Source of the DNA: Macrostomum hystrix
Lineage: Eukaryota > Animalia > Platyhelminthes
Assembly (NCBI GenBank): GCA_950097015.1
Contig: CATNEN010000038.1
Coordinates: 17,980,001 to 18,044,000 of the forward strand
DNA: 64,000 nt
Reading direction: 5' to 3'
Below, in pieces: positions 1 to 64,000 of this stretch. The notes beneath the pieces are model-generated. The model was not told where the DNA came from. It saw only the letters and a list, made by a program, of their open reading frames with translations, and did no database searches. A program made the position numbers and the translations under genes. Positions within the stretch are counted from its first letter, which is position 1; every line of letters begins with the position of its first letter.

Positions 1-1038
1 GCGATGCGTCGTCAGAGTCGACTACCTCGTCAATTTTTGCCTTCCCCATTGCGAGCAGCAGCTGTTTTAAGCTAGTCGGATCCTGTAGAAGCATTAATTT
101 TTTTTGTTTTATTGTTAGTTAAAATTTTCTTTTAATAGAAGGAATCCGAAAATACCTCGAAAACCGATTCATCCAAGAACTGCGACAGCCTGTCGAGAAT
201 GTCTGCACTGAAGCCGGTGCAACCGTGGGCAAGGCAAGCGCAGATGACCTTCCAGAGAATTGGCTTCAGTTTCATTTTCCACTCTTCGTTTTCCAATCTG
301 GAAAGGCAGATGTGCAGATCTTTCACGCGTGTTCATTTTGTACTGAGTCATTAGTTACTAGGCTTAGCAGCCAGTTCCCACTCTCTAAATAGTTAGCCAT
401 TGCCGCTGTATGGCCAAGCATAATCCTATCCAATTAGTTAATTTAGTTAATTAATTAGAGGTTGAGCTAAAGATTTCTAGTAGCTTTTGTCCTTTGGAAA
501 CCGTTGGTTCGTATTCCCATTGTTTTTTTCACCGCCCTTCTGGGCCACCCGCGGAATTTCTGTCAGTGAGTTCATTCCAGCAAATCGGAGAGTTCAAATG
601 AGCCCAGCCAATCGTATCGATGTTGTGACGTCGGCGTCTTCGCCGGACTTTATCGGAGTGTGCACAACGAACGAGAAATTCAGGACTCTCTTGGATAATA
701 GATTCCTTCTAGACTCAGGCATAAGAAATGAGACGAGACAAAACTTTAAAAAGTACAAAACTTATGATTAAATTATACCAGAACTGAAATTCATCTCACA
801 TGGGACCTCGCACGTGATCAATGAACCGATTCACACAGTTGTCTCCAGGAGAGTTCCTTCTGGGCCACTGTTTGTTCTCAGTCTTGTCGAACAGATCCCC
901 CATGGCTTGCATCAAAGCAATGACATCAGTTGCAGTCATGGCCTCGTGAGGAAAGTGCTTTCTGCAGTGATCTTGCACAGCATCGTCCGCATTTTCCGCA
1001 GTAGTTTGAAAATTTAGACTTCGAAAGTAGGCATCCAT
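1..1038 (-). CDS. 5' part (exons 1-3: 800-1038, 156-297, <1-82) of a third paralog of the helical-CC-DD-TIR-TIR gene; continues beyond the window's left edge
   Basis: Exon translations MDAYFRSLNFQT..RNSPG..RFIDHVRG, EEWKMKLKPILW..GFSADIL and DPTSLKQLLLA align with exons 1-3 of the copies at 11323 and 23371. GT/AG sites have the same phases. The C-terminal domains are not visible in this window. Confidence 0.85.
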
Positions 1039-1089
1039 TCTGCTGAAGACGGAGTTTTAAAAACAGTTGTATATATAAGCACCAATATC

Positions 1090-1264
1090 AGCCCTTTTAA
1101 GGCAGTGTACACTCTCCTAGAAGGTTAGCTTTCAAGGGCGTAAATTGCACAACAAGCCACTAAGCTTTCTTTTCACATCTGCGCCCCAAATAAATGTGGC
1201 GTCGCCGCGGAATCGAGCTCAGGGACATTGGTGTGAGAGACAAACGCGTCCTACCACTCAATCC
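1090..1264 (-). mobile_element. tRNA-derived SINE family A, 5' partial copy
   Basis: Reverse complement matches the head of the copies at 10145 and 50958 (..CCCTGAGCTCGATTCCGCGGCGA..CACATTTATTTGGGG). Confidence 0.75.
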
Positions 1265-1734
1265 CATTTTACTGGATTTCTAACCGATGACTCTACTGGG
1301 CTATGTGTAACTTGTGTGTATTCTAATGTCCACAAGAAAGGAAAATGACTGACGTAGGCTGTCGGCTTTGTGAGCGTAGAAATCACGGAACTCAAACTCT
1401 GGAATCTAAGTAGTTTTAATATATTTGGTACTGCTTGATTAACTGTCATTTAGGCGCAGAATGCTCATTCGACTATAAATACTCTTTATAGTGGAATATA
1501 AAATCATGAATCAGAAATAAATTAGATGGATTTTGTCTGCGACGATCGCAAAACAGTCGTCGCAAGACCATGTGTAAAGCATGTACATTGAAGGAGACAG
1601 AGATATCTACGATATAGTACTTTAAATTTTAGTGTGATTGAGAATATATGACGAATTTATGTATATCAATTATGTATAGTTTGATTAATTAGAATTTAGT
1701 CGATGGTATTACTCCTGAAGTATCAGCATTGAAA

Positions 1735-4700
1735 TTAAAGCAGCTCGCACGTCTTCGACCTCCCAGCAGCGCTATGAACCTTCGCCAGCTTCTCTCGCTT
1801 CTTTTCGCTCATCGGAGGTCCATGGTTCGAGATGCCACCATCATCGTCATCTGCCATTGAGTTTGTTGAGACATTGGTCGCGACTTCTGGCAAAAACTGC
1901 GTCAGTCTGGCATGGATCTCCTGGAACTTCTCTCCTCGCCACGTCAGCTGATCGTCCGCGTCCTTGTACATCTGGACGTAGATGAGCTGGGTGAGCGGCA
2001 TCGACATCGGACCCTCCGGAGGCCAGGCCATCTTCTCCAGCATCACTGGCACAATCGGCTTGCGGATGGCGTCAGCGAGACTCACCTCGCGCCTGCAGTT
2101 GGGCGAGGCGGCGTACTTGGGAGTGACGAAGGCCAGCAGAACGCTGCAGCCGCGAACGCCGCGGTCGATCTTCTCGTACAGCGAGTCGCCTCCGCCCATC
2201 TGGAAGATGTCCATCCAGCAGGTGAATCCCAGACTGCTGAGTCGCGAGTAGAGCGCCTTCACCTCTGTCTGCTTTGCCCACTGGTACGAGAGAAACACCT
2301 GACACGCTGCTTGAGGTGCAGCCGACTGTGCGGAGCTGTCACTTCCGCCGTCTTTGCCGGCCGACTTGTCGGTTCTGGCGTCCCCTTTCCTTTCCGGCAG
2401 CACGATGATCTCGTCAGCAATGGGCGGCTGCCACCAGTTTGCGTACTCCGCAGCCACCGAGTCATAGTCGGGCGCAACGGCCAACCGAATTTGAGCCAGC
2501 AGCTCTGAGAACTTGTCCGGCGGCCAGAACACTCCGCCGGCTGAGCCACCGGCCTTGCCACCACTCCGATCGAACATGCGGATGTACAGGTACTCTGTGA
2601 GCAGAGGACCCATGGCTCCCTCTGGAGGCCAGGACACTCGCTCCAGCTGCACAGGAATCAGGTGCTTGTTCAGCGACACCGACAAGTTCAGCTGCAATCG
2701 AGAAATCATGCATTTCAGCCAAATATGATTGTACTTTAGCACCTTTAGCACTCGTCATGACCGATCACTCACCTCTCGTCTGCAGTTGTCCGACTTTGAG
2801 TACTTCTCAGTCACGCACGCGATCACCACTTTTGCGGATCGAATTCCAGCATCGATGGCTGAGAACAGCTTGTCTCCGCCTCCCATCTGACCAATGTCCA
2901 TCCAGCAGCGATATCCGGCCTTCTCAAGGTGCTGCTTGAGCATCTTCACCTCCGCCTGATGCGCCCACTGGTAGCTGAGGAAGACGTTGCGAGGAGCCGT
3001 GAACTCGACCGGATCGTCCGATGCAGCCGACTCTGCAACCAAATGGGACGAATCATTTATTCAGACGACACCGCAACAGCAGCTCACGTGACACTCACCT
3101 GCGTTGAGAATGGACGCCTCGACTATGGCTGCTGCGTCGAGCCGATTCATCTCCTTGAGCTGCTGCAGCACTGCCTTGGACGCCTCTGCTGCTCTGTTGT
3201 TTGCGTAGAACTCAGCCAACAGACTCATGCACGGGTCTGGAGTCGTCGTCCATGCTCGAATGTCATCAGCTGTGAAGTTGAGCCTCTGAGCCAGCAGTCG
3301 CCAGTCAGTGTCGGACTCGGGATTCATCAGGCGCGAGACCTCGCGAGACCACGCGGGAGCCGCACTCAGAGTCTTCAGGATGCAGTTTAGGTGAAGAGCG
3401 ACTGCACTGGACTCGGAGTATGCTCAAAATGATGCAAATGACAGCTCACCTTCAGGTCGATCTCCTCCACCTTCTCGCCCAGCACTCCCACAGTCACATT
3501 CAGGTCGTCAACACGTCCTTCGGTGACCTCCACGCGTCCACGAACTTGACCGAGCTCGTCTCTGGTCTGATCCACGCGACCCGACACGTCGTCCACCTTG
3601 TGAGCGGTGTCGCTCAGGCCTCGCTCGAGTCCTCCGATCTTGCCGCTCTGCTCAGTGACCTGGCCTTCCAGACCGACCAGCGAGCGGTTCGCAATCACAT
3701 CGAGCAGGTGGTTGCAGGCGTCGAGCAGTGCGGGACTCGACTTCCACCGCTTGATGTCGGACTCTCGCTCGGCCAGCAGCTGCGGACTGTCAACTCCGAC
3801 GCGTCGCATCAGCGCGAGGCAGCCGGCGAGCTTGTCCGGAGCCGAGTCCAACGACAGGTGGTGGTTCACGATGTCACAGATGGCCGCCATTAGATGAGCA
3901 GTATCGAATTTGCACTTCTCGATGGTGTCGATTGCGTGAACAACAAGATTGATGTTGGATTTTGCGGTGGCTGTTAGAGGGTTCAGACAGTCATTCATGA
4001 CATGCTGTTGTGTTGCAGCAAGAGAGGCCAGTGCTGCCATGGACGGCACTTGGTGGTCTCCCTGCTTCTGCAGAATCTTCAGCAAGTAGTCTCGAAGGAA
4101 CTCTGGATGGTGTTTGCTGTTCAATTTGCAAGCATTGGTAATCAAATATGTAAGCTGACTATCGCTGTTTGGAACACCTTGAAATAAGTCAACCAAGTTC
4201 GGAATTTCGGCAGCCAAGTTATCCGGCATTTCTTCTTTTGAGCTGTTGTACAGATTGTCTGGAAAGATTAGCTCATAGACATGTAGGTTAACACTCGTGA
4301 TTCATAATAAAATGACGATGTGCAACTTACACAAAAGTCCCGCTGCTATTCCCGCATACAATTGTGGCTGTTTGTTTTTCGTTTTCTTGAAGGCTTCAAT
4401 TAGCTGCGGTAGGTGAGGAAGCGAAGGAAACACTGTTTCCGGGCTGTTTCCAAGGCACAAGCTGAGGCCCATTACGAGGCCCGTAGCGGAATCGGCCTTT
4501 GCGCTGCTTTGAAATTTATCGGCTGCCACAATGTACAAAGGAAGCAGCTCTTTGCTGACGTCAACTAGCTATGAAAAATTGGAAGGACGTGTGGGATCAG
4601 CATAAAATAAAGATAAGCATTTTAAGCAACTCATTTCCTACCTTTGCGGCCTGCTGGAATCCGGTAGTCAGACTAATTATAACAGAATGTGCAATTTGGC

Positions 4701-7700
4701 CTTCGATAGACATTGTGTCTTGCCCAGAATCGTCCACGGTTGCCACTTCACCAGCGAGACAGGCTTCAAGCAGGCTGTATAGTTGTTTCACTTTGCTGCA
4801 AATTACTTCCGGTGAGTTGCTTCTGAAAGTCCATTGATTTTTTGCAGCTGATCGATTACATTTTCCGTTTACTACTTTTAATGAAGCATTGCATGCATTA
4901 TACGAGTTTCACGGCTAGAGACATGAAAATACTGTCGTCTGAGATGCAGCAGAATATTTTTTGGACATTGTGCCGCTCTTAGGGTTTCTGTTTTACGAAT
5001 TTCCGAAAAACGAATGTTAGTGTGCAAGAACTATTACTGAACCTGACTGAATCTGCGAGGCGACAACACAAAATTGGCTGAGGATCTTCGGGCGGGGTGA
5101 TAGACCCGGAAGTCCCAAAAGGTTACAGATATCCTGGTTACAGAAAACTGAGACTCGTTTTTCATCTTCAAATTAGTTCTTAATCAGTAGAAAGATCATC
5201 TCAGATGTTTTTATTCAGACTTAATTGGCGATTCGGTTTTATTGATATTTTAGGAGATGCAGAAACGAAAATTATGTGGGTATTTGAAATACCCCCCAAA
5301 TGTCTTTCTACTTTTAAAGCCTTTAAAGTTTTCCGTGTTGGAGCCCCTATCACTTCTACACTGTACACTGGGTTTGATTATTGAAATGATAGTTATTTCG
5401 TACGTTATTAAAATTCTTACACAACGGTGCTGACGAAGTTCAATGGAATATTTAGATAAACAGAGCCTCGGTGCAAAGTCTCTAGAGTAATGATCGGTTG
5501 TTGAACGTATTCTGTCAGTGCGTCGAGAACTGCGGGCAGCTGGTCGATCATGTCGGACCAGTTGAACATGTCCGCTTGCCAGCCACTGACGAGAATAGTC
5601 AAACTGATGCTTTTCACAGCTCGGAGCATGATTCCGAGTAGCTTGAGCTGCATTGGTTTCTGCCTGAGCATAGTCTTGCCTGGCGATTGGCTGAAATGTT
5701 TTTGGTTTGCTAGACGCGAAAATTGGAAGCGAAACAGCTTGAGAAGATGCATCTTTTGTTTAAATCCAGTAGATTGTACATCCATATACTCACTAAATGC
5801 TCATAATCAGCCTGTTAAATAGATCGCTAGAGTTGGCATCAATTGAAGGATCCGCAGACAAGCGCTTCGCTTCCTCATCTGCCAGCAGTTTGGCTAGGTA
5901 AGTGTCCATGAATAGCAACAGGGCCGGACGGAACGTCTGCAGTGTGTTGATTCAATCCGTACTTCAGTTGATGCTTTGTGAGCAGATTTTTACGGTAACG
6001 TTAGTATAATAATTTCCATTGACAAAAAGAACGACTTTATAGTGTGTGTTTTGTCAGCACCAATCCACAAGCTGCGGTTCTGGTGAATCCTTCATCTCTC
6101 ATGCCGTAACAATCAATTATTAAAATGCACTAAAGCCTGACAACAAAGTATATTTCAAGTATATTTAAAGGAATCCTGAAACTGAGAAAATTTACCGTGG
6201 TCTATCAAATTAGAGCGAATAACGACTGTCACATTTTTTGGAAAACACTTATTATGCGAGTATTGCCTTAATCTCACAACTGGGACGTTGATGCGCTAAC
6301 AGTTTATAGGAGCTCGATTTATATTCAACTGTAGCTAGTAGGGGGTGAGTAGCAGAGCGGTTAACGTGTTTGTCCTTTCGCACAAGGTCCCTGAGCTCGA
6401 TTCCGCGGCGAGGTCACATTCATTTGGGGGTGCAGCCGCTGAGAGAAGTCTAGAGGCTTGTCGTGCAATTGGTGCCATTAAAGGCCAACCCACAAGGTAC
6501 AGTGAAGTGTACGCTGCCTGACGATGAGAAATTCAAGGCAGATGTACACACCTGTATGAGTGTCTGCTTGCGCTCAGCTGTCTGAGTGCGTGTGTGTGAG
6601 GTACAGCTTTTGGAAAAACATTATCCAATGCCTGAGCTGCTCAAAATAGCTATTTTTACATATGCGTCTTGCTTTATCATCCAATAATATACACGCGGAC
6701 TTTCCATCCAATCAACGCGAACTAAGAGCATGCTATTTAATCAGACGCTGAGCGCAAGAGTAAAGTGCATCCTTTTTTCCCATCCAGACTAGCTATCAGG
6801 CTTCTATGACAACCCTGATATAGCTTTACTCTTCCTGTCTAACAGGACTGTTGAATTCTAAACTCTGAGAATTTGAGAGAACTCAAATCTGCAGCATTCG
6901 AGTAACCGCTCCTACTTGACCGGCAGACCTCCAGGCTCCAGTCTTCGGAGACTCACTTAAGATAAGTCGGACAATACTCTTGTTGTCTAATTAATATCTT
7001 TGCGTGATCCAACATCCATGCGTATTTGACAACATTGCTGATTGCGAAATATAACGTCTAAGTTGAAGGGTACAACATCAAGGTAAACAGTCGAACCGGC
7101 CTCCTGTCTCCTTACTCAATAATGGGAGAGATAACTAGACCCTTAGTCCTAGACCTAGACCTAGACCTAGACCTAGTTCTAGTACTATTTTTAATTATTT
7201 CATGTGCCCAGGAGTCAGCGGAATAGCCTCCTCGCTGGCTGTGGTTCTAGTGTCACCAAATGATGTGCCTTTGTCCGCAGCCCTCCTGCAATTATTTTTA
7301 ATATATAATATTATTGCTCATAGCTCGTATTTTAGGAGCTTCTTACTTTTAACTGAGATCGGAAGTTTGAATCCCAGTCGAATGATGACAACTTGCTTTG
7401 TCATTTTAATGATGACAATAGGCCCTATCAAATTATATTCCACTTTTTTAACTCAAATGGTCCGGATTCGGTTGATTCAAAAGCTTACCTCCGAGTCCTT
7501 CTGAATCAACTTCTGATTCTGGCTGTCGAGAAACATCGATCTAAAGTACTGGTCGAACTCCTCAGCAGACACCGACAGCAGGTCCAGGTAGACAGGCATG
7601 CATTTGCACAGCTCTTGAACGCTGAGCACCAATTTGGGTAAAAATCTGCGGAAAATCTGTTCGCGAATGTCTCTGAGGAATTTCTGACAAGCCGGCAGCT

Positions 7701-10700
7701 TTTCGCCATTTTCCTCAATGAACGGCTTCAGCAGAAACTGAATGGTGTCTCGGTTAGTCAAAGCTTCATCGATGCTTGGAATATTCTACGTGGAAAATGG
7801 ATTTAATTAACAGGCAATCAGTTTAGTGAGTTTAGTGAGAGGCATTTTTTAATGCTCAATCGAGACAAGGGTTAACGGCGGAGTGGCATCGCGTCAAACG
7901 GTTCAAAAGGGTCCCCGAGCTCGAATCCTGCCTGCCTGACGATTAAGAAATTCAGACAGAATGTATGTCAGACAGACATACCCGTGTGTATGTGTGATTA
8001 AAAGGTCAGTTGATTGCGTGGACTTCCTTGCTGCTGTGGGTCAGCTGAGGGGCGAGTGGGTCAGCGGCTAACGTCGCTGCCTCGCACTCCAAATGACGCT
8101 AGTTCGATTCACCCTTCAAGTCACGATTAATTTCGGTACTTGTTGGGGGGGGTTTGGACAGTAGCGACCGGCGGAGGTGCACCATATTTCGTGCAATCAA
8201 AGCTTGAAATAATAGCTTCGCTCCTACCTTCTGTGTGCCTGTTCTGCGTTGTATGAGTTATGTGCGTTGGCGCTGGGGCGTTAGACCTTGCGGGGGGTGG
8301 CTGGAGGGCGGGTGTACACCGCCGCGCGCTCCCTGGAATTCCGTCAGCGCGATTGGATAAGTGTACACTCATCACCCGGCCCCCCCTGAGGACTGATTTC
8401 TTATCAGCCTTCCGCCCCGGCCTGGTCTGCTCTGTGCGTGTGGGGCTGGGGTGGGGGACACTGCTGCCTATTCTGGGTGCCTCCTGCCCTCCCCGGCTGG
8501 TCTGTGCTGTTGTGTGTGGTGCCTGCTCAGGGGAGGCGGCGCGATGGGCGCTAAAGCGCCTAGTTCGCCGGTCTGGGGGCGTGCCGCTCCGTCGCTTGTG
8601 CGACAAGTGCCCCGGGCCCCCTGCAGATAGATAGATAGAGAGTGGGTCAGCTGTCCCCCGAAATGATGCAATAAAGACCTCAGCCCTGTTCAAATCTTAA
8701 ATTTTTTGCTCGATTAAAAACCAAGGATCGCGTTTATTTTACGCGTCAAATAACGCACCGGAAGGCCCATCTTGGTTCGAATAGCGCATTCGTGCAGCCG
8801 CACAAGCAAGTATTTTCCTCGATCAAGCAGCCGCTCATTGTCAGTATTGCTAGACAAAAGGCGCAGGCAGATTCTATTCGCATCGTTCACTAAACCGGTG
8901 AAATCCACGGCTTTTAAATCGCTGGAATATGAAAATAACAAGTTTAATCAGTCTGCAGTGTTTGCGGTGTTTGTGGCCGCCAGTCTGTTGTATCAGGCCG
9001 GTTTGGTTGTCTCGGCCTTGGCCTCGCCCTCTCACCCTTCTCCCCCGTCCCTGCTCTGTGTGCCCTGAGCCGCCACCTGATTGGTGGCTGGGCGCGGGAG
9101 TTGTCTGTAAATCCTTACCCCAGCCCTGCGTAGCTTTGCCCGTCCACCCGGCCAGCCCGTACAACTCTACCCCTCCCTGCGCGCTGTTGGCTTGACTTTG
9201 GTAGTTTTTGCACCGCCTTCCCTGTCTGCCCCCACCCCCAGATAGGTGTCCTATTTTTTCATTGTCTGCCCATGCCGGGGCACCTCTCGTGCGCTCCTGC
9301 GATAGCGTTTGACCTTTACGATTCGAGCCGCAAAGACGGCTGTTACCGCGAGGACTCAATTTATTTCATGAAATCAAATAAATACACCGAACTCGTCAGA
9401 GAAGCCACCTGCGTCATCTTCCGTTCCGACTGGTAAGCGCTGCATTCGTGTTTTTCTTTTCGGAGTGCCAGGTCCGTACTGTACAATCTTACTTAGCAGT
9501 ACTGCGTCCTGACGCATAGCTCAGTTTACTTAATGCTACTGTGGGCGGGTATCCCGAACTGACCACAGTCACTACACTTACTAGGAGCTTTAATTCAAAC
9601 TTACTCAACACTTACTCAACTGCCGCCCCAAGCCGGATCAGCATCATGCCCAGAACGTCTGCCGTCTTCTTGGGTAGCGCTTTTCCATGTTGACATTCAA
9701 CCAGATCGTCGAATGTCCTTATCAGAGATTGCATGAACGATTGGTCACTCGAGTACATCTGAAATGTGTTTAATGGGAAAAGTCGTTTAAAACATAGTAA
9801 AGTTTTGTGCTCCAGCAATTAGCTAAGCAGCCTACGTGAATGATGGAACTGCTCAGCGGTCGGTCTACGTAGTAAGCGAGCTTTCGAACCAGCGCTGCCA
9901 TGACATTCTCTCTGAACTGCGCAGTCGCTTCATTTGTGGCGTCACAGGTAGCCAAATTGCTCAAGTAGAGCGCTTTCACTGAGTCTGGTATGTGGTCAAA
10001 AAATATCTTCTCGCTGAAATTCAATGTTTAAAAATTGCTTTATGTGTTCGCAAGGGACTCTGCATGGCAAATAAAACGTAGGTTAAACGACTGAATAAGT
10101 TTAGGCTATGCCCAGAAAAGTTGCAGTTAGCTTGGCCTCAGTTTGGGGGGTGGGTGGCAGAGTGGTCTAACGCGTTTGCCTCTCGCATCAAGGTCCCTGA
10201 GCTCGATATCGCGGCGAGGCCAAATTTATTTGGGGGGCACAGCCGCGGAGAGAAGGCTTGGGGGCTTGTCGTGCAATTTACGCCCTGAGGGCCAACCTCC
10301 AAGGCACAGTGAAGTGTACGCTGCCTGACGATGAGAAAGTCAGGGCAGATGTAAACACCTGTGTGAGCGTATGCCTGCGTACGGTATCTGTGTGCGTGTG
10401 TGCTCAGGAGTCAGCGAAATGGGCAGAATTGCCTCTTCGCTGGCTGCGGGTCTACTGACACTAAATGATGTGCCATTGCCCGAAGCCCTCCAGTAAATGT
10501 TACAATTATTGGTCTCAATTCGTTTTAGGTACGATAATAATTTCTGCAAAGAGTGATGCTGATTCCGATTTATAATTCAGAGTTCGAACCTGAAATTAGA
10601 CAGCTTGAATGTCACAGTCAGGTCGTTAAGCCGAGATACCGCGTAAGCGTGATCTTTCTGATCAGCCGCCTCGGCCGGTGCCTCGATGCGCAAGTCTTGG

Positions 10701-11323
10701 ACAGCTAGGAGAAGCTTTCTGGCGCACTCGGGGTCCTTTTGTGAGCATGAAAAGTAAACGAATAATGTACTTTTTATTCAACATGAAATGGATCAACAAT
10801 ATTTTTTGCTATAAATTGAGGACACACCTACAGAAGGGAAATTAACGTATCTCACCTCATACTTGCCTCGGTCATCTTTTCCAAGCTGTGTCAGGTCACT
10901 TAGCACATCTACTGTGAATCCGTTCAGCTTTGGAGTCAAGGTGCACACGCAGTAGGTGTCCCATAGGATCTGTCGCAGCTCTGTCTGCCACTTCTCATTC
11001 ATATGCCTAAATTTGAGTTTTTCAAGTTAGGTTGCTTGTCTGCCAAGGTTCAGCTAAAAACTAACTTTTTAGTTTTCTATCTCTTACATGACATCTCGAA
11101 TATGCACTAGGAACCGATTCACAATGTAGTGACCAGGAGAATTTCGTGCCGGCAGGGGCTGGCTGACGTCCGAGAAGCGCTCTCGAATGGCTAGGAGCAG
11201 TTTGACAATGTCCTCCTGACATAATGACACCGAAGGAAATCTGCTGCCCAGCTCGTCAAGCACTTTGTTGTTCAGTTGGGCATCGCTGGTTAGCAAATCA
11301 AGCGATTTAAAGTAAACATCCAT
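1735..11323 (-). CDS. Copy 1: about 1481-aa protein, ARM/HEAT-like helical N-terminus - coiled coil - death domain - TIR - TIR - polybasic CaaX tail. 15 exons: 11088-11323, 10856-11006, 10590-10735, 9836-10013, 9616-9758, 8759-8921, 7489-7785, 5794-5936, 5421-5690, 4642-4822, 4331-4568, 3450-4258, 3099-3372, 2773-3032, 1735-2691
   Basis: All junctions are GT-AG and phase-compatible (total 4446 nt). Two TIR_2-like motifs (VFLSYQW..CWMDI.QMGGGD.L...ID.G.R...S.NCRRE...WPPEG). Death-domain motif DWRLLAQRLNF..LKEMNRLDAA. Heptad coiled coil. Ends KTCELL*. Every exon has a counterpart in copy 2. Confidence 0.88.
6341..7295 (+). mobile_element. SINE family A copy split by a ~600 bp insertion (head 6341-6598, tail 7203-7295)
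   Basis: The two halves are consecutive parts of the 10145-10510 consensus. The insert carries (CCTAGA)n at about 7148-7177. Confidence 0.7.
8048..8641 (+). mobile_element. SINE-like element B (~590 bp) with 12-bp target-site duplication, nested in a degenerate SINE A
   Basis: GTGGGTCAGCTG at 8036-8047 and 8642-8653. A-box-like TGGGTCAGCGG and B-box GTTCGATTC near the 5' end. (AGAT)n tail. Confidence 0.7.
10145..10510 (+). mobile_element. tRNA-derived SINE family A, full-length
   Basis: A box TGGCAGAGTGG, B-box-like GCTCGATATC, conserved body shared with about 10 other copies in the window, AT-rich tail. Confidence 0.85.
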
Positions 11324-11519
11324 GCAAGCTGAAGTAAGAGTACGGGATGGCAGTTTTGGAATTTCATTTTTCGATTTTTAGGTTTTTAGCAGCATTTTAA
11401 ACTAGAAACGTAATAGGTAAAAACGTAGTCGGAAAATACCCATGCAGTTCAAGGCATACGAGTAATACTAGACAATACCCAGTCCTGTCCTATACATAAG
11501 ACACACAAGAGGTCCTGCT

Positions 11520-13615
11520 GAAGGCACAACAGAAGTCAATACCCTAGCTGAAGACACAACGGAAGTCGATACATTAGCTAGAGGCACAACAGAAGTCGAT
11601 ACACTAGCTAGAGGCACAACAGAATTCGATACCTTAGCTAGAGGCACAACAGAAGTCGATACACTAGCTGAGGCACAACAGAAGTCAATACCTTAGCTAG
11701 AGACACAACAGAAGTCGATACCTTAGCTAGAGACACAACAGAAGTCAATACCCTAGCTGAAGACACAACAGAAGTCAATACCCTAGCTGAGGCACAACAG
11801 AAGTCGATACATTAGCTGAAGACACAACAGAAGTCGATACACTAGCTAAAGGTACAACAGAAGTCGATACATTGGCTAGAGGCACAACAGAAGTCGATAC
11901 ATTAGCTAGAGGCACAACAGAAGTCGATACACTAGCTAGAGGCACAACAGAAGTCGATACACTAGCTAGAGGCACAACAGAAGTCGATACATTAGCTGAG
12001 GCACAACAGAAGTCGATACACTAGCTGAGGCACAACAGAAGTCGATACATTAGCTGAGGCACAACAGAAGTCGATACATTAGCTGAGGCACAACAGAAGT
12101 CGATACACTAGCTAGAGGCACAACAGATGTCGATACATTAGCTAGAGGCACAACAGAAGTCAATACCCTAGCTGAAGACACAACAGAAGTCAATACCCTA
12201 GCTGAGGCACAACAGAAGTCGATACATTAGCTGAAGACACAACAGAAGTCGATACACTAGCTAAAGGTACAACAGAAGTCGATACATAAGCTAGAGGCAC
12301 AACAGAAGTCGATACACTAGCTAGAGGCACAACAGAAGTCGATACATTAGCTGAGGCACAACAGAAGTCGATACACTAGCTGAGGCACAACAGAAGTCGA
12401 TACATTAGCTGAGGCACAACAGAAGTCGATACATTAGCTGAGGCACAACAGAAGTCGATACACTAGCTAGAGGCACAACAGATGTCGATACATTAGCTAG
12501 AGGCACAACAGAAGTCAATACCCTAGCTAGAGGCACAACTGAAGTCGATACACTAGCTAGAGGCACAACAGAAGTCGATACACTAGCTAGAGGCACAACA
12601 GAAGTCGATACATTAGCTGAGGCACAACAGAAGTCAATACACTAGCTGAAGACACAACAGAAGTCGATACACTAGCTAAAGGCACAACAGAAGTCGATAC
12701 ACTAGCTAGAGGCACAACAGAAGTAAATACCCTAGCTAAAAGCACAACAGAAGTCGATACATTAGCTAGAGGCACAACAGAAGTAAATACCCTAGCTAGA
12801 GACACAACAGAAGTCGATACCCTAGCTAAAAGCACAACTGAAGTCGATACATTAGCTAAAAGCACAACAGAAGTAAATACCCTAGCTAGAGACACAACAG
12901 AAGTCGATACATTAGCTGAGGCACAACAGAAGTCGATACACTAGCTAGAGGCACAACAGAAGTCGATACACTAGCTAGAGGCACAACAGAAGTCGATACA
13001 TTAGCTGAGGCACAACAGAAGTCAATACACTAGCTGAAGACACAACAGAAGTCGATACACTAGCTAAAGGCACAACAGAAGTCGATACACTAGCTAGAGG
13101 CACAACAGAAGTAAATACCCTAGCTAAAAGCACAACAGAAGTCGATACATTAGCTAGAGGCACAACAGAAGTAAATACCCTAGCTAGAGACACAACAGAA
13201 GTCGATACCCTAGCTAAAAGCACAACAGAAGTCGATACATTAGCTAAAAGCACAACAGAAGTAAATACCCTAGCTAGAGACACAACAGAAGTAAATACCC
13301 TAGCTAGAGACACAACAGAAGTAAATACCCTAGCTAGAGGCACAACTGAAGTCGATACATTAGCTAGAGGCACAACAGAAGTCAATACACTAGCTAGAGG
13401 CACAACAGAAGTCAATACACTAGCTAGAGGCACAACAGAAGTAAATACCCTAGCTAAAAGCACAACAGAAGTCAATACACTAGCTAGAGGCACAACAGAA
13501 GTCAATACACTAGCTAGAGGCACAACAGAAGTCAATACCCTAGCTAAAAGCACAACAGAAGTCAATACACTAGCTAGAGGCACAACAGAAGTCAATACCC
13601 TAGCTGAGGCACAAC
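11520..13615. repeat. Minisatellite, 29-30 bp unit (GAGGCACAACAGAAGTCGATACACTAGCTA), between TIR gene copies 2 and 1
   Basis: About 70 tandem units directly visible. They explain the repetitive VVPLASVSTS ORFs. Confidence 0.97.
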
Positions 13616-14701
13616 CCAGGACAATTACGTGCCATAATTTATAAAACCGTTTGACCCTTTGTAACTACGATCATTTTGTCATGTCTGATTATTAATGTCA
13701 TTAATAAAGATGCCATCATCATTAAGTTTCGCTTTAAATGCTACTACTAGTACGCAAATACCTGACGCTTAATAAGAAACAACAAGAAACGGAACAAAAT
13801 TGATTCCAAACCTCAAGATAGTTTTTATATTCATTAGCTCGAAAATGTATTGTAAAATAGTTTAAACGATTCGAAAAATAGAAGCAGTTTCAAATAAAAA
13901 TAGATTATAAGACCATATTTGATAGTCAGGAGACATCGTCACAATGTTTAGCTCTTCGTTGCTTTCGTCAATTGTCATGCAATAATTCTCACACAGCCTC
14001 AACGGAAAGTACAGGAACACCAGCACTAGTAGCGCATAACAGTTTCATTTATTTTGGAGCCCGATTTCATGACACAAATTATTAAAATTCTCGTAATGTT
14101 ACTCTTGATTTTGATGTCTCTTCAAGGCTGCTAATGCTCACAAAAGACAATAACATAGGAACTAAATATATAGAGATAGCTATAGGAATTATTATACTAG
14201 CAAATTATTACTAAAAAGCTAACAATAGACTGACAATAAAACGTGGGATATACTTGAAAAAAACTGAATTGGGCATCATTTAAACAATATTATTACTTCA
14301 GTATCTAAAAACAAACTTTAGGTCGCCGTTAAAGTGCACTAAAGACTAATGTAGAGAAAAAAAGCTTAAAACCAACGTTAGTTCTATCACTAAAAGTAGA
14401 AAGTCGGATTCGACCACGTACGAGGTATATATAAATGTCTTCATACGAGGTCATAATTGTAAAAATAATCAAAGAATAAATAAATAAGGAAAAAATATAT
14501 ACGATTGTAAATCATGATAAAAATCATTAGTACGCTCGGATACTGTAGATTTTCTAACAGGTGAGTAAATATATTCAGAATTTTAGAGAAGGACTTGTTT
14601 ATGACGAGCTAAAACATGAGGAATCTTGAAACAATTAACTTGAAGGACCTATTGTTAAAATATGTCTAAACACTAGAACTGAACTGATGCACAGATCGGC
14701 A

Positions 14702-17700
14702 TCACAGCAGCTCGCACGTCTTCGACCGCCCAGCAGCGCTATGAACTCTGGCCAGCTTCTCTCGCTTCTTCTCACTCAGAGGGGGTCGCTGGTTCGAACC
14801 GCCACCGGAACCAGTCGGGTTGCCAGCAGTGATGGTCGTGGAGACCTCTTTGATGCTTACGCTTTCTTTAACAGCCGCTTCGGGCACAAACTGCGTCAGT
14901 CTGGCATGGATCTCCTGGAACTTCTCTCCTCGCCACGTCAGCTGATCGTCCGCGTCCTTGTACATCTGGACGTAGATGAGCTGGGTGAGCGGCATCGACA
15001 TCGGACCCTCCGGAGGCCAGGCCATCTTCTCCAGCATCACTGGCACAATCGGCTTGCGGATGGCGTCAGCGAGACTCACCTCGCGCCTGCAGTTGGGCGA
15101 GGCGGCGTACTTGGGAGTGACGAAGGCCAGCAGAACGCTGCAGCCGCGAACGCCGCGGTCGATCTTCTCGTACAGCGAGTCGCCTCCGCCCATCTGGAAG
15201 ATGTCCATCCAGCAGGTGAATCCCAGACTGCTGAGTCGCGAGTAGAGCGCCTTCACCTCTGTCTGCTTTGCCCACTGGTACGAGAGAAACACCTGACACG
15301 CTGCTTGAGGTGCAGCCGACTGTGCGGAGCTGTCACTTCCGCCGTCTTTGCCGGCCGACTTGTCGGTTCTGGCGTCCCCCTTCCTTTCCGGCAGCACGAT
15401 GATCTCGTCAGCAATGGGCGGCTGCCACCAGTTTGCGTACTCCGCAGCCACCGAGTCATAGTCGGGCGCAACGGCCAACCGAATTTGAGCCAGCAGCTCT
15501 GAGAACTTGTCCGGCGGCCAGAACACTCCGCCGGCTGAGCCACCGGCCTTGCCACCACTCCGATCGAACATGCGGATGTACAGGTACTCTGTGAGCAGAG
15601 GACCCATGGCTCCCTCTGGAGGCCAGGACACTCGCTCCAGCTGCACAGGAATCAGGTGCTTGTTCAGCGACACCGACAAGTTCAGCTGCAATCGAGAAAT
15701 CATGCATTTCAGCCAAATATGATTGTACTTTAGCACCTTTAGCACTCGTCATGACCGATCACTCACCTCTCGTCTGCAGTTGTCCGACTTTGAGTACTTC
15801 TCAGTCACGCACGCGATCACCACTTTTGCGGATCGAATTCCAGCATCGATGGCTGAGAACAGCTTGTCTCCGCCTCCCATCTGACCAATGTCCATCCAGC
15901 AGCGATATCCGGCCTTCTCAAGGTGCTGCTTGAGCATCTTCACCTCCGCCTGATGCGCCCACTGGTAGCTGAGGAAGACGTTGCGAGGAGCCGTGAACTC
16001 GACCGGATCGTCCGATGCAGCCGACTCTGCAACCAAATGGGACGAATCATTTATTCAGACGACACCGCAACAGCAGCTCACGTGACACTCACCTGCGTTG
16101 AGAATGGACGCCTCGACTATGGCTGCTGCGTCGAGCCGATTCATCTCCTTGAGCTGCTGCAGCACTGCCTTGGACGCCTCTGCTGCTCTGTTGTTTGCGT
16201 AGAACTCAGCCAACAGACTCATGCACGGGTCCGGAGTCGTCGTCCATGCTCGAATGTCATCAGCTGTGAAGTTGAGCCTCTGAGCCAGCAGTCGCCAGTC
16301 AGTGTCGGACTCCGGATTCATCAGGCGCGAGACCTCGCGAGACCACGCGGGAGCCGCACTCAGAGTCTTCAGGATGCAGTTTAGGTGAAGAGCGACTGCA
16401 CTGGACTCGGAGTATGCTCAAAATGATGCAAATGACAGCTCACCTTCAGGTCGATCTCCTCCACCTTCTCGCCCAGCACTCCCACAGTCACATTCAGGTC
16501 GTCAACACGTCCTTCGGTGACCTCCACGCGTCCACGAACTTGACCGAGCTCGTCTCTGGTCTGATCCACGCGACCCGACACGTCGTCCACCTTGTGAGCG
16601 GTGTCGCTCAGGCCTCGCTCGAGTCCTCCGATCTTGCCGCTCTGCTCAGTGACCTGGCCTTCCAGACCGACCAGCGAGCGGTTCGCAATCACATCGAGCA
16701 GGTGGTTGCAGGCGTCGAGCAGTGCGGGACTCGACTTCCACCGCTTGATGTCGGACTCTCGCTCGGCCAGCAGCTGCGGACTGTCAACTCCGACGCGTCG
16801 CATCAGCGCGAGGCAGCCGGCGAGCTTGTCCGGAGCCGAGTCCAACGACAGGTGGTGGTTCACGATGTCACAGATGGCCGCCATTAGCCTCGCCGCGCCG
16901 AAGCTGCCCTTGTCCATTGTATTAATCACTAGAGCAACGAGGTCGATGTTGGCCTTTGCAGTTTGTATAAGCTGATCTAAAACCCCGGTCATTGTCTGCG
17001 GCTGATTCTCCGCTAGGGCGGCGAGCCCTGTTAGTGCCATAGCGGCGAACTGTCCCTGCAGGATGCTCAGAAGATAGTCTCGCATCTGCTCAGCACAATG
17101 TCTGCTGTTGTTTTTGCAGACTATATTGACGACGCTGACTAGTTGTACCTGTACGTGGCTTGCTTCTCGGGCAATCTCAATCAACTGCGCTATCTGGGTG
17201 GCCAGCTCATCTGGTACATTAGCATTGGATGCCTGCTGCAAGCTCTCTGCGAATTTTGGTGTAGAAATCTTGTATGTTTAATTTTTGCTGTAAGTGTATT
17301 TGTACATCTATTCTGCTAATTAATTTCATGTTTGAGTATTCGGATTTTATAATTGAGAATACTCACGGAGCAAGCCAGCGAGCATGGGAGTGAACATCTG
17401 ATCATTAGCGGACTTCCGCTCTTCTAGGTACTGCAACAGGAGCGGCAGGTGGCGCAGAAACTGGAACACAGTGTCGGGGCTCATGCCAAGGCAGCTGGTC
17501 AGGCCGACCATGATGGAGCTCATGCCTGATTCCGGATTTTCAGTTGTCTTTCTACACATTGTGATGTACAATGGGTACAACACTTTGTTGATGGGTAGCA
17601 TCTAGAAAAAAGTTTTTAACGGCCAATGAGTATGTTCAAACACTACTTTGAAGTCTAATGTTTTAGCAAAATATTTATGATCTACTCTAGCCGCACCGTT

Positions 17701-20700
17701 TGCACATTTGCGGCAGACATGAGATTGCTGAGCAGGTTAATGACCACGAGTCCCTCAGTAGAAATCATGTCTGAACCGCTCATCAAGGTCACCACGAGGT
17801 CCTGCTTGAGGCACGCCTCTGTGATTCTACGAATGCTCTCCAGACTGCTGCAGACTGTCTGTGGAGCATCTTTGCTGCAAGTTTTAAATAATGAGAATTG
17901 AGAGTTGGTAATATCACTAGTTGCTTGGCGCTAAGAACATGCTTCCCTGACCCTTGCACGAATTGCACTGTAGAGAATTTGAAATTGTATATAGAAGTAA
18001 CTGTTGTGAATTGACTGACTGAATGCTAATTTACGCATACTGCCACTATGAGTAGTGCAGTGAGGAAGCTAGTAGTTTCTAGAACCTTCTGTAGCCAGAA
18101 TATTCTAGAACCTTCTATAGTCCGTGTTTTCTAGAACTTTCGATTTAACATATCAGCTACCTATAAATATACGGACACAAAGCTATCACAAAAAGGATAA
18201 CTTCTCAATTTGGAATCTGCCAACAAATCCGTTGTTCCCTTCGTTCACTACATAACAGTAACAAGTGCAGTTAATATTTTAATACCTGTAGCATGAATAG
18301 TGAAGGCATGAGAACTGTGAGAACATTGTGAACATTAAGAATCGGATTAGTCTACTATTATAATTAAGCAGAATAGCAGCACAATACGAGGATGATAAAA
18401 TTAATTCTTAGGTGACACTTGAAAATATTTTAATGAGAACTTAATGAATTTTATTTTTATGTGCAATGAAAGGCAGATGATATGATACCAGCTAGGCTCA
18501 AAAACCCAAGATAACGTAACGTTTAAAGCTACAAACATTCGCTGCTCACATCATGAAGCTGATAAAGTCGAGCGGTATAACTGCAAAACCAATGCCGTAG
18601 TGAACGCTCTCAATGGTGGTTATCGGATTCGCTAAGAATTCCTCCAGCATGTCCAGATTTTCCTGAAACTTATCGCGAAGAATCGGCCAGTTAAAGGTCT
18701 CCTTATCGATGCCACGAATGGCTCCAAGTAGGCAGAGACTTCGTTTGGCGACCATCTTGCGCATTGTTTCGAAAAGCTTTAGCTGAGTTTCCTTGCTGTG
18801 TACCATCTTCTTGCCGGGCGACTTGCTAAAATATTAAGCGTTTTCGTTAACAGTTCGAAGCAAATAGTTCCGGGGCAAACGAAAGTTTAATGCGCACTTG
18901 AATTCACGAGTACCAAGTTCATAAGAGATATAACGGTGAGATGTTCTCAAGCATGAGTTCCACCGAAATGAGACGTGATTAGAGATACTGGAGAGCCACA
19001 CAAAGACGTTCTCAATAATTAGGATCACAATGTGACGCTTTTTAAGAACTTGTGTCAACGCAATGAGACGTGCAGCTTAGTTATTAGTGTGTCACGGTGT
19101 GAAATTCTCACGAATTAGAGCGCAACAATGCGACATTCTCACTAATTTGAGCGCCACAATGAGACATTCTTAAGAGCTTCAGTACTACGAGTACAACGAG
19201 CATGGCTTCCGGAATTAAAGCATCACAATAGGACTTTTTTATTTTTGCAACGCAATGATCGAAATGTGCGCTTAGTTATTAGTATGTCACGGTGAGACAT
19301 TTTCACGAATTAGAGCGCAGCAATGAGACATCTCAAGAGTTTGAGTGCTACAACGAGAATTTTCTCAGGAATTAAAGCGCAACAATGTGACGCTATCAAG
19401 AGTTAGCTTCACAGTGCGACAGAATACACACCAGGAATAAAATGATCTTTATTAGATTGATAGTTACGCAATGAATTCCATCAGTTATTTTCCTAAATAT
19501 TGAGGGGTAGATCGAATATACACTTACAATAGATTTTCGACCATGTCTTCAAAGACGGACGCCAGTTTGCGAACTGGGCCGTAAACCAGAGGGTCGCCCT
19601 GATTTGTCTCCGGCACAGAGCTATCCAACTTGATCAGAGTTTCCGCACACTCGTCAATGAATAGTAAAAATGCCGATTGGAATTTCTGAAAGTATTTTCA
19701 GTCTTATTTAACGCTCGTGTTTATATTTGGGTGTGTCAATGTTGACGGTGGCCTTTCTACTCGTATATTTTACTTTCAAAAAATGCTGGAACAAAGGCTA
19801 CTTATTGTGGCGTGCCTCGCTTTCATCCTCACTTCATCCTCAACTTCATCCTCGTCGTCAGTATAGATAATATAGCATTCGTCTTCTAAACCAGTGCCAA
19901 TTATCGGGATCAAAGCTAGCTGTCACCGAAGGCATGTTTTCAGATAAATCAATGCAAAATATGGAACTGTTTGTGCCGGACTCCAGTCATGGAAGCAGTG
20001 AAAACATCTTGTACTAAGGGTTTAAACTAAAAAAAAAATTTCTAAGGGTTGGATCAACTGTGCAGTTCAATGGATCAATGCTTACTAAACTGTACATTGC
20101 ACGACAACAGGCTGATGCGTACATCTGGAGAGAGCTGAGGCAGAAACGGAAAGAAATTTTTATGGGGTGGCGTCGGCGTGAAGTCCTTGCCGAAGGAGCA
20201 GCTACCGCAAACTATGCGTATGACTGCTGTGAGATTGAGAAGAAATAGTCTATGGCCTGCAGGGCCTCCCGCAAGCTACGGCAGTATAATGAAAACAAGC
20301 CCGCAATTCAAGCGTTATTGACATGTTTGTATGCGTATGGTCAGATGTCAAAGGTTTTCCATCAGAAATATATGAGTTTTGGCCATAGATATTACAACAG
20401 TCATTGATGAAAAACGTTAGACAATGCCCTAAACTGGCTTCTATTTTTTAAATAGAAATGGATCCACTCCCTAAGCTGCTTCGTAGTCTGTAGGTCAAAT
20501 AAAAAGACCTGGAAGTACTTTAACTTGCCTAGCACATCCTAGACAAATTATCTACCAGCTTTTCTTGGGCAAAAGGCTTACCGCTGCGCTCAACTGTATG
20601 ACCTTCCGCTTGTTGCTTTCAAAGTACATGCGGCGAATGCTTTCAACGAATTGGGCTGTGGAGACTGGCAGTTGCTTAAGGTACAGTGGCATGCACTTAG

Positions 20701-23371
20701 CCATGTCCTCAGCTGTGACAACAGTTCCAGGTAGGAGCTTCTGGAACAGCTCATAGCGAGTCTCCTTGTACAGCTTGTCTTCTGGCTCCAAGTTGCCGCT
20801 GTCGTTCTTCTTGGACTTTCTCATGATGGCATCAATGCTGATCTGCCCATTGACTAGATCATCCAGGCATGGTGTGTCCTTGTATTTCAAGAGGCGGTTT
20901 AAAAATTACATAAGCAGTCACTAAGGATGTGGTTTCTCCTTGACAAGGATGTGGTGCCTCATTGACAAGGATGTGGTGCCTCATTGACAAGGATGTGGTG
21001 TCTCATTGACAAGGATGTGGTGCCTCATTGACAAGGATGTGGTGCCTCATTGACAAGGATGTGGTGCCTCATTGACAAGGATGTGGTGTCTCATTGACAA
21101 GGATGTGGTGCCTCATTGACAAGGATGTGGTGTCTCATTGACAAGGATGTGGTGTCTTATTGACAAGGATGTGGTGCCTCATTGACAAGGATGTGGTGTC
21201 TCATTGACAAGGATGTGGTGCCTCATTGACAAGGATGTGGTGCCTCATTGACAAGGATGTGGTGCCTCATTGACAAGGATGTGGTGTCTCATTGACAAGG
21301 ATGTGGTGTCTCATTGAGAAGGATGTGGTGTCTCACTGACAAGGATTCAGTGTCTCATAGACAAGAATGTGATATATTCCAAACAATGCCGTTTTAAAGG
21401 CCCAGCGATTTCAGCATTTAAGTCACAGTCACGATAAGACTGTGAGTCAGTTGCTGTCGCTAACACCTGCACTCACCGCTAGAGTGTACTTCTTATTGAT
21501 GGCCAGTTCCGTCAGGCGACGCATCATGAAGCAAGCCGATTTCAGTGTCAGCTTGCTGCTCATCAGCTTCAAGCAGCTCCGAAAGGCGTCATTAAATAAG
21601 TACTTGAAGTCGACATCTTTCATGTCACTGTCAATGGAAAGTTTCTAATTTACGCATGTGAATATCTCCTCGGTTGCTTTATTAAGTTGTCCAAAAATGT
21701 TCACGACACTCACCACATTGCCGAACTGAAATTCGTCACAACCCCATCCAGACAGGTCACAGCTTCCTGAGACAGCTCTGAGCTGGGCGCGGCCTCCAGT
21801 GCTCCAACCAGTCGGCGCATGAATTGCTCATCGTTTGAGTAGTACTGAAATTGCGGATAAAGGTTCACACTGTCATCGAACGTGGCAAACTATGCAGACA
21901 AAAGTGCAAACAAGTTCAACAGTTTCTGGGGCAACAATCGTACTCACTGTACTACTGTACTCACGTGAACAAGTGACGATTTCATTGGAGCTGATTGGAA
22001 ACTCTCCAACTTCCTGCGAAGGCACCCGAGGGCGAATGACCGGAGGAAGAGAATCTCATCGGATTTCGAGTCGCAGTGACTGACAAAGTCCAGGTACAGG
22101 GCTTGGATCTCTGCCGTGTTCTTGAACAAAACCTGGGCGCTGTAAGAAGTGTTTTTAACCTCAAAAGTTGGATTGCGAATAATGAAAATGCTGCTTGAGC
22201 ACTGATTGCAACATAGTTACTAACCTGAAGCTGTCCAACAATGAAGTGACCGTCTGGCTGTTGATTTGAGAGGCCACGAAGCGGCGCTCGTCCGGTTCGC
22301 CTTCAATGCGGGTCTGACGAATGGTCAGCAGCAGCTGCTTGGCGAACTGCTCTTCCTACGGGGAATTATGAGTCCGAATTTTGAGCTCTACGGTTTAACT
22401 CACCGCGTGTAAAGTCCAGTAAAGTCTTCGGTAAAATGAGTACTGCAATTTTCTGCAATGATATTTCACTTTGGTCACTCACATCGAACTTCAGACGGCT
22501 AAACGACTGTCGCAGATCGATGAAGACATCGGTGGTAAAGCCACTGGCGCCGTGAGCGAAGCAGGAGCAATACGCCGACCAGACTGCGGGTCGCAGAGCT
22601 TCAAGCCAGTCCTCGTGATCACTCCTGCCGATTTTTGAGACGTTGTTAATACAAAATAATATTTTATAAACTTGTAGCCATGTGGTCACAGCGTCGAACT
22701 CACAAATTTAAGGTCGCGGGTTCGATTCTCGACCATACTGGAAAAATTCGCGTCCTTTTGCGAGACACTTAACTGTACATTGGTTCAGTTCAACCAGCTG
22801 TTAAATGGGTTCCAGCATTAGCTGGGATAGTTAAGGGTGGGTGTGGTATCCTCACCAGTCCATGGACTGAACAGCTGTACGCAGCCTTCAGAAGCGCCGC
22901 AAAATAGCTGCGGCTGTGCTGTCGGCTGCACATTTGGCCCACGTGGGGCAGATGTAATCAATTATTCCTATTATTTTTGCCATTAAAGACTAAAGGTCAC
23001 GGAACACCAAATCGTAAATTCCAAGAGCTTGGATCTTTCAAAAGTCTGCGTGTCATTCTCTCAAGGTTTACGCTTGTACATCTCAGGTTCTCATGGTCGG
23101 CATTTTGACATCCCAAAATCAGTCCCTAGACTCACAAAGCGTCTCGCATGTGCACAATGGTCCTGAGCACACAGTAATATCCGGGTGAACTCCTCTTGGG
23201 CCAGAATGACGGCCCCTTGGCCATGCAGCTACCAAGGGCTCCGAGCACATTCTCAATGTCCCGCTGAGTCAGACTGTTAGTCGGGAATTGCTGATTGTAG
23301 TAGTCTAGTAGGTCGTTGTCACTGTTTTCTGCCTGCGTTTGCAGGTTTAGACTTGCGAAATGGGCGTCCAT
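14702..23371 (-). CDS. Copy 2 of the helical-CC-DD-TIR-TIR-CaaX gene. 15 exons, approx. 23136-23371, 22482-22625, 22225-22355, 21955-22139, 21714-21844, 21477-21627, 20582-20878, 19528-19685, 18550-18825, 17697-17874, 17367-17601, 16444-17246, 16093-16366, 15767-16026, 14702-15685
   Basis: Same exon order and phases as copy 1. The C-terminal exons are near-identical (offset 12994). N-terminal exons are remotely homologous, e.g. DMKDVDFKYLFNDA vs DLKAVDFTGLVNDA and YYSNDEQFM vs MYSSDQSFM. Confidence 0.88.
18002..18257 (+). mobile_element. Solo LTR (256 bp) in an intron of TIR gene copy 2
   Basis: Termini TGTTGTG...CATAACA, 5-bp TSD GTAAC (17997-18001 and 18258-18262), internal TATAAAT at 18162. 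Confidence 0.75.
18077..18168 (+). promoter_or_regulatory. Three heat-shock-element arrays plus TATA box within the solo LTR
   Basis: TTCtaGAAccTTC (18077-18089), GAAtaTTCtaGAAccTTC (18098-18115), TTCtaGAActTTC (18129-18141), then TATAAAT at 18162. Confidence 0.6.
18940..19420. repeat. Degenerate ~31-bp tandem repeat (GAGACATTCTCACGAATTAGAGCGCAACAAT-like), intronic
   Basis: Recurring GAGAC.TTCTCA.GAATTAGAGC.C.ACAAT words. Confidence 0.7.
20922..21368. repeat. Minisatellite, 22-bp unit TGACAAGGATGTGGTGYCTCAT, intronic
   Basis: About 20 near-perfect tandem units. Confidence 0.97.
22672..22960 (+). mobile_element. tRNA-derived SINE family C with CORE/V-like central motif
   Basis: tRNA-like head ending GGTTCGATTCTC, followed by GTCCTTTTGCGAGACACTTAAC and CAGCTGTTAAATGGGTTCC, which resemble conserved central domains of metazoan SINE superfamilies. 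Confidence 0.55.
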
Positions 23372-23529
23372 TCCCTGAAATTGTGTGCTTTGATTGTTGT
23401 ATATTGCGTTTGTCAGGTTTGTTAAAATAAAAATTTTGAATTCATCACTGCTTGCAAAATATTTGAAAAAAGTTACTCGTACTAGAGATACGACGTAAGC
23501 AATATTGTCAGGAACTTTAATGATAAATA

Positions 23530-23862
23530 ATAAATATTTTCAGGAGGGTCTTCTTTCACATTATTCGGTGACACTAGACCCGCAGCCAGCAAGGAGGCAC
23601 ATTCATCTGCCTCCCGAAAACACACGCACACAGATACCGTGTGCAGGTACACACTCATACAAGGTGTGTACATCTGCCCAGACTTTCTCATCGTCAGGCG
23701 ATGTACACTTTCACTGTATCTTAGCCTTCAGGGGCGTAAATTTCAAGACAACCCCCCGAACTTTCTCCCTGCGCCCTAATTGACATTGGCCCCGCCGTAA
23801 AATCAAGCTAAGGGACCTTGGTGCGAGAGGCAAACGCATTAGAATGCACTGGCACTCACCCA
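23530..23862 (-). mobile_element. SINE family A copy immediately upstream of TIR gene copy 2
   Basis: Reverse-complement match to 10145-10510. Confidence 0.8.
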
Positions 23863-24063
23863 CGCCTGGGAAACCTGTGCATGCGTTTTCTCACAGACTT
23901 GTTTGACTGTTTGAGTATATGCAGCTTGAGCTGCTTCCAACTGGATGATAGAGGCTTACAACTTCAAAATAAAACATTTCGTTAAAAGTTACTTTTTATT
24001 TCTTGTAGTAATTAATATTTTAAGCGCATGCCTTTAACAGTTGCTGAAGCCTGCATAATCACA

Positions 24064-24480
24064 CCACTCGAGATGCATTCAAAAAGTTTTTTTTCAGTGT
24101 ACCCAAAAAATTAACAATCAGCGAATAGAACAAGTAAAACGTGGTTAAAGTGCTCATTTTCATTCACTTATTAAACATATTCACCACCATTGTTCTTGCA
24201 CTTCTGCTACGATGCACCAGGCCTCTGATTCTGGTACCAACGCCTCTTGCGTTGGGTTTGATTCGGTTAGGTTCGCGTACCGCTCCAAATTGCAAGCAGT
24301 TTCGGTGCGTTGCTGCCAAAAACTTGCTGAAGCTTTCGGAACTTCTCTGGAGGCTTTTCCCCTTGCAAAAATATAAACTTCATGACACTTCGAACGTCTT
24401 GTTTCGAGGATGATTCAACCATGGCCGAATATTCGATGACCAAGAGTTGACGTAGCTCAGACATGGTTGCAAGCTAAGGC
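24064..24480 (-). mobile_element. Internally deleted mariner-type transposon remnant
   Basis: ORF KQDVRSVMKFIFLQGEKPPEKFRKLQQVFGSNAPK resembles the mariner transposase N-terminal HTH. Degenerate C-terminal KC.NNGGEYV follows. TIR-like CGAGATGCATTCAAAAAGT at about 24069. Confidence 0.6.
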
Positions 24481-26433
24481 TTAAAATCTTTGCGGGTTTA
24501 GGCCATTTACCTTGCTCTCTGCAGTGCTTGTAGAAAGTAATGTTTCATCTATCTAGATTATAGATTCTAATTAATGAGTCCTTAAGTATTCCTTACTTCG
24601 TGGCTCTTGAATTAAATGTAATTTCAACTTTATAATAGAGAATCAGAAATGGTTTGGATATCACGAGGTGGTTTAATCCTACAGGAATATAGTATATCAA
24701 ATTAAAAATGACTTTCTATCAATAATGTCTTCTCCTAGTATAATCGAAAGTTTGTATCATAAAGTCATATTTATTATCATCTGTAATAACATATAATTGA
24801 ACCTTTTCTTCAGCACAAATTGGCTGAGCATATGCCTACCATTTTAATTAAAAAGCAAACAAATTAAATTTATCAGCGTTATTAAAAAACTTACACCTGA
24901 TGTTTTTTAATAGTACTCTACTATTATTTAAAAATGGGTTTATTGCTTTTTACATTTATTCTTCTGGTATGATTGAGTTTAAATATAGACTCTAGATAGA
25001 TTATATATAAAGATATATGCATAGATATCGAAGTAAAGTGTCTTTTCTGACACCAAAATAAAATGATTTAGCCAGTAGACGTTATACGAGCGTACAATTC
25101 TCTCGATTTAAAGGAACAAAGTGCATTATTGTACAGTTATGGAAAAGAAAAATTTATTATACACAATTTTTTTCATAATCTTATAATCAGCTAACACTGA
25201 AAGTTGAACATAATGTGACTAACACAACGTTAGCGAATTTAAAGGCATGGTGCAAAAATGTACTCGTAGCAACAATATTAAAAGTGTTCAATGAAAACTA
25301 TAGTAAAAATTCACATTAACTATATTTCTAAAACAGATTAAAGTAAATAAATATAAATACAACTGAATCACTGAAAAATTGTGTAGCATTTCGGCGGAAA
25401 ATACTTTTAATAGTTACCTCTTGTTATAATGAATACTGTAATTCTCCCGGGAGCTCAGAGTTATATTTTTTTACTTATTAAATACTAAATAATTACAATA
25501 AACAATATTTAACTATCTTCAGTACACGAAATAAAGGCCCCTTTGTTATTTTTCAGCATACATTACCTCAACTATATGTACATTATACGCAACATTATGT
25601 TCCTATAAACATATTATACACTGTGGGTTTATATTGTAAGATATATATATAAACCTTGAACTGACATACATGTACAATACACGGCCAAAAATGCACACGC
25701 CAAAGTGATGAAATAAGTAAAAATGTTAAAAAATGCTGCCAACCGTAATCAAACACTAAAAAAGACACCTTTGACCTGTGCACAAATAAAATTGTATGAT
25801 AATGGCTCAGATGTATTTTATATCCGTCGATCTCATTTTAATTTTCACATGGGAACGGGAAGACGGACCACTCTGTAAGAACTAATTGAAGAACTACAAT
25901 AATTAGTTTAGCACTTAAGTAGATTTGCTTTGTTGGCTGTCCTTGGAGACCTTTCGCTAGTGAAAAAAGAATCGGCACTAATTAAACTGTACGTCTAGTT
26001 ATAATTATGTTATTCCCAGCTGACGGCTGACGTGCAGTGTCCATTTTCAGGTCATAATTAACTTATGTGTATAGATGTATAGAAAAAAAAGCGAAATATA
26101 CAAAATGAGCTACCTGATGCACAAATGGGATTTATTAAATGTACATGTACTTTACATGCATTTTAATTCCAACTCTACATAGCGGTCTCAAAAAGAATAG
26201 ACAGACTTCAATTAATTCAAGGTCGCTGTTCTAAAATTTAGCTACCCTAGAGGATCGATTCAGACGCAAATGCTGTTTTCCATTGCTGAGGCTGACACTT
26301 TTTGATGCCATCAAAGAAGAGCGGCCAAATAAGACTGTCAATGCAGGGTCAAGAAAAGCAAGCCACCCATCATATAGTTACGCAGCTGGCTATAGTTACG
26401 CAGCTGTTTGTTTAATGTCATTTTATCTTACAA

Positions 26434-28158
26434 CTAGCTTTTTTGCCCGTTGTTTTTGGGGCAGAAATGTAAAGCAAAGCAGTAAGAAATTCACGTCTCT
26501 GTATTAACTTTATAGTGAAGGTCACCATTTATTTATTTACTGCATTAATGAAAAGTGAAGAGTTTGTTTAAGGGCGTTTTAAGTAAAAAATAAGTGAAAA
26601 GTTTGTCCAAACAGCCCCCTCTTGATTACTTCTTTAGAAACATGTCTCTTAGCCACTCCTCTATACAGTCAGTGGCAGATCCAGGAATTTTGTTTTGGGG
26701 CGGTCTGTCAGGGGAGCGCCATGAGAATCACAGAGGGGGTGCCAGCGGCCGAAAAAGGGCGCCAGGAGCCAAGAAAGGGCGCCAGCGGCTGAAAAACGGG
26801 AGCCAGCGGCTGAAAAAGGGGCGCCAGCGGCCGAAAAGGGGCGCCAGTGCTGCGACTGGCGCCCCTGGTGGGGGCATCTTATTCCCATGATTAAAATTTA
26901 GGGGGGCGACTGCCCCCCCGCCCCCCCCTAAATCTGCCTCTGTATACAGTATGCATGTACACGCGTATACATAAGGAAAATAGCCATGACATAACAATAA
27001 CAATGTCAAAGAAACAAAATTAAACTGTTTCAGAGTTCAGAGTTAGACAGGTCAAGGTCAATTCGTGACTACTTTTCTATTAATTGCTTGCGAGTCACCT
27101 CAAGGCCTGGGGATACACCACATTCTTCGTTCTTCCCCTTGGTACGAAAATGAATAGGCCCGCTGGAGTTCCAACACGGGAGCAGGCGACATAAAGCTGC
27201 CCATGCGAGAAGCAAGGAGTCTCCAGGTTGATGCCAGCCACCTTCAGCGACTGTCCCTGAGCCTTGTTAATAGTCATCGCAAAGCACACTCTCACAGGGA
27301 ACTGCAGTCGCTTGAACTGAAATGGCAGGTCCGTGGGGATAATTGGAATCCGGGGAACGAACACAGACTCTCCTCTGCCAGATCCAGTCATTATCGTGGC
27401 CTCAATCACGTGTGGGAAGAGCCGCCTGACTATCAGTCTGGTGCCGTTACACAGCCTTGGCGCATTCAGGTTGCGGAGGAGCATAATTGGTGCCCCAACT
27501 TTCAGCTGCAAGTTGTGCGATGGAGTTCCAGGAGGATCTAGAGAGTTCAGAAACTCAACAGGATACTCCACAGCGGTGTCATCAGTCAACGTTGTATCAA
27601 TTGACTTGTAGGTGAAAACTGCACCTGCCAACTCCTGAAGCAGTTGGTAGTTAATTTCGTTGGCGGCATCATTTCTAGGACACAGAATTGCCCTCTCTGA
27701 CAGCCCGGGCTTCGGCGCCCGGGGAAGGGAGGGGGTGGCTGTAATAAAATTTGGCCCGCAGAGTGGCGGAGGGGAGTTGGGGTGGCTGTCCTCGGAAAAC
27801 AAAAAGTGACTCACTTTGAGATGATGCAGCTTTGCTCTGGATTGAGTAGAGATGTTCAAAATTGACAGCATTGTTGGAAAACATGTAAAGTGTAAGTGGA
27901 TCAAATTTGGAGAAAATCTGACAAAGTGGGGCGACGATATGTCGAATTGAGTGATTTTTTGACGATTTTTGAGCAGTTTTTTGCACTTTTGAGCAGGAAG
28001 GAAATGATTTTTCGGGAATTTGAGTAGCCTATTGCACTCAGCGTAGGTGGTTTTAGGTATGTGCAAAGTTTGGTGCGATTTGGTTGAGCGGTTTCGGCGT
28101 CTATAAAGACAAAAGGTTGCACACACACAGACAGAGCTTTCACTTTTATATATATAGA
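26434..28158 (-). mobile_element. Non-autonomous Helitron retaining the C-terminal PIF1-like helicase fragment (27095-~27715)
   Basis: 5' end A|TCTATATATATAAAA at 28158. 3' hairpin TGCCCCAAAAACAACGGGCA followed by CTAG|T at 26434. ORF has Helitron helicase motifs RAILCPRN, LKVGAPIMLLRNL..LCNGTRL, FAMTINKAQGQSL, FSHGQLYVACSRV. Confidence 0.88.
26670..26942. mobile_element. hAT-type MITE nested in the Helitron
   Basis: Imperfect TIRs CAGTGGCAGATCCAGG / CAGAGGCAGATTTAGG. 8-bp TSD TATACAGT at 26662-26669 and 26943-26950. Internal GCGCCAGCGGCTGAAAAA repeats. Confidence 0.85.
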
Positions 28159-28428
28159 TGTGACGACCACTTCGATGTTTGATACAATTAAAGTATTGAA
28201 TCCATTTATCGAATCAAATGAAAAAAGCTATCCCGGTAAAAACAACTCAGATTAAAATTGAGATCATTATTTAATTGCGGAAATTCATGATTGGCTCTAA
28301 AATTCGTCTATCCAATGAAATATGGCTCAGCGAATTCTAGCTCTTTGAGGTTAGAAAATGAAAGTGAAAATGAAAAGCGAATGCTGCACCTGTAAGAATT
28401 AGGCAAGAACTCAAGAAACGTCCATGTC

Positions 28429-30603
28429 ATGAGCGTTCCAGACAGCATTGAGAGCACCCTACGGAATAGCACAGCGGCAACAGCCGAGACGGAAAACTCG
28501 CCATCTGTTCTAGAACTGTGCATCGACGCTGTGTCCTACACTGGCATCTTCGCTGCGGCCACAGTCGCTAACGGCCTAGCCGCTTACACATATTTGGTCA
28601 CGAGGTCATTGTGGAACGGTTTCGCCTGGCTCATCTGCACCAACTTCGTCAGCAACTGTCTGGGCAGCCTCCTGGCCGGCCTGTTGAATGTGCAGGCGGC
28701 CTGGCGACCCCACTGGCACTTTCCTGATTGGTACTGCCGCTGGTACGCCTTCTGGATTGGCTGGACTGGGCTGACATCGCTGAATGTTCTCACTGCGTTG
28801 TCCGCTCTGCGCTGCCGATTCATTCTGACTAACAGGAACCTTTCAGCTAGAGCGTCAGCTAAGCTCATCTTCCTTCTGTCCAGCCTGGCGCTGATGTGGA
28901 TTCTGCCTATGTTTTTCCGACCCACTCTGGTTGTGCCACTCAGGTCCGTGTCTACCTGCGATCTGAACTGGTCCAGCCGACTCGCTGGCGACCGGGCCTA
29001 CTGGCTCTGCCTGCTGACTGCACAGTTTCTGCTGCCAGTGACTGTCGTCTGCATCTCCAACTTTAAAATCTTCTTTCATGTACGAGCTGGCATTGTGTCC
29101 TTGTAGCATTTTGGCATTACATTGTGGCATTGTTTTTATTTGCTGCGGCAAAATCCATAATTTTACATCCGGCTGTTTCAATGTTTCAGTGCCTGGGTGT
29201 TTCAGATTGAATTTGCTCTAACTTTCAGCTTCACAGAAAGCAGAAGAATAGCTTGCTTCAAGGAAGCAATCGTATGAAACGGGACAGGCGTGTTGCGTTG
29301 CACATATTCATAGTAATTGGTAAGAACAACCATCTAAACTGCTTGTGAGCTGTTGATATTCTTCTCATTTTACCATTTTCCTTACCGCTCCTTAAATAGT
29401 TAAGAAACAGAATTACTCCTCCAGGCACTGGCATCAATGTTCCCGAGACACCCACCTCTCTCCAGACACTGTATCAAGGTTCTCCAGACACCCACATCCC
29501 TCCAGACACTGGTATCAAGGTTCCCCAGACACCCACCTCACTCCAGGCACTGGCATCAAGGTTCCCCAGACACCCACCTCACTCCAGACACTGGCATCAA
29601 GGTTCCCCAGACACCCACCTCACTCCAGACACTGGTATCAAGGTTCCCCAGACACCCACCTCACTCCAGACACTGGTATCAAGGTTCCCCAGATACCCAC
29701 CTCACTCCAGACACTGGCATCAAGGTTCCCCAGACACGCACCTCCCTCCAGACACTGGCATCAAGGTTCCCCAGACACCCACCTCACTCCAGACACTGGC
29801 ATCAAGGTTCTCCAGACACCCACATCCCTCCAGACACTGTATCAAGGTTCTCCAGACACCCACATCCCTCCAGACACTGGTATCAAGGTTCCCCAGACAC
29901 CCACCTCACTCCAGGCACTGGCATCAAGGTTCCCCAGACACCCACCTCACTCCAGACACTGGTATCAAGGTTCCCCAGACACCCACCTCACTCCAGACAC
30001 TGGCATCAAGGTTCCCCAGACACCCACCTCACTCCAGACACTGGCATCAAGGTTCCCCAGACACCCACCTCACTCCAGACACTGTATTAAGGTTCTCCAG
30101 ACACCCACCTCACTCCAGGCACTGGCATCAAGGTTTTCGTCGCTTACTCACTCCTCTTAATGAATATCCTTAGCTTAAATTCTGTTGAATGACTTTTAAT
30201 GCTGAAAGGCACCTTCCTGCTCTGCTGGACGCCTTACGCTGTGACGGCTGGGATTGCCGTTGTGTCAGCGATCCCGCAGAGCAGTCTGCTGCATCGGTCC
30301 CTGGCGCGGACCGCTCTACTCTGCGCCAAGTCCAGCATTGCCCTGTCTGCCGTGATGCACTTTGCCGTGAATGCCGAATTTCGCCAGTCACTGGGCGCTA
30401 CGCCACTAGGTCGGCTCATTGCACGCTGCTATACGCACTGTTGCTGTCAGCCATGCTGTCGATCTGTAGCCAACGGAGCCATTGCCGAGGTCACACCCGA
30501 GGCTGCTGCAATCAAGGAACAGGACGCCATGGTTCCCAGAAGAGAATCCCAACCTGATCTAAACCCATTGCAACGTACTGGTCTATTAGAGACGGTAGTG
30601 TAA
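28429..30603 (+). CDS. Divergent opsin-like rhodopsin-family GPCR; exons 28429-29079, 29229-29319, 30209-30603
   Basis: Seven hydrophobic segments, W.F...YCRWYAF (TM3 Cys), TCDLNW (ECL2), FLLPV (TM5), FLLCWTPYA (TM6), CAKSS with K296-equivalent Lys, helix 8 N.EFR. Splice phases 0 and 1 are compatible. Confidence 0.85.
29415..30135. repeat. Minisatellite, 41-bp unit, in opsin intron 2
   Basis: GGTTCCCCAGACACCCACCTCACTCCAGACACTGGCATCAA, about 17 copies. Confidence 0.97.
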
Positions 30604-31857
30604 ACAGGTGTATACATCAGTGAATACACACATTTTTTCTGTATCTCCTAAAAATTTAACCAATCGCCATGAAGATGCAGAACAGCGTCTCAAATTTTCC
30701 GCTCTATCCGAGGAAACAACTTCCAGAATCACACAACAATCTGCATACAGGGCAATGTCAGTTGTCCTTGACACCAGCGTCTTCGACAAGTATCGCTGAA
30801 TATCTCGACGATGCTGACGTCGGACGACTTTGAAAGTTAGTTCATCGTACAGTGCGGAAATTTTTTATCAGTGGACTTTCAGGAAAATTGGTCATTCGGT
30901 TTTGGAGCTATCGTGGAGTAGGCATCAGGTATTTGAAACACTCCCCCATCGTGGTCTTTCCCCAGATGCTTGAAGCGTGTTCTTTCTACTGTTAAGAGTT
31001 TTGCCCCAATAGTGCGTAAACTAGACGACAAGCCTCCAAGCCTTCTCTCTGTTGATGCTGCCTAAATGAAAGCATTCGATTTTCTCACTACGTATTCGAC
31101 CTTAAAACCGATGGATCGCCAAGTCAAAAGTGCAAAACCCGAAATGAAAATGTTTAAGTCTTGTGAATGTGAAGTCATGTGCTACGGCGATGAGAAAGTT
31201 TTTGAAACGACTCAATTTTTCGGTCCGAAAAAAATGTAATTTTTGGCCCATTTTCTACCTATCATTGTGTCGTGGGTTTTAACTACGATTTTTTACTCTA
31301 GCAGATATGAATCTATTGCTGTCCTCGCTTTCAATAATAAGGCAGTTGTAACAACCTAACCAGTTTTCATGGTAAATGCTGCACAGATTTTGAAAGAAAA
31401 AAATGCGAAAATACCGATAGTAGCTTGCTTGACAATGCGATCTGGGCGTACCTGTTTTCCCCTATTGTTCTTGCGATACGCACTGAACTAACAATCGAGA
31501 ACCCATTGGGTAAATATATTTAACAAATTTAGCTGCAGTCAGTGGGTGGGGGTCGTGTCGTATCGTTCTACTTCGTCTTGAGAACTGGCGGCATGCCAAA
31601 GGCGTGTACGATGATCAGACATCTTTTTACAGCGTATATAAATTGAAGGACAGACCTGCTACTGTATTCCGCCGTTGTCAATTAGTGCATTTTGCATTTC
31701 CTACGAAGCGTAGAATTAGAGGCTGAATAGATTTGCGGAATAGACAAAGCAATGTAAAACCTGAAATTGTTTGTTTTTGAATCTACTGTTGATAGGAGAT
31801 AGCGGCTCTTTCGTAGACTGTTTTGGCTGTAGGTTCATTAATAGAGTGAATTGACCG

Positions 31858-32407
31858 TTGTCTCGTTTGAAGACTGGTTTAGTTGTCGGCTCGTTTGAAA
31901 ACTGGTTTGGTTGTCGGCTCGTTTGAAGACTAGTTTGGTTGTCGGCTCGTTTGAAGACTGGTTTGGTTTTCGGCTCGTTTGAAGACTGGTTTGGTTATCG
32001 GCTCGTTTGAAAACTGGTTTGGTTGTCGGCTCGTTTGAAGACTAGTTTGGTTGTCGGCTCGTTTGAAGACTGGTTTGGTTTTCGGCTCGTTTGAAGACTG
32101 GTTTGGTTATCGGCTCGTTTGAAAACTGGTTTGGTTGTCGGCTCGTTTGAAGACTAGTTTGGTTGTCGGCTCGTTTGAAGACTGGTTTGGTTATCGGCTC
32201 GTTTGAAAACTGGTTTGGTTGTCGGCTCGTTTGAAGACTGGTTTGGTTGTCGGCTCGTTTGAAGACTGGTTTGGTTGTCGGCTCGTTTGAAGACTGGTTT
32301 GGTTGTCGGCTCGTTTGAAAACTGGTTTGGTTGTCGGCTCGTTTGAAGACTGGTTTGCTGTCGGCTCGTTTGAAGACTGTTTTAGTTGCCGGCTAGTTTA
32401 AAGACTC
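31858..32407. repeat. Minisatellite, 28-bp unit GGCTCGTTTGAAGACTGGTTTGGTTGTC
   Basis: About 19-20 tandem units. Confidence 0.97.
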
Positions 32408-32666
32408 GGGGATTGATTATCGGCTTGAATGTCTTTCAAAAAGGCTAAATAAGCTAACTAAAACAGCCATGCACAGTTTTTTGCGGACAATAAAATTAAA
32501 CGTTAGTTTCACTCAGAAAATATTGCTCTGGTGTTAAAATGTCAAAATATTTTTTATTTTTAGTATTATTAGTAAGAAACGAAAAAGGACGACATTGTTT
32601 TTGACTTGTTTGCTTTTGTTTTGTTAAGTATACTATCCTTTTTTGCTTGCCAGCGAATTGAATAAA

Positions 32667-34811
32667 TTAAGTAAACATTTTTTCTACAACAGATTTAGAC
32701 CTTTCTTGAAGTCTTTCGTACTCTCGCAGCTGCTGTACAAGATGCCTGCTCTCGGTCTGGAAGTGAATCGGTATTATCGAAGCATTCGCTTTTCTCAATA
32801 TGCCTTGAGAACTATTTACATGTGAGTCCTATCAGAACCCGGATTAATTTTTTATTTTTGCATGACCTTTGTAAAGCGATCCTGCCTAGTCCTACCTGTT
32901 TCTCAAGCGTTCCAATTAACCTTCCAGTCAGCTAGAGTACAGCCCACAAAGCGACTCACCTCGGCCCCAGTCGGGTCGAACTCGACTCTGCCCCAGCCGC
33001 TGAGCGTGGACTCGTCAAGGCAACCACGCCAAATCACGCAGACTCCGTTCAGGATGAAGCGAGATGTCAGGTGAATCTGCAGTGTGAAGTTCATTCTGGC
33101 TGCACGACTTCTCAAGTCTTCGAGTTTACTATGAGTAGTGCGATTAACACTCACCAATCCATCGCCAGGGAATCGGCACTGCTGTTGAGTGACCCGCCTC
33201 TGACCCATAGGTTTTTGGGTCCACTGATTGTCGTCAAGCACCAGGTGAAGCGGCAGACCCAAAGGTACGACAGTCTACAGGTTATCGACAGCATTAAAAA
33301 GCATTAGAGGTTGTAGCGCAGATGCGTCGGTTGGAGTCGAAATTTTGGTGAATGGCCACCTCTACAACCCACGGACTGATCAGACGGTACAAAGCCTTTG
33401 GATCATGCACATTAAATAGCTGTGGCTGTGCCACTGGCTGTACATCTGTCATGCGTACATCTGTCACATGCGTGCATCTGTCATGCGTACATCTGTCACA
33501 TGCGTGCATCTGTCATGCGTACATCTGTCACATGGGTACATCTGTCACATGCGTACATCTGTCACATGCGTACATCTGTCACATGGGTACATCTGTCATA
33601 TGCGTACATCTGTCACATGCGTACATCTGCCACATGCGTGCATCTGTCATGCGTACATCTGTCACATGCGTACATATGTCACATGGGTACATCTGTCACA
33701 TGGGTACATCTGTCACATGCGTACATCTGTCACATGCGTACTATCTCCAAAATTAATCGAACAATCGCCATGAAAATGGGGTGGGCGTCGTAGGACGGCT
33801 TTAAAAGTTAGCTCGTTGTAAAGGGCGGAAATCTTTGATCAGCATGGTGGACTTTCATGAAAATCGTTCATTCGGTTTGGGAGATATCGTGAAGGTGGGC
33901 AGTGGGTATTTTAAATTCATCACTGAAGTCTTTTCCTCGAGGGGTGGTCGTTTTTTACGGTTAAAAGTATAAAAAACGTAAATTGCGTTAATTCACCTGC
34001 GCATTTATCAAGTGCCGACGCACAAATTTTTCCCCAATTAGTGACGGGATCTGAGCAGATGAGCAGATGACGCCCACCTATAGCTGCCGAAGCAGCAGAA
34101 GAGCTGTGCCATACCGCATACACTGCTGGCTGCAGCAGCATCTAGTATGCGTCAGCTGCCAGGTCGCCTGGGCTGGTGAGGGCTTAGTTGTAAAACCACG
34201 CGACAGCAAAATTTGGAATTCTGGCATGCAGTTTTTTCCTTTGTTTTCTCCCTCATCTGTCTCTTGGCTTTCCTCTCTGTCAGACTTCCTTTTCTGTCTC
34301 AAACAGTTGTCCAATTATGGTTGGGCGAAGTTGAAAAGCATTGCTAAATGCTAAACTAGTCCAGTGCTCCAAGGTATAAAAACTACGACTTGTAAAATAT
34401 AAGTTAAAGTCCGTTTCTGGCACTAGATTCACCGAGCTCGATTCCGCGGCGAGGCCACATTCATTTTGGGGCGCAGCCAATCACAGTACCAGTGAGTCGC
34501 AGCCAATCACAGTACCAGTGAGTCGCAGCCAATCACAGTACCAGTGAGACACCCGTGAGTTAGTAGCTTACCAGGGTTAGATTGCCCTTGTGCAGCTCCT
34601 GCAGGAGGATGCTTCGTCTGTCACTGGGATGTTTGTCAGTGTGCAGCGGGTATTTAACCTGCAGTCAGTTAAAGGATTTGAATGTCATGATCGGTGTTAT
34701 TCATTTAGTCAGATTAAACAGTCTACAGCTTACAGAGTGGTTGCAGGAGAGCAGTCTGAGTAGATGATCGTTCTCAAACTTGGTTTCCTGGTCTGGCACA
34801 ACCCGAGGCAT
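32667..34811 (-). CDS. CBFB: Core-binding factor beta subunit (Runx partner, Brother/Big brother family); exons 34734-34811, 34572-34658, 33155-33274, 32960-33076 and probable last exon 32667-32756
   Basis: Exon 1 reads MPRVVPDQETKFEND and exon 4 reads IHLTSRFILNGVCVIWRGCLD...GWGRVEFD, both hallmark CBF-beta segments. All introns are phase 0 GT-AG. The last exon (TESRHLVQQLREYERLQE..) is less certain. Confidence 0.92.
33438..33742. repeat. Minisatellite with 15/17-bp units (CATCTGTCACATGCGTA) in CBF-beta intron 2
   Basis: Direct tandem repetition. Explains the spurious His/Cys-rich ORFs. Confidence 0.95.
34473..34549. repeat. Three tandem 26-bp units GCAGCCAATCACAGTACCAGTGAGTC fused to a SINE A fragment (34430-34477)
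   Basis: Directly visible. Each unit contains CCAAT. Confidence 0.85.
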
Positions 34812-34919
34812 GACTCCGAGGCCGCTTGAGGATCATTGGCTTTCTGAAAGTCCACTTTGAATGTCACCCTGGCTTAATATTCTGGCGTGAAACCACAGCT
34901 CACAAAAGTTTGAGAAAAA

Positions 34920-34975
34920 ACAGCCAATGAGAGCAATTTTCCTGTGTATTTGTTTCAGCCAATCAGCCAATCATG
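34920..34975. promoter_or_regulatory. Clustered CCAAT boxes upstream of CBF-beta
   Basis: CAGCCAATGA at 34921 and CAGCCAATCAGCCAATCA at about 34956, 110-165 bp upstream of the ATG. Both match the NF-Y consensus RRCCAATSR. Confidence 0.5.
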
Positions 34976-35044
34976 AGAACAGATGTTGCTAAAGGCACAG
35001 AGATACTCTTCTAGATATTCTTAAACTGGTAAGAAGTGCAAAAG

Positions 35045-35699
35045 GCCTCTGCCTCTGCCTCTGCCTCCTCTGCCTCCTCTGCCTCTGCCTCCTCTGCCTC
35101 CTCTGTCTCCTCTGCCTCCTCTGCCTCTGCCTCCTCTGCCTCCTCTGCCTCTGCCTCCTCTGCCTCCTCTGCCTCCTCTGCCTCCTCTGCCTCTGCCTCC
35201 TCTGCCTCTGCCTCCTCTGCCTCTGCCTCCTCTGCCTCCTCTGCCTCCTCTGCCTCCTCTGCCTCTGCCTCCTCTGCCTCTGCCTCCTCTGCCTCCTCTG
35301 CCTCCTCTGCCTCTGCCTCCTCTGCCTCCTCTGCCTCTGCCTCCTCTGCCTCCTCTGCCTCTGCCTCCTCTGCCTCCTCTGCCTCCTCTGCCTCTGCCTC
35401 CTCTGCCTCCTCTGCCTCTGCCTCCTCTGCCTCCTCTGCCTCCTCTGCCTCCTCTGCCTCCTCTGCCTCCTCTGCCTCTGCCTCCTCTGCCTCCTCTGCC
35501 TCCTCTGCCTCCTCTGCCTCTACCTCCTCTGCCTCCTCTGCCTCCTCTGCCTCCTCTGCCTCTGCCTCCTCTGCCTCCTCTGCCTCCTCTGCCTCTGCCT
35601 CCTCTGCCTCCTCTGCCTCCTCTGCCTCCGCTGCCTCCTCTGCCTCCTCTGCCTCCTCTGCCTCCTCTGCCTCTGCCTCTTATGCCTCCTCTGCCTCCT
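35045..35699. repeat. Pyrimidine-rich simple repeat of mixed GCCTCT / GCCTCCTCT units
   Basis: About 650 bp. Gives the spurious poly-Ser/Ala ORF. Confidence 0.97.
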
Positions 35700-36724
35700 T
35701 TAGTGGTTACTGTAAGTAGTGCATCAGAAAAGACTATTTTAACGACATCTATTTCTCTGGTTCAGTAACGAAAAGGCACAAAAAAGGTGAAAATGGCATT
35801 GATTGATGATGTGCAAAACAAAGTCTTTCATGAAGGTAGCCGGCTTCCTTGGTGGAAAGAGGAGCGTATCGTCAACGCATTAACACAAGCTTCTGTGGCC
35901 CACAGTATTTTTGTGAACTTTTTACAATGGGGGGGGCACACAACAGAGCAGAAGAGTTTTTTTTGCTGCAATTAACTAGGCCCAGCCATTTGACCCAGAT
36001 TTCCGCTTCAGACTTCAAGTTGCAACTAGATTCGCTTAGACGACTTCAATGCTTAATTTAATAGTCTAGATTAGCAATAGATTCTATTTTTTCATTGTTA
36101 CCACTTAGCTACTAATCATGCTTCCTCTTAACTCACCAGCTCGTGACCCAAAGTAAACGCTGTGTGGCTGTCAGTTCTAGCCGGTACAAAAGCTGTAGAA
36201 TTATTTGTGAGGCTGCACAGGACAATAAAAAATCGGTGTAAAAATGCCAGAAAGGCCCCACAAACAAGCCGGCCGGAAGTGTTTCCAGGTGACCCTGCAG
36301 CCAGCAGAAAGTTGGTTGTATCCGAGTTATCAACATTGTAAATCTGATTGCGGTATGCCTGCTTGCGTGTCCTTCCCTGATAAAGCTCCTCGTATTAAGT
36401 TGGTGGGCAAAGTTCGCCGGTTGAAAAAAAAGATCAAAAAATTATCAAACGATAATGAAGCTGGGAGTTTATTGCAGTTTCCCATACGCCAGGGCCTTCA
36501 CCTAGCAGCCAACGATGGCCAATCGCAGAGACCCGACCAATGGCGATGGAGAGGACAATATCCTCCTGGGAAATCTCCTCTCATTCGGAGCCTGTGTTAC
36601 GTTTCCCTGCGACTATATTTAATGAGAACCGAACAGGCCTGTAGGTAGGACTTTCAAGGGCACCAGGTGCCAAATGTTGAATAGGGTTCAAATTCAGGCA
36701 GTTTCCAAAACCTGTTAGCCAGCA

Positions 36725-39700
36725 ATGAACTGGTTCACTATCCTGCGCGCATTTCTGGTTCGCATCCTGTTTGCCACCCACGGCATTCTGACCATCACCT
36801 ATCTGTACAAGCAGTCTCGCAAGGCCGAATATTGGTACCTGGCCTCGGCTGTGGTCGGCCTAGTGCTGGAGTCCATTGTTACGTTTGGTGCCAACCAGGG
36901 TCGAGAGTGGAAGTGGTGAGATTCGATCTCAAATGAGTTGAAGCATATTTTTATGCAATTATTACGATCGTTGACTTTCAGGCCAAATTTCATGCAATCT
37001 GGCGCTATGTAAGACCAACGCTATTTCCCCCTGGGTTAAGACCACGGGACTAGTATTTCAAATGCCTGCTTCACAACAGCTCCCAAACCAAATGACTGAT
37101 TTTCGTGAAAGTCCACCAACTGGATCAAACTTTTCCGCCCTTAACGATGAATTAATTTTGAAAGCCGTCCGAGCCAGCATCGTCCAGATGTTCAGTGATT
37201 CTTGTCGGAGACTCTGTGACAAGGACAGCTGACATTGCTCTGTGTAAACATCTATGGCTAATCCATATCGGCTCAAAAATTAAAAAAATTATAAGTATAA
37301 TCAACCCAAAAAGTCTATTTTGATTGGTTACATGGTGAAACTTTGCCACCGGACACCCCAACGAGAATCTTTGAACATCTTGACGATGCCTATGCTTCGT
37401 GATTCTGGAGTTTGTTTCATCGAGTGGAAAATGTTAGCCCGGGAAGTGGATTTTCATGGCGATTTGTTGAAATATTCTAGGAGATGCAGAAAAATGAAAA
37501 TGTGGGATAATTGAAATACCCCCGTGTTCTTTCGTACTTAGCTCTGAGTTTAACACAAAAAACCGTCCATCATCATCATTTGTCATTTGTTAAGGCCACA
37601 GAAATCATTTTCATGATTGATTCGAATAGGAAGGATTTAACAATGAGCTTGCTAAACTACTGAACTCAACGTCGTTGAGCAAGTGGGACCTGGTCACTGC
37701 TCACTGTGAAGCTATTGGGCTGTCCCAGACTGCTCCATTTTGACAATACATCCAGACTTGCAACCCCAATCAAGAGTACTGTGTTTCATTGTTACAGGAA
37801 TTAACAATGGCTTTTATAAAATTGCTTACAATAGCAGAAAACTTGGCCGATCTAGGCCAGAAATCAATGCAATCTGCGCTTCACAGTAGGATTTCAAATA
37901 CCCTTTGCCAACTTCACAATAGGCAGAATGACCCATTTTTGTCAGAGTCGATCACATTAATCTAAATTTTCCGCCTATTCGATGAACTTTCAAAGCCATC
38001 CCTGATTCAGCTATCCACCGATTCTTGTCGAAGATCCTTGCTGACAAGGGAAACTAACGGTCTGTATAAGCCTCTATGGCGAATCAAAATTAGCTCGTAC
38101 TTTTAAAAAAGCTAACAATGTAATTCACACAATATGATCAAATGTAATAGCCGACATGGTTACATGATTTTTTGGTGGTTTTTGCCACCAGATACCCCGA
38201 CGAGAATCGTTGAATATCTTGACGACGCCGATGTGTTTTCCGATTCTGAAAGTTGTTTCATCGGATTGAGTGAAAAAAATTCGAAACTGTCAAGATTAAC
38301 TTGAAATAATAAATGAGTTGCTTCTGACCGACAGAAAAAATGCTCTCCCTCAGCTGGTAAATTTTGGTTTCAAATTCGATCAAGCAATATGGCTTCATCT
38401 GGTATAAGCTGATAGTGAAACGCGGTGCAGAGCAAGGAACGTAATAAAAATAAAACAGGCCTCACAATACTCTCCTCCGTCCAACTATAACAGGAAACTA
38501 TAGCGAGATCCTCTTCCTGTGCGTATTTTTTTCCAAATATATTTTCCTATACACACTATGCTCATAGTGTGAGCTGTATAGGCCATAGTATTTTGATCTC
38601 CATCAGTCTCTTAACTTCACTAGGGCTGATCTGGAATCCAATGGAAGATGAAGCGATTGGATGTCAGTGATACACCTATTATATATTATACAAATGTAAA
38701 TTCAGGCCGTAAATCTCTGTAGGTTTCATATTTATCTTCAAAGTCTCTAAAAGTCACCACAATGTGACACTGAAGTTTCTCATTTTCTATCAGAATCTTA
38801 TTCGCTGACATTGCATTCAAAGTAAGTCAGAAAATTGAGAGATAAGAATAATAATAAGAAAATATTATATTGTATATAATATTTGCTTAGGTAGGTATAT
38901 ATACTATAGGTATAAGTCAGTAACCAGCGCGACCCGACTGGCTATTAAGTCTAGATAGTCTCATTTCGTTTTGAGTTATTTCCCAACTCACATCTACCTC
39001 CGAGTTCAACTGACTCCCGCAAGCACTCAACGGACCAGTTCTCAGTGGTAAACAGCGTTTCAGCATTATATGCCAGTCAATTTCCGCACGCATCAACTTT
39101 TGTGGTTCAATTCGAAATGGCTTTTTTACGATCAAATGGTGCCTCCCAGCTCGCTTGAAAAAAAGTTCGCTGTTGGCAAAATCGGCTTCTTACGCGGCGG
39201 CTCCAGGGCGGGCTGTAAATCTGCTTCCTTGTTTGGGGCATCGATCAATTTCGGATTCGTTCCAAATCCCAATCTGGATCCGACCCGCTATTAGGGAATT
39301 TTTCCACGCGTTGGCGCTTCGGGCGGCAGCTCTGAGAGAAAGCTCATGGAGGTTTAGGGCCTGAGCCAATTCATTTCTTTATTAGCCTTCTCCATCCCCA
39401 GCACTCATGCTGCTCTGCCACTTTGCTTTTAAGTTTCCTCCTTAATAACAATAATTGCAGGAGGGCTGCGGGCAGTGGCACATCGTGGTGACACTAGACC
39501 CGCAGCCAGCGAGGAGGCAATTCTGCCCATTTCGCTGACTCCTGAGCACACACGCACACAGATACTGTACGCAGGCATACGCTCACACAGGTGTGTACAT
39601 CTGCCCTGACTTTCTCATCGTCAGGCAGTGTACATTTCACTGTGCCTTGGAGGTTGGCCCTCAAGGGTGTAAATTGCACGACAAGCCACCAAGCCTTCTC

Positions 39701-42700
39701 TCCGCGGCTGCGCCCCAAATAAATGTGGCCTCGCCGTGGAATCGAACTTAGGGACCGTGGTGCGAGAGGCAAACGCGATAACCGCTCTGCCACCGACCCC
39801 CTTTCCTCCTTGCTCCAGTGCTTTCCATTCAGTCTCCACTACCTCTCTATCTACCTCTCTTCTCTCTCCACTACCTCTCTATCTACCTCTCTTCTCTCTC
39901 CACTACCTCTCTATCTACCTCTCTACACTACTTCTCAATCTACCTATTTTATCTCTCCACTACCTTTCTATCTACCTCTCTTCTTTTTTCTCTTTACCTT
40001 TTGTTTATCTACTTCTCTCCCCACATCCCTAAATCCACTATTATACTCTATTTACTTCTTTAATATCACTCGCCGAGGCAACTGTCATGTTTTTAGACGG
40101 CATTACAAATCATCTTATAGTCTGAGTGAATATACTAAAACAGCAATGCTTTTCAGAAACTGGGACCCAATCGTCTAGCTCTTAGGCACCGCAAACACAG
40201 CCTCAACACACAAGTTAGACTCAAGATCAAGAGAACTTTGTCTTCTCTCTTCTCAAAGACATTTGATCCAATGCTTATTAATTTCTAGAGTAAAATTCTG
40301 AGCCAGAATTTCTACCACTGGGTCATGCGTCTCAAACACAGCAAACCCACATGGCTATTCATGAGATGTTTGAGCTGCTAGATCTTTTCTTTGCTTTATA
40401 AGTACGATAAGTTGTTTATTTAAGTCGCGGCAATCTACAGTAATCAAGAGAGTAATTCCTGTCCTACTTCAAAGTATTGAGTCGAGTATCGCAAAATAAT
40501 TTTGCTTTGTTTTACAGGAGCAAAGCCAGAGCACCCCTAGATGGGAAATCACAATTTATCATGTCAGGACATGAGTGGAACAGTAGTCTCACACAGTCAA
40601 CTTGTGTGTAGCTATGAATGGAACAGTAGTCTCACACAGTCAGCTTGTGTGTAGCTATGAGTGGAACAGTAGTCTCACAGTCAACTTGTGTGTAGCTATG
40701 AATGGAACAGTAGTCTCACACAGTCAGCTTGTGTGTAGCTATGAGTGGAACAGTAGTCTCACACAGTCAACTTGTGTGTAGCTATGAATCGAACAGTAGT
40801 CTCACACAGTCAGCTTGTGTGTAGCTATGAATGGAACAGTAGTCTCACACAGTCAGCTTGTGTGTAGCTATGAATGGAACAGTAGTCTCACAGTCAACTT
40901 GTGTGTAGCTATGAATCGAACAGTAGTCTCACACAGTCAGCTTGTGTGTAGCTATGAATGGAACAGTAGTCTCACACAGTCAACTTGTGTGTAGCTATGA
41001 ATGGAACAGTAGTCTCACACAGTCAACTTGTGTGTAGCTATGAATGGAACAGTAGTCTCACACAGTCAACTTGTGTGTAGCTATGAATGGAACAGTAGTC
41101 TCACACAGTCAGCTTGTGTGTAGCTATGAATGGAACAGTAGTCTCACACAGTCAACTTGTGTGTAGCTATGAATGGAACAGTAGTCTCACACAGTCAACT
41201 TGTGTGTAGCTATGAATGGAACAGTAGTCTCACACAGTCAACTTGTGTGTAGCTATGAGTGGAACAGTAGTCTCACACAGTCAACTTGTGTGTAGCTATG
41301 AATCGAACAGTAGTCTCACACAGTCAACTTGTGTGTAGCTATGAATGGAACAGTAGTCTCACACAGTCAACTTGTGTGTAGCTATGAATGGAACAGTAGT
41401 CTCACAGTCAACTTGTGTGTAGCTATGAATGGAACAGTAGTCTCACAGTCAGCTTGTGTGTAGCTATGAATGGAACAGTAGTCTCACACAGTCAACTTGT
41501 GTGTAGCTATGAATGGAACAGTAGTCTCACACAGTCAACTTGTGTGTAGCTATGAATGGAACAGTAGTCTCACACAGTCAACTTGTGTGTAGCTATGAAT
41601 GGAACAGTAGTCTCACACAGTCAACTTGTGTGTAGCTATGAGTGGAACAGTAGTCTCACAGTCAGCTTGTGTGTAGCTATGAATGGAACAGTAGTCTCAC
41701 ACAGTCAACTTGTGTGTAGCTATGAATGGAACAGTAGTCTCACACAGTCAGCTTGTGTGTAGCTATGAATGGAACAGTAGTCTCACACAGTCAACTTGTG
41801 TGTAGCTATGAATGGAACAGTAGTCTCACACAGTCAGCTTGTGTGTAGCTATGAATGGAACAGTAGTCTCACACAGTCAACTTGTGTGTAGCTATGAATC
41901 GAACAGTAGTCTCACACAGTCAGCTTGTGTGTAGCTATGAATGGAACAGTAGTCTCACACAGTCAGCTTGTGTGTAGCTATGAATGGAACAGTAGTCTCA
42001 CAGTCAACTTGTGTGTAGCTATGAATCGAACAGTAGTCTCACACAGTCAACTTGTGTGTAGCTATGAGTGGAACAGTAGTCTCACACAGTCAACTTGTGT
42101 GTAGCTATGAATGGAACAGTAGTCTTACACAGTCAACTTGTGTGTAGCTATGAATGGAACAGTAGTCTCACACAGTCAACTTGTGTGTAGCTATGAGTGG
42201 AACAGTAGTCTCACAGTCAACTTGTGTGTAGCTATGAATGGAACAGTAGTCTTACACAGTCAACTTGTGTGTAGCTATGAATGGAACAGTAGTCTCACAG
42301 ACAACTTGTGTGTAGCTATGAGTGGAACAGTAGTCTCACACAGTCAACTTGTGTGTAGCTATGAGTGGAACAGTAGTCTCACACAGTCAACTTGTGTGTA
42401 GCTATGAGTGGAACAGTAGTCTCACACAGTCAACTTGTGTGTAGCTATGAGTGGAACAGTAGTCTCACACAGTCAATTTGTGTGTAGCTATGAATGGAAC
42501 AGTAGTCTCACACAGTCAACTTGTGTGTAGCTATGAATGGAACAGTAGTCTCACACAGTCAACTTGTGTGTAGCTATGAGTGGAACAGTAGTCTTACACA
42601 GTCAACTTGTGTGTAGCTATGAATGGAACAGTAGTCTCACACAGTCAACTTGTGTGTAGCTATGAGTGGAACAGTAGTCTCACAGTCAACTTGTGTGTAG

Positions 42701-45700
42701 CTATGAATGGAACAGTAGTCTTACACAGTCAACTTGTGTGTAGCTATGAATGGAACAGTAGTCTCACAGTCAACTTGTGTGTAGCTATGAGTGGAACAGT
42801 AGTCTCACACAGTCAACTTGTGTGTAGCTATGAGTGGAACAGTAGTCTCACACAGTCAACTTGTGTGTAGCTATGAGTGGAACAGTAGTCTCACACAGTC
42901 AACTTGTGTGTAGCTATGAGTGGAACAGTAGTCTCACACAGTCAACTTGTGTGTAGCTAAGAATGGAACAGTAGTCTCACACAGTCAGCTTGTGTGTAGC
43001 TATGAATGGAACAGTAGTCTCACACAGTCAACTTGTGTGTAGCTATGAATGGAACAGTAGTCTCACACAGTCAACTTGTGTGTAGCTATGAGTGGAACAG
43101 TAGTCTCACAGTCAACTTGTGTGTAGCTATGAATGGAACAGTAGTCTTACACAGTCAACTTGTGTGTAGCTATGAATGGAACAGTAGTCTCACAGACAAC
43201 TTGTGTGTAGCTATGAGTGGAACAGTAGTCTCACACAGTCAACTTGTGTGTAGCTATGAGTGGAACAGTAGTCTCACACAGTCAACTTGTGTGTAGCTAT
43301 GAGTGGAACAGTAGTCTCACACAGTCAACTTGTGTGTAGCTATGAGTGGAACAGTAGTCTCACACAGTCAATTTGTGTGTAGCTATGAATGGAACAGTAG
43401 TCTCACACAGTCAACTTGTGTGTAGCTATGAATGGAACAGTAGTCTCACACAGTCAACTTGTGTGTAGCTATGAGTGGAACAGTAGTCTTACACAGTCAA
43501 CTTGTGTGTAGCTATGAATGGAACAGTAGTCTCACACAGTCAACTTGTGTGTAGCTATGAGTGGAACAGTAGTCTCACAGTCAACTTGTGTGTAGCTATG
43601 AATGGAACAGTAGTCTTACACAGTCAACTTGTGTGTAGCTATGAATGGAACAGTAGTCTCACAGTCAACTTGTGTGTAGCTATGAGTGGAACAGTAGTCT
43701 CACACAGTCAACTTGTGTGTAGCTATGAGTGGAACAGTAGTCTCACACAGTCAACTTGTGTGTAGCTATGAGTGGAACAGTAGTCTCACACAGTCAACTT
43801 GTGTGTAGCTATGAGTGGAACAGTAGTCTCACACAGTCAACTTGTGTGTAGCTAAGAATGGAACAGTAGTCTCACACAGTCAGCTTGTGTGTAGCTATGA
43901 ATGGAACAGTAGTCTCACACAGTCAACTTGTGTGTAGCTATGAATGGAACAGTAGTCTCACACAGTCAACTTGTGTGTAGCTATGAATGGAACAGTAGTC
44001 TCACACAGTCAACTTGTGTGTAGCTATGAATGGAACAGTAGTCTCACACAGTCAATTTGTGTGTAGCTATGAATGGAACAGTAGTCTCTCACAGTCAACT
44101 TGTGTGTAGCTATGAATGGAACAGTAGTCTCACACAGTCAACTTGTGTGTAGCTATGAATGGAACAGTAGTCTCACACAGTCAATTTGTGTGTAGCTATG
44201 AATGGAACAGTAGTCTCTCACAGTCAACTTGTGTGTAGCTATGAATGGAACAGTAGTCTCACACAGTCAGCTTGTGTGTAGCTATGAATGGAACAGTAGT
44301 CTCACAGTCAACTTGTGTGTAGCTATGAATGGAACAGTAGTCTCACACAGTCAACTTGTGTGTAGCTATGAATGGAACAGTAGTCTCACAGTCAACTTGT
44401 GTGTAGCTATGAATGGAACAGTAGTCTCACACAGTCAACTTGTGTGTAGCTATGAATGGAACAGTAGTCTCACACAGTCAACTTGTGTGTAGCTATGAAT
44501 GGAACAGTAGTCTCACACAGTCAACTTGTGTGTAGCTATGAATGGAACAGTAGTCTCACACAGTCAACTTGTGTGTAGCTATGAATGGAACAGTAGTCTC
44601 ACACAGTCAACTTGTGTGTAGCTATGAATGGAACAGTAGTCTCACACAGTCAAGCTTGTGTGTAGCTATGAATGGAACAGTAGTCTCACACAGTCAACTT
44701 GTGTGTAGCTATGAATGGAACAGTAGTCTCACACAGTCAACTTGTGTGTAGCTATGAATGGAACAGTAGTCTCACACAGTCAACTTGTGTGTAGCTATGA
44801 GTGGAACAGTAGTCTCACACAGTCAACTTGTGTGTAGCTATGAATGGAACAGTAGTCTCACACAGTCAACTTGTGTGTAGCTATGAATGGAACAGTAGTC
44901 TCACACAGTCAACTTGTGTGTAGCTATGAATGGAACAGTAGTCTCACAGTCAACTTGTGTGTAGCTATGAATGGAACAGTAGTCTCACAGTCAGCTTGTG
45001 TGTAGCTATGAATGGAACAGTAGTCTCACACAGTCAACTTGTGTGTAGCTATGAATGGAACAGTAGTCTCACACAGTCAGCTTGTGTGTAGCTATGAATG
45101 GAACAGTAGTCTCACACAGTCAACTTGTGTGTAGCTATGAATCGAACAGTAGTCTCACACAGTCAGCTTGTGTGTAGCTATGAATGGAACAGTAGTCTCA
45201 CACAGTCAGCTTGTGTGTAGCTATGAATGGAACAGTAGTCTCACAGTCAACTTGTGTGTAGCTATGAATCGAACAGTAGTCTCACACAGTCAACTTGTGT
45301 GTAGCTATGAGTGGAACAGTAGTCTCACACAGTCAACTTGTGTGTAGCTATGAATGGAACAGTAGTCTCACACAGTCAACTTGTGTGTAGCTATGAATGG
45401 AACAGTAGTCTCACACAGTCAACTTGTGTGTAGCTATGAATGGAACAGTAGTCTCACACAGTCAATTTGTGTGTAGCTATGAATGGAACAGTAGTCTCTC
45501 ACAGTCAACTTGTGTGTAGCTATGAATGGAACAGTAGTCTCACAGACAACTTGTGTGTAGCTATGAGTGGAACAGTAGTCTCACACAGTCAACTTGTGTG
45601 TAGCTATGAGTGGAACAGTAGTCTCACACAGTCAACTTGTGTGTAGCTATGAGTGGAACAGTAGTCTCACACAGTCAACTTGTGTGTAGCTATGAGTGGA

Positions 45701-48700
45701 ACAGTAGTCTCACACAGTCAACTTGTGTGTAGCTATGAATGGAACAGTAGTCTCACACAGTCAACTTGTGTGTAGCTATGAATGGAACAGTAGTCTCACA
45801 CAGTCAACTTGTGTGTAGCTATGAGTGGAACAGTAGTCTCACACAGTCAGCTTGTGTGTAGCTATGAATGGAACAGTAGTCTCACACAGTCAGCTTGTGT
45901 GTAGCTATGAATGGAACAGTAGTCTCACACAGTCAATTTGTGTGTTGCTATGAATGGAACAGTAGTCTCACACTCAACTTGTGTGTAGCTATGAATGGAA
46001 CAGTAGTCTCACACAGTCAATTTGTGTGTAGCTATGAATGGAACAGTAGTCTCACACAGTCAATTTGTGTGTAGCTATGAATGGAACAGTAGTCTCTCAC
46101 AGTCAACTTGTGTGTAGCTATGAATGGAACAGTAGTCTCACACAGTCAACTTGTGTGTAGCTATGAATGGAACAGTAGTCTCACAGTCAGCTTGTGTGTA
46201 GCTATGAATGGAACAGTAGTCTCACACAGTCAACTTGTGTGTAGCTATGAATGGAACAGTAGTCTCACACAGTCAACTTGTGTGTAGCTATGAGTGGAAC
46301 AGTAGTCTCACACAGTGAGCTTGTGTGTAGCTATGAATGGAACAGTAGTCTCACACAGTCAGCTTGTGTGTAGCTATGAATGGAACAGTAGTCTCACAGT
46401 CAACTTGTGTGTAGCTATGAATGGAACAGTAGTCTCACAGTCAACTTGTGTGTAGCTATGAATGGAACAGTAGTCTCACAGTCAACTTGTGTGTAGCTAT
46501 GAATGGAACAGTAGTCTCACACAGTCAACTTGTGTGTAGCTATGAGTGGAACAGTAGTCTCACAGTCAGCTTGTGTGTAGCTATGAATGGAACAGTAGTC
46601 TCACACAGTCAACTTGTGTGTAGCTATGAATGGAACAGTAGTCTCACACAGTCAACTTGTGTGTAGCTATGAGTGGAACAGTAGTCTCACACAGTCAACT
46701 TGTGTGTAGCTATGAATGGAACAGTAGTCTCACACAGTCAACTTGTGTGTAGCTATGAATGGAACAGTAGTCTCACAGTCAACTTGTGTGTAGCTATGAA
46801 TGGAACAGTAGTCTCACAGTCAGCTTGTGTGTAGCTATGAATGGAACAGTAGTCTCACACAGTCAACTTGTGTGTAGCTATGAGTGGAACAGTAGTCTCA
46901 CAGTCAGCTTGTGTGTAGCTATGAATGGAACAGTAGTCTCACACAGTCAACTTGTGTGTAGCTATGAGTGGAACAGTAGTCTCACAGTCAGCTTGTGTGT
47001 AGCTATGAATGGAACAGTAGTCTCACACAGTCAACTTGTGTGTAGCTATGAATGGAACAGTAGTCTCACAGTCAGCTTGTGTGTAGCTATGAATGGAACA
47101 GTAGTCTCACACAGTCAGCTTGTGTGTAGCTATGAATGGAACAGTAGTCTCACAGTCAGCTTGTGTGTAGCTATAATTCGAACAGTAGTCTCACACAGTC
47201 AACTTGTGTGTAGCTATGAATGGAACAGTAGTCTCACACAGTCAATTTGTGTGTAGCTATGAATGGAACAGTAGTCTCACAGTCAGCTTGTGTGTAGCTA
47301 TGAATGGAACAGTAGTCTCACACAGTCAACTTGTGTGTAGCTATGAATGGAACAGTAGTCTCACACAGTCAACTTGTGTGTAGCTATGAGTGGAACAGTA
47401 GTCTCACAGTCAGCTTGTGTGTAGCTATGAATGGAACAGTAGTCTCACACAGTCAACTTGTGTGTAGCTATGAATGGAACAGTAGTCTCACACAGTCAAC
47501 TTGTGTGTAGCTATGAATGGAACAGTAGTCTTACACAGTCAACTTGTGTGTAGCTATGAGTGGAACAGTAGTCTCACAGTCAGCTTGTGTGTAGCTATGA
47601 ATGGAACAGTAGTCTCACACAGTCAGCTTGTGTGTAGCTATGAGTGGAACAGTAGTCTCACAGTCAACTTGTGTGTAGCTATGAATGGAACAGTAGTCTC
47701 ACACACTCAACTTGTGTGTAGCTATGAATCGAACAGTAGTCTCACAGTCTGCTTGTGTGTAGCTATGAATGGAACAGTAGTCTTACACAGTCAACTTGTG
47801 TGTAGCTATGAGTGGAACAGTAGTCTCACACAGTCAGCTTGTGTGTAGCTATGAATCGAACAGTACTCTTACACAGTCGACAGCCCCACAAGGTGACAGC
47901 AGCAAAAAAATCAGTTATCGGTTATCATTTGCTTGTGAAGCTTCTATTGCTTTTAATAGCCGTAGCAGTCGCCAGAATGGAATTTCAGATATTTTGTAGC
48001 TGTTACAAACGGTTCGATTGGACATAAATAAATTTGCATACATAAGCAACTGTAGTTCGTAAACTGGATATGATAAACAGTGTAGAAAATATGTCGCTTG
48101 TTTTGTCTAGCACCGGGTTTTTACAACCCATAAAAGCACCTTTAATATTGGAATTGACATCACGGAAAGATGTTGCAGGTTGGGCTAGTGGTAAAAGTAC
48201 CCGACCAGTTCAGAGTCACATCCCTCTCCACATGTGCGTTGCTGATGCGCTGTTGCAGAAAGTTACGTTGTTAAGAGCAATCCAAAAAGCTGCTACTGGT
48301 AACCAAAGGTTAAATGCTTGCTAATAAGTGCAGTGCACGCTATACTTTCATCCTTCCTTTGTTGATAATAAAACTAAGAAAATATGCCTAGCAACAGTTG
48401 CAGCAACCAAGCTATTGTCCCTTTGCTGTCCACTTGACTGCATGAATAGTATTTGTGTATATATAGTTTACTTATCTAATGGGCTCTGCGCTGCAGACTG
48501 CAATCTTGCAGCAGATAATCAATGGGAATATGAGCCACATGCGATTAACAGGTGGTGTGGAGCCCAGATAAGACAGGTACGGCAGAAGGAAAAAATATTG
48601 TAAAGATATAGTTGCTTATCTATCAAAAGGCAGTGTACAGTAGTTCAGTCCATGGACTGGGGGGCGCGATTCCCAAACCAAAATTTCAAAATTTAGCTAA

Positions 48701-50767
48701 TAAAGTGAAGTTAAGTGTCTTTCTTAAAGACGCAAATTTTTTTTCGTTTATTTGTAGTTCTCATAAGGTGACAGCACGCCCGCAGCCAGTGAATAGGCAA
48801 TGCTACCCATTGCTCTGACTTCTGAGCACACACGCACTCAGATACCGTACGCAGGCCCACGCTCACACAGGTGTGTACATCTGCCCTGACTTTCTCATCG
48901 TCAGGCAGTGTACATCCTCACTGTGCCTTGGAGGTTAGTCCTAAAGGGCGTAAATTGCATGACAAGCCCCCAAGCCTTCTCTCAGCGGCTATGCCCCAAA
49001 TGAATGAGGCCTCGCCGTGGAATTGAGCTCAGGGACGTTGGTGCGAGAGTAATATGCGTTAACCGCTCTGCCACTGACCGCGTCGGTAGCTCTAACAGCT
49101 CGGCTAAAATGTACCCTTGAGACAAAAAAAAGAAATAAATTCTAAATTTCACTGCGAAAACTTTCTGTTATTTAGGTTCTGTTCGTCTGCCTTCTTCTAC
49201 CTGCTCGTGACGGTGCCCAGCACCTGGTTCCTGGAGCTGGAGCTAGTCGAATGGCGCATTGAGTGTAACAAGACTTACAAGACCACCAATGACATTCAAT
49301 GCAAGCACATGCGAAGCGCAAACGCCTCCGCTGTGCATGTAAGCTGATGCACTCGATTTCTTAAGCCTTTATTTTATCTTTGGTTAAGCCTCGCAAATAA
49401 TCTAGTCTAGAATACTTTTGTAACAAATTTCTTTCCCGCAAATTCATGGTTTACAATTCCAATGTCGAATTTAAAATTAAAATTCCCCGAATCCCTGTCT
49501 CCCTAATCATCGTCTCCCAAATCCCCGTCTCCCAAATCCCCGTCTCCCAAACCCCCGTCTCCCAAATCCCCGTCTCCCAAACCCCCGTCTCCCAAATCAC
49601 AGTCTCCCAAATCCCAATCTCCCAAATCCCCTTCTCCCCAATCCCCGTCTTCTATCTTATTATCATCTTATTAGAAAGCGTTCCCCAAATGCGAATGCTG
49701 CTGATTGTCAGGTCAAAGGTGACGAGGACTTCCTGGGCGCCCAGGACTTTGAGCAGACTATTCGCACACTTGAACAGCTGCTGCTGCTGCTGCTGATACT
49801 TGGTCGCTGGCTGCTCCCAAAAGGCAAACTGACTCACGACCAACTGTCCCAGCTGCTCCTAGTGTACATCGGAACAGCCGCTGACATAGTAGAATTCTTC
49901 GAAACCTTCAAAGAGGACGTGGTGAAACGCGATCGAAATCTCATTAAGCTAATCCTGACAATTTGGACCTGGTCTCTGCTGCAGTTCGTTCTGGTCATCA
50001 CTGCTCAACGCGCCCGCAAAGACCACTCTGGCCTGGTGGCGTCGAGGCGACGCACGGTGAAAACGGCTCCCTCTGTCAGCAGCCCAGATGAGGACGAGAA
50101 GTACTGTCAGTGCTCGCCCGAGGTGTTCGGAATCGTCATCTCCATGCTGATGCAGGACCTGCCGTACCTGGTCACTCGCCTGTACATGATATTCAACTAC
50201 AACACAACCAGCTACACCAACATATTCTTCACTCTAAAGAACAGCCTGGTTTGCAGTCTGCTCACCTACCGTCTCATTGTCATCTACTCGGAGCGGTTTC
50301 GCCGCATTAGGAAGGCCCGAAAAGCACGTTTGGCCGGGGCTCGTTGCGTCATCCTTCTAGAGAGCGGCTCGGATGCAGGCGACCCGCCCGAGTCCATGTT
50401 AACCAGCGCCGGCTGCGACCTGAGAAGTTCCAAACGATCCACGCTGCCCGACCGGAGGGCAGCGTCCAGCTCGGCTAGCCTGGTGAAGCTCTGCCTCCGG
50501 GAGAAGTACCCAACCAGTCTGGACGCTGAGGCGGCGATCGGCCGCTCCGCTTCCATGCGGCACCTGCATCCATCGTCACCGGAGCCGGGCAGGCCGCCAA
50601 CTGCGTCGTCGACGCAGCTGCAAACTCCACGGCTGACTGTGAGGCCGGCTCGACCGGCGTCCTTCGCCGGGGCGGAGGAGACGACGGCGAAATCGGGCGC
50701 TACCGCTGATCCGCCTGGGTCCGTCACGACCCTGAAGGTCCAGCTGGCTGACACAATGGATTTGTAA
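36725..50767 (+). CDS. TMEM26: Transmembrane protein 26 family; exons 36725-36915, 49176-49338, 49712-50767
   Basis: Family motifs R.LFA.HG, EWKWFC.S.F.YL...VP..W.LEL, LILGRWLLPKG.LT.DQLSQLLLVYIGTAADI.EF, W.WSL.QF, MQDLP.L..RL, FFT.KN.L. Splice phases 2 and 0 are compatible. Confidence 0.93.
37300..37525 (+). repeat. Interspersed repeat family of unknown class; related pieces near 5230-5300, 30625-30800 (minus), 33760-33915 and 38150-38270
   Basis: Shared words GATTCTGGA.GTTGTTTC.TCG, TGGCGATT.G, TAGGAGAT.CAGAAA, GTGGG.A.TTGAAATACCCC. Confidence 0.55.
39449..39800 (-). mobile_element. SINE family A, full-length, in TMEM26 intron 1
   Basis: Reverse-complement match to 10145-10510 with B box GTTCGATTCC. 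Confidence 0.85.
39833..40025. repeat. CT-rich ~32-bp degenerate tandem repeat
   Basis: TCTCCACTACCTCTCTATCTACCTCTCTTCTC units. Confidence 0.8.
40572..47880. repeat. 7.3-kb satellite array, 43-bp unit with a 41-bp variant, inside TMEM26 intron 1
   Basis: GTGTGTAGCTATGAATGGAACAGTAGTCTCACACAGTCAACTT, about 170 copies with no unique spacers. Confidence 0.98.
48775..49080 (-). mobile_element. SINE family A copy
   Basis: Reverse-complement match to the consensus. Confidence 0.8.
49483..49650. repeat. 15-bp tandem repeat CCCCGTCTCCCAAAT in TMEM26 intron 2
   Basis: About 10 units. Confidence 0.9.
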
Positions 50768-50957
50768 ATGGGCGATAGCACCTGCTGCACTATACCTGGA
50801 GAACAATGCTGATAATGATCAATTTGTCGCAACCGAGTTTTAAAGTGTTTAAAATAAATTCCCAACATTCTACACGAAGCTTAAGTGTAGGAGAGCAGTT
50901 CTCAAATGAAAGCACCAGGAAAAGGGGGAAAATTCAGCAATAACTTTTCATCAAGTT

Positions 50958-51312
50958 AGGGGATTGGTGGTTGAGCGGTTAACGCGTTTGCCTCTGGCAC
51001 CACGGTCCCTAAGTTCGATTCCATGGCGAGACCACATTTATTTGGGACCCAGCCGTGGAGAGAAGGCTTGAGGGCTTGTCGTGCAATTTACGCCCTTGAG
51101 GGCCAACCTCTAAGGCACAGTGTGATGTACACTGCCTGACGATTAGAAAGTCGGGGCAGATGTACACACCTGTGTGAGCGTGTGCCTGCGTACAGTATCT
51201 GTGTGCGTGTGTGCTCAGGAGTCAGCGAAATGGGCAGAATGGCCTCCTCGCTCCTGCGGGTCTAGTGTCACAAATTAATGTGCCACTGCCTGCAGCCCTC
51301 CTGAAATAATTA
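50958..51312 (+). mobile_element. SINE family A, full-length
   Basis: Match to 10145-10510; B box GTTCGATTCC. Confidence 0.85.
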
Positions 51313-54300
51313 TTATATTATATTTCATCGAGTGAAATAGTTGGCGGGTTTGCAATCCGATGGTCTGTCCTCGTGAAGGAAAGGAGTGTGGGGATGGCGA
51401 TAGAGTCAGAAGTCGTACCGCAAAGTCTCGCGAGTTGTCGCGGAAAGAGGGATGAAGGAAGAGATGAAGGGAGAGACAGGATGCAGGGAGTGGTCCTCTC
51501 GGCCTCAGGCTGGCCAGTCCCACTCAACCCATAGGCCACAGGCATGACTGCCGTGCCTACCCCAAGCAGTGCTCGAAACCGGCTAAAAGCCTAAATAGAT
51601 GTCGGACTACCCGCAAGCGGATAGGACAGGCTAGGTAGCCTACTGTCATCAGTAGCATGTTCGTAACTGACTCCTAACCTTGGTAGCAGTGGTCGACTCG
51701 GCCTAGGCTCTTGTCTTAGAAATGCGGAAAGGCTATCGGCAAAGCGGAAAATGATCTAGGGTAGCGCCACCACCCAATGCGCCTACGTTGCCACCGCAGA
51801 CATTTGGGAACTTGGGTCCCCGGAGCTCGCAGCTCCTAGTTTGTCGCACAGATCTTAGACAAGCCGAAACATAGAGCCTTCTGTAACTTCCGTTTTAGAC
51901 TAGGGTGAAGGCCCCAGAATGGATCGAGACACGCCTCACCAGGGGATTCCTGAATTTGCGCTACAGTGGTCTAGAAAGGTGGTACTCAGAACCTGAATGA
52001 GAAATCCATAGCCAGAATCCTACTCATGGGGTAGCAGACACATTCTGTACATTAGACTGCAGCCTACACATTAGATAACTAGCAATCCGAGTCTGTGTGA
52101 GATGAGGAAAACAGAGGCAGGAGAGGTTAAGCTGAACACTGGCCGAGTGATTATGCAAGCGCAAGATTAATTGAACATCACTCTCGTTCCCGTGGCCGCA
52201 GGTGCGAAAGGGGGACAGCGGGAAAACTCCATTGGAAAGGGAGTTCGACACGTACCTTGAACCCACCCAAGAGGGAGAAGGAAAACCGGCCCAGGATTCC
52301 CCCAACCCCCTGGAAAGGAAATGCACATGCTACCCTCCGCATTTACTTACAAATCCCTAGCTCCATATTACTCTCATGCGCGCTTACAATTGCCTTCCCG
52401 CCGCAGCTTCCAGCTCGGCTGTGCCAGAGCCCATTCCCCTAATAGATTAGCCACTCATGGTAGAGGGCTGTCTAAGGTTAAAATAAAGAGAAAGTAATAG
52501 CATGACGGAAGGATTTAAATTGTTATTAAATTGGCCTAATGTTTGAATAATTGGCTAGTAATTACTGCTTTTATTAGGCTAGATAAAACCCTCGCCCAAG
52601 CCCGTAGCTTCCGCCTAGACTAAAGAAAGGTCCCTTAGGACTAACAATGGCAAGACCGCAGCGCGGGTTACTTAACTGATGTCGCTTCGGCCGCGTGCTG
52701 CAATCCCGTTGTTCTCGGGGGGGAGAGGATGGGCAAAAGACAGCAAGGGCCGGGAAGGGAAAGATGCTGCGAGTCGGCAGGGGCCCACACGCTTGGCGCT
52801 CAAGGCTCAATTTAACGGCTCACCTAAAGAGGTGGCTCGCGCTCAGGGGGAATGGGGACAGGCAATGGGCCTGCGCTAACTGTGGAGCTATGAGCTCTAG
52901 GGTCTATGCCCTAAGTGGGTCCGGAAAGGTGCTCTGGGTCCGGTGGGAGTCCGGCCCGGCAAAAGTAAGTCCGGCAGGGAAGAAGGGGAAGAGCCGGTGG
53001 GAGAAAGGAGGTCCAAGAGGGAGCAGCGCAGCGCGCTTGCTTAAATAGGCCTTGCAGCACGCCAACCCCGACATCCATCAAAGCAACCCACATTCGCGCC
53101 CGCCTGTCAACGGGGAATCGAAGCGACGACAGGCCGCCCCAATTGCCCAATGAACCGGCGGCGGGAAACGACAGGTGCTCATCGAGAGCAGCCATCGGCA
53201 GACGGCCCACAATTGTTACTCCGCCGGGACAATGGAAGCGCAGGCGCCGACCTGCCTACAGTGACATTTACGAGTATCTACAAGGGGGAGATCATAAAGT
53301 CGAGCTGGGCTCGAATACTGTAAAGAAGAGGGGACATGAAGAATTTAATGATCACTCATAACGCGCGAGTGAGCCCCTATATCTGATCGCGGTTTGGAGG
53401 GAATTATGACCTAAACTAGTTCATACAGTAACATTATGGCCGCGATCAGTCATTCCTACGGGGAGTCTAGACAACTCCGGAGAGAGAGGATTCGACAGCT
53501 ACTTGATTCACCGCCGCCTCAAACCCGGCCCTAAGATTAATGATCTTGTTTGTGGCCAGCTGCTATGTGGGTCGCAATTATTAACTACTTAAAAAAATTG
53601 AAAAATTATGCTGGCTCACATTCCCACTCGATTCCCGCAGCACACTCCACATCACGAGGTACTACTTAGTATTCAGAGAAACTATTTAGCTTAATTCTGA
53701 TCGAAATCAAAAACTTAAAACCTTGTTTCGAAGAAATATAAGTTTTTTTTATTTGTCTTAGCTGGTGTATTTTAGATTTCTCTCTGCTCCTGTGTACGAG
53801 CGTACATCGGGATGGTCAAGACTATGTACTGGTCCAGAAAATGGGGGTCAGGCAGGGAATAGTTTCGCCAAGTTCTTCTATTCAAAGGCGCACCTGAAGT
53901 CTTTGTATTGTAATAAAAGAATAAATAACGTGCTTAATGCCTTCTTTATCGTCCAATAAATGCTTAAACGTTACCTTTGAAGAGAGATCCTTGTTTTTAA
54001 AGACGTTACTAGAGATCCTTGTTAATCTCTATTATATGGCTATTGATTGACTAAAATATCACAAGCAAATCCCCTTCAAAACCTGTACTTTTACATTGCG
54101 AAGTTTAAATTCATAGTATTTTTTTTACAGATCTCTAGTTTCAAGAGTACAATTAGCAGTAGACATTAAGCACTATTCTTTCTTACCCCAACCGAGGCGA
54201 GGTTAGTTGCAATGCGTATAATGCTTCTGATTATGTATCCACTCCTAATTTTATTTGATATGTACAGGCTGCGCTAGAAATTCAGTATTCTATTGCGATC

Positions 54301-55168
54301 GTCTGGTCCCTATTTCGAGTCTTCATCGCCCAAGCTGTCGACAAAAAAATCTTAATGGGTATCCGACAGGCTAATAAAATATAATATGCACAATGACCGC
54401 CGTCATTAAGTATGGCCCGGCGTTCAATTAAATTCAATCAAAGCTGATTGCCATTGTAAATGCCTCCATATGCTACAATGCTATACTGTGCAAAATTGTG
54501 TTCATAGTACTATTAGTAAGACGAGACGTCTACGCATTGCTTTTGCAGGTGTGGGCAGTCACGCACTAACTTTTCATCGTCAGGCAGTTTACAATCTCCT
54601 TGGAGCCTTGTAGGTTGACCCTCAGTGGCAAGCCCCCCAATTTCTCGAGTATCGTTGGAGAGAAACGGTTTGTTGCAAATAAGAGTAGAAGAAATAGATT
54701 AAATTAAATTCAAGATGGTGTATTTATCTTGGTATCTTATTATATATTATGCTTATGAATATCTGAATACTTGGTTTGACACGGTATCGCGATTGTAGTT
54801 AGCCAAAAAGCAAATAAATAAAGAGACCTGGTTCTTATCATTATAATTTTCGAGTCATTGTCACATCGAAGTACTCGAAGTAGCGAGAGTAAAGTACACG
54901 AAATGGATTTTACGAGATTTCATATGTGAATTCGCTATTTAGCTACTAAACAAGCTTAGCAAAAATGACAGTGAAGAGAATTTTAACTCACTGGTGTCTT
55001 GCTACTTGAATATTGAACGAGTCATTGATACAGGTATATAATGTTTTCACCTCCAAATATAACTTAGAACAAGCGTAAATTCAGCATTGTGTATAGTCCC
55101 GTTAAAAACGCCAGAAAGTTTGCTCACAAAAAGTTTTGGTAGATAAATGATTTTGAGTCTTGCGTACT

Positions 55169-57100
55169 TTAGTCACTTGGAGGGACACCTACTGTCAGAG
55201 TACAGTTCAGCTGGCTAAAGTGCACAGACAAGTTCACCCGGCTGTAGTAGTCGATCATTTCTTCGAGATTGGAGAAGGAGCGATCCTGATTCAAGCCCAG
55301 AGTAAGTCTGCCGACGCTCTGCTGTAAAATCTCAATGTGATGCACATCGTTTGCAAACTTTAGCGACAGAACCCTCTGGCCGGAGCTGTCGCCGCCTTTT
55401 CCTCTCAGCAGGAAGGCTCCGTTCGGTTTGTCGCGCAGCAGAGCCTCAGCCTTAGCGCGATCCATTTGGGTATGGAAAAATTCTGTGGCACCAAAGCTCG
55501 ACTGAGAGCGGAGTGACTGCTGACTGAACCGACGGCAGGAGGAGTTCGCTGCGGTTGCTAGGCAGGCGAGGTCAACACGGCAGCGGCAGTGGCTGCATAG
55601 GTAGCCCTGCAGCACAGAGCCATTCAATACCGACTTGCACACTGAGCACTCGGTTCCAGCGGGGAATGAGGCCAGTTGAAACGCATGACCATTTCGATCC
55701 CAGCCAGGTGGAGCACAGTTCGCAATGGCCTGCTGCAGTAATTCCAGCCATTTTTGTGATCCCAGGCCGTCCTTTTGCTCTGCTAGTTCCACTCTAGCAT
55801 CAGCGTCCAGCACTAACTCTAGCGATGTTGCTTTGCAAAGATTTATCTGGCGCACCTTGACAACAGGTACATGAAACCAATAGCCCAGTTGGTGCTTTTT
55901 ACCACATTTTGACGTCACAAACAGCAGTTGCTTTGTAGTGAGAACGCAGTGGCACAGGTCGCGGCTCTCCTTGCAGCTTCGGCTGGTCCAATAGTGCACC
56001 CGGAACTGGCCATCTGCCTGCAGCAGACCTACATCCGCCGTGTCGGCTAAATCGGACGGCAGGCCGTGCACATCGGATAGGACTCTCTCGGTGGCCTGGG
56101 TCTGTTCCGCCAGTCGCTTGTAGATATTAGCCTTTTCCATCAGAGCCTTGGTTCTGAGGTGAGCCTTCTCCACTGATTTCAAAGAGTTGGGCGCCTCAGT
56201 TGGTGCTGCCTTGACAAGCCGATCAAGTAAGAGTAGGTAGTTTGTCGGATGCCTGATAGGGGCATCATAGAGCTGTTGAAAAGTTTGCTGCTTGCCAATG
56301 ATCGTTTCCAGCATCCCAAGTTGGTGTTTCAATTCTGGATGCTTTTCTAGCTCACTTTTCAAGCGCTGAGTGGCGGTTGGCAGGTGCGAGAAGTATTGAA
56401 CATAGATCTCTAGCCTTGGCACCATGATTTCGAACACAGGACCCAGGTTGTCACAGAAATGTTCGAAACCCTTCTCAGCCAGGGCTGAAAGCTTCATGTA
56501 AAACTCCTTGTGCACAGTGTATAGCTGCTCAGTGTATCGAAACACGACGTGGATCAGGTCCTCGCTCCACTCTGACAGAACACCCAGGAGTTCCTTGCGA
56601 AATATCAGCAGCTGCATAAGCTTTTCGGCCAGAATTTTCTCGCGCTCACAGAACTCCTGAACAACATGGCATAAGATGCCGCTTTTTCGAGAGGAGCCAT
56701 CGGGCTGATCAATCACCCTCCGCTGAATCAGGGCCAGAACACACTTTACCACAAGTTCGGGGTTCTCAAAATTTAGAAGGTCTTCCTCTCGGAACAGGTC
56801 CTGCTGCGACATTCTAAACAAGTTTTGACACTGCCGTAGGAAGTAGCGAATGTTGCGCTTAGCCAGTAGCTGCGAGTTGTGCGAATAAAATGAAGTGGTC
56901 TGAGCACCCTCTGCTGAGATCCGGCCGTGGCTGATCTCAGCCAACAGGCTGCACAAGATTTCGCCATCGCTGAGTAGTTTACAGAGCTCCAACGGGCTGG
57001 AGCAGCCAGCTGCAAAATCCGGCGCTGACAGCAAAGTACCGATGCCCTGGGCGCACTCCTTCGCCAGGTTTTTGCTGCTGATGCTGCTTGTGTGAGACAT
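55169..57100 (-). CDS. Intronless Vav-like Rho GEF (CH - DH - PH - C1 - SH2), 643 aa
   Basis: CH (LSDGEILCSL..RNIRYFL..C...F.M...DLF), DH (QEF.ERE..P.RH...Y.LLL..LVK), PH, C1 (HAF..C..C....G...QGY.C..C), SH2 (MDR.KAE.LL...PNGAFLLR..HHIEI..F..L.EMIDYY....L..HF..L). Domain order is that of Vav. Confidence 0.88.
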   Translation of the reverse strand: MSHTSSISSKNLAKECAQGIGTLLSAPDFAAGCSSPLELCKLLSDGEILCSLLAEISHGRISAEGAQTTSFYSHNSQLLAKRNIRYFLRQCQNLFRMSQQDLFREEDLLNFENPELVVKCVLALIQRRVIDQPDGSSRKSGILCHVVQEFCEREKILAEKLMQLLIFRKELLGVLSEWSEDLIHVVFRYTEQLYTVHKEFYMKLSALAEKGFEHFCDNLGPVFEIMVPRLEIYVQYFSHLPTATQRLKSELEKHPELKHQLGMLETIIGKQQTFQQLYDAPIRHPTNYLLLLDRLVKAAPTEAPNSLKSVEKAHLRTKALMEKANIYKRLAEQTQATERVLSDVHGLPSDLADTADVGLLQADGQFRVHYWTSRSCKESRDLCHCVLTTKQLLFVTSKCGKKHQLGYWFHVPVVKVRQINLCKATSLELVLDADARVELAEQKDGLGSQKWLELLQQAIANCAPPGWDRNGHAFQLASFPAGTECSVCKSVLNGSVLQGYLCSHCRCRVDLACLATAANSSCRRFSQQSLRSQSSFGATEFFHTQMDRAKAEALLRDKPNGAFLLRGKGGDSSGQRVLSLKFANDVHHIEILQQSVGRLTLGLNQDRSFSNLEEMIDYYSRVNLSVHFSQLNCTLTVGVPPSD

Positions 57101-57722
57101 GGAGCTTGTCTGCTTAACTGACAGTGAAAATGCGATGAAAACAGTCGTACCTTATTTATTTTATTTAGGTTCACGAGGCATCTACGAGGCATCTTTTGTG
57201 AGCAAAATTACAGTAATGCATTGTGCAAGGCCAGCTCTTTGGTGTACGCGTCGGAGTAAGACAGAATACATAAAAAAATAACAAGAAAGACAGAGAGCGA
57301 GTGATTCTGCTCCTGCTTATCTACATTTTTATACTCAAACTGCCTTCACTCTCAGTCCACGGGCATTGAAGCTGTTCGATTCTTACTCGTATTGTACTGT
57401 AAATTATTAGTGAGTACACTAAAAAAACACTTCTATAGCTGACCTCACTCCAACAAACAAAATCCTTGATAAAGACAGAAGTTCACCGATCCTTTTTGCA
57501 TTCTTCTTCGCTGCTTACGCGCGTTCTGCAGACTTTTAACTTTTAAGGAAAGATAATCCTTTATGCTTCAACACGAAAAGGAATTGCGGAACAGAAATAT
57601 TCCTTCTGATGAGAGGAGTTTTTGCCACTCAAGCTTAAACAAAGTTCGCATGACACAAAACTTGTTTTTTATATCACCACTTGTAGAGTATAGTTCACTG
57701 CATGTTTTAAGTGATGAAGGCA

Positions 57723-58547
57723 TTACCCGCGCAGAAACTTGGCCCAGCCAGTGCTCGGGTCCACATCCAGGCTGGTCTGCGAGTCGCTGAACTCCAGCAC
57801 GCGGCAGCGGCGCTGGGCGCTGTTGAAGAAGAAGCTGCGGCTTAAGGGTCGGGCGCCAGCCAGCATGGCGCACTCGCGAAGCGCCGCCACATCGACGTGC
57901 TCGGTCCAGCAGTACCTGCTCTCAATGTTTGTCTCCGATCCGGCAGGTCGCGGAGGCTGAGGAATCCAGCGAGTGCGGCCAGTTCTGCTACCTGTGCCAA
58001 TGTCAGCGGATGTGCAGGTGGGCGTCAGATTTTGGGGCTTCAGCTCGCATACGAAGCCAGCAGAGCTGTCATTGCAAAACTTGTCCATCAGGCCTTGATT
58101 TCCATTTCCGTTGCTGAACATGACGCAGTCCTGTTGCTGGTTGTTCGGATCTGTTGGATGCCACGGACCGTCTGGATCGGCAGATGCGTTGATCATGATG
58201 CCCCTTCCGTTCACAAACTGCCAACCGTCGCGTTCTCTCTTTCTCTCATTCGCCAGATCATTCACACCGACCCACAAATTTTGATTGGGGTTGGTATTTC
58301 GCAAGTTGCTGATCACATCAAAGTTGGTGAGCAGTTCGGCTCCGAGTTTGGCGCACTCACGATTCGCGTCGCACCATGAAACTTTGACGCTGTTGTTGAC
58401 GCGGATGCAGCTGCCACTCAGCAGGTTCCAACTTGGCGGACAGTCGCCATCCTGCATCGAAAGCTGCGGGAGGTTGCCAAGAAGTAGCAGGGACAGCAGT
58501 GCCACGGATTCGACGCTGAAGACGCACTGCAGTTCACGGGTTGGCAT
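57723..58547 (-). CDS. Secreted C-type lectin domain + PAN/apple-like protein, paralog 1 (intronless)
   Basis: Hydrophobic signal-like N-terminus; CP..W....SC, W..A...C...GAEL, LWVG..D, W.P.DPN....DC, D..C.....FVCE. C-terminal EC...A......SFFF......C. Confidence 0.85.
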   Translation of the reverse strand: MPTRELQCVFSVESVALLSLLLLGNLPQLSMQDGDCPPSWNLLSGSCIRVNNSVKVSWCDANRECAKLGAELLTNFDVISNLRNTNPNQNLWVGVNDLANERKRERDGWQFVNGRGIMINASADPDGPWHPTDPNNQQQDCVMFSNGNGNQGLMDKFCNDSSAGFVCELKPQNLTPTCTSADIGTGSRTGRTRWIPQPPRPAGSETNIESRYCWTEHVDVAALRECAMLAGARPLSRSFFFNSAQRRCRVLEFSDSQTSLDVDPSTGWAKFLRG

Positions 58548-59757
58548 TCTATGCTTTAGTGCGTTTTGCTTGCTCTAATAATCTAGTATTAGATATATTG
58601 AAAACGAATGACAATTCTTAGTTCGATCGATAATTGACAAAGCTAGTCGCTTGATAAAGGTAGTTTCGAAGATTGTAGGTATACTTTTTCGTACCAAATT
58701 GACAAGTATCGTATGTAACTTGTAAGGGGAGAACAGTTGAGAATAGGTTGGAGAAGTTTATTAAATTGACACATTAAATGAGGTGTAGCTTTATGAATAA
58801 CAAAAATAAACAGATGGCCGTTGCTAAAATATATAGTAGATTCTCTCACAAGCCCGTTTCCAACAGAACTCGCATTAGAAAAACATTGGCATGCAGAGTT
58901 GACTTTGCTCACACGAATGATGCTGAGAAATTCAACTGAATGTATCGCATCAGCGTTTTTCATGCCTGTTTCAACTTATAAACTATCTGGTGGAACCGTT
59001 TAGACTACTAGTTTCGCTTGCTTACCCATTATAGATATTTAGCAAATGCGGTGCCACTAGAAATGGTTGAATTGCACGAACGAGCATTAAGACTGTCAAC
59101 GTGTTCAGAATAACAGGAGCTTACTGCTAAAGTACATCACTAGTTAGAAGTAAGTATTTTTTGGTACTCGCTGACAGATACGATTATTAATAATACGAGA
59201 TATTTTATATTTCTAATAGTAGACAAGATAGACAAATTCTGAAATAAATAGTTCTAAACAATTAATTTAGGAAATAATATTTAGCTACATGCTATTTTTA
59301 GTAACAGAACACTCTAGAATGGCTTGTAAGGCTAACTTACGGCTTACAACGGCAAGCTGCTTCTATAGCTACCAAGTGCCGCCTAAGTTGTAGTATACTC
59401 TTATAGCTTAAACTACATATAAACATATTAAATTTTTTATTAAATGGCTCTTTCTTTATAATACGAGTAGTCAAGTGTTGATATCTATGCTTTACATAAC
59501 AATGTTAGCATCGCAAAATAATTGACGAAAATTTACACTTTTACATAGGATACATTTTTGCATTTTGAATTTACGATTGAGAATTTTTTATTTTGTCATA
59601 TCTTTTTTGTGTCCTTACTACATAAAATGTACTGAAATATTTAATATTCAGAAAAGTTCACTAGATTGTTTCTTAATTTCATTTTTATTCTTTTAAAAAG
59701 CAGAGCCCAGGCCTCACATTTTTGTTACAGCTCAAACAAAATTATCACACCACAGAT

Positions 59758-60546
59758 CTACACGCGCAGAAACTTGGCCCAGCCAGTGCTCGGGTCCACA
59801 TCCAGGCTGGTCTGCGAGTCGCTGAACTCCAGCACGCGGCAGCGGCGCTGGGCGCTGTTGAAGAAGAAGCTGCGGCTAAAGGGTCGGGCGCCAGCCAGCA
59901 TGGCGCACTCGCGAAGCGCCGCCACATCGACGTGCTCGATCCAGCAGTACCTGCTCTCAATGTTTCTCTCAGATCCGGCAGATCGCGTAGGCTGTGGAAT
60001 CCAGCGAGTGCGGCTGTCGGATTCGCAGGTGGGCTTTGGAGTATCGGGCTTCAACTCGCACACGAAGCCAGCAGAGCTGTCATCGCAAAACTTGTCCATC
60101 AGGCCTTGATTTCCATTTCCGTTGCTGAACATGACGCAGTCCTGTTGCTGGTTGTTCGGATCTGTTGGATGCCACGGACCGTCTGGATCGGCGGATGCGT
60201 TGCTCATGATGCCCCTTCCGTTCACGAACTGCCAACCGTCGCGCTGTGTCTGTCTCTCATTGGCCAGGTCACTCACACCGACCCACAAATTTCGATTGGG
60301 GTTGGTATTTCGCAAGTTGCTGATCACTTCAGAGTTGGTGAGCAGTTCGGCTCCGAGTTTGGCGCACTCGCGATTCGCATCGCACCAGGAAACTGTGACG
60401 CTGTTGTTGACGCGGATGCAGCTGCCATTCAACTGAATCCAGCCAGGTTCACACAGAGGGATTTCCATCGGCATCGATAACTTTGAGCAGCAGCTCAGCA
60501 GCATCAACATGAGCAGAAGACGAATCAGTTGGAGGTGCATGTACAT
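59758..60546 (-). CDS. Secreted C-type lectin domain + PAN/apple-like protein, paralog 2 (intronless)
   Basis: Near-identical domains to 57723-58547, with a different signal peptide and linker. Confidence 0.85.
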   Translation of the reverse strand: MYMHLQLIRLLLMLMLLSCCSKLSMPMEIPLCEPGWIQLNGSCIRVNNSVTVSWCDANRECAKLGAELLTNSEVISNLRNTNPNRNLWVGVSDLANERQTQRDGWQFVNGRGIMSNASADPDGPWHPTDPNNQQQDCVMFSNGNGNQGLMDKFCDDSSAGFVCELKPDTPKPTCESDSRTRWIPQPTRSAGSERNIESRYCWIEHVDVAALRECAMLAGARPFSRSFFFNSAQRRCRVLEFSDSQTSLDVDPSTGWAKFLRV

Positions 60547-61808
60547 TGTACGGATGAATCCAGCTCAAACTTCTGCTCTGCAAGGAAATGCAAACGGCTG
60601 TCTGGGTCTACTTTATGCACTCCTGATTCTGCTTTCAAATTTAGTTAATAAACTTACCTTGAGTAATCGGATCAGAAGAGATAAACGGCGTTAGATGAAA
60701 CTTATAACTGGCTAAAGAGTATATTTTGGAATGCATGTCTTTCCTCGCAAAAATGTTTGCACTGATATATGTTCCGCTGAAGACATAGTAGTTAGTCTTA
60801 GACAGATTGACATGAGATGGCGAGAAATTATAGGAGCGTATTATGCTCTCGTGGAGTTAAACTTCGTATTGAAAGCTGTCAATTTTTTTGCACGGAGAGT
60901 AAAAAACTTCTACGTTATTTGCGAGGAAAGACTTAAAGAATGTACTCGTACTTGGAGTGAAAAATGCTGAAAGCACTATTTTTAGCTCTGTAACTAATGA
61001 CAGCCGTTATATTTGTTACTTTTATGTTTATTAAACAGAATACGAGGCAAGTCTCTTTTATTGCAAGTCACAAATCAATGCCACTTTTACTAGTCAGCAC
61101 AGTATAAGATATGCACGATATGCACGAGGCACGATATACACGATCGTTATGGTAATTGATTGTCATTCTAGCTTTAAATATATTCCTTGTTAGAATCTAA
61201 TGACGTTTCTTTCTTACCACTTCAGCTGCAACCGTATCCGCTGCTGCCATACTGTATTTATCGAGTCTTTATAGTGCTGTCTAAGTTCTTTTTTTCCGGT
61301 TGGTAGATCAGTGCTAATGCTTGAGTCGACAAGAATCCTCACGAAAATAACAAGGTGAGCTGAAACCATTCAATCCAGCAAACCAGGAAAGCTCGAATCA
61401 GGCTGTAGCATTGCCGCCCTATAAAACAGTTCAACATGAACCATATAGCCTTCGCATGATGGGGACCTCCTGACTTCAAAGAATCAATTCACAATTCTAT
61501 TAATGGAAGTTCATAATGGTTGCAGTGGTAGGATGCTGATTATTTACCTTTGTTTCTGACAGGATGGACGGGATGCAGGGGAAGAAGGCTCTTCGATAGG
61601 AAATTTCCATGACAGGACTCGGCGAAAAATCCAATTCGCTGTCGGATGGTTACCGCTTGTGCAGGATCTAGGAACGAATGGTTGCATCCGCTTTTTCCGA
61701 TTCTAAATTGTTTTCGCTCCCAAGAAAACGATTTTTTTTTTAGTATATATATGCAACAGGCCTGCTTACACATTTCTGCTAAAAAGAAAGGTTCTTCAAT
61801 GTCACATT

Positions 61809-62585
61809 ATGCAGCTCCGCTGGCTGGGTCTTCTCTTGTTCTCGCAGGCTCTCGTCACGAAATTCTTGCTCAGGGCAGCGCTCCATCTGACTTAACATTC
61901 CACCGCATCGACGCGTTCCTCTACATCAACGCCGAGTTCGTTGAGACCCACTCGGAGGAGAGCAGCAGCGTCGGCTGCGCCAGCCTGTGCGGTCTCAGCC
62001 TTCGCTGTCAGGCATTCAGCCTGTCTGACGGTCCGTGCCAGCTGTTCGTGTTCGACAAGTGCAGCAAGTCTGTGAGGAACTGCAGCTGCTCGAAGAGAGG
62101 CCAGGTGTTTGTGAAGAGACAGTCTGGTCTTCCGCCAGGCGCTCTGTGTCCGTTGAGCTACGGCACGGACCTCTGCGACGTCAAGTACAATTGGATCGGG
62201 AGCGAAAGCGCAATGGCCTGGCATGAGGCCAGGCAGATGTGCGACTCGGAGAGCGGCCTGGTCATCATGGCCGACGGCCGACGTGACCATCCCTGCGGAG
62301 AGGAGCCACATTAGTTCCTTGGGAACAGGAGTCTCGGGTCTTACATTATGGCTCGGAGGCTTCCAGCAGGCAGGCAGCGCTGAACCCGCTGGTGGTTGGA
62401 GCTGGGTCAGCTGCGGACTGGCCATCCAGAACAATAGCTTTTTGTGGGCTGCCCGTGAGCCAAATAATTCCGGCGGAAATGAGAACTCGATTATCAGGTT
62501 CGGCTCGGATTCAGGCCTTACTGATGTGAATGACGCTCATAGTCCAGTCAACTATGTTCTGTGCGAGTGTCCATCGCCATTTTGA
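61809..62585 (+). pseudogene. Frameshifted PAN/apple + C-type lectin (EPN) gene
   Basis: PAN-like CASLC....RCQAFS.....CQL and the CTLD start (W.EARQMC) lie in one frame; the rest (LWLGG..W.W..EPNN.GG.E..D......VLCE) lies in another. The frames are joined by a 7-bp duplication GGCCGAC at 62269-62282. Confidence 0.7.
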
Positions 62586-63607
62586 CAAGGACCAATAGGA
62601 GTAGAAAGGATGAAAAACGACGCATTTCAAACATTTAGAAATGTCAAGCAAATTTCTAATAAACATGTTTCTGAAAAAAATGAAGGCTGGTTTTCGCAAA
62701 AAATACACTAAGGAAATTTTCACATCCTTCTATTTAAACGGTGACAGCTTTTGATTGGAAGTTGTTTGATACAAAACTGTTCTTTTGAAGATCAAATTGT
62801 CATGTATAAGACTTTATTAAACTCGGTGGAGCAACATTAATTAGGCAAGTTATTTCAAAAGAACAGTGTGCATTGACTGCATTGAGTGCGCTTAAACTTC
62901 ATTAAGACACCTAAAAAACTATAAACAGGATTGTAGTTTTAATGCCGATTGATCCAACGATATAAACGGATAAAAAATAAACTGCTTCTTATTGTTCGTT
63001 GGACTGGTTGGACTAATAGTAGCTTGTAAAGCAAGATTTCAAGGAAAAAACGTTCATTAACAAAAGAGAAGACTGTACTGTATTTGCACGCCTAAAAATC
63101 CACATGCATTTCCTTACCTAGACGCATCGATTTCCCTGCTGTCGGCAGTTGCTAGGCCAGAAACAATACGCCAGTTTTAGCTAACTTCCGATCGTGCCAT
63201 CGTGGCCTTTCAAATGAAGTTCCGGGCTACCATTACTAAAGTTGTGCTATAGCTAGTTGAATAATTGGGTTTTCAAACGAAGCTAAAAAACTTCGGGATT
63301 ATGCAAACTCAGCAGAGATTTCACTGACTGCAGAGCAGATTGCTAGTTTGTAGTAAAGACAAAGAACAACTCTATTTCTCAGATTTTTCCCCTGATAGTC
63401 TTCATCAGCGACATCAAGGAGGTGAGTTTACGCTTTTAAGTTAAAGGGAACAAATTTTCAAACTGCTCGTAAGAATTGGATGCGCTATCAAAGGGCTTGC
63501 AGGGTATCCTTAACATTGCCGACAATTCCCATCGACAGTTCAATCGAAAATTCTAACACAATTTGAAAAGTATTAATGAAATAGTTTTATATTTATACAG
63601 TTTATTA

Positions 63608-63800
63608 AGGCACAGTGAGAGTGTACACTGCCTGACAATGAGAAAGTCAGGGCAGATGTACACACCTGTGAGAGCGTATCCGTGTACGGTGTCCGTGTGC
63701 GTGTGTGCTCAGGAGCCAGCGAAATGGGCAGAATTGTCTCCTCTCTGGCTGCGGTTTTTGTGGCACTAAATAACTTGCCATTGCTATCAGCCCTTATGCG
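63608..63800 (+). mobile_element. SINE family A, 5'-truncated copy
   Basis: Matches the 3' half of the consensus (GTACACTGCCTGAC.ATGAGAAAGTCAGGGCAGATGTAC...). Confidence 0.8.
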
Positions 63801-64000
63801 ATTGTTTTTATATTAATTATATAAAGTTCCATTTCTGAGTGCAGTAGGGGTAATTAGATGTTATAGGTCTATAACAATATCCCACTGCTTGGCACCAAAG
63901 TTGTTACAGGCCTATTATCTAAAAATACATACTACAAACACAACATCTATAAAACATATTTACACTGTATCATTAAGGACAGGGCTGCCGACTAGATGCA

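What the first reader, a model, noticed from the sequence alone, without database searches (positions are those of the whole stretch)
1..23371. Tandem array of candidate intracellular immune receptors: variable ~950-aa helical N-terminus on a constant coiled-coil/death/TIR-TIR/CaaX module
Seen in sequence: at least three head-to-tail paralogs with shared exon phases. By eye the N-terminal exons share only about a quarter to a third of residues, yet stay open and spliceable. The C-terminal module is invariant between the two complete copies. Established: death and TIR domains are innate-immune signalling modules, and SARM1 couples an ARM sensor to a TIR effector. Inference: this is a diversifying sensor/constant effector family, NLR- or SARM1-like in logic but with no NACHT, LRR, SAM or transmembrane segment. 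It is the best candidate for an undescribed system in this window.
Basis: partly seen in the sequence, partly recalled or inferred. Interest (0 to 1): 0.88.

Follow-up and report, generated by a model that had tools for sequence, protein, structure and literature searches.

The report
Gene-converted flatworm ARM-Death-TIR-TIR gene array
Five neighbouring flatworm genes encode a probably lipid-anchored immune-type signalling protein of an invertebrate family that was catalogued in 2017 but never studied functionally; their front halves are old and different, and their back halves are kept identical by DNA copying between the genes.

Summary
On the minus strand lie tandem 15-exon genes, two complete in the window and five in the array, each about 1,480 aa. 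Each encodes a helical N-terminus of about 840 aa, an 11-heptad coiled coil, a Death domain, two TIR domains and a polybasic tail ending in CELL. N-termini of the three types (A, B, C) are about 35% identical. A 2.0-kb tract, introns included, is 99-100% identical in all five copies.

This is not an undescribed system. It matches "ecTIR-DC family 6" (Gerdol et al. 2017, as cited in PMC6836662), which occurs in molluscs, annelids, nemerteans, echinoderms, hemichordates and amphioxus. It is also not a diversifying receptor repertoire. The genome has only three N-terminal types. They are ancient: synonymous sites are saturated, and type B has a Macrostomum lignano orthologue. The "constant" module is constant because of gene conversion and unequal crossover.

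The SARM1-like logic holds at fold level. Other details may be new: both TIRs keep the catalytic Glu position of NADase TIRs, the CaaX Cys is invariant in 45 bilaterian homologues, the coiled coil models as a trimer, and the host phylum lacks TLRs. Function is untested, and no RNA data could be obtained. Other first-reader notes in this scan had already flagged the tract, the tail and the mosaic SNPs.

The parts
14702..23371 (-). Gene B (type B), complete, 15 exons, 1,476 aa plus stop. Exons: 23371-23136, 22624-22483, 22355-22225, 22139-21965, 21844-21714, 21627-21477, 20878-20582, 19685-19528, 18825-18550, 17874-17697, 17601-17367, 17246-16444, 16366-16093, 16026-15767, 15685-14702.
   Evidence: Spliced alignment to M. 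lignano P0022: all introns GT-AG, no internal stop. tblastn identity is 54-77% per N-terminal exon.
1735..11323 (-). Gene A (type A), complete, 15 exons, 1,481 aa plus stop. Exons: 11323-11088, 11006-10856, 10735-10590, 10013-9836, 9758-9616, 8921-8759, 7785-7489, 5936-5794, 5690-5421, 4822-4642, 4568-4331, 4258-3450, 3372-3099, 3032-2773, 2691-1735.
   Evidence: Spliced alignment to the gene B model: same intron phases, intact ORF.
1..1038 (-). 5' end of gene C (type C). Exon 1 is 1038-800, exon 2 is 297-156, and exon 3 runs from 82 to the window edge. The remaining 12 exons lie in the flank (L004).
   Evidence: The full model spans window 1038 to -5943 and gives 1,483 aa.
1894..3893 (-). Homogenised (gene-converted) tract of gene A. 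It covers the last ~70 aa of the solenoid, the coiled coil, Death, TIR1 and TIR2, plus introns 12-14.
   Evidence: BLASTN gives 99.75% over 2,010 bp against gene B. The five-copy alignment has about 20 variable sites in ~2,000 bp and abrupt edges. GC3 is 0.745 here against 0.56-0.64 in the N-terminal exons.
14888..16887 (-). Homogenised tract of gene B.
3456..3683 (-). Coiled coil of gene A: 11 heptads with V/L/I at the a position. The gene B equivalent is 16450-16677.
   Evidence: Heptad register. The family profile hits trimeric Lpp-56 at E 2.8e-6. A three-copy model scores ipSAE 0.81 against a best control of 0.26, with in-register contacts.
3115..3336 (-). Death domain of gene A. The gene B equivalent is 16109-16330.
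   Evidence: Pfam PF00531, E 3.7e-8. The nearest solved relatives are the p75NTR and NRADD death domains.
2569..2985 (-). TIR1 of gene A, split by intron 14 (2692-2772). The conserved Glu of the 'NCRRE' motif is the last codon of exon 14. The gene B equivalent is 15563-15979.
   Evidence: Pfam TIR_2, E 1.6e-19. The family profile aligns TIR1 to SARM1 TIR residues 561-663. The Glu is invariant in 45 homologues.
1954..2298 (-). TIR2 of gene A. The gene B equivalent is 14948-15292.
   Evidence: Pfam TIR_2, E 2.1e-24. Nearest structures to the model are RPS4, AbTir (TMt 0.76), SPARTA and the SARM1 TIR. The Glu aligns with the Glu of the WCxxE-type motif of the Cat1 TIR.
1738..1815 (-). Polybasic stretch plus CaaX box (CELL) at the C-terminus of gene A. 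The gene B equivalent is 14705-14782.
   Evidence: Read from the sequence. This stretch lies outside the converted tract but is 88% identical at DNA level. C-x-[ILV]-[LI] with upstream K/R is present in every full-length homologue checked. The Cys is invariant in 45 sequences.
11522..13615 (.). Array of about 70 copies of a 30-bp tandem repeat, in the intergenic spacer between genes B and A.
   Evidence: TRF, score 3103. The homologous spacer follows gene C in the flank.

Best explanation
These genes are the Macrostomum members of an already catalogued invertebrate family, ecTIR-DC family 6, which some papers call 'MyD88-like with ARM fold'.

Protein. Each protein has six parts in order: an ARM/HEAT-type alpha-solenoid, an 11-heptad coiled coil, a p75NTR-like Death domain, two TIR_2-type TIR domains, a disordered tail, and a polybasic CaaX end.

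Evolution (shown). Three old paralogue types (A, B, C) sit in one tandem array. A 2-kb 3' cassette (coiled coil to TIR2) is kept identical among them by gene conversion. One unequal crossover inside that cassette, between C and B, turned B-A-C into B-A-C-A2-C2.

Mechanism (inferred). The protein is geranylgeranylated and sits on the inner face of a membrane. It trimerises through the coiled coil. Its solenoid holds the Death and TIR output in check, as the ARM domain does in SARM1. On binding a ligand or partner that differs between A, B and C, the solenoid releases the TIR pair and the Death domain to assemble. The TIRs then either consume NAD+ and make a nucleotide signal or act as a scaffold. 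Because the host phylum has no Toll-like receptors, the protein most likely acts on its own rather than as a TLR adaptor.
For: Architecture and intact genes.

Family:
- 226 homologues at E<=1e-20, all from non-vertebrate bilaterians and mostly 'uncharacterized protein'.
- They include Aplysia LOC101850562, described in PMC9334734.
- The same domain composition is named ecTIR-DC family 6 in PMC6836662.

Concerted evolution:
- The tract is 99-100% identical including introns.
- Module dS is 0.008-0.025, against saturated dS in the N-termini.
- Against M. lignano, type B is 65.7% identical in the N-terminus, while A and C are only 34-36%. All three modules are equally ~89% identical.
- The N-terminal tree joins B with M. 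lignano (SH-aLRT 100). The module tree joins all five local copies (93).
- Module SNPs group by position (B+A versus C+A2+C2), not by N-terminal type. A-A2 module dS (0.026) is five times the dS of their N-termini (0.005).

Unequal crossover:
- C carries B's tail and about 600 bp of B's 3' flank at 97-100% identity.
- C2 carries the A-type tail.

Fold:
- Residues 1-500 of the amphioxus homologue are all helical, with pLDDT about 90.
- The best Foldseek hits are full-length SARM1/TIR-1, then PP2A-A, CAND1 and beta-catenin.
- A profile HMM of deuterostome N-termini matches the Macrostomum N-termini at E 2e-9 to 5e-6.

TIR type:
- The nearest solved relatives are SARM1, AbTir, PdTIR, Cat1, RPS4 and SPARTA.
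- Both Glu residues are invariant.

Trimer: ipSAE 0.81 against a best control of 0.26. The mark was reached by 21 of 30 solved homo-pairs and 0 of 23 single chains. The runs agree in at least 72% of contacts, and partner pLDDT is at least 65. The test is not calibrated for three copies.

No TLRs in Platyhelminthes, including M. lignano: PMC8609888.
Against: - No transcript evidence for this genome.
- Prenylation, trimerisation, NADase activity and autoinhibition are all inferred from sequence or models.
- Foldseek E-values for enzymatic and scaffold TIRs are close, and MAL and TLR15 also appear.
- TM-scores to SARM1 are low (0.1-0.2), because only the domain order and folds match, not their packing.
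- The fold model is of an amphioxus homologue that lacks the extra ~330 N-terminal residues of the spiralian proteins.
- I could not read Gerdol et al. 2017 itself. The family name rests on how two open papers cite it.
- The A/A2 and C/C2 pairs (about 99.5% identical) could in principle be an assembly duplication of haplotypes. The B-type tail on C argues for a real structural difference.
Confidence: 0.8

Rival explanations
1. A diversifying intracellular receptor repertoire in the NLR sense. On this reading the N-termini are under positive, pathogen-driven selection, and selection on the protein holds the effector half constant.
For: - N-termini evolve faster than the module between orthologues: 34% versus 11% amino-acid divergence between B and M. 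lignano.
- In other species, same-species paralogues (several encoded on the same contig) always differ far more in the N-terminus than in the C-terminus.
Against: - The whole genome holds only three types.
- dS between types is saturated while dN is 0.65-0.72, so there is no excess of replacement changes.
- The recent duplicates give 4 non-synonymous versus 3 synonymous changes (A-A2) and 2 versus 3 (C-C2), for dN/dS of 0.4 and 0.2.
- Module identity extends to introns and synonymous sites. Protein-level selection cannot produce that.
Confidence: 0.1
2. A MyD88-type adaptor that couples Toll-like or IL-1-type receptors to Death-domain kinases, as its 'MyD88-like' database names imply.
For: - The Death-TIR order is the same as in MyD88.
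- Homologues are named 'MyD88-like protein L1' (sea urchin) and 'MyD88-like' (Aplysia).
- The lucinid clam homologue is more highly expressed in the gills, as are TLRs (PMC6836662).
Against: - TLRs are absent from Platyhelminthes, including M. lignano (PMC8609888).
- The TIRs score as TIR_2. They fall below the gathering cut-off of the TLR/MyD88-type model PF01582: 18.5 and 14.9 bits against 21.3.
- The BB-loop region reads WMDIGQMGGGD, not the Box 2 RDxxPG that PMC7075850 gives for MyD88-like TIRs.
- The nearest solved Death domains are p75NTR and NRADD; no MyD88 or IRAK death domain is among the 39 listed matches.
Confidence: 0.07
3. The identical cassette is an artefact or a trivial result of very recent whole-gene duplication, not of gene conversion.
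For: A/A2 and C/C2 are indeed recent duplicates with dS about 0.005.
Against: - Types A, B and C are about 35% identical up to a mid-exon point, then 100% identical.
- The same step occurs in five copies inside a 35-Mb contig.
- The trees of the two halves disagree, with support of 100 and 93.
Confidence: 0.02

Closest known systems
ecTIR-DC family 6 (Gerdol et al. 2017, Dev Comp Immunol 70:145; as described in PMC6836662 and PMC5549309)
   Same: - Long ARM-like N-terminus, central Death domain, two C-terminal TIR domains.
- Cytosolic, restricted to invertebrates, often in several copies per genome.
- Direct sequence homology over the C-terminal ~600 aa (46-64% between phyla; 40-48% for M. lignano P0022) and over the proximal ~470 aa of the N-terminus.
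   Different: - This is a flatworm member, from a phylum without TLRs.
- The cassette is fully homogenised between paralogues.
- In the open papers I could read, I found no mention of the CaaX end, the coiled coil, or the NADase-type Glu for this family.
SARM1 / C. elegans TIR-1
   Same: - An ARM solenoid at the N-terminus, an oligomerisation unit in the middle, and a TIR with the catalytic-position Glu at the C-terminus.
- Best Foldseek match of the full-length family model.
- The TIR1 profile aligns to the SARM1 TIR.
   Different: - No SAM domains. A trimeric-looking coiled coil plus a Death domain takes their place.
- Two TIRs instead of one.
- A CaaX end instead of a mitochondrial targeting sequence.
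- No detectable sequence homology in the solenoid.
MyD88
   Same: A Death domain followed by a TIR. Some databases and papers call family members 'MyD88-like'.
   Different: - An extra N-terminus of about 900 aa and a second TIR.
- TIR_2-type TIRs without Box 2 RDxxPG.
- A p75NTR-like rather than MyD88-like Death domain.
- No TLR partner in this phylum.
Concerted evolution of part of a gene in tandem families (general model reviewed by Nei & Rooney 2005, cited in PMC4346834)
   Same: Sharply bounded conversion tract, higher GC in the tract, SNP mosaics that follow position rather than orthology, and unequal crossover changing copy number.
   Different: Only the effector half is homogenised, and the boundary lies inside an exon. 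Old sensor halves therefore share one young effector cassette.

Membership tests
ecTIR-DC family 6 | Long N-terminal region with ARM-like repeats | tested here: met
   The homologue model is all-helical over residues 1-500, with Foldseek hits to SARM1 ARM, PP2A-A, CAND1 and beta-catenin. The Macrostomum N-termini match the family N-terminal HMM at E 2e-9 to 5e-6. The Atlas gives weak HEAT-protein leads only.
ecTIR-DC family 6 | Central Death domain | tested here: met
   PF00531, E 3.7e-8, above the gathering cut-off.
ecTIR-DC family 6 | Two C-terminal TIR domains | tested here: met
   Two PF13676 matches, E 1.6e-19 and 2.1e-24.
ecTIR-DC family 6 | Cytosolic: no signal peptide or transmembrane segment | tested here: met
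   The highest Kyte-Doolittle 19-residue mean is 1.5-1.7, inside solenoid helices, and there is no N-terminal hydrophobic stretch. This is a crude test.
ecTIR-DC family 6 | Formal definition and phylogeny in the original paper (Gerdol et al. 2017) | not testable with these tools
   The paper is not in the held library. The assignment rests on PMC6836662's description and on homology to bivalve and gastropod proteins of that architecture.
MyD88 | Death domain plus a single TLR-type TIR with Box 2 (RDxxPG) | tested here: not met
   There are two TIRs. PF01582 scores 18.5 and 14.9 bits, below the cut-off of 21.3. The BB-loop reads WMDIGQMGGGD. The Box 2 definition comes from PMC7075850.
SARM1 | Tandem SAM domains between ARM and TIR | tested here: not met
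   No SAM family appears in any Pfam scan of the window exons or of full-length homologues.
SARM1 | TIR with a catalytic Glu (E642 position) and NAD+ hydrolase activity | tested here: inconclusive
   A Glu at the WCxxE-type position is invariant in both TIRs. In TIR2 it aligns with the motif Glu of Cat1. The SARM1 alignment spans that region, but the residue-level view was not printed. Enzyme activity is not testable here.
NLR (NACHT/NB-ARC receptors) | Central NACHT or NB-ARC nucleotide-binding domain | tested here: not met
   There is no such Pfam hit, and the region is an alpha-solenoid.
CaaX-prenylated proteins | C-terminal Cys-aliphatic-aliphatic-X, with X = L directing geranylgeranylation | tested here: inconclusive
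   The motif CELL is present, preceded by K/R-rich sequence. The first 'aliphatic' position is Glu here and N, T, V, I or S in homologues. The Cys is invariant in 45 sequences. The modification itself is not testable.

The most novel reading that the evidence does not exclude
ecTIR-DC6 proteins would be a second animal class of ARM-regulated, NAD+-consuming TIR machines alongside SARM1, with three distinguishing features:
- They are lipid-anchored by a universally conserved CaaX end.
- They are trimerised by a coiled coil.
- They carry a Death domain.

They would act without Toll-like receptors. Gene conversion would keep the coiled-coil/Death/TIR cassette identical between paralogues, so that sensors with different solenoids can co-assemble into one signalling complex.
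Probability: 0.2. Interest if true: 0.75.

Novelty: new member of a known kind. Interest (0 to 1): 0.42.

Why it matters
The family is widespread in invertebrates, from molluscs to amphioxus, and often multi-copy. I found no functional study of it in the held library. It is usually filed under "MyD88-like", which the TIR type, the Death-domain type and its presence in a TLR-free phylum all argue against.

Macrostomum is a laboratory flatworm genus. From my own knowledge, not checked here, RNAi and transgenesis work in M. lignano. With three sensor types on one identical effector cassette, it offers a compact system for three tests:
- Are these proteins SARM1-like NAD+ hydrolases?
- Are they prenylated?
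- What do the solenoids sense?

The mid-exon conversion boundary is also a clean textbook case of partial-gene concerted evolution.

Tried and rejected
Tools that gave nothing:
There is no RNA evidence.
I could not fetch the M. lignano locus to see whether its paralogues share a species-specific cassette.
- The search for homologous proteins with the N-terminus of P0022 returned only near-identical M. lignano proteins.
- The search for homologous proteins with a five-phylum alignment returned only the query's own Tubulanus cluster. The word index does not reach N-terminal relatives.
- The protein-atlas search gave only weak HEAT-protein leads (scores 0.90-0.93, fewer than 170 shared features) and no structure search.
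- phmmer of TIR2 against the PDB did not extend the alignments to AbTir or PdTIR as far as the Glu. Only the Cat1 alignment did.
- Paper searches found no functional study of this architecture and no mention of a prenylated TIR-Death protein.

Readings rejected:
- NLR-like hypervariable repertoire: only three old types.
- MyD88 orthology.
- Assembly artefact for the A/B/C tract.

Joined models. Joined spliced proteins were not sent to any search, fold or complex tool. Those tools received single exons by window reference or database proteins.
Full report
WHAT IS THERE. The window is a eukaryotic (animal) sequence. Earlier notes of this scan call the genome a Macrostomum-type flatworm. That fits my finding that the closest database protein is from Macrostomum lignano. 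The window is contig C38:17980001-18044000 of a 220-Mb assembly. All genes of the finding are on the minus strand.

Pfam on the open segments gives a Death domain (window 3064-3423, E 3.7e-8) and two TIR_2 domains (2758-3060, E 1.6e-19; within 1738-2754, E 2.1e-24). The same three hits occur about 13 kb further on. The reading frame ends in ...KTCELL followed by a stop.

GENE MODELS. No spliced aligner was on hand, so I wrote a protein-to-genome dynamic-programming aligner in the sandbox. I ran it first with the M. lignano protein P0022 (PAA93690.1, 1,579 aa) on gene B. I then ran the gene B model on the other copies.

All five genes give intact 15-exon ORFs of 1,473-1,483 aa. All introns are GT-AG, and the intron phases are the same in every copy (2,0,2,0,2,0,0,2,2,0,1,0,1,0).

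Joined models were used only inside scripts.

SIZE OF THE FAMILY IN THIS GENOME. A six-frame search of the whole genome with the TIR2 exon finds five near-identical copies, all in one array at C38:17.955-18.004 Mb. It also finds one distant Death-TIR gene at 30.08 Mb. Searches with the N-terminal exon 7 of types A and B find the same five places and nothing else.

There are therefore five N-termini for five cassettes, and the N-termini fall into three types. The order on the minus strand is B-A-C-A2-C2. A2 and C2 are recent copies of A and C: dS is about 0.005 in the N-terminal part.

THE STEP IN IDENTITY. Between types, amino-acid identity is about 35% in every 50-residue window up to alignment column 850. 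It is then 100% up to about column 1400.

At DNA level the tract 1884-3893 is 99.75% identical to 14878-16887 over 2,010 bp. In a five-copy alignment it is 96-100% identical in every 100-bp window. This includes introns 12-14, and identity drops to 40-60% within a few bases on either side.

The 5' edge lies inside exon 12. That exon therefore physically joins type-specific solenoid sequence to the shared coiled coil in one ORF.

WHY THE CASSETTE IS CONSTANT. Synonymous divergence between types is saturated in the N-terminal part (pS about 0.75), with dN 0.65-0.72. In the cassette dS is 0.008-0.025. Selection on the protein cannot erase synonymous and intronic differences, so the identity must come from DNA-level homogenisation.

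The M. lignano protein provides the time scale:

| Compared with M. lignano P0022 | N-terminus | Cassette |
|---|---|---|
| Type B | 65.7% | 88.9% |
| Types A and C | 34-36% | 88.9-89.3% |

The three types therefore split before the two species did. Yet their cassettes are identical within this genome and equally distant from M. lignano's.

Trees say the same. The N-terminal tree joins B with M. lignano (SH-aLRT 100, quick IQ-TREE; the careful search did not finish). The cassette tree joins all five local copies (SH-aLRT 93) with near-zero branches.

Conversion appears to be ongoing:
- The ~20 variable sites in the tract mostly group B+A against C+A2+C2. That grouping follows position, not N-terminal type.
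- A and A2 differ five times more in the cassette (dS 0.026) than in their N-termini (0.005).
- The cassette is GC-richer: GC3 is 0.745 against 0.56-0.64, and its introns are 0.42-0.50 GC against 0.22-0.45 for other short introns (window profile). This fits GC-biased gene conversion but does not prove it.

HOW THREE GENES BECAME FIVE. Gene C carries the same C-terminal tail variant and about 600 bp of 3' flank as gene B, at 97-100% identity. C2 carries the A-type tail. The spacer after C is homologous to the B-A spacer.

One unequal crossover between the cassette of C and the cassette of B on a misaligned chromatid gives exactly B-A-C(with B tail)-A2-C2. The repeat unit would be about 19 kb. 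This is an inference from the mosaic. Long reads would be needed to exclude an assembly effect for the A/A2 and C/C2 pairs.

WHAT FAMILY IT IS. An exhaustive HMMER search with exon 12 found full-length proteins of the same architecture in M. lignano, the annelid Dimorphilus, the nemertean Tubulanus and the abalone Haliotis.

A search with the C-terminal 600 aa of the abalone protein returned 226 proteins at E<=1e-20. They come from gastropods, bivalves, annelids, a nemertean, sea urchins, starfish, a hemichordate and amphioxus. None are from vertebrates or arthropods. Almost all are named "uncharacterized protein", and one urchin entry is "MyD88-like protein L1".

Two open papers describe this architecture:
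[quoted passage not shown] TIR domains". [quoted passage not shown] 2017.
- PMC9334734 lists Aplysia LOC101850562, which is among my hits as P0073, as a MyD88-like protein with an Armadillo-type fold.

The system is therefore catalogued, though I found no functional study. I could not read Gerdol et al. 2017 itself.

THE N-TERMINUS. It has no significant Pfam match.

A profile of deuterostome N-termini (about 490 aa) matches residues ~330-800 of spiralian N-termini. For the three Macrostomum types the E-values are 2e-9 to 5e-6. The solenoid is therefore an old, homologous domain, and spiralians carry an extra ~330 aa in front of it.

An AlphaFold2 model of the amphioxus member P0114, built with a 45-sequence alignment, has mean pLDDT 77 and about 90 over residues 1-500. 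Those residues form about 30 stacked helices. Its best Foldseek matches in the PDB are full-length human SARM1 and C. elegans TIR-1 (E 2e-5 to 5e-4). Next come PP2A-A, CAND1, beta-catenin and importins. TM-scores to SARM1 are low. The match is in domain order and folds, not in packing.

Across species, same-species paralogues (several encoded on the same contig) always differ more in the N-terminus (23-85% identity) than in the cassette (64-97%). The N-terminus is therefore the fast half family-wide. Pairs such as Dimorphilus P0128/P0129 (35% versus 90%) hint that cassette homogenisation may occur elsewhere too. I could not test that without their DNA.

THE CASSETTE. A profile of five phyla against PDB sequences gives the following:
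- Death domain: p75NTR (E 7e-7) and NRADD.
- Coiled coil: the trimeric lipoprotein Lpp-56 (E 3e-6), reovirus sigma-1 and the P22 tail needle.
- TIR1: the SARM1 TIR (E 2e-4).
- TIR2: AbTir and BtpA.

The coiled coil is 11 regular heptads with V/L/I at position a. Three copies of the 148-aa piece encoded by window 3450-3893 are modelled as a parallel, in-register bundle. The ipSAE is 0.81, against 0.26 for the best of three controls. The mark was reached by 21 of 30 solved homo-pairs and 0 of 23 single chains. The runs agree in at least 72% of contacts, and partner pLDDT is at least 65. The test was calibrated on two copies, not three, and coiled coils may pass from memory.

A model of the window's own exon 15 has pLDDT 80-94 in the TIR2 core. 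Its nearest structures are RPS4, AbTir (TMt 0.76, rmsd 3.3), SPARTA, the SARM1 TIR and BtpA. Scaffold TIRs such as MAL and TLR15 are not far behind.

Both TIRs carry a Glu in an N-C-x-R-E motif that is invariant in 45 sequences from all phyla. In TIR2 it aligns with the Glu of the WCxxE-type motif of the Cat1 TIR. That this position is the catalytic Glu of NADase TIRs (SARM1 E642 and the plant TIRs) is from my own knowledge of that literature. I did not see the residue-level SARM1 alignment.

THE TAIL. The last ~25 residues lie outside the converted tract but are conserved (88% DNA identity). They end in K/R-rich sequence plus C-E-L-L.

Every full-length homologue I inspected ends in C-x-[ILV]-[LI] after KKS-like residues, and the Cys is invariant in the 45-sequence alignment. 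A terminal Leu predicts geranylgeranylation (general knowledge of CaaX rules). I found no paper noting this for a TIR-Death protein.

MECHANISM, WITH STATUS.
- Shown: the architecture, family membership by homology, three old types, the homogenised cassette, and the mosaic consistent with unequal crossover.
- Supported by models only: the ARM/HEAT solenoid, the trimeric coiled coil, and NADase-class TIR folds.
- Inferred: membrane anchoring by prenylation; autoinhibition of the TIR pair by the solenoid as in SARM1; type-specific ligands or partners; NAD+ cleavage or TIR/Death scaffolding as output.

Platyhelminthes, including M. lignano, lack TLRs (PMC8609888). In addition, the TIRs are not of the TLR/MyD88 type (Box 2 criteria in PMC7075850). 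A role as a TLR adaptor is therefore unlikely in this animal.

One further idea, that conversion is favoured because identical cassettes let A, B and C co-assemble, is speculation.

VERDICT. These genes are new members of a known, functionally uncharacterised family. They show a clean case of partial-gene concerted evolution and some family-wide features (CaaX end, coiled coil, conserved Glu in both TIRs) that deserve a bench test.

Other first-reader notes on this window and its flank had already flagged the 2-kb tract, the CaaX tail and the mosaic SNPs. My tests agree with them.

LIMITS.
- The N-terminal tree is a quick tree.
- The fold of the first ~330 residues of the flatworm proteins was not modelled, because full-length proteins exceed the size limit and joined models may not be submitted.

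Noticed in passing
L005:5038-6585 (G000:C38:30080038-30081585, minus strand): A 516-aa open frame encodes a Death-like region and a single TIR, 51% identical to TIR2 of the array. It ends in a CaaX-like CDIL. This is a second, different Death-TIR protein with a predicted prenylation end. Its upstream part may belong to a ROC/COR-type gene, like the Aplysia 'MyD88-like with ROCO domain'.
   Followed up: partly
window 11522-13615 and 20923-21371: There is a 70-copy array of a 30-bp tandem repeat in the B-A spacer. There is also a 20-copy array of a 22-bp repeat inside intron 6 of gene B. The 30-bp array recurs after gene C in the flank.
   Followed up: partly
window 30199-30603, 33352-33756, 36244-36648 (+): Three ORFs of exactly 134 aa are spaced about 3 kb apart, which suggests a tandemly repeated unit. 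The first has no Pfam match.
   Followed up: no
window 27095-28126 (-): An ORF has a Pif1 helicase 2B domain (E 3e-19). It may be a Helitron or Pif1-like remnant next to the array.
   Followed up: no
window 55169-57100 (-), 57723-58547 (-), 59758-60546 (-): There is a Vav-like gene (CH, RhoGEF, C1, SH2 in one 643-aa ORF), followed by two C-type lectin ORFs. A rhodopsin-type GPCR fragment (28429-29106) and a TMEM26 homologue (49862-50767) lie between them and the array.
   Followed up: no
proteins P0128/P0129 (Dimorphilus), P0053/P0073 (Aplysia), P0077/P0093/P0095 (Ruditapes): Same-species paralogues in other phyla also show N-termini at 35-53% identity with cassettes at 86-93%. Cassette homogenisation may therefore be a recurrent feature of the family, not only of this flatworm.
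   Followed up: partly
window 42000-48000 and 34000-36000: GC skew is strong and sustained: +0.14 to +0.16 over 6 kb, and -0.24 over 2 kb. This is unexplained.
   Followed up: no

Follow-up and report, generated by a model that had tools for sequence, protein, structure and literature searches.

The window analysed here is a stretch of 64,000 nt from Macrostomum hystrix (contig CATNEN010000038.1, C38 below, positions 17,980,001 to 18,044,000), and positions refer to it unless contig coordinates are given. It holds two members, D and E, of a tandem array of five related genes (A to E), together with the first conserved exon of a third, gene C. The features are as follows:

769-1038, minus strand: the first exon of gene C (N-terminal type 1) that is conserved; the remainder of the gene lies to the left of the window.
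1735-11323, minus strand: gene D, placed by tblastx colinearity with gene E, tblastn with M. lignano P0001 and open reading frames; first conserved exon 11084-11323, stop codon TAA 1735-1737.
1735-1893, minus strand: tail of gene D, beyond the tract that it shares with E; a linker that varies, followed by a polybasic stretch that is conserved and has a CELL end.
1894-3893, minus strand: homogenised 2.0-kb tract of gene D (N-terminal type 2).
1894-2691, minus strand: tract part of the last exon, with the rest of TIR domain 1, a linker and TIR domain 2.
About 1954-2298, minus strand: TIR domain 2 (PF13676, E 2.2e-24).
2692-2772, minus strand: intron of 81 nt, GT..AG, equal in D and E; sites 2699 and 2732 vary among the copies.
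2773-3032, minus strand: exon with the first half of TIR domain 1 (PF13676, E 1.3e-19).
3033-3098, minus strand: intron of 66 nt, GT..AG, phase 1, equal in D and E.
3099-3372, minus strand: exon of the Death domain (PF00531, about 3115-3318; E 7.9e-8; 32.8 bits, with the Pfam cutoff at 22.6).
3373-3449, minus strand: intron of 77 nt, GT..AG, phase 0, equal in D and E.
3450-3893, minus strand: tract part of the boundary exon (148 codons), with the last helical segment and the coiled coil.
About 3459-3635, minus strand: coiled coil (sub-threshold matches to coiled-coil families, exon residues 199-257).
11491-13600, no strand: 30-nt minisatellite between the start of gene D and the end of gene E.
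14702-23371, minus strand: gene E, orthologue of M. lignano A0A1I8I651 (P0001); first conserved exon 23132-23371.
14702-14887, minus strand: tail of gene E (beta type, common to gene C).
14888-16887, minus strand: homogenised 2.0-kb tract of gene E (N-terminal type 3).

In the predicted products an N-terminus of about 830 residues with a helical end is followed by a coiled coil, a Death domain and, C-terminal of the latter, two TIR domains; a variable linker leads to the polybasic CaaX tail. On this domain content, and on sequence homology, the array genes belong to the ecTIR-DC family 6 type, a name that PMC6836662 quotes from Gerdol et al. 2017; the quoting paper describes an invertebrate-only family with a long N-terminal region of ARM-like repeats, a Death domain at the centre and a pair of TIR domains. 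The label "helical/ARM-like" for the N-terminus rests on that description and on one sub-threshold Adaptin_N match in a Haliotis homologue; a Pfam search with eight N-terminal exon open reading frames gave nothing above cutoff, ARM included. Judged by eye, the first exon encodes no hydrophobic leader. The protein encoded in the window was searched exon by exon, and family comparisons were made through public full-length proteins: a search with the M. lignano module returned 167 proteins at E≤1e-20, the best 120 of which, spread over molluscs, annelids, a nemertean, amphioxus, hemichordates and echinoderms, have an identical Pfam set. Identity to the module is 45-57% for the members listed from molluscs, annelids, amphioxus and echinoderms. 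The TIR domains are nearest by sequence, among solved structures, to bacterial-type TIR_2 (E about 2e-4) and not to MyD88. MyD88 too combines Death and TIR domains, and one sea-urchin family member bears the source name "MyD88-like protein L1"; it differs from the array genes, which have the long helical N-terminus, the coiled coil, two TIR domains and the CaaX tail.

An earlier note had reported that 1894-3893 repeats 14888-16887 at an offset of 12994, and the two segments do align without a gap and with 3 mismatches in 2000 positions. The roughly three silent substitutions it listed are at 2386, 3238 and 3319 (the last given there as near 3320), all three synonymous at third codon positions (AAA/AAG, CCA/CCG, CCC/CCG); its three introns of 81, 66 and 77 bp show no difference at all between the two genes, and its mid-exon borders are found where it had placed them: on the gene-5' side at ...DTAH/LMAAICD in one copy and ...GAAR/LMAAICD in the other, and on the gene-3' side directly after RLTQF. 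The first mismatches beyond either end are at 1893 and 3894. Sliding-window identity bears out the sharpness of the bounds, since it changes stepwise at both ends: per 100 nt it rises from 37% (1801-1900) to 100% at the low-coordinate end and falls from 95 to 58 to 36% across 3801-4100 at the other. The note had also held the tract to be confined to the signalling domains; it does cover Death and both TIR domains, but its beginning is in the helical region, some 73 codons upstream of the coiled coil.

Outside the tract the two genes are old relatives. Their N-terminal exons share 36.1% amino-acid identity over 524 aligned codons, with four-fold synonymous sites saturated and introns that cannot be aligned. 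Four-fold sites are the same at 309 of 311 positions in the tract and at 25 of 71 in the N-terminal exons, and chance similarity of the tract is thereby excluded. Neutral sites, that is introns and synonymous positions, have been homogenised along with the protein. A mark of GC-biased conversion was looked for: GC3 stands at 0.75 for the tract and at 0.56 and 0.64 for the N-terminal exons, but the introns within the tract, with 42-50% GC, show no enrichment over the non-coding DNA around them (42-46%), so that such a mark is not demonstrated. Beyond the variable linker similarity returns in the tails, 1734-1839 being 85% identical to 14701-14806, with 30 of 35 codons specifying the same amino acid and 12 of 16 four-fold sites equal.

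When the M. hystrix genome was searched with the 2000-nt tract, five full-length matches (1-2000) were obtained, in tandem on contig C38 and all on the minus strand, differing pairwise at 3-17 of 2000 bases. The same search of the genome gave no donor copy outside the array, the only other match being one of 218 nt at 69% (a TIR match, 51% at the amino-acid level); an N-terminal exon was likewise found in the five array genes only. By their N-termini A resembles C (type 1), B resembles D (type 2) and E stands by itself (type 3), and the tails are of two types, one in A, B and D and the other in C and E. The earlier note had asked whether a third paralogue to the left of the window has the same tract and breakpoints: the tract is there, in an array of five genes in total, but the borders vary by pair. 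For E against the others they are 1894-3893; between types 1 and 2 the tract is 11 nt longer on the 5' side; and between A and B or D it extends through the stop codon (1722-3904). Among the five copies 22 sites vary: 15 synonymous, 5 nonsynonymous and 2 intronic, and the ratio of the first two shows the module to be under purifying selection. Seven sites separate A, B and C from D and E, three separate B and C from A, D and E, and there are private sites in A, B and D.

The array also records a duplication. Contig positions 17955162-17968407 match 17974233-17987448 with 98.96% identity over 13,253 nt, a match that extends through the minisatellite at 96.8%, and 17973641-17976242 match 17994286-17996887 with 99.42% identity; the homology stops at the start of A's tract and at the end of E's tract. 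A tandem duplication of 19-20.6 kb with its ends inside the tract thus gave the chimeric gene C, composed of A's 5' part and E's 3' tail, and the module swapping suggested by the earlier note is in this instance documented as a crossover. The B-C interval holds a shorter counterpart of the 30-nt minisatellite, and this repeat explains why the two duplicated units are not equally long.

Arithmetic from the alignments puts the divergence of the duplicates outside the tract at about 0.74%. Within the tract, positional counterparts differ at 11 (A-C), 15 (B-D) and 11 (C-E) sites, and neighbours at 3 (B-C) and 3 (D-E); at ten sites B equals C and D equals E while the two pairs differ from one another. 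The Poisson chance of at most 3 differences where about 15 are expected is about 3e-4. These mosaics imply conversions between neighbours after the duplication; they, and the conversions read from them, are less secure than the tract itself because short-read polishing can blur single-nucleotide differences among copies that are 99% alike.

Comparison with M. lignano sets the relative ages of the two halves. Over 593 aligned residues the N-terminal segments of E show 64.8% identity to P0019, the orthologue in M. lignano, and its N-terminal exons are 55-79% identical to P0001 (tblastn), whereas the exons of A/C and B/D reach only 25-35% with P0001 and E's N-terminus only 36-47% with its neighbours in the array. 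Since the E type is thus orthologous to an M. lignano gene to which the other types show so little identity, the split of the N-terminal types is older than that of the species. The module, compared with M. lignano as protein only, is identical at 523 of 586 residues (89.2%), that is with 63 differences, against at most 5 among the five M. hystrix paralogues, and homogenisation is therefore younger than the split between M. hystrix and M. lignano. Flanks and tract accordingly have incongruent relationships relative to M. lignano, taken as protein. P0001 and P0019 are the M. lignano entries among the module matches listed, a search limited to proteins between 0.55 and 1.75 times as long as the query, so that shorter fragments from that species were possibly missed; they are 97% identical throughout and both of E type.

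We put at about 0.85 the probability that repeated interlocus gene conversion, together with unequal crossover, keeps the 3' "constant" module of the five genes uniform. Recent ectopic conversion, as the earlier note had proposed from the identical introns, is supported by introns, synonymous sites, ancient flanks and the older split of the types. The molecular mechanism and its direction we infer from these patterns: non-allelic conversion between neighbours would arise when a break is repaired with a paralogue as template, and would have done so repeatedly, the conversion tracts ending where homology collapses, on the 5' side inside the helical-region exon and on the 3' side where the indel-rich linker starts. 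The homology of the tract would in turn offer a substrate for unequal crossover, as from the tract of gene A to that of gene E, by which 19-20.6 kb would be duplicated and a gene with A's front and E's tail produced.

Concerted evolution might instead have proceeded by crossover only, through repeated unequal exchanges within the module and without non-reciprocal conversion. Such a history can point to the one documented event, with its duplication ending in the tract and its chimeric gene C, and to the occurrence of N-terminal type 1 with both tail types (A and C), the expected outcome of crossover inside the module. Every crossover, however, swaps all sequence to one side of the break and alters copy number, whereas in D and E the identical block is bordered at either end by diverged sequence of the same gene; two exchanges are therefore needed, which operationally is conversion. 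The sharing of variants between B and C and between D and E, moreover, post-dates the duplication while the structure of the array is unchanged, and we consider an account by crossover only to be unlikely. We hold it to be still less probable that the tract is an artefact of assembly or polishing, with module copies built from one another or haplotypes joined in tandem. The assembly, according to the Methods of PMC10468722, was made from PacBio reads with canu, haplotig purging and Arrow and Pilon polishing; short-read polishing and purging of this kind, copies 99.2-99.85% alike that are hard to polish correctly, and a 19-kb duplication that might in principle be explained by a residual haplotype wrongly joined all lend that suspicion some weight. 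Yet 2 kb is well below the length of PacBio reads and the flanks of every copy are unique; the five differ in a structured way (ABC from DE, BC from ADE, and the private sites of A, B and D) and so do not represent one consensus; and polishing could not change about 50% identity into 99.85%. The same module is moreover present, 89% identical, in an independently assembled M. lignano protein, and the pattern is repeated at the protein level in independent assemblies of other phyla.

Lastly, the genes could be recent whole-gene duplicates, whose N-terminal halves and non-coding DNA diverged extremely fast while the module is simply too young to have changed. An N-terminus that varies beside a constant module for signalling is what diversifying selection acting on a sensor domain might give, but the saturation of the N-terminal four-fold sites, the unalignable introns and a step that falls within one exon all speak against it, as do an N-terminus of E that is closer to its M. 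lignano orthologue than to its neighbours and a module that has accumulated 63 residue differences from M. lignano but 0-5 among the paralogues; we regard this possibility as very remote. Conversion between loci, with unequal crossover, thus stays our preferred reading, and it is an already well-known process.

The same pattern recurs, at the protein level, beyond the flatworms. Among pairs from one species 16 of 121 have N-termini less than 65% identical and modules at least 97% identical, against 2 of 6305 pairs from different species. Module-only homogenisation is seen in one annelid, five bivalves and three gastropods, scallops, clams and mussels included, the comparison being of proteins. 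Four Dimorphilus paralogues have N-termini 26-47% identical and modules 100% identical. In scallops the N-terminal tree clusters orthologous types across species and the module tree clusters paralogues of the same species; in AU tests, with groups chosen after the trees had been seen, the grouping of each tree was rejected by the other (p 1.6e-4, 4e-4 and 2e-71). Shared constant exons were considered as a source of identical modules in these other species and rejected, because divergent tails come after the identical block in the same proteins and because the genes have separate identifiers. The literature searched, which did not extend to the supplements of PMC10468722 or to Gerdol et al. 2017, gave no description of the flatworm array or of its homogenised module, nor any paper that treats concerted evolution and gene conversion together with TIR and Death domains; titles and abstracts on gene conversion in Macrostomum contain nothing on this locus.

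Interlocus conversion in tandem families is textbook knowledge, as in human gamma-globin HBG1/HBG2, RHD/RHCE and the red and green opsins. The M. hystrix array resembles these cases in its sharp tract that includes introns and synonymous sites, its linked paralogues of the same orientation, its older flanks and its unequal crossover. It differs from them in that five genes, drawn from three types that diverged deeply (36% N-terminal amino-acid identity), carry the tract, which amounts to a whole multi-domain signalling cassette, and in that the domain-restricted pattern recurs in other phyla. In MHC class I genes the 3' exons are homogenised within species and the peptide-binding exons diverse, and paired Siglec receptors are likewise affected in some domains only; these share with the present family a variable recognition part beside a part homogenised within the species, and incongruent trees for the two, but here the proteins are of a predicted cytosolic Death/TIR type and it is the signalling end that is homogenised. 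Clusters of variable and constant exons, such as the clustered protocadherins and UGT1A, also combine many N-terminal parts with one identical C-terminal module; unlike them, every gene of the M. hystrix array has its own physical copy, five in all, and in other species each protein has divergent stretches before and after the identical block, an arrangement that constant exons in common could not produce.

The locus illustrates interlocus gene conversion combined with unequal crossover very cleanly, and it calls for caution in gene-tree inference and annotation in Macrostomum, since trees of the module mislead on gene age. That homogenisation of the module only recurs within one uncharacterised Death/TIR family, seen in DNA for a flatworm and in proteins for an annelid and molluscs, marks a conserved organisation of variable N-terminus and constant signalling cassette. 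It is conceivable, though on balance doubtful, that ecTIR-DC family 6 is a bilaterian-wide system of many sensors with one signalling module, in which identity of the cassette is selected and conversion has acted independently in flatworms, annelids and molluscs. Were that so, the paralogues might co-assemble into one Death/TIR signalling oligomer, which would be a reason for the identity of the cassette, and conversion would be the DNA-level counterpart of the shared constant exons in protocadherin or UGT1A clusters. Any selective advantage of a uniform module would then be open to a testable idea, namely that the paralogues may need identical Death/TIR modules, for instance for co-assembly. 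For comparative immunologists the array offers a concrete locus at which sensor diversity and signalling uniformity are maintained together.

Genes D and E, two members of a tandem array of Death/TIR genes, share a 2.0-kb 3' module (the tract) at 1894-3893 and 14888-16887, and a repeat search of the window gave its offset of 12994 as the spacing of the D/E pair. Compared base by base at this offset, the copies mismatch only at 2386, 3238 and 3319, all three synonymous, and differ by no indel. The near-perfect identity and silent substitutions read by eye in an earlier note are thus borne out, as are the number of substitutions and the first two sites, while the third lies at 3319 and not at 3320. 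The first mismatches beyond the tract stand at 1893 and 3894, and the claimed sharpness of the bounds is confirmed by identity per 100 nt, which at the left border jumps from 37 to 100 and at the right falls from 100 through 95 and 58 to 36. Inside the tract 309 of 311 four-fold sites are identical, against 25 of 71 in the N-terminal exons of D and E (524 aligned codons, with 36.1% amino-acid and 49.9% nucleotide identity); protein-level selection could not produce such a pattern, as the note had argued for the introns.

Both genes are encoded on the minus strand, and the tract comprises the following features, in gene order except that the introns are grouped:

Tract start (gene 5' side), minus strand: final 148 codons of a large exon
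Tract introns, minus strand: 77 nt; 66 nt, phase 1; 81 nt; each GT..AG
Death exon: 274 nt, between the 77-nt and 66-nt introns
Exon encoding TIR1, first half: 260 nt, between the 66-nt and 81-nt introns
Tract end, minus strand: 266 codons of the last exon, to ...RLTQF

A Pfam scan of the separate exon ORFs detected a Death domain (E-value 7.9e-8) and two TIR_2 domains (E-values 1.3e-19 and 2.2e-24), preceded by a coiled-coil-like stretch that has sub-threshold Pfam matches only. The two TIR domains, TIR1 and TIR2, form an internal duplication (61.6% amino-acid identity across 73 residues), and the hexamer GTGAGT is a splice donor after CRRE in TIR1 (2767-2772, minus strand) and coding sequence (CRREVSL) in TIR2 (2085-2090, minus strand). 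In a sequence search that aligned only the first half of TIR2 (1894-2340), the nearest solved structures were TIR proteins of bacterial type, an NAD+ hydrolase among them (E-values 2e-4 to 4e-4), and no animal adaptor TIR was in that set. Beyond the tract, the tails of D and E (1735-1815 and 14702-14782, minus strand) carry a polybasic stretch and then CELL. The C-termini of the public family proteins P0007, P0008, P0017, P0019, P0047, P0109 and P0129 are of this kind, and the sequences examined from amphioxus, annelid, clam, abalone, scallop and sea urchin close with a similar basic run and C-x-x-[L/I]. This ending, which we take to be a CaaX box in the window genes and their relatives, suggests that a prenylation-type anchor is conserved.

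A search of the genome (220,453,370 bases, 42 contigs) with the 2000-base tract returned five full-length matches (query 1-2000), genes A to E, which lie in tandem on contig CATNEN010000038.1, all five on the minus strand; the one other match, of 218 nt at 69%, lies away from the array. Matches to an N-terminal exon query were limited to the same five genes. Pairwise tract differences per 2000 nt are 3 for D-E, 3 for B-C and 11 to 17 for the remaining pairs, with no indels in any. From the aligned flanks, the 5' gene parts are of three types, A and C being alike at about 99% (type 1), B and D at about 99% (type 2), and E standing alone (type 3); the 3' tails are of two types, one in A, B and D and the other in C and E. 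The tract borders are 1894-3893 for E against the other copies, types 1 and 2 share 11 nt more on the 5' side, and A and D are alike across 1722-3904, stop codon included. The earlier note had asked after a further paralogue left of the window with the same tract and breakpoints: A, B and C do carry the tract, with borders that vary slightly by pair.

The genes are far older than their modules look. D and E are colinear over their full length in tblastx, from first exons at 11084-11323 and 23132-23371, with N-terminal exons 28-55% identical, and the exon part immediately upstream of the border has 43 of 109 identical residues in D-E, 47 of 112 in C-D and 51 of 109 in C-E. A boundary-exon query of the full protein library found a single close relative, P0001 (M. 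lignano A0A1I8I651), which in tblastn has 55-79% identity to the N-terminal exons of E and 25-35% to their counterparts in A/C and B/D; the N-terminal segments of E match M. lignano P0019 at 64.8% (593 aligned). Between the two species the module retains 89.2% protein identity (523/586). The three N-terminal types therefore predate the hystrix-lignano split, yet across the five copies only 5 variable tract sites are nonsynonymous (besides 15 synonymous and 2 intronic). Homogenisation of the module thus took place in the hystrix lineage, and the module is under purifying selection.

Comparison of the array halves by blastn, with the five regions and their flanks aligned, showed that the region running from the tract of A to that of C recurs from C's tract to E's (98.96% over 13,253 nt), with homology continuing at 96.8% through a 30-nt minisatellite and then at 99.42% over 2,602 nt. 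The minisatellite has at least 42 copies in the stretch that separates gene D's start from gene E's end (11491-13600) and is shorter between B and C, which explains unit lengths of 20.6 and 19.1 kb. The homology of the duplicates is limited by A's tract start and E's tract end. Such a duplication is the product to be expected if A-type and E-type tracts crossed over unequally in an ancestral array of three genes; gene C is a chimera, with its front from A and its tail from E.

Outside the tract, divergence between the duplicates is about 0.74% by our own arithmetic (68 mismatches over some 9,250 nt), and positional counterparts differ to a similar degree within it (A-C 11, B-D 15, C-E 11). Had the copies been independent since the duplication, about 15 differences would be expected, against the 3 seen in each of the neighbouring pairs B-C and D-E (Poisson P(<=3) about 3e-4, likewise our arithmetic); at ten sites B equals C and D equals E with the pairs unlike, seven in the pattern ABC|DE and three BC|ADE. 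This implies further neighbour-to-neighbour transfers later than the duplication, less securely than the tract itself is established, since they rest on single SNPs in an assembly polished with short reads, according to the Methods of PMC10468722.

The M. lignano module retrieved 167 proteins at E<=1e-20. The 120 listed have the same Death and TIR set in about 850-1700 residues and include molluscs, annelids, a nemertean, amphioxus, hemichordates and echinoderms; among them the closest to the window genes is from M. lignano. The name ecTIR-DC family 6 is used in PMC6836662, which cites Gerdol et al. 2017. We aligned the 120 and compared N-terminal with module columns, leaving hybrid Branchiostoma rows and one unlabelled amphioxus-like protein out of the pair counts; all evidence beyond M. 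hystrix is at protein level. N-termini below 65% with modules at least 97% identical were found in 16 of 121 same-species pairs and in 2 of 6305 different-species pairs, both from very close species (Biomphalaria pfeifferi/glabrata, Mytilus galloprovincialis/edulis). Where N-termini are 20-35% identical, module identity reaches 90.5% between species (n=1133) and 100% within species. Four Dimorphilus paralogues have N-termini of 26-47% and modules 100% identical, with source contigs of equal stated size and near-consecutive gene numbers; contig sizes are likewise equal within the homogenised pairs of Ruditapes, Mizuhopecten and Argopecten. In 13 pairs examined, the identical block starts 22-114 residues ahead of the motif in the Death exon, or 318 in the case of Mytilus edulis, and ends 41-66 residues past the last WPPxG motif (117 in one Dimorphilus pair), at a variable linker, except in an Aplysia pair, where it ends ahead of that motif; by our own count the M. 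hystrix values are about 152 and about 43. Shared constant exons could also yield identical modules, and are ruled out by the divergent tails behind the block in the same proteins. For 16 scallop proteins, two orthologous types are each joined across species in the N-terminal tree (support 98-100); in the module tree the Mizuhopecten pair clusters by species, as does the Argopecten pair (97-99); AU tests, on groups chosen once the trees had been viewed, reject the opposite groupings (p 1.6e-4, 4e-4 and 2e-71). In a literature search that did not extend to Gerdol et al. 2017 or to the PMC10468722 supplements, we found no account of homogenisation that is confined to the module and recurs in this family across phyla.

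Several other features of the window were seen in passing. The N-terminal part of gene E contains, presumably in an intron, a very regular 22-nt tandem array (20835-21472) with 20 overlapping copies of 220 nt that are as much as 97% alike. A 41-nt tandem repeat (29378-30090) overlaps an ORF of 217 aa on the plus strand that is built of repeated 'HPPHSRHW.QGSPDTHLTPDTGIKVPQTPTSLQTL' units, and a 227-aa plus-strand ORF (35036-35719) in a GC-skewed stretch is nearly all Ser/Ala repeats. On the minus strand, a 343-aa ORF (27095-28126) has a C-terminal part that by eye we take to resemble a PIF1/Helitron-type helicase end. Two adjoining C-type-lectin-like ORFs of about 270 aa each (57723-58547 and 59758-60546, minus strand) share long identical peptide runs such as 'WCDANRECAKLGAELLTN' and 'DPDGPWHPTDPNNQQQDCVMFSNGNGNQGLMDKFC', have unlike ends, and may be a further conversion tract.

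The recent ectopic conversion or module swapping proposed in the earlier note is therefore supported, and extends to five genes and to unequal crossover; we put the probability that conversion plus unequal crossover produced the tract pattern at about 85%. The five genes form direct repeats at a spacing of 7.7-13 kb, and a break in one module would most likely be repaired from the module of a neighbouring gene. Copying could go no further than pairing between the two sequences holds, so that, once a block had been homogenised, later events would be restricted to the same block. On the 3' side the limit falls at an indel-rich linker, on the 5' side within an exon and with no evident signal. A footprint of GC-biased conversion is not established, as GC3 is raised in the tract and intron GC is not. 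The sequence relations described above are observed; we infer which repair pathway acts, which way sequence is transferred, and whether a uniform module is favoured or merely tolerated. Occasional resolution by crossover would yield duplications, deletions and chimeric genes such as gene C. The process is classical concerted evolution.
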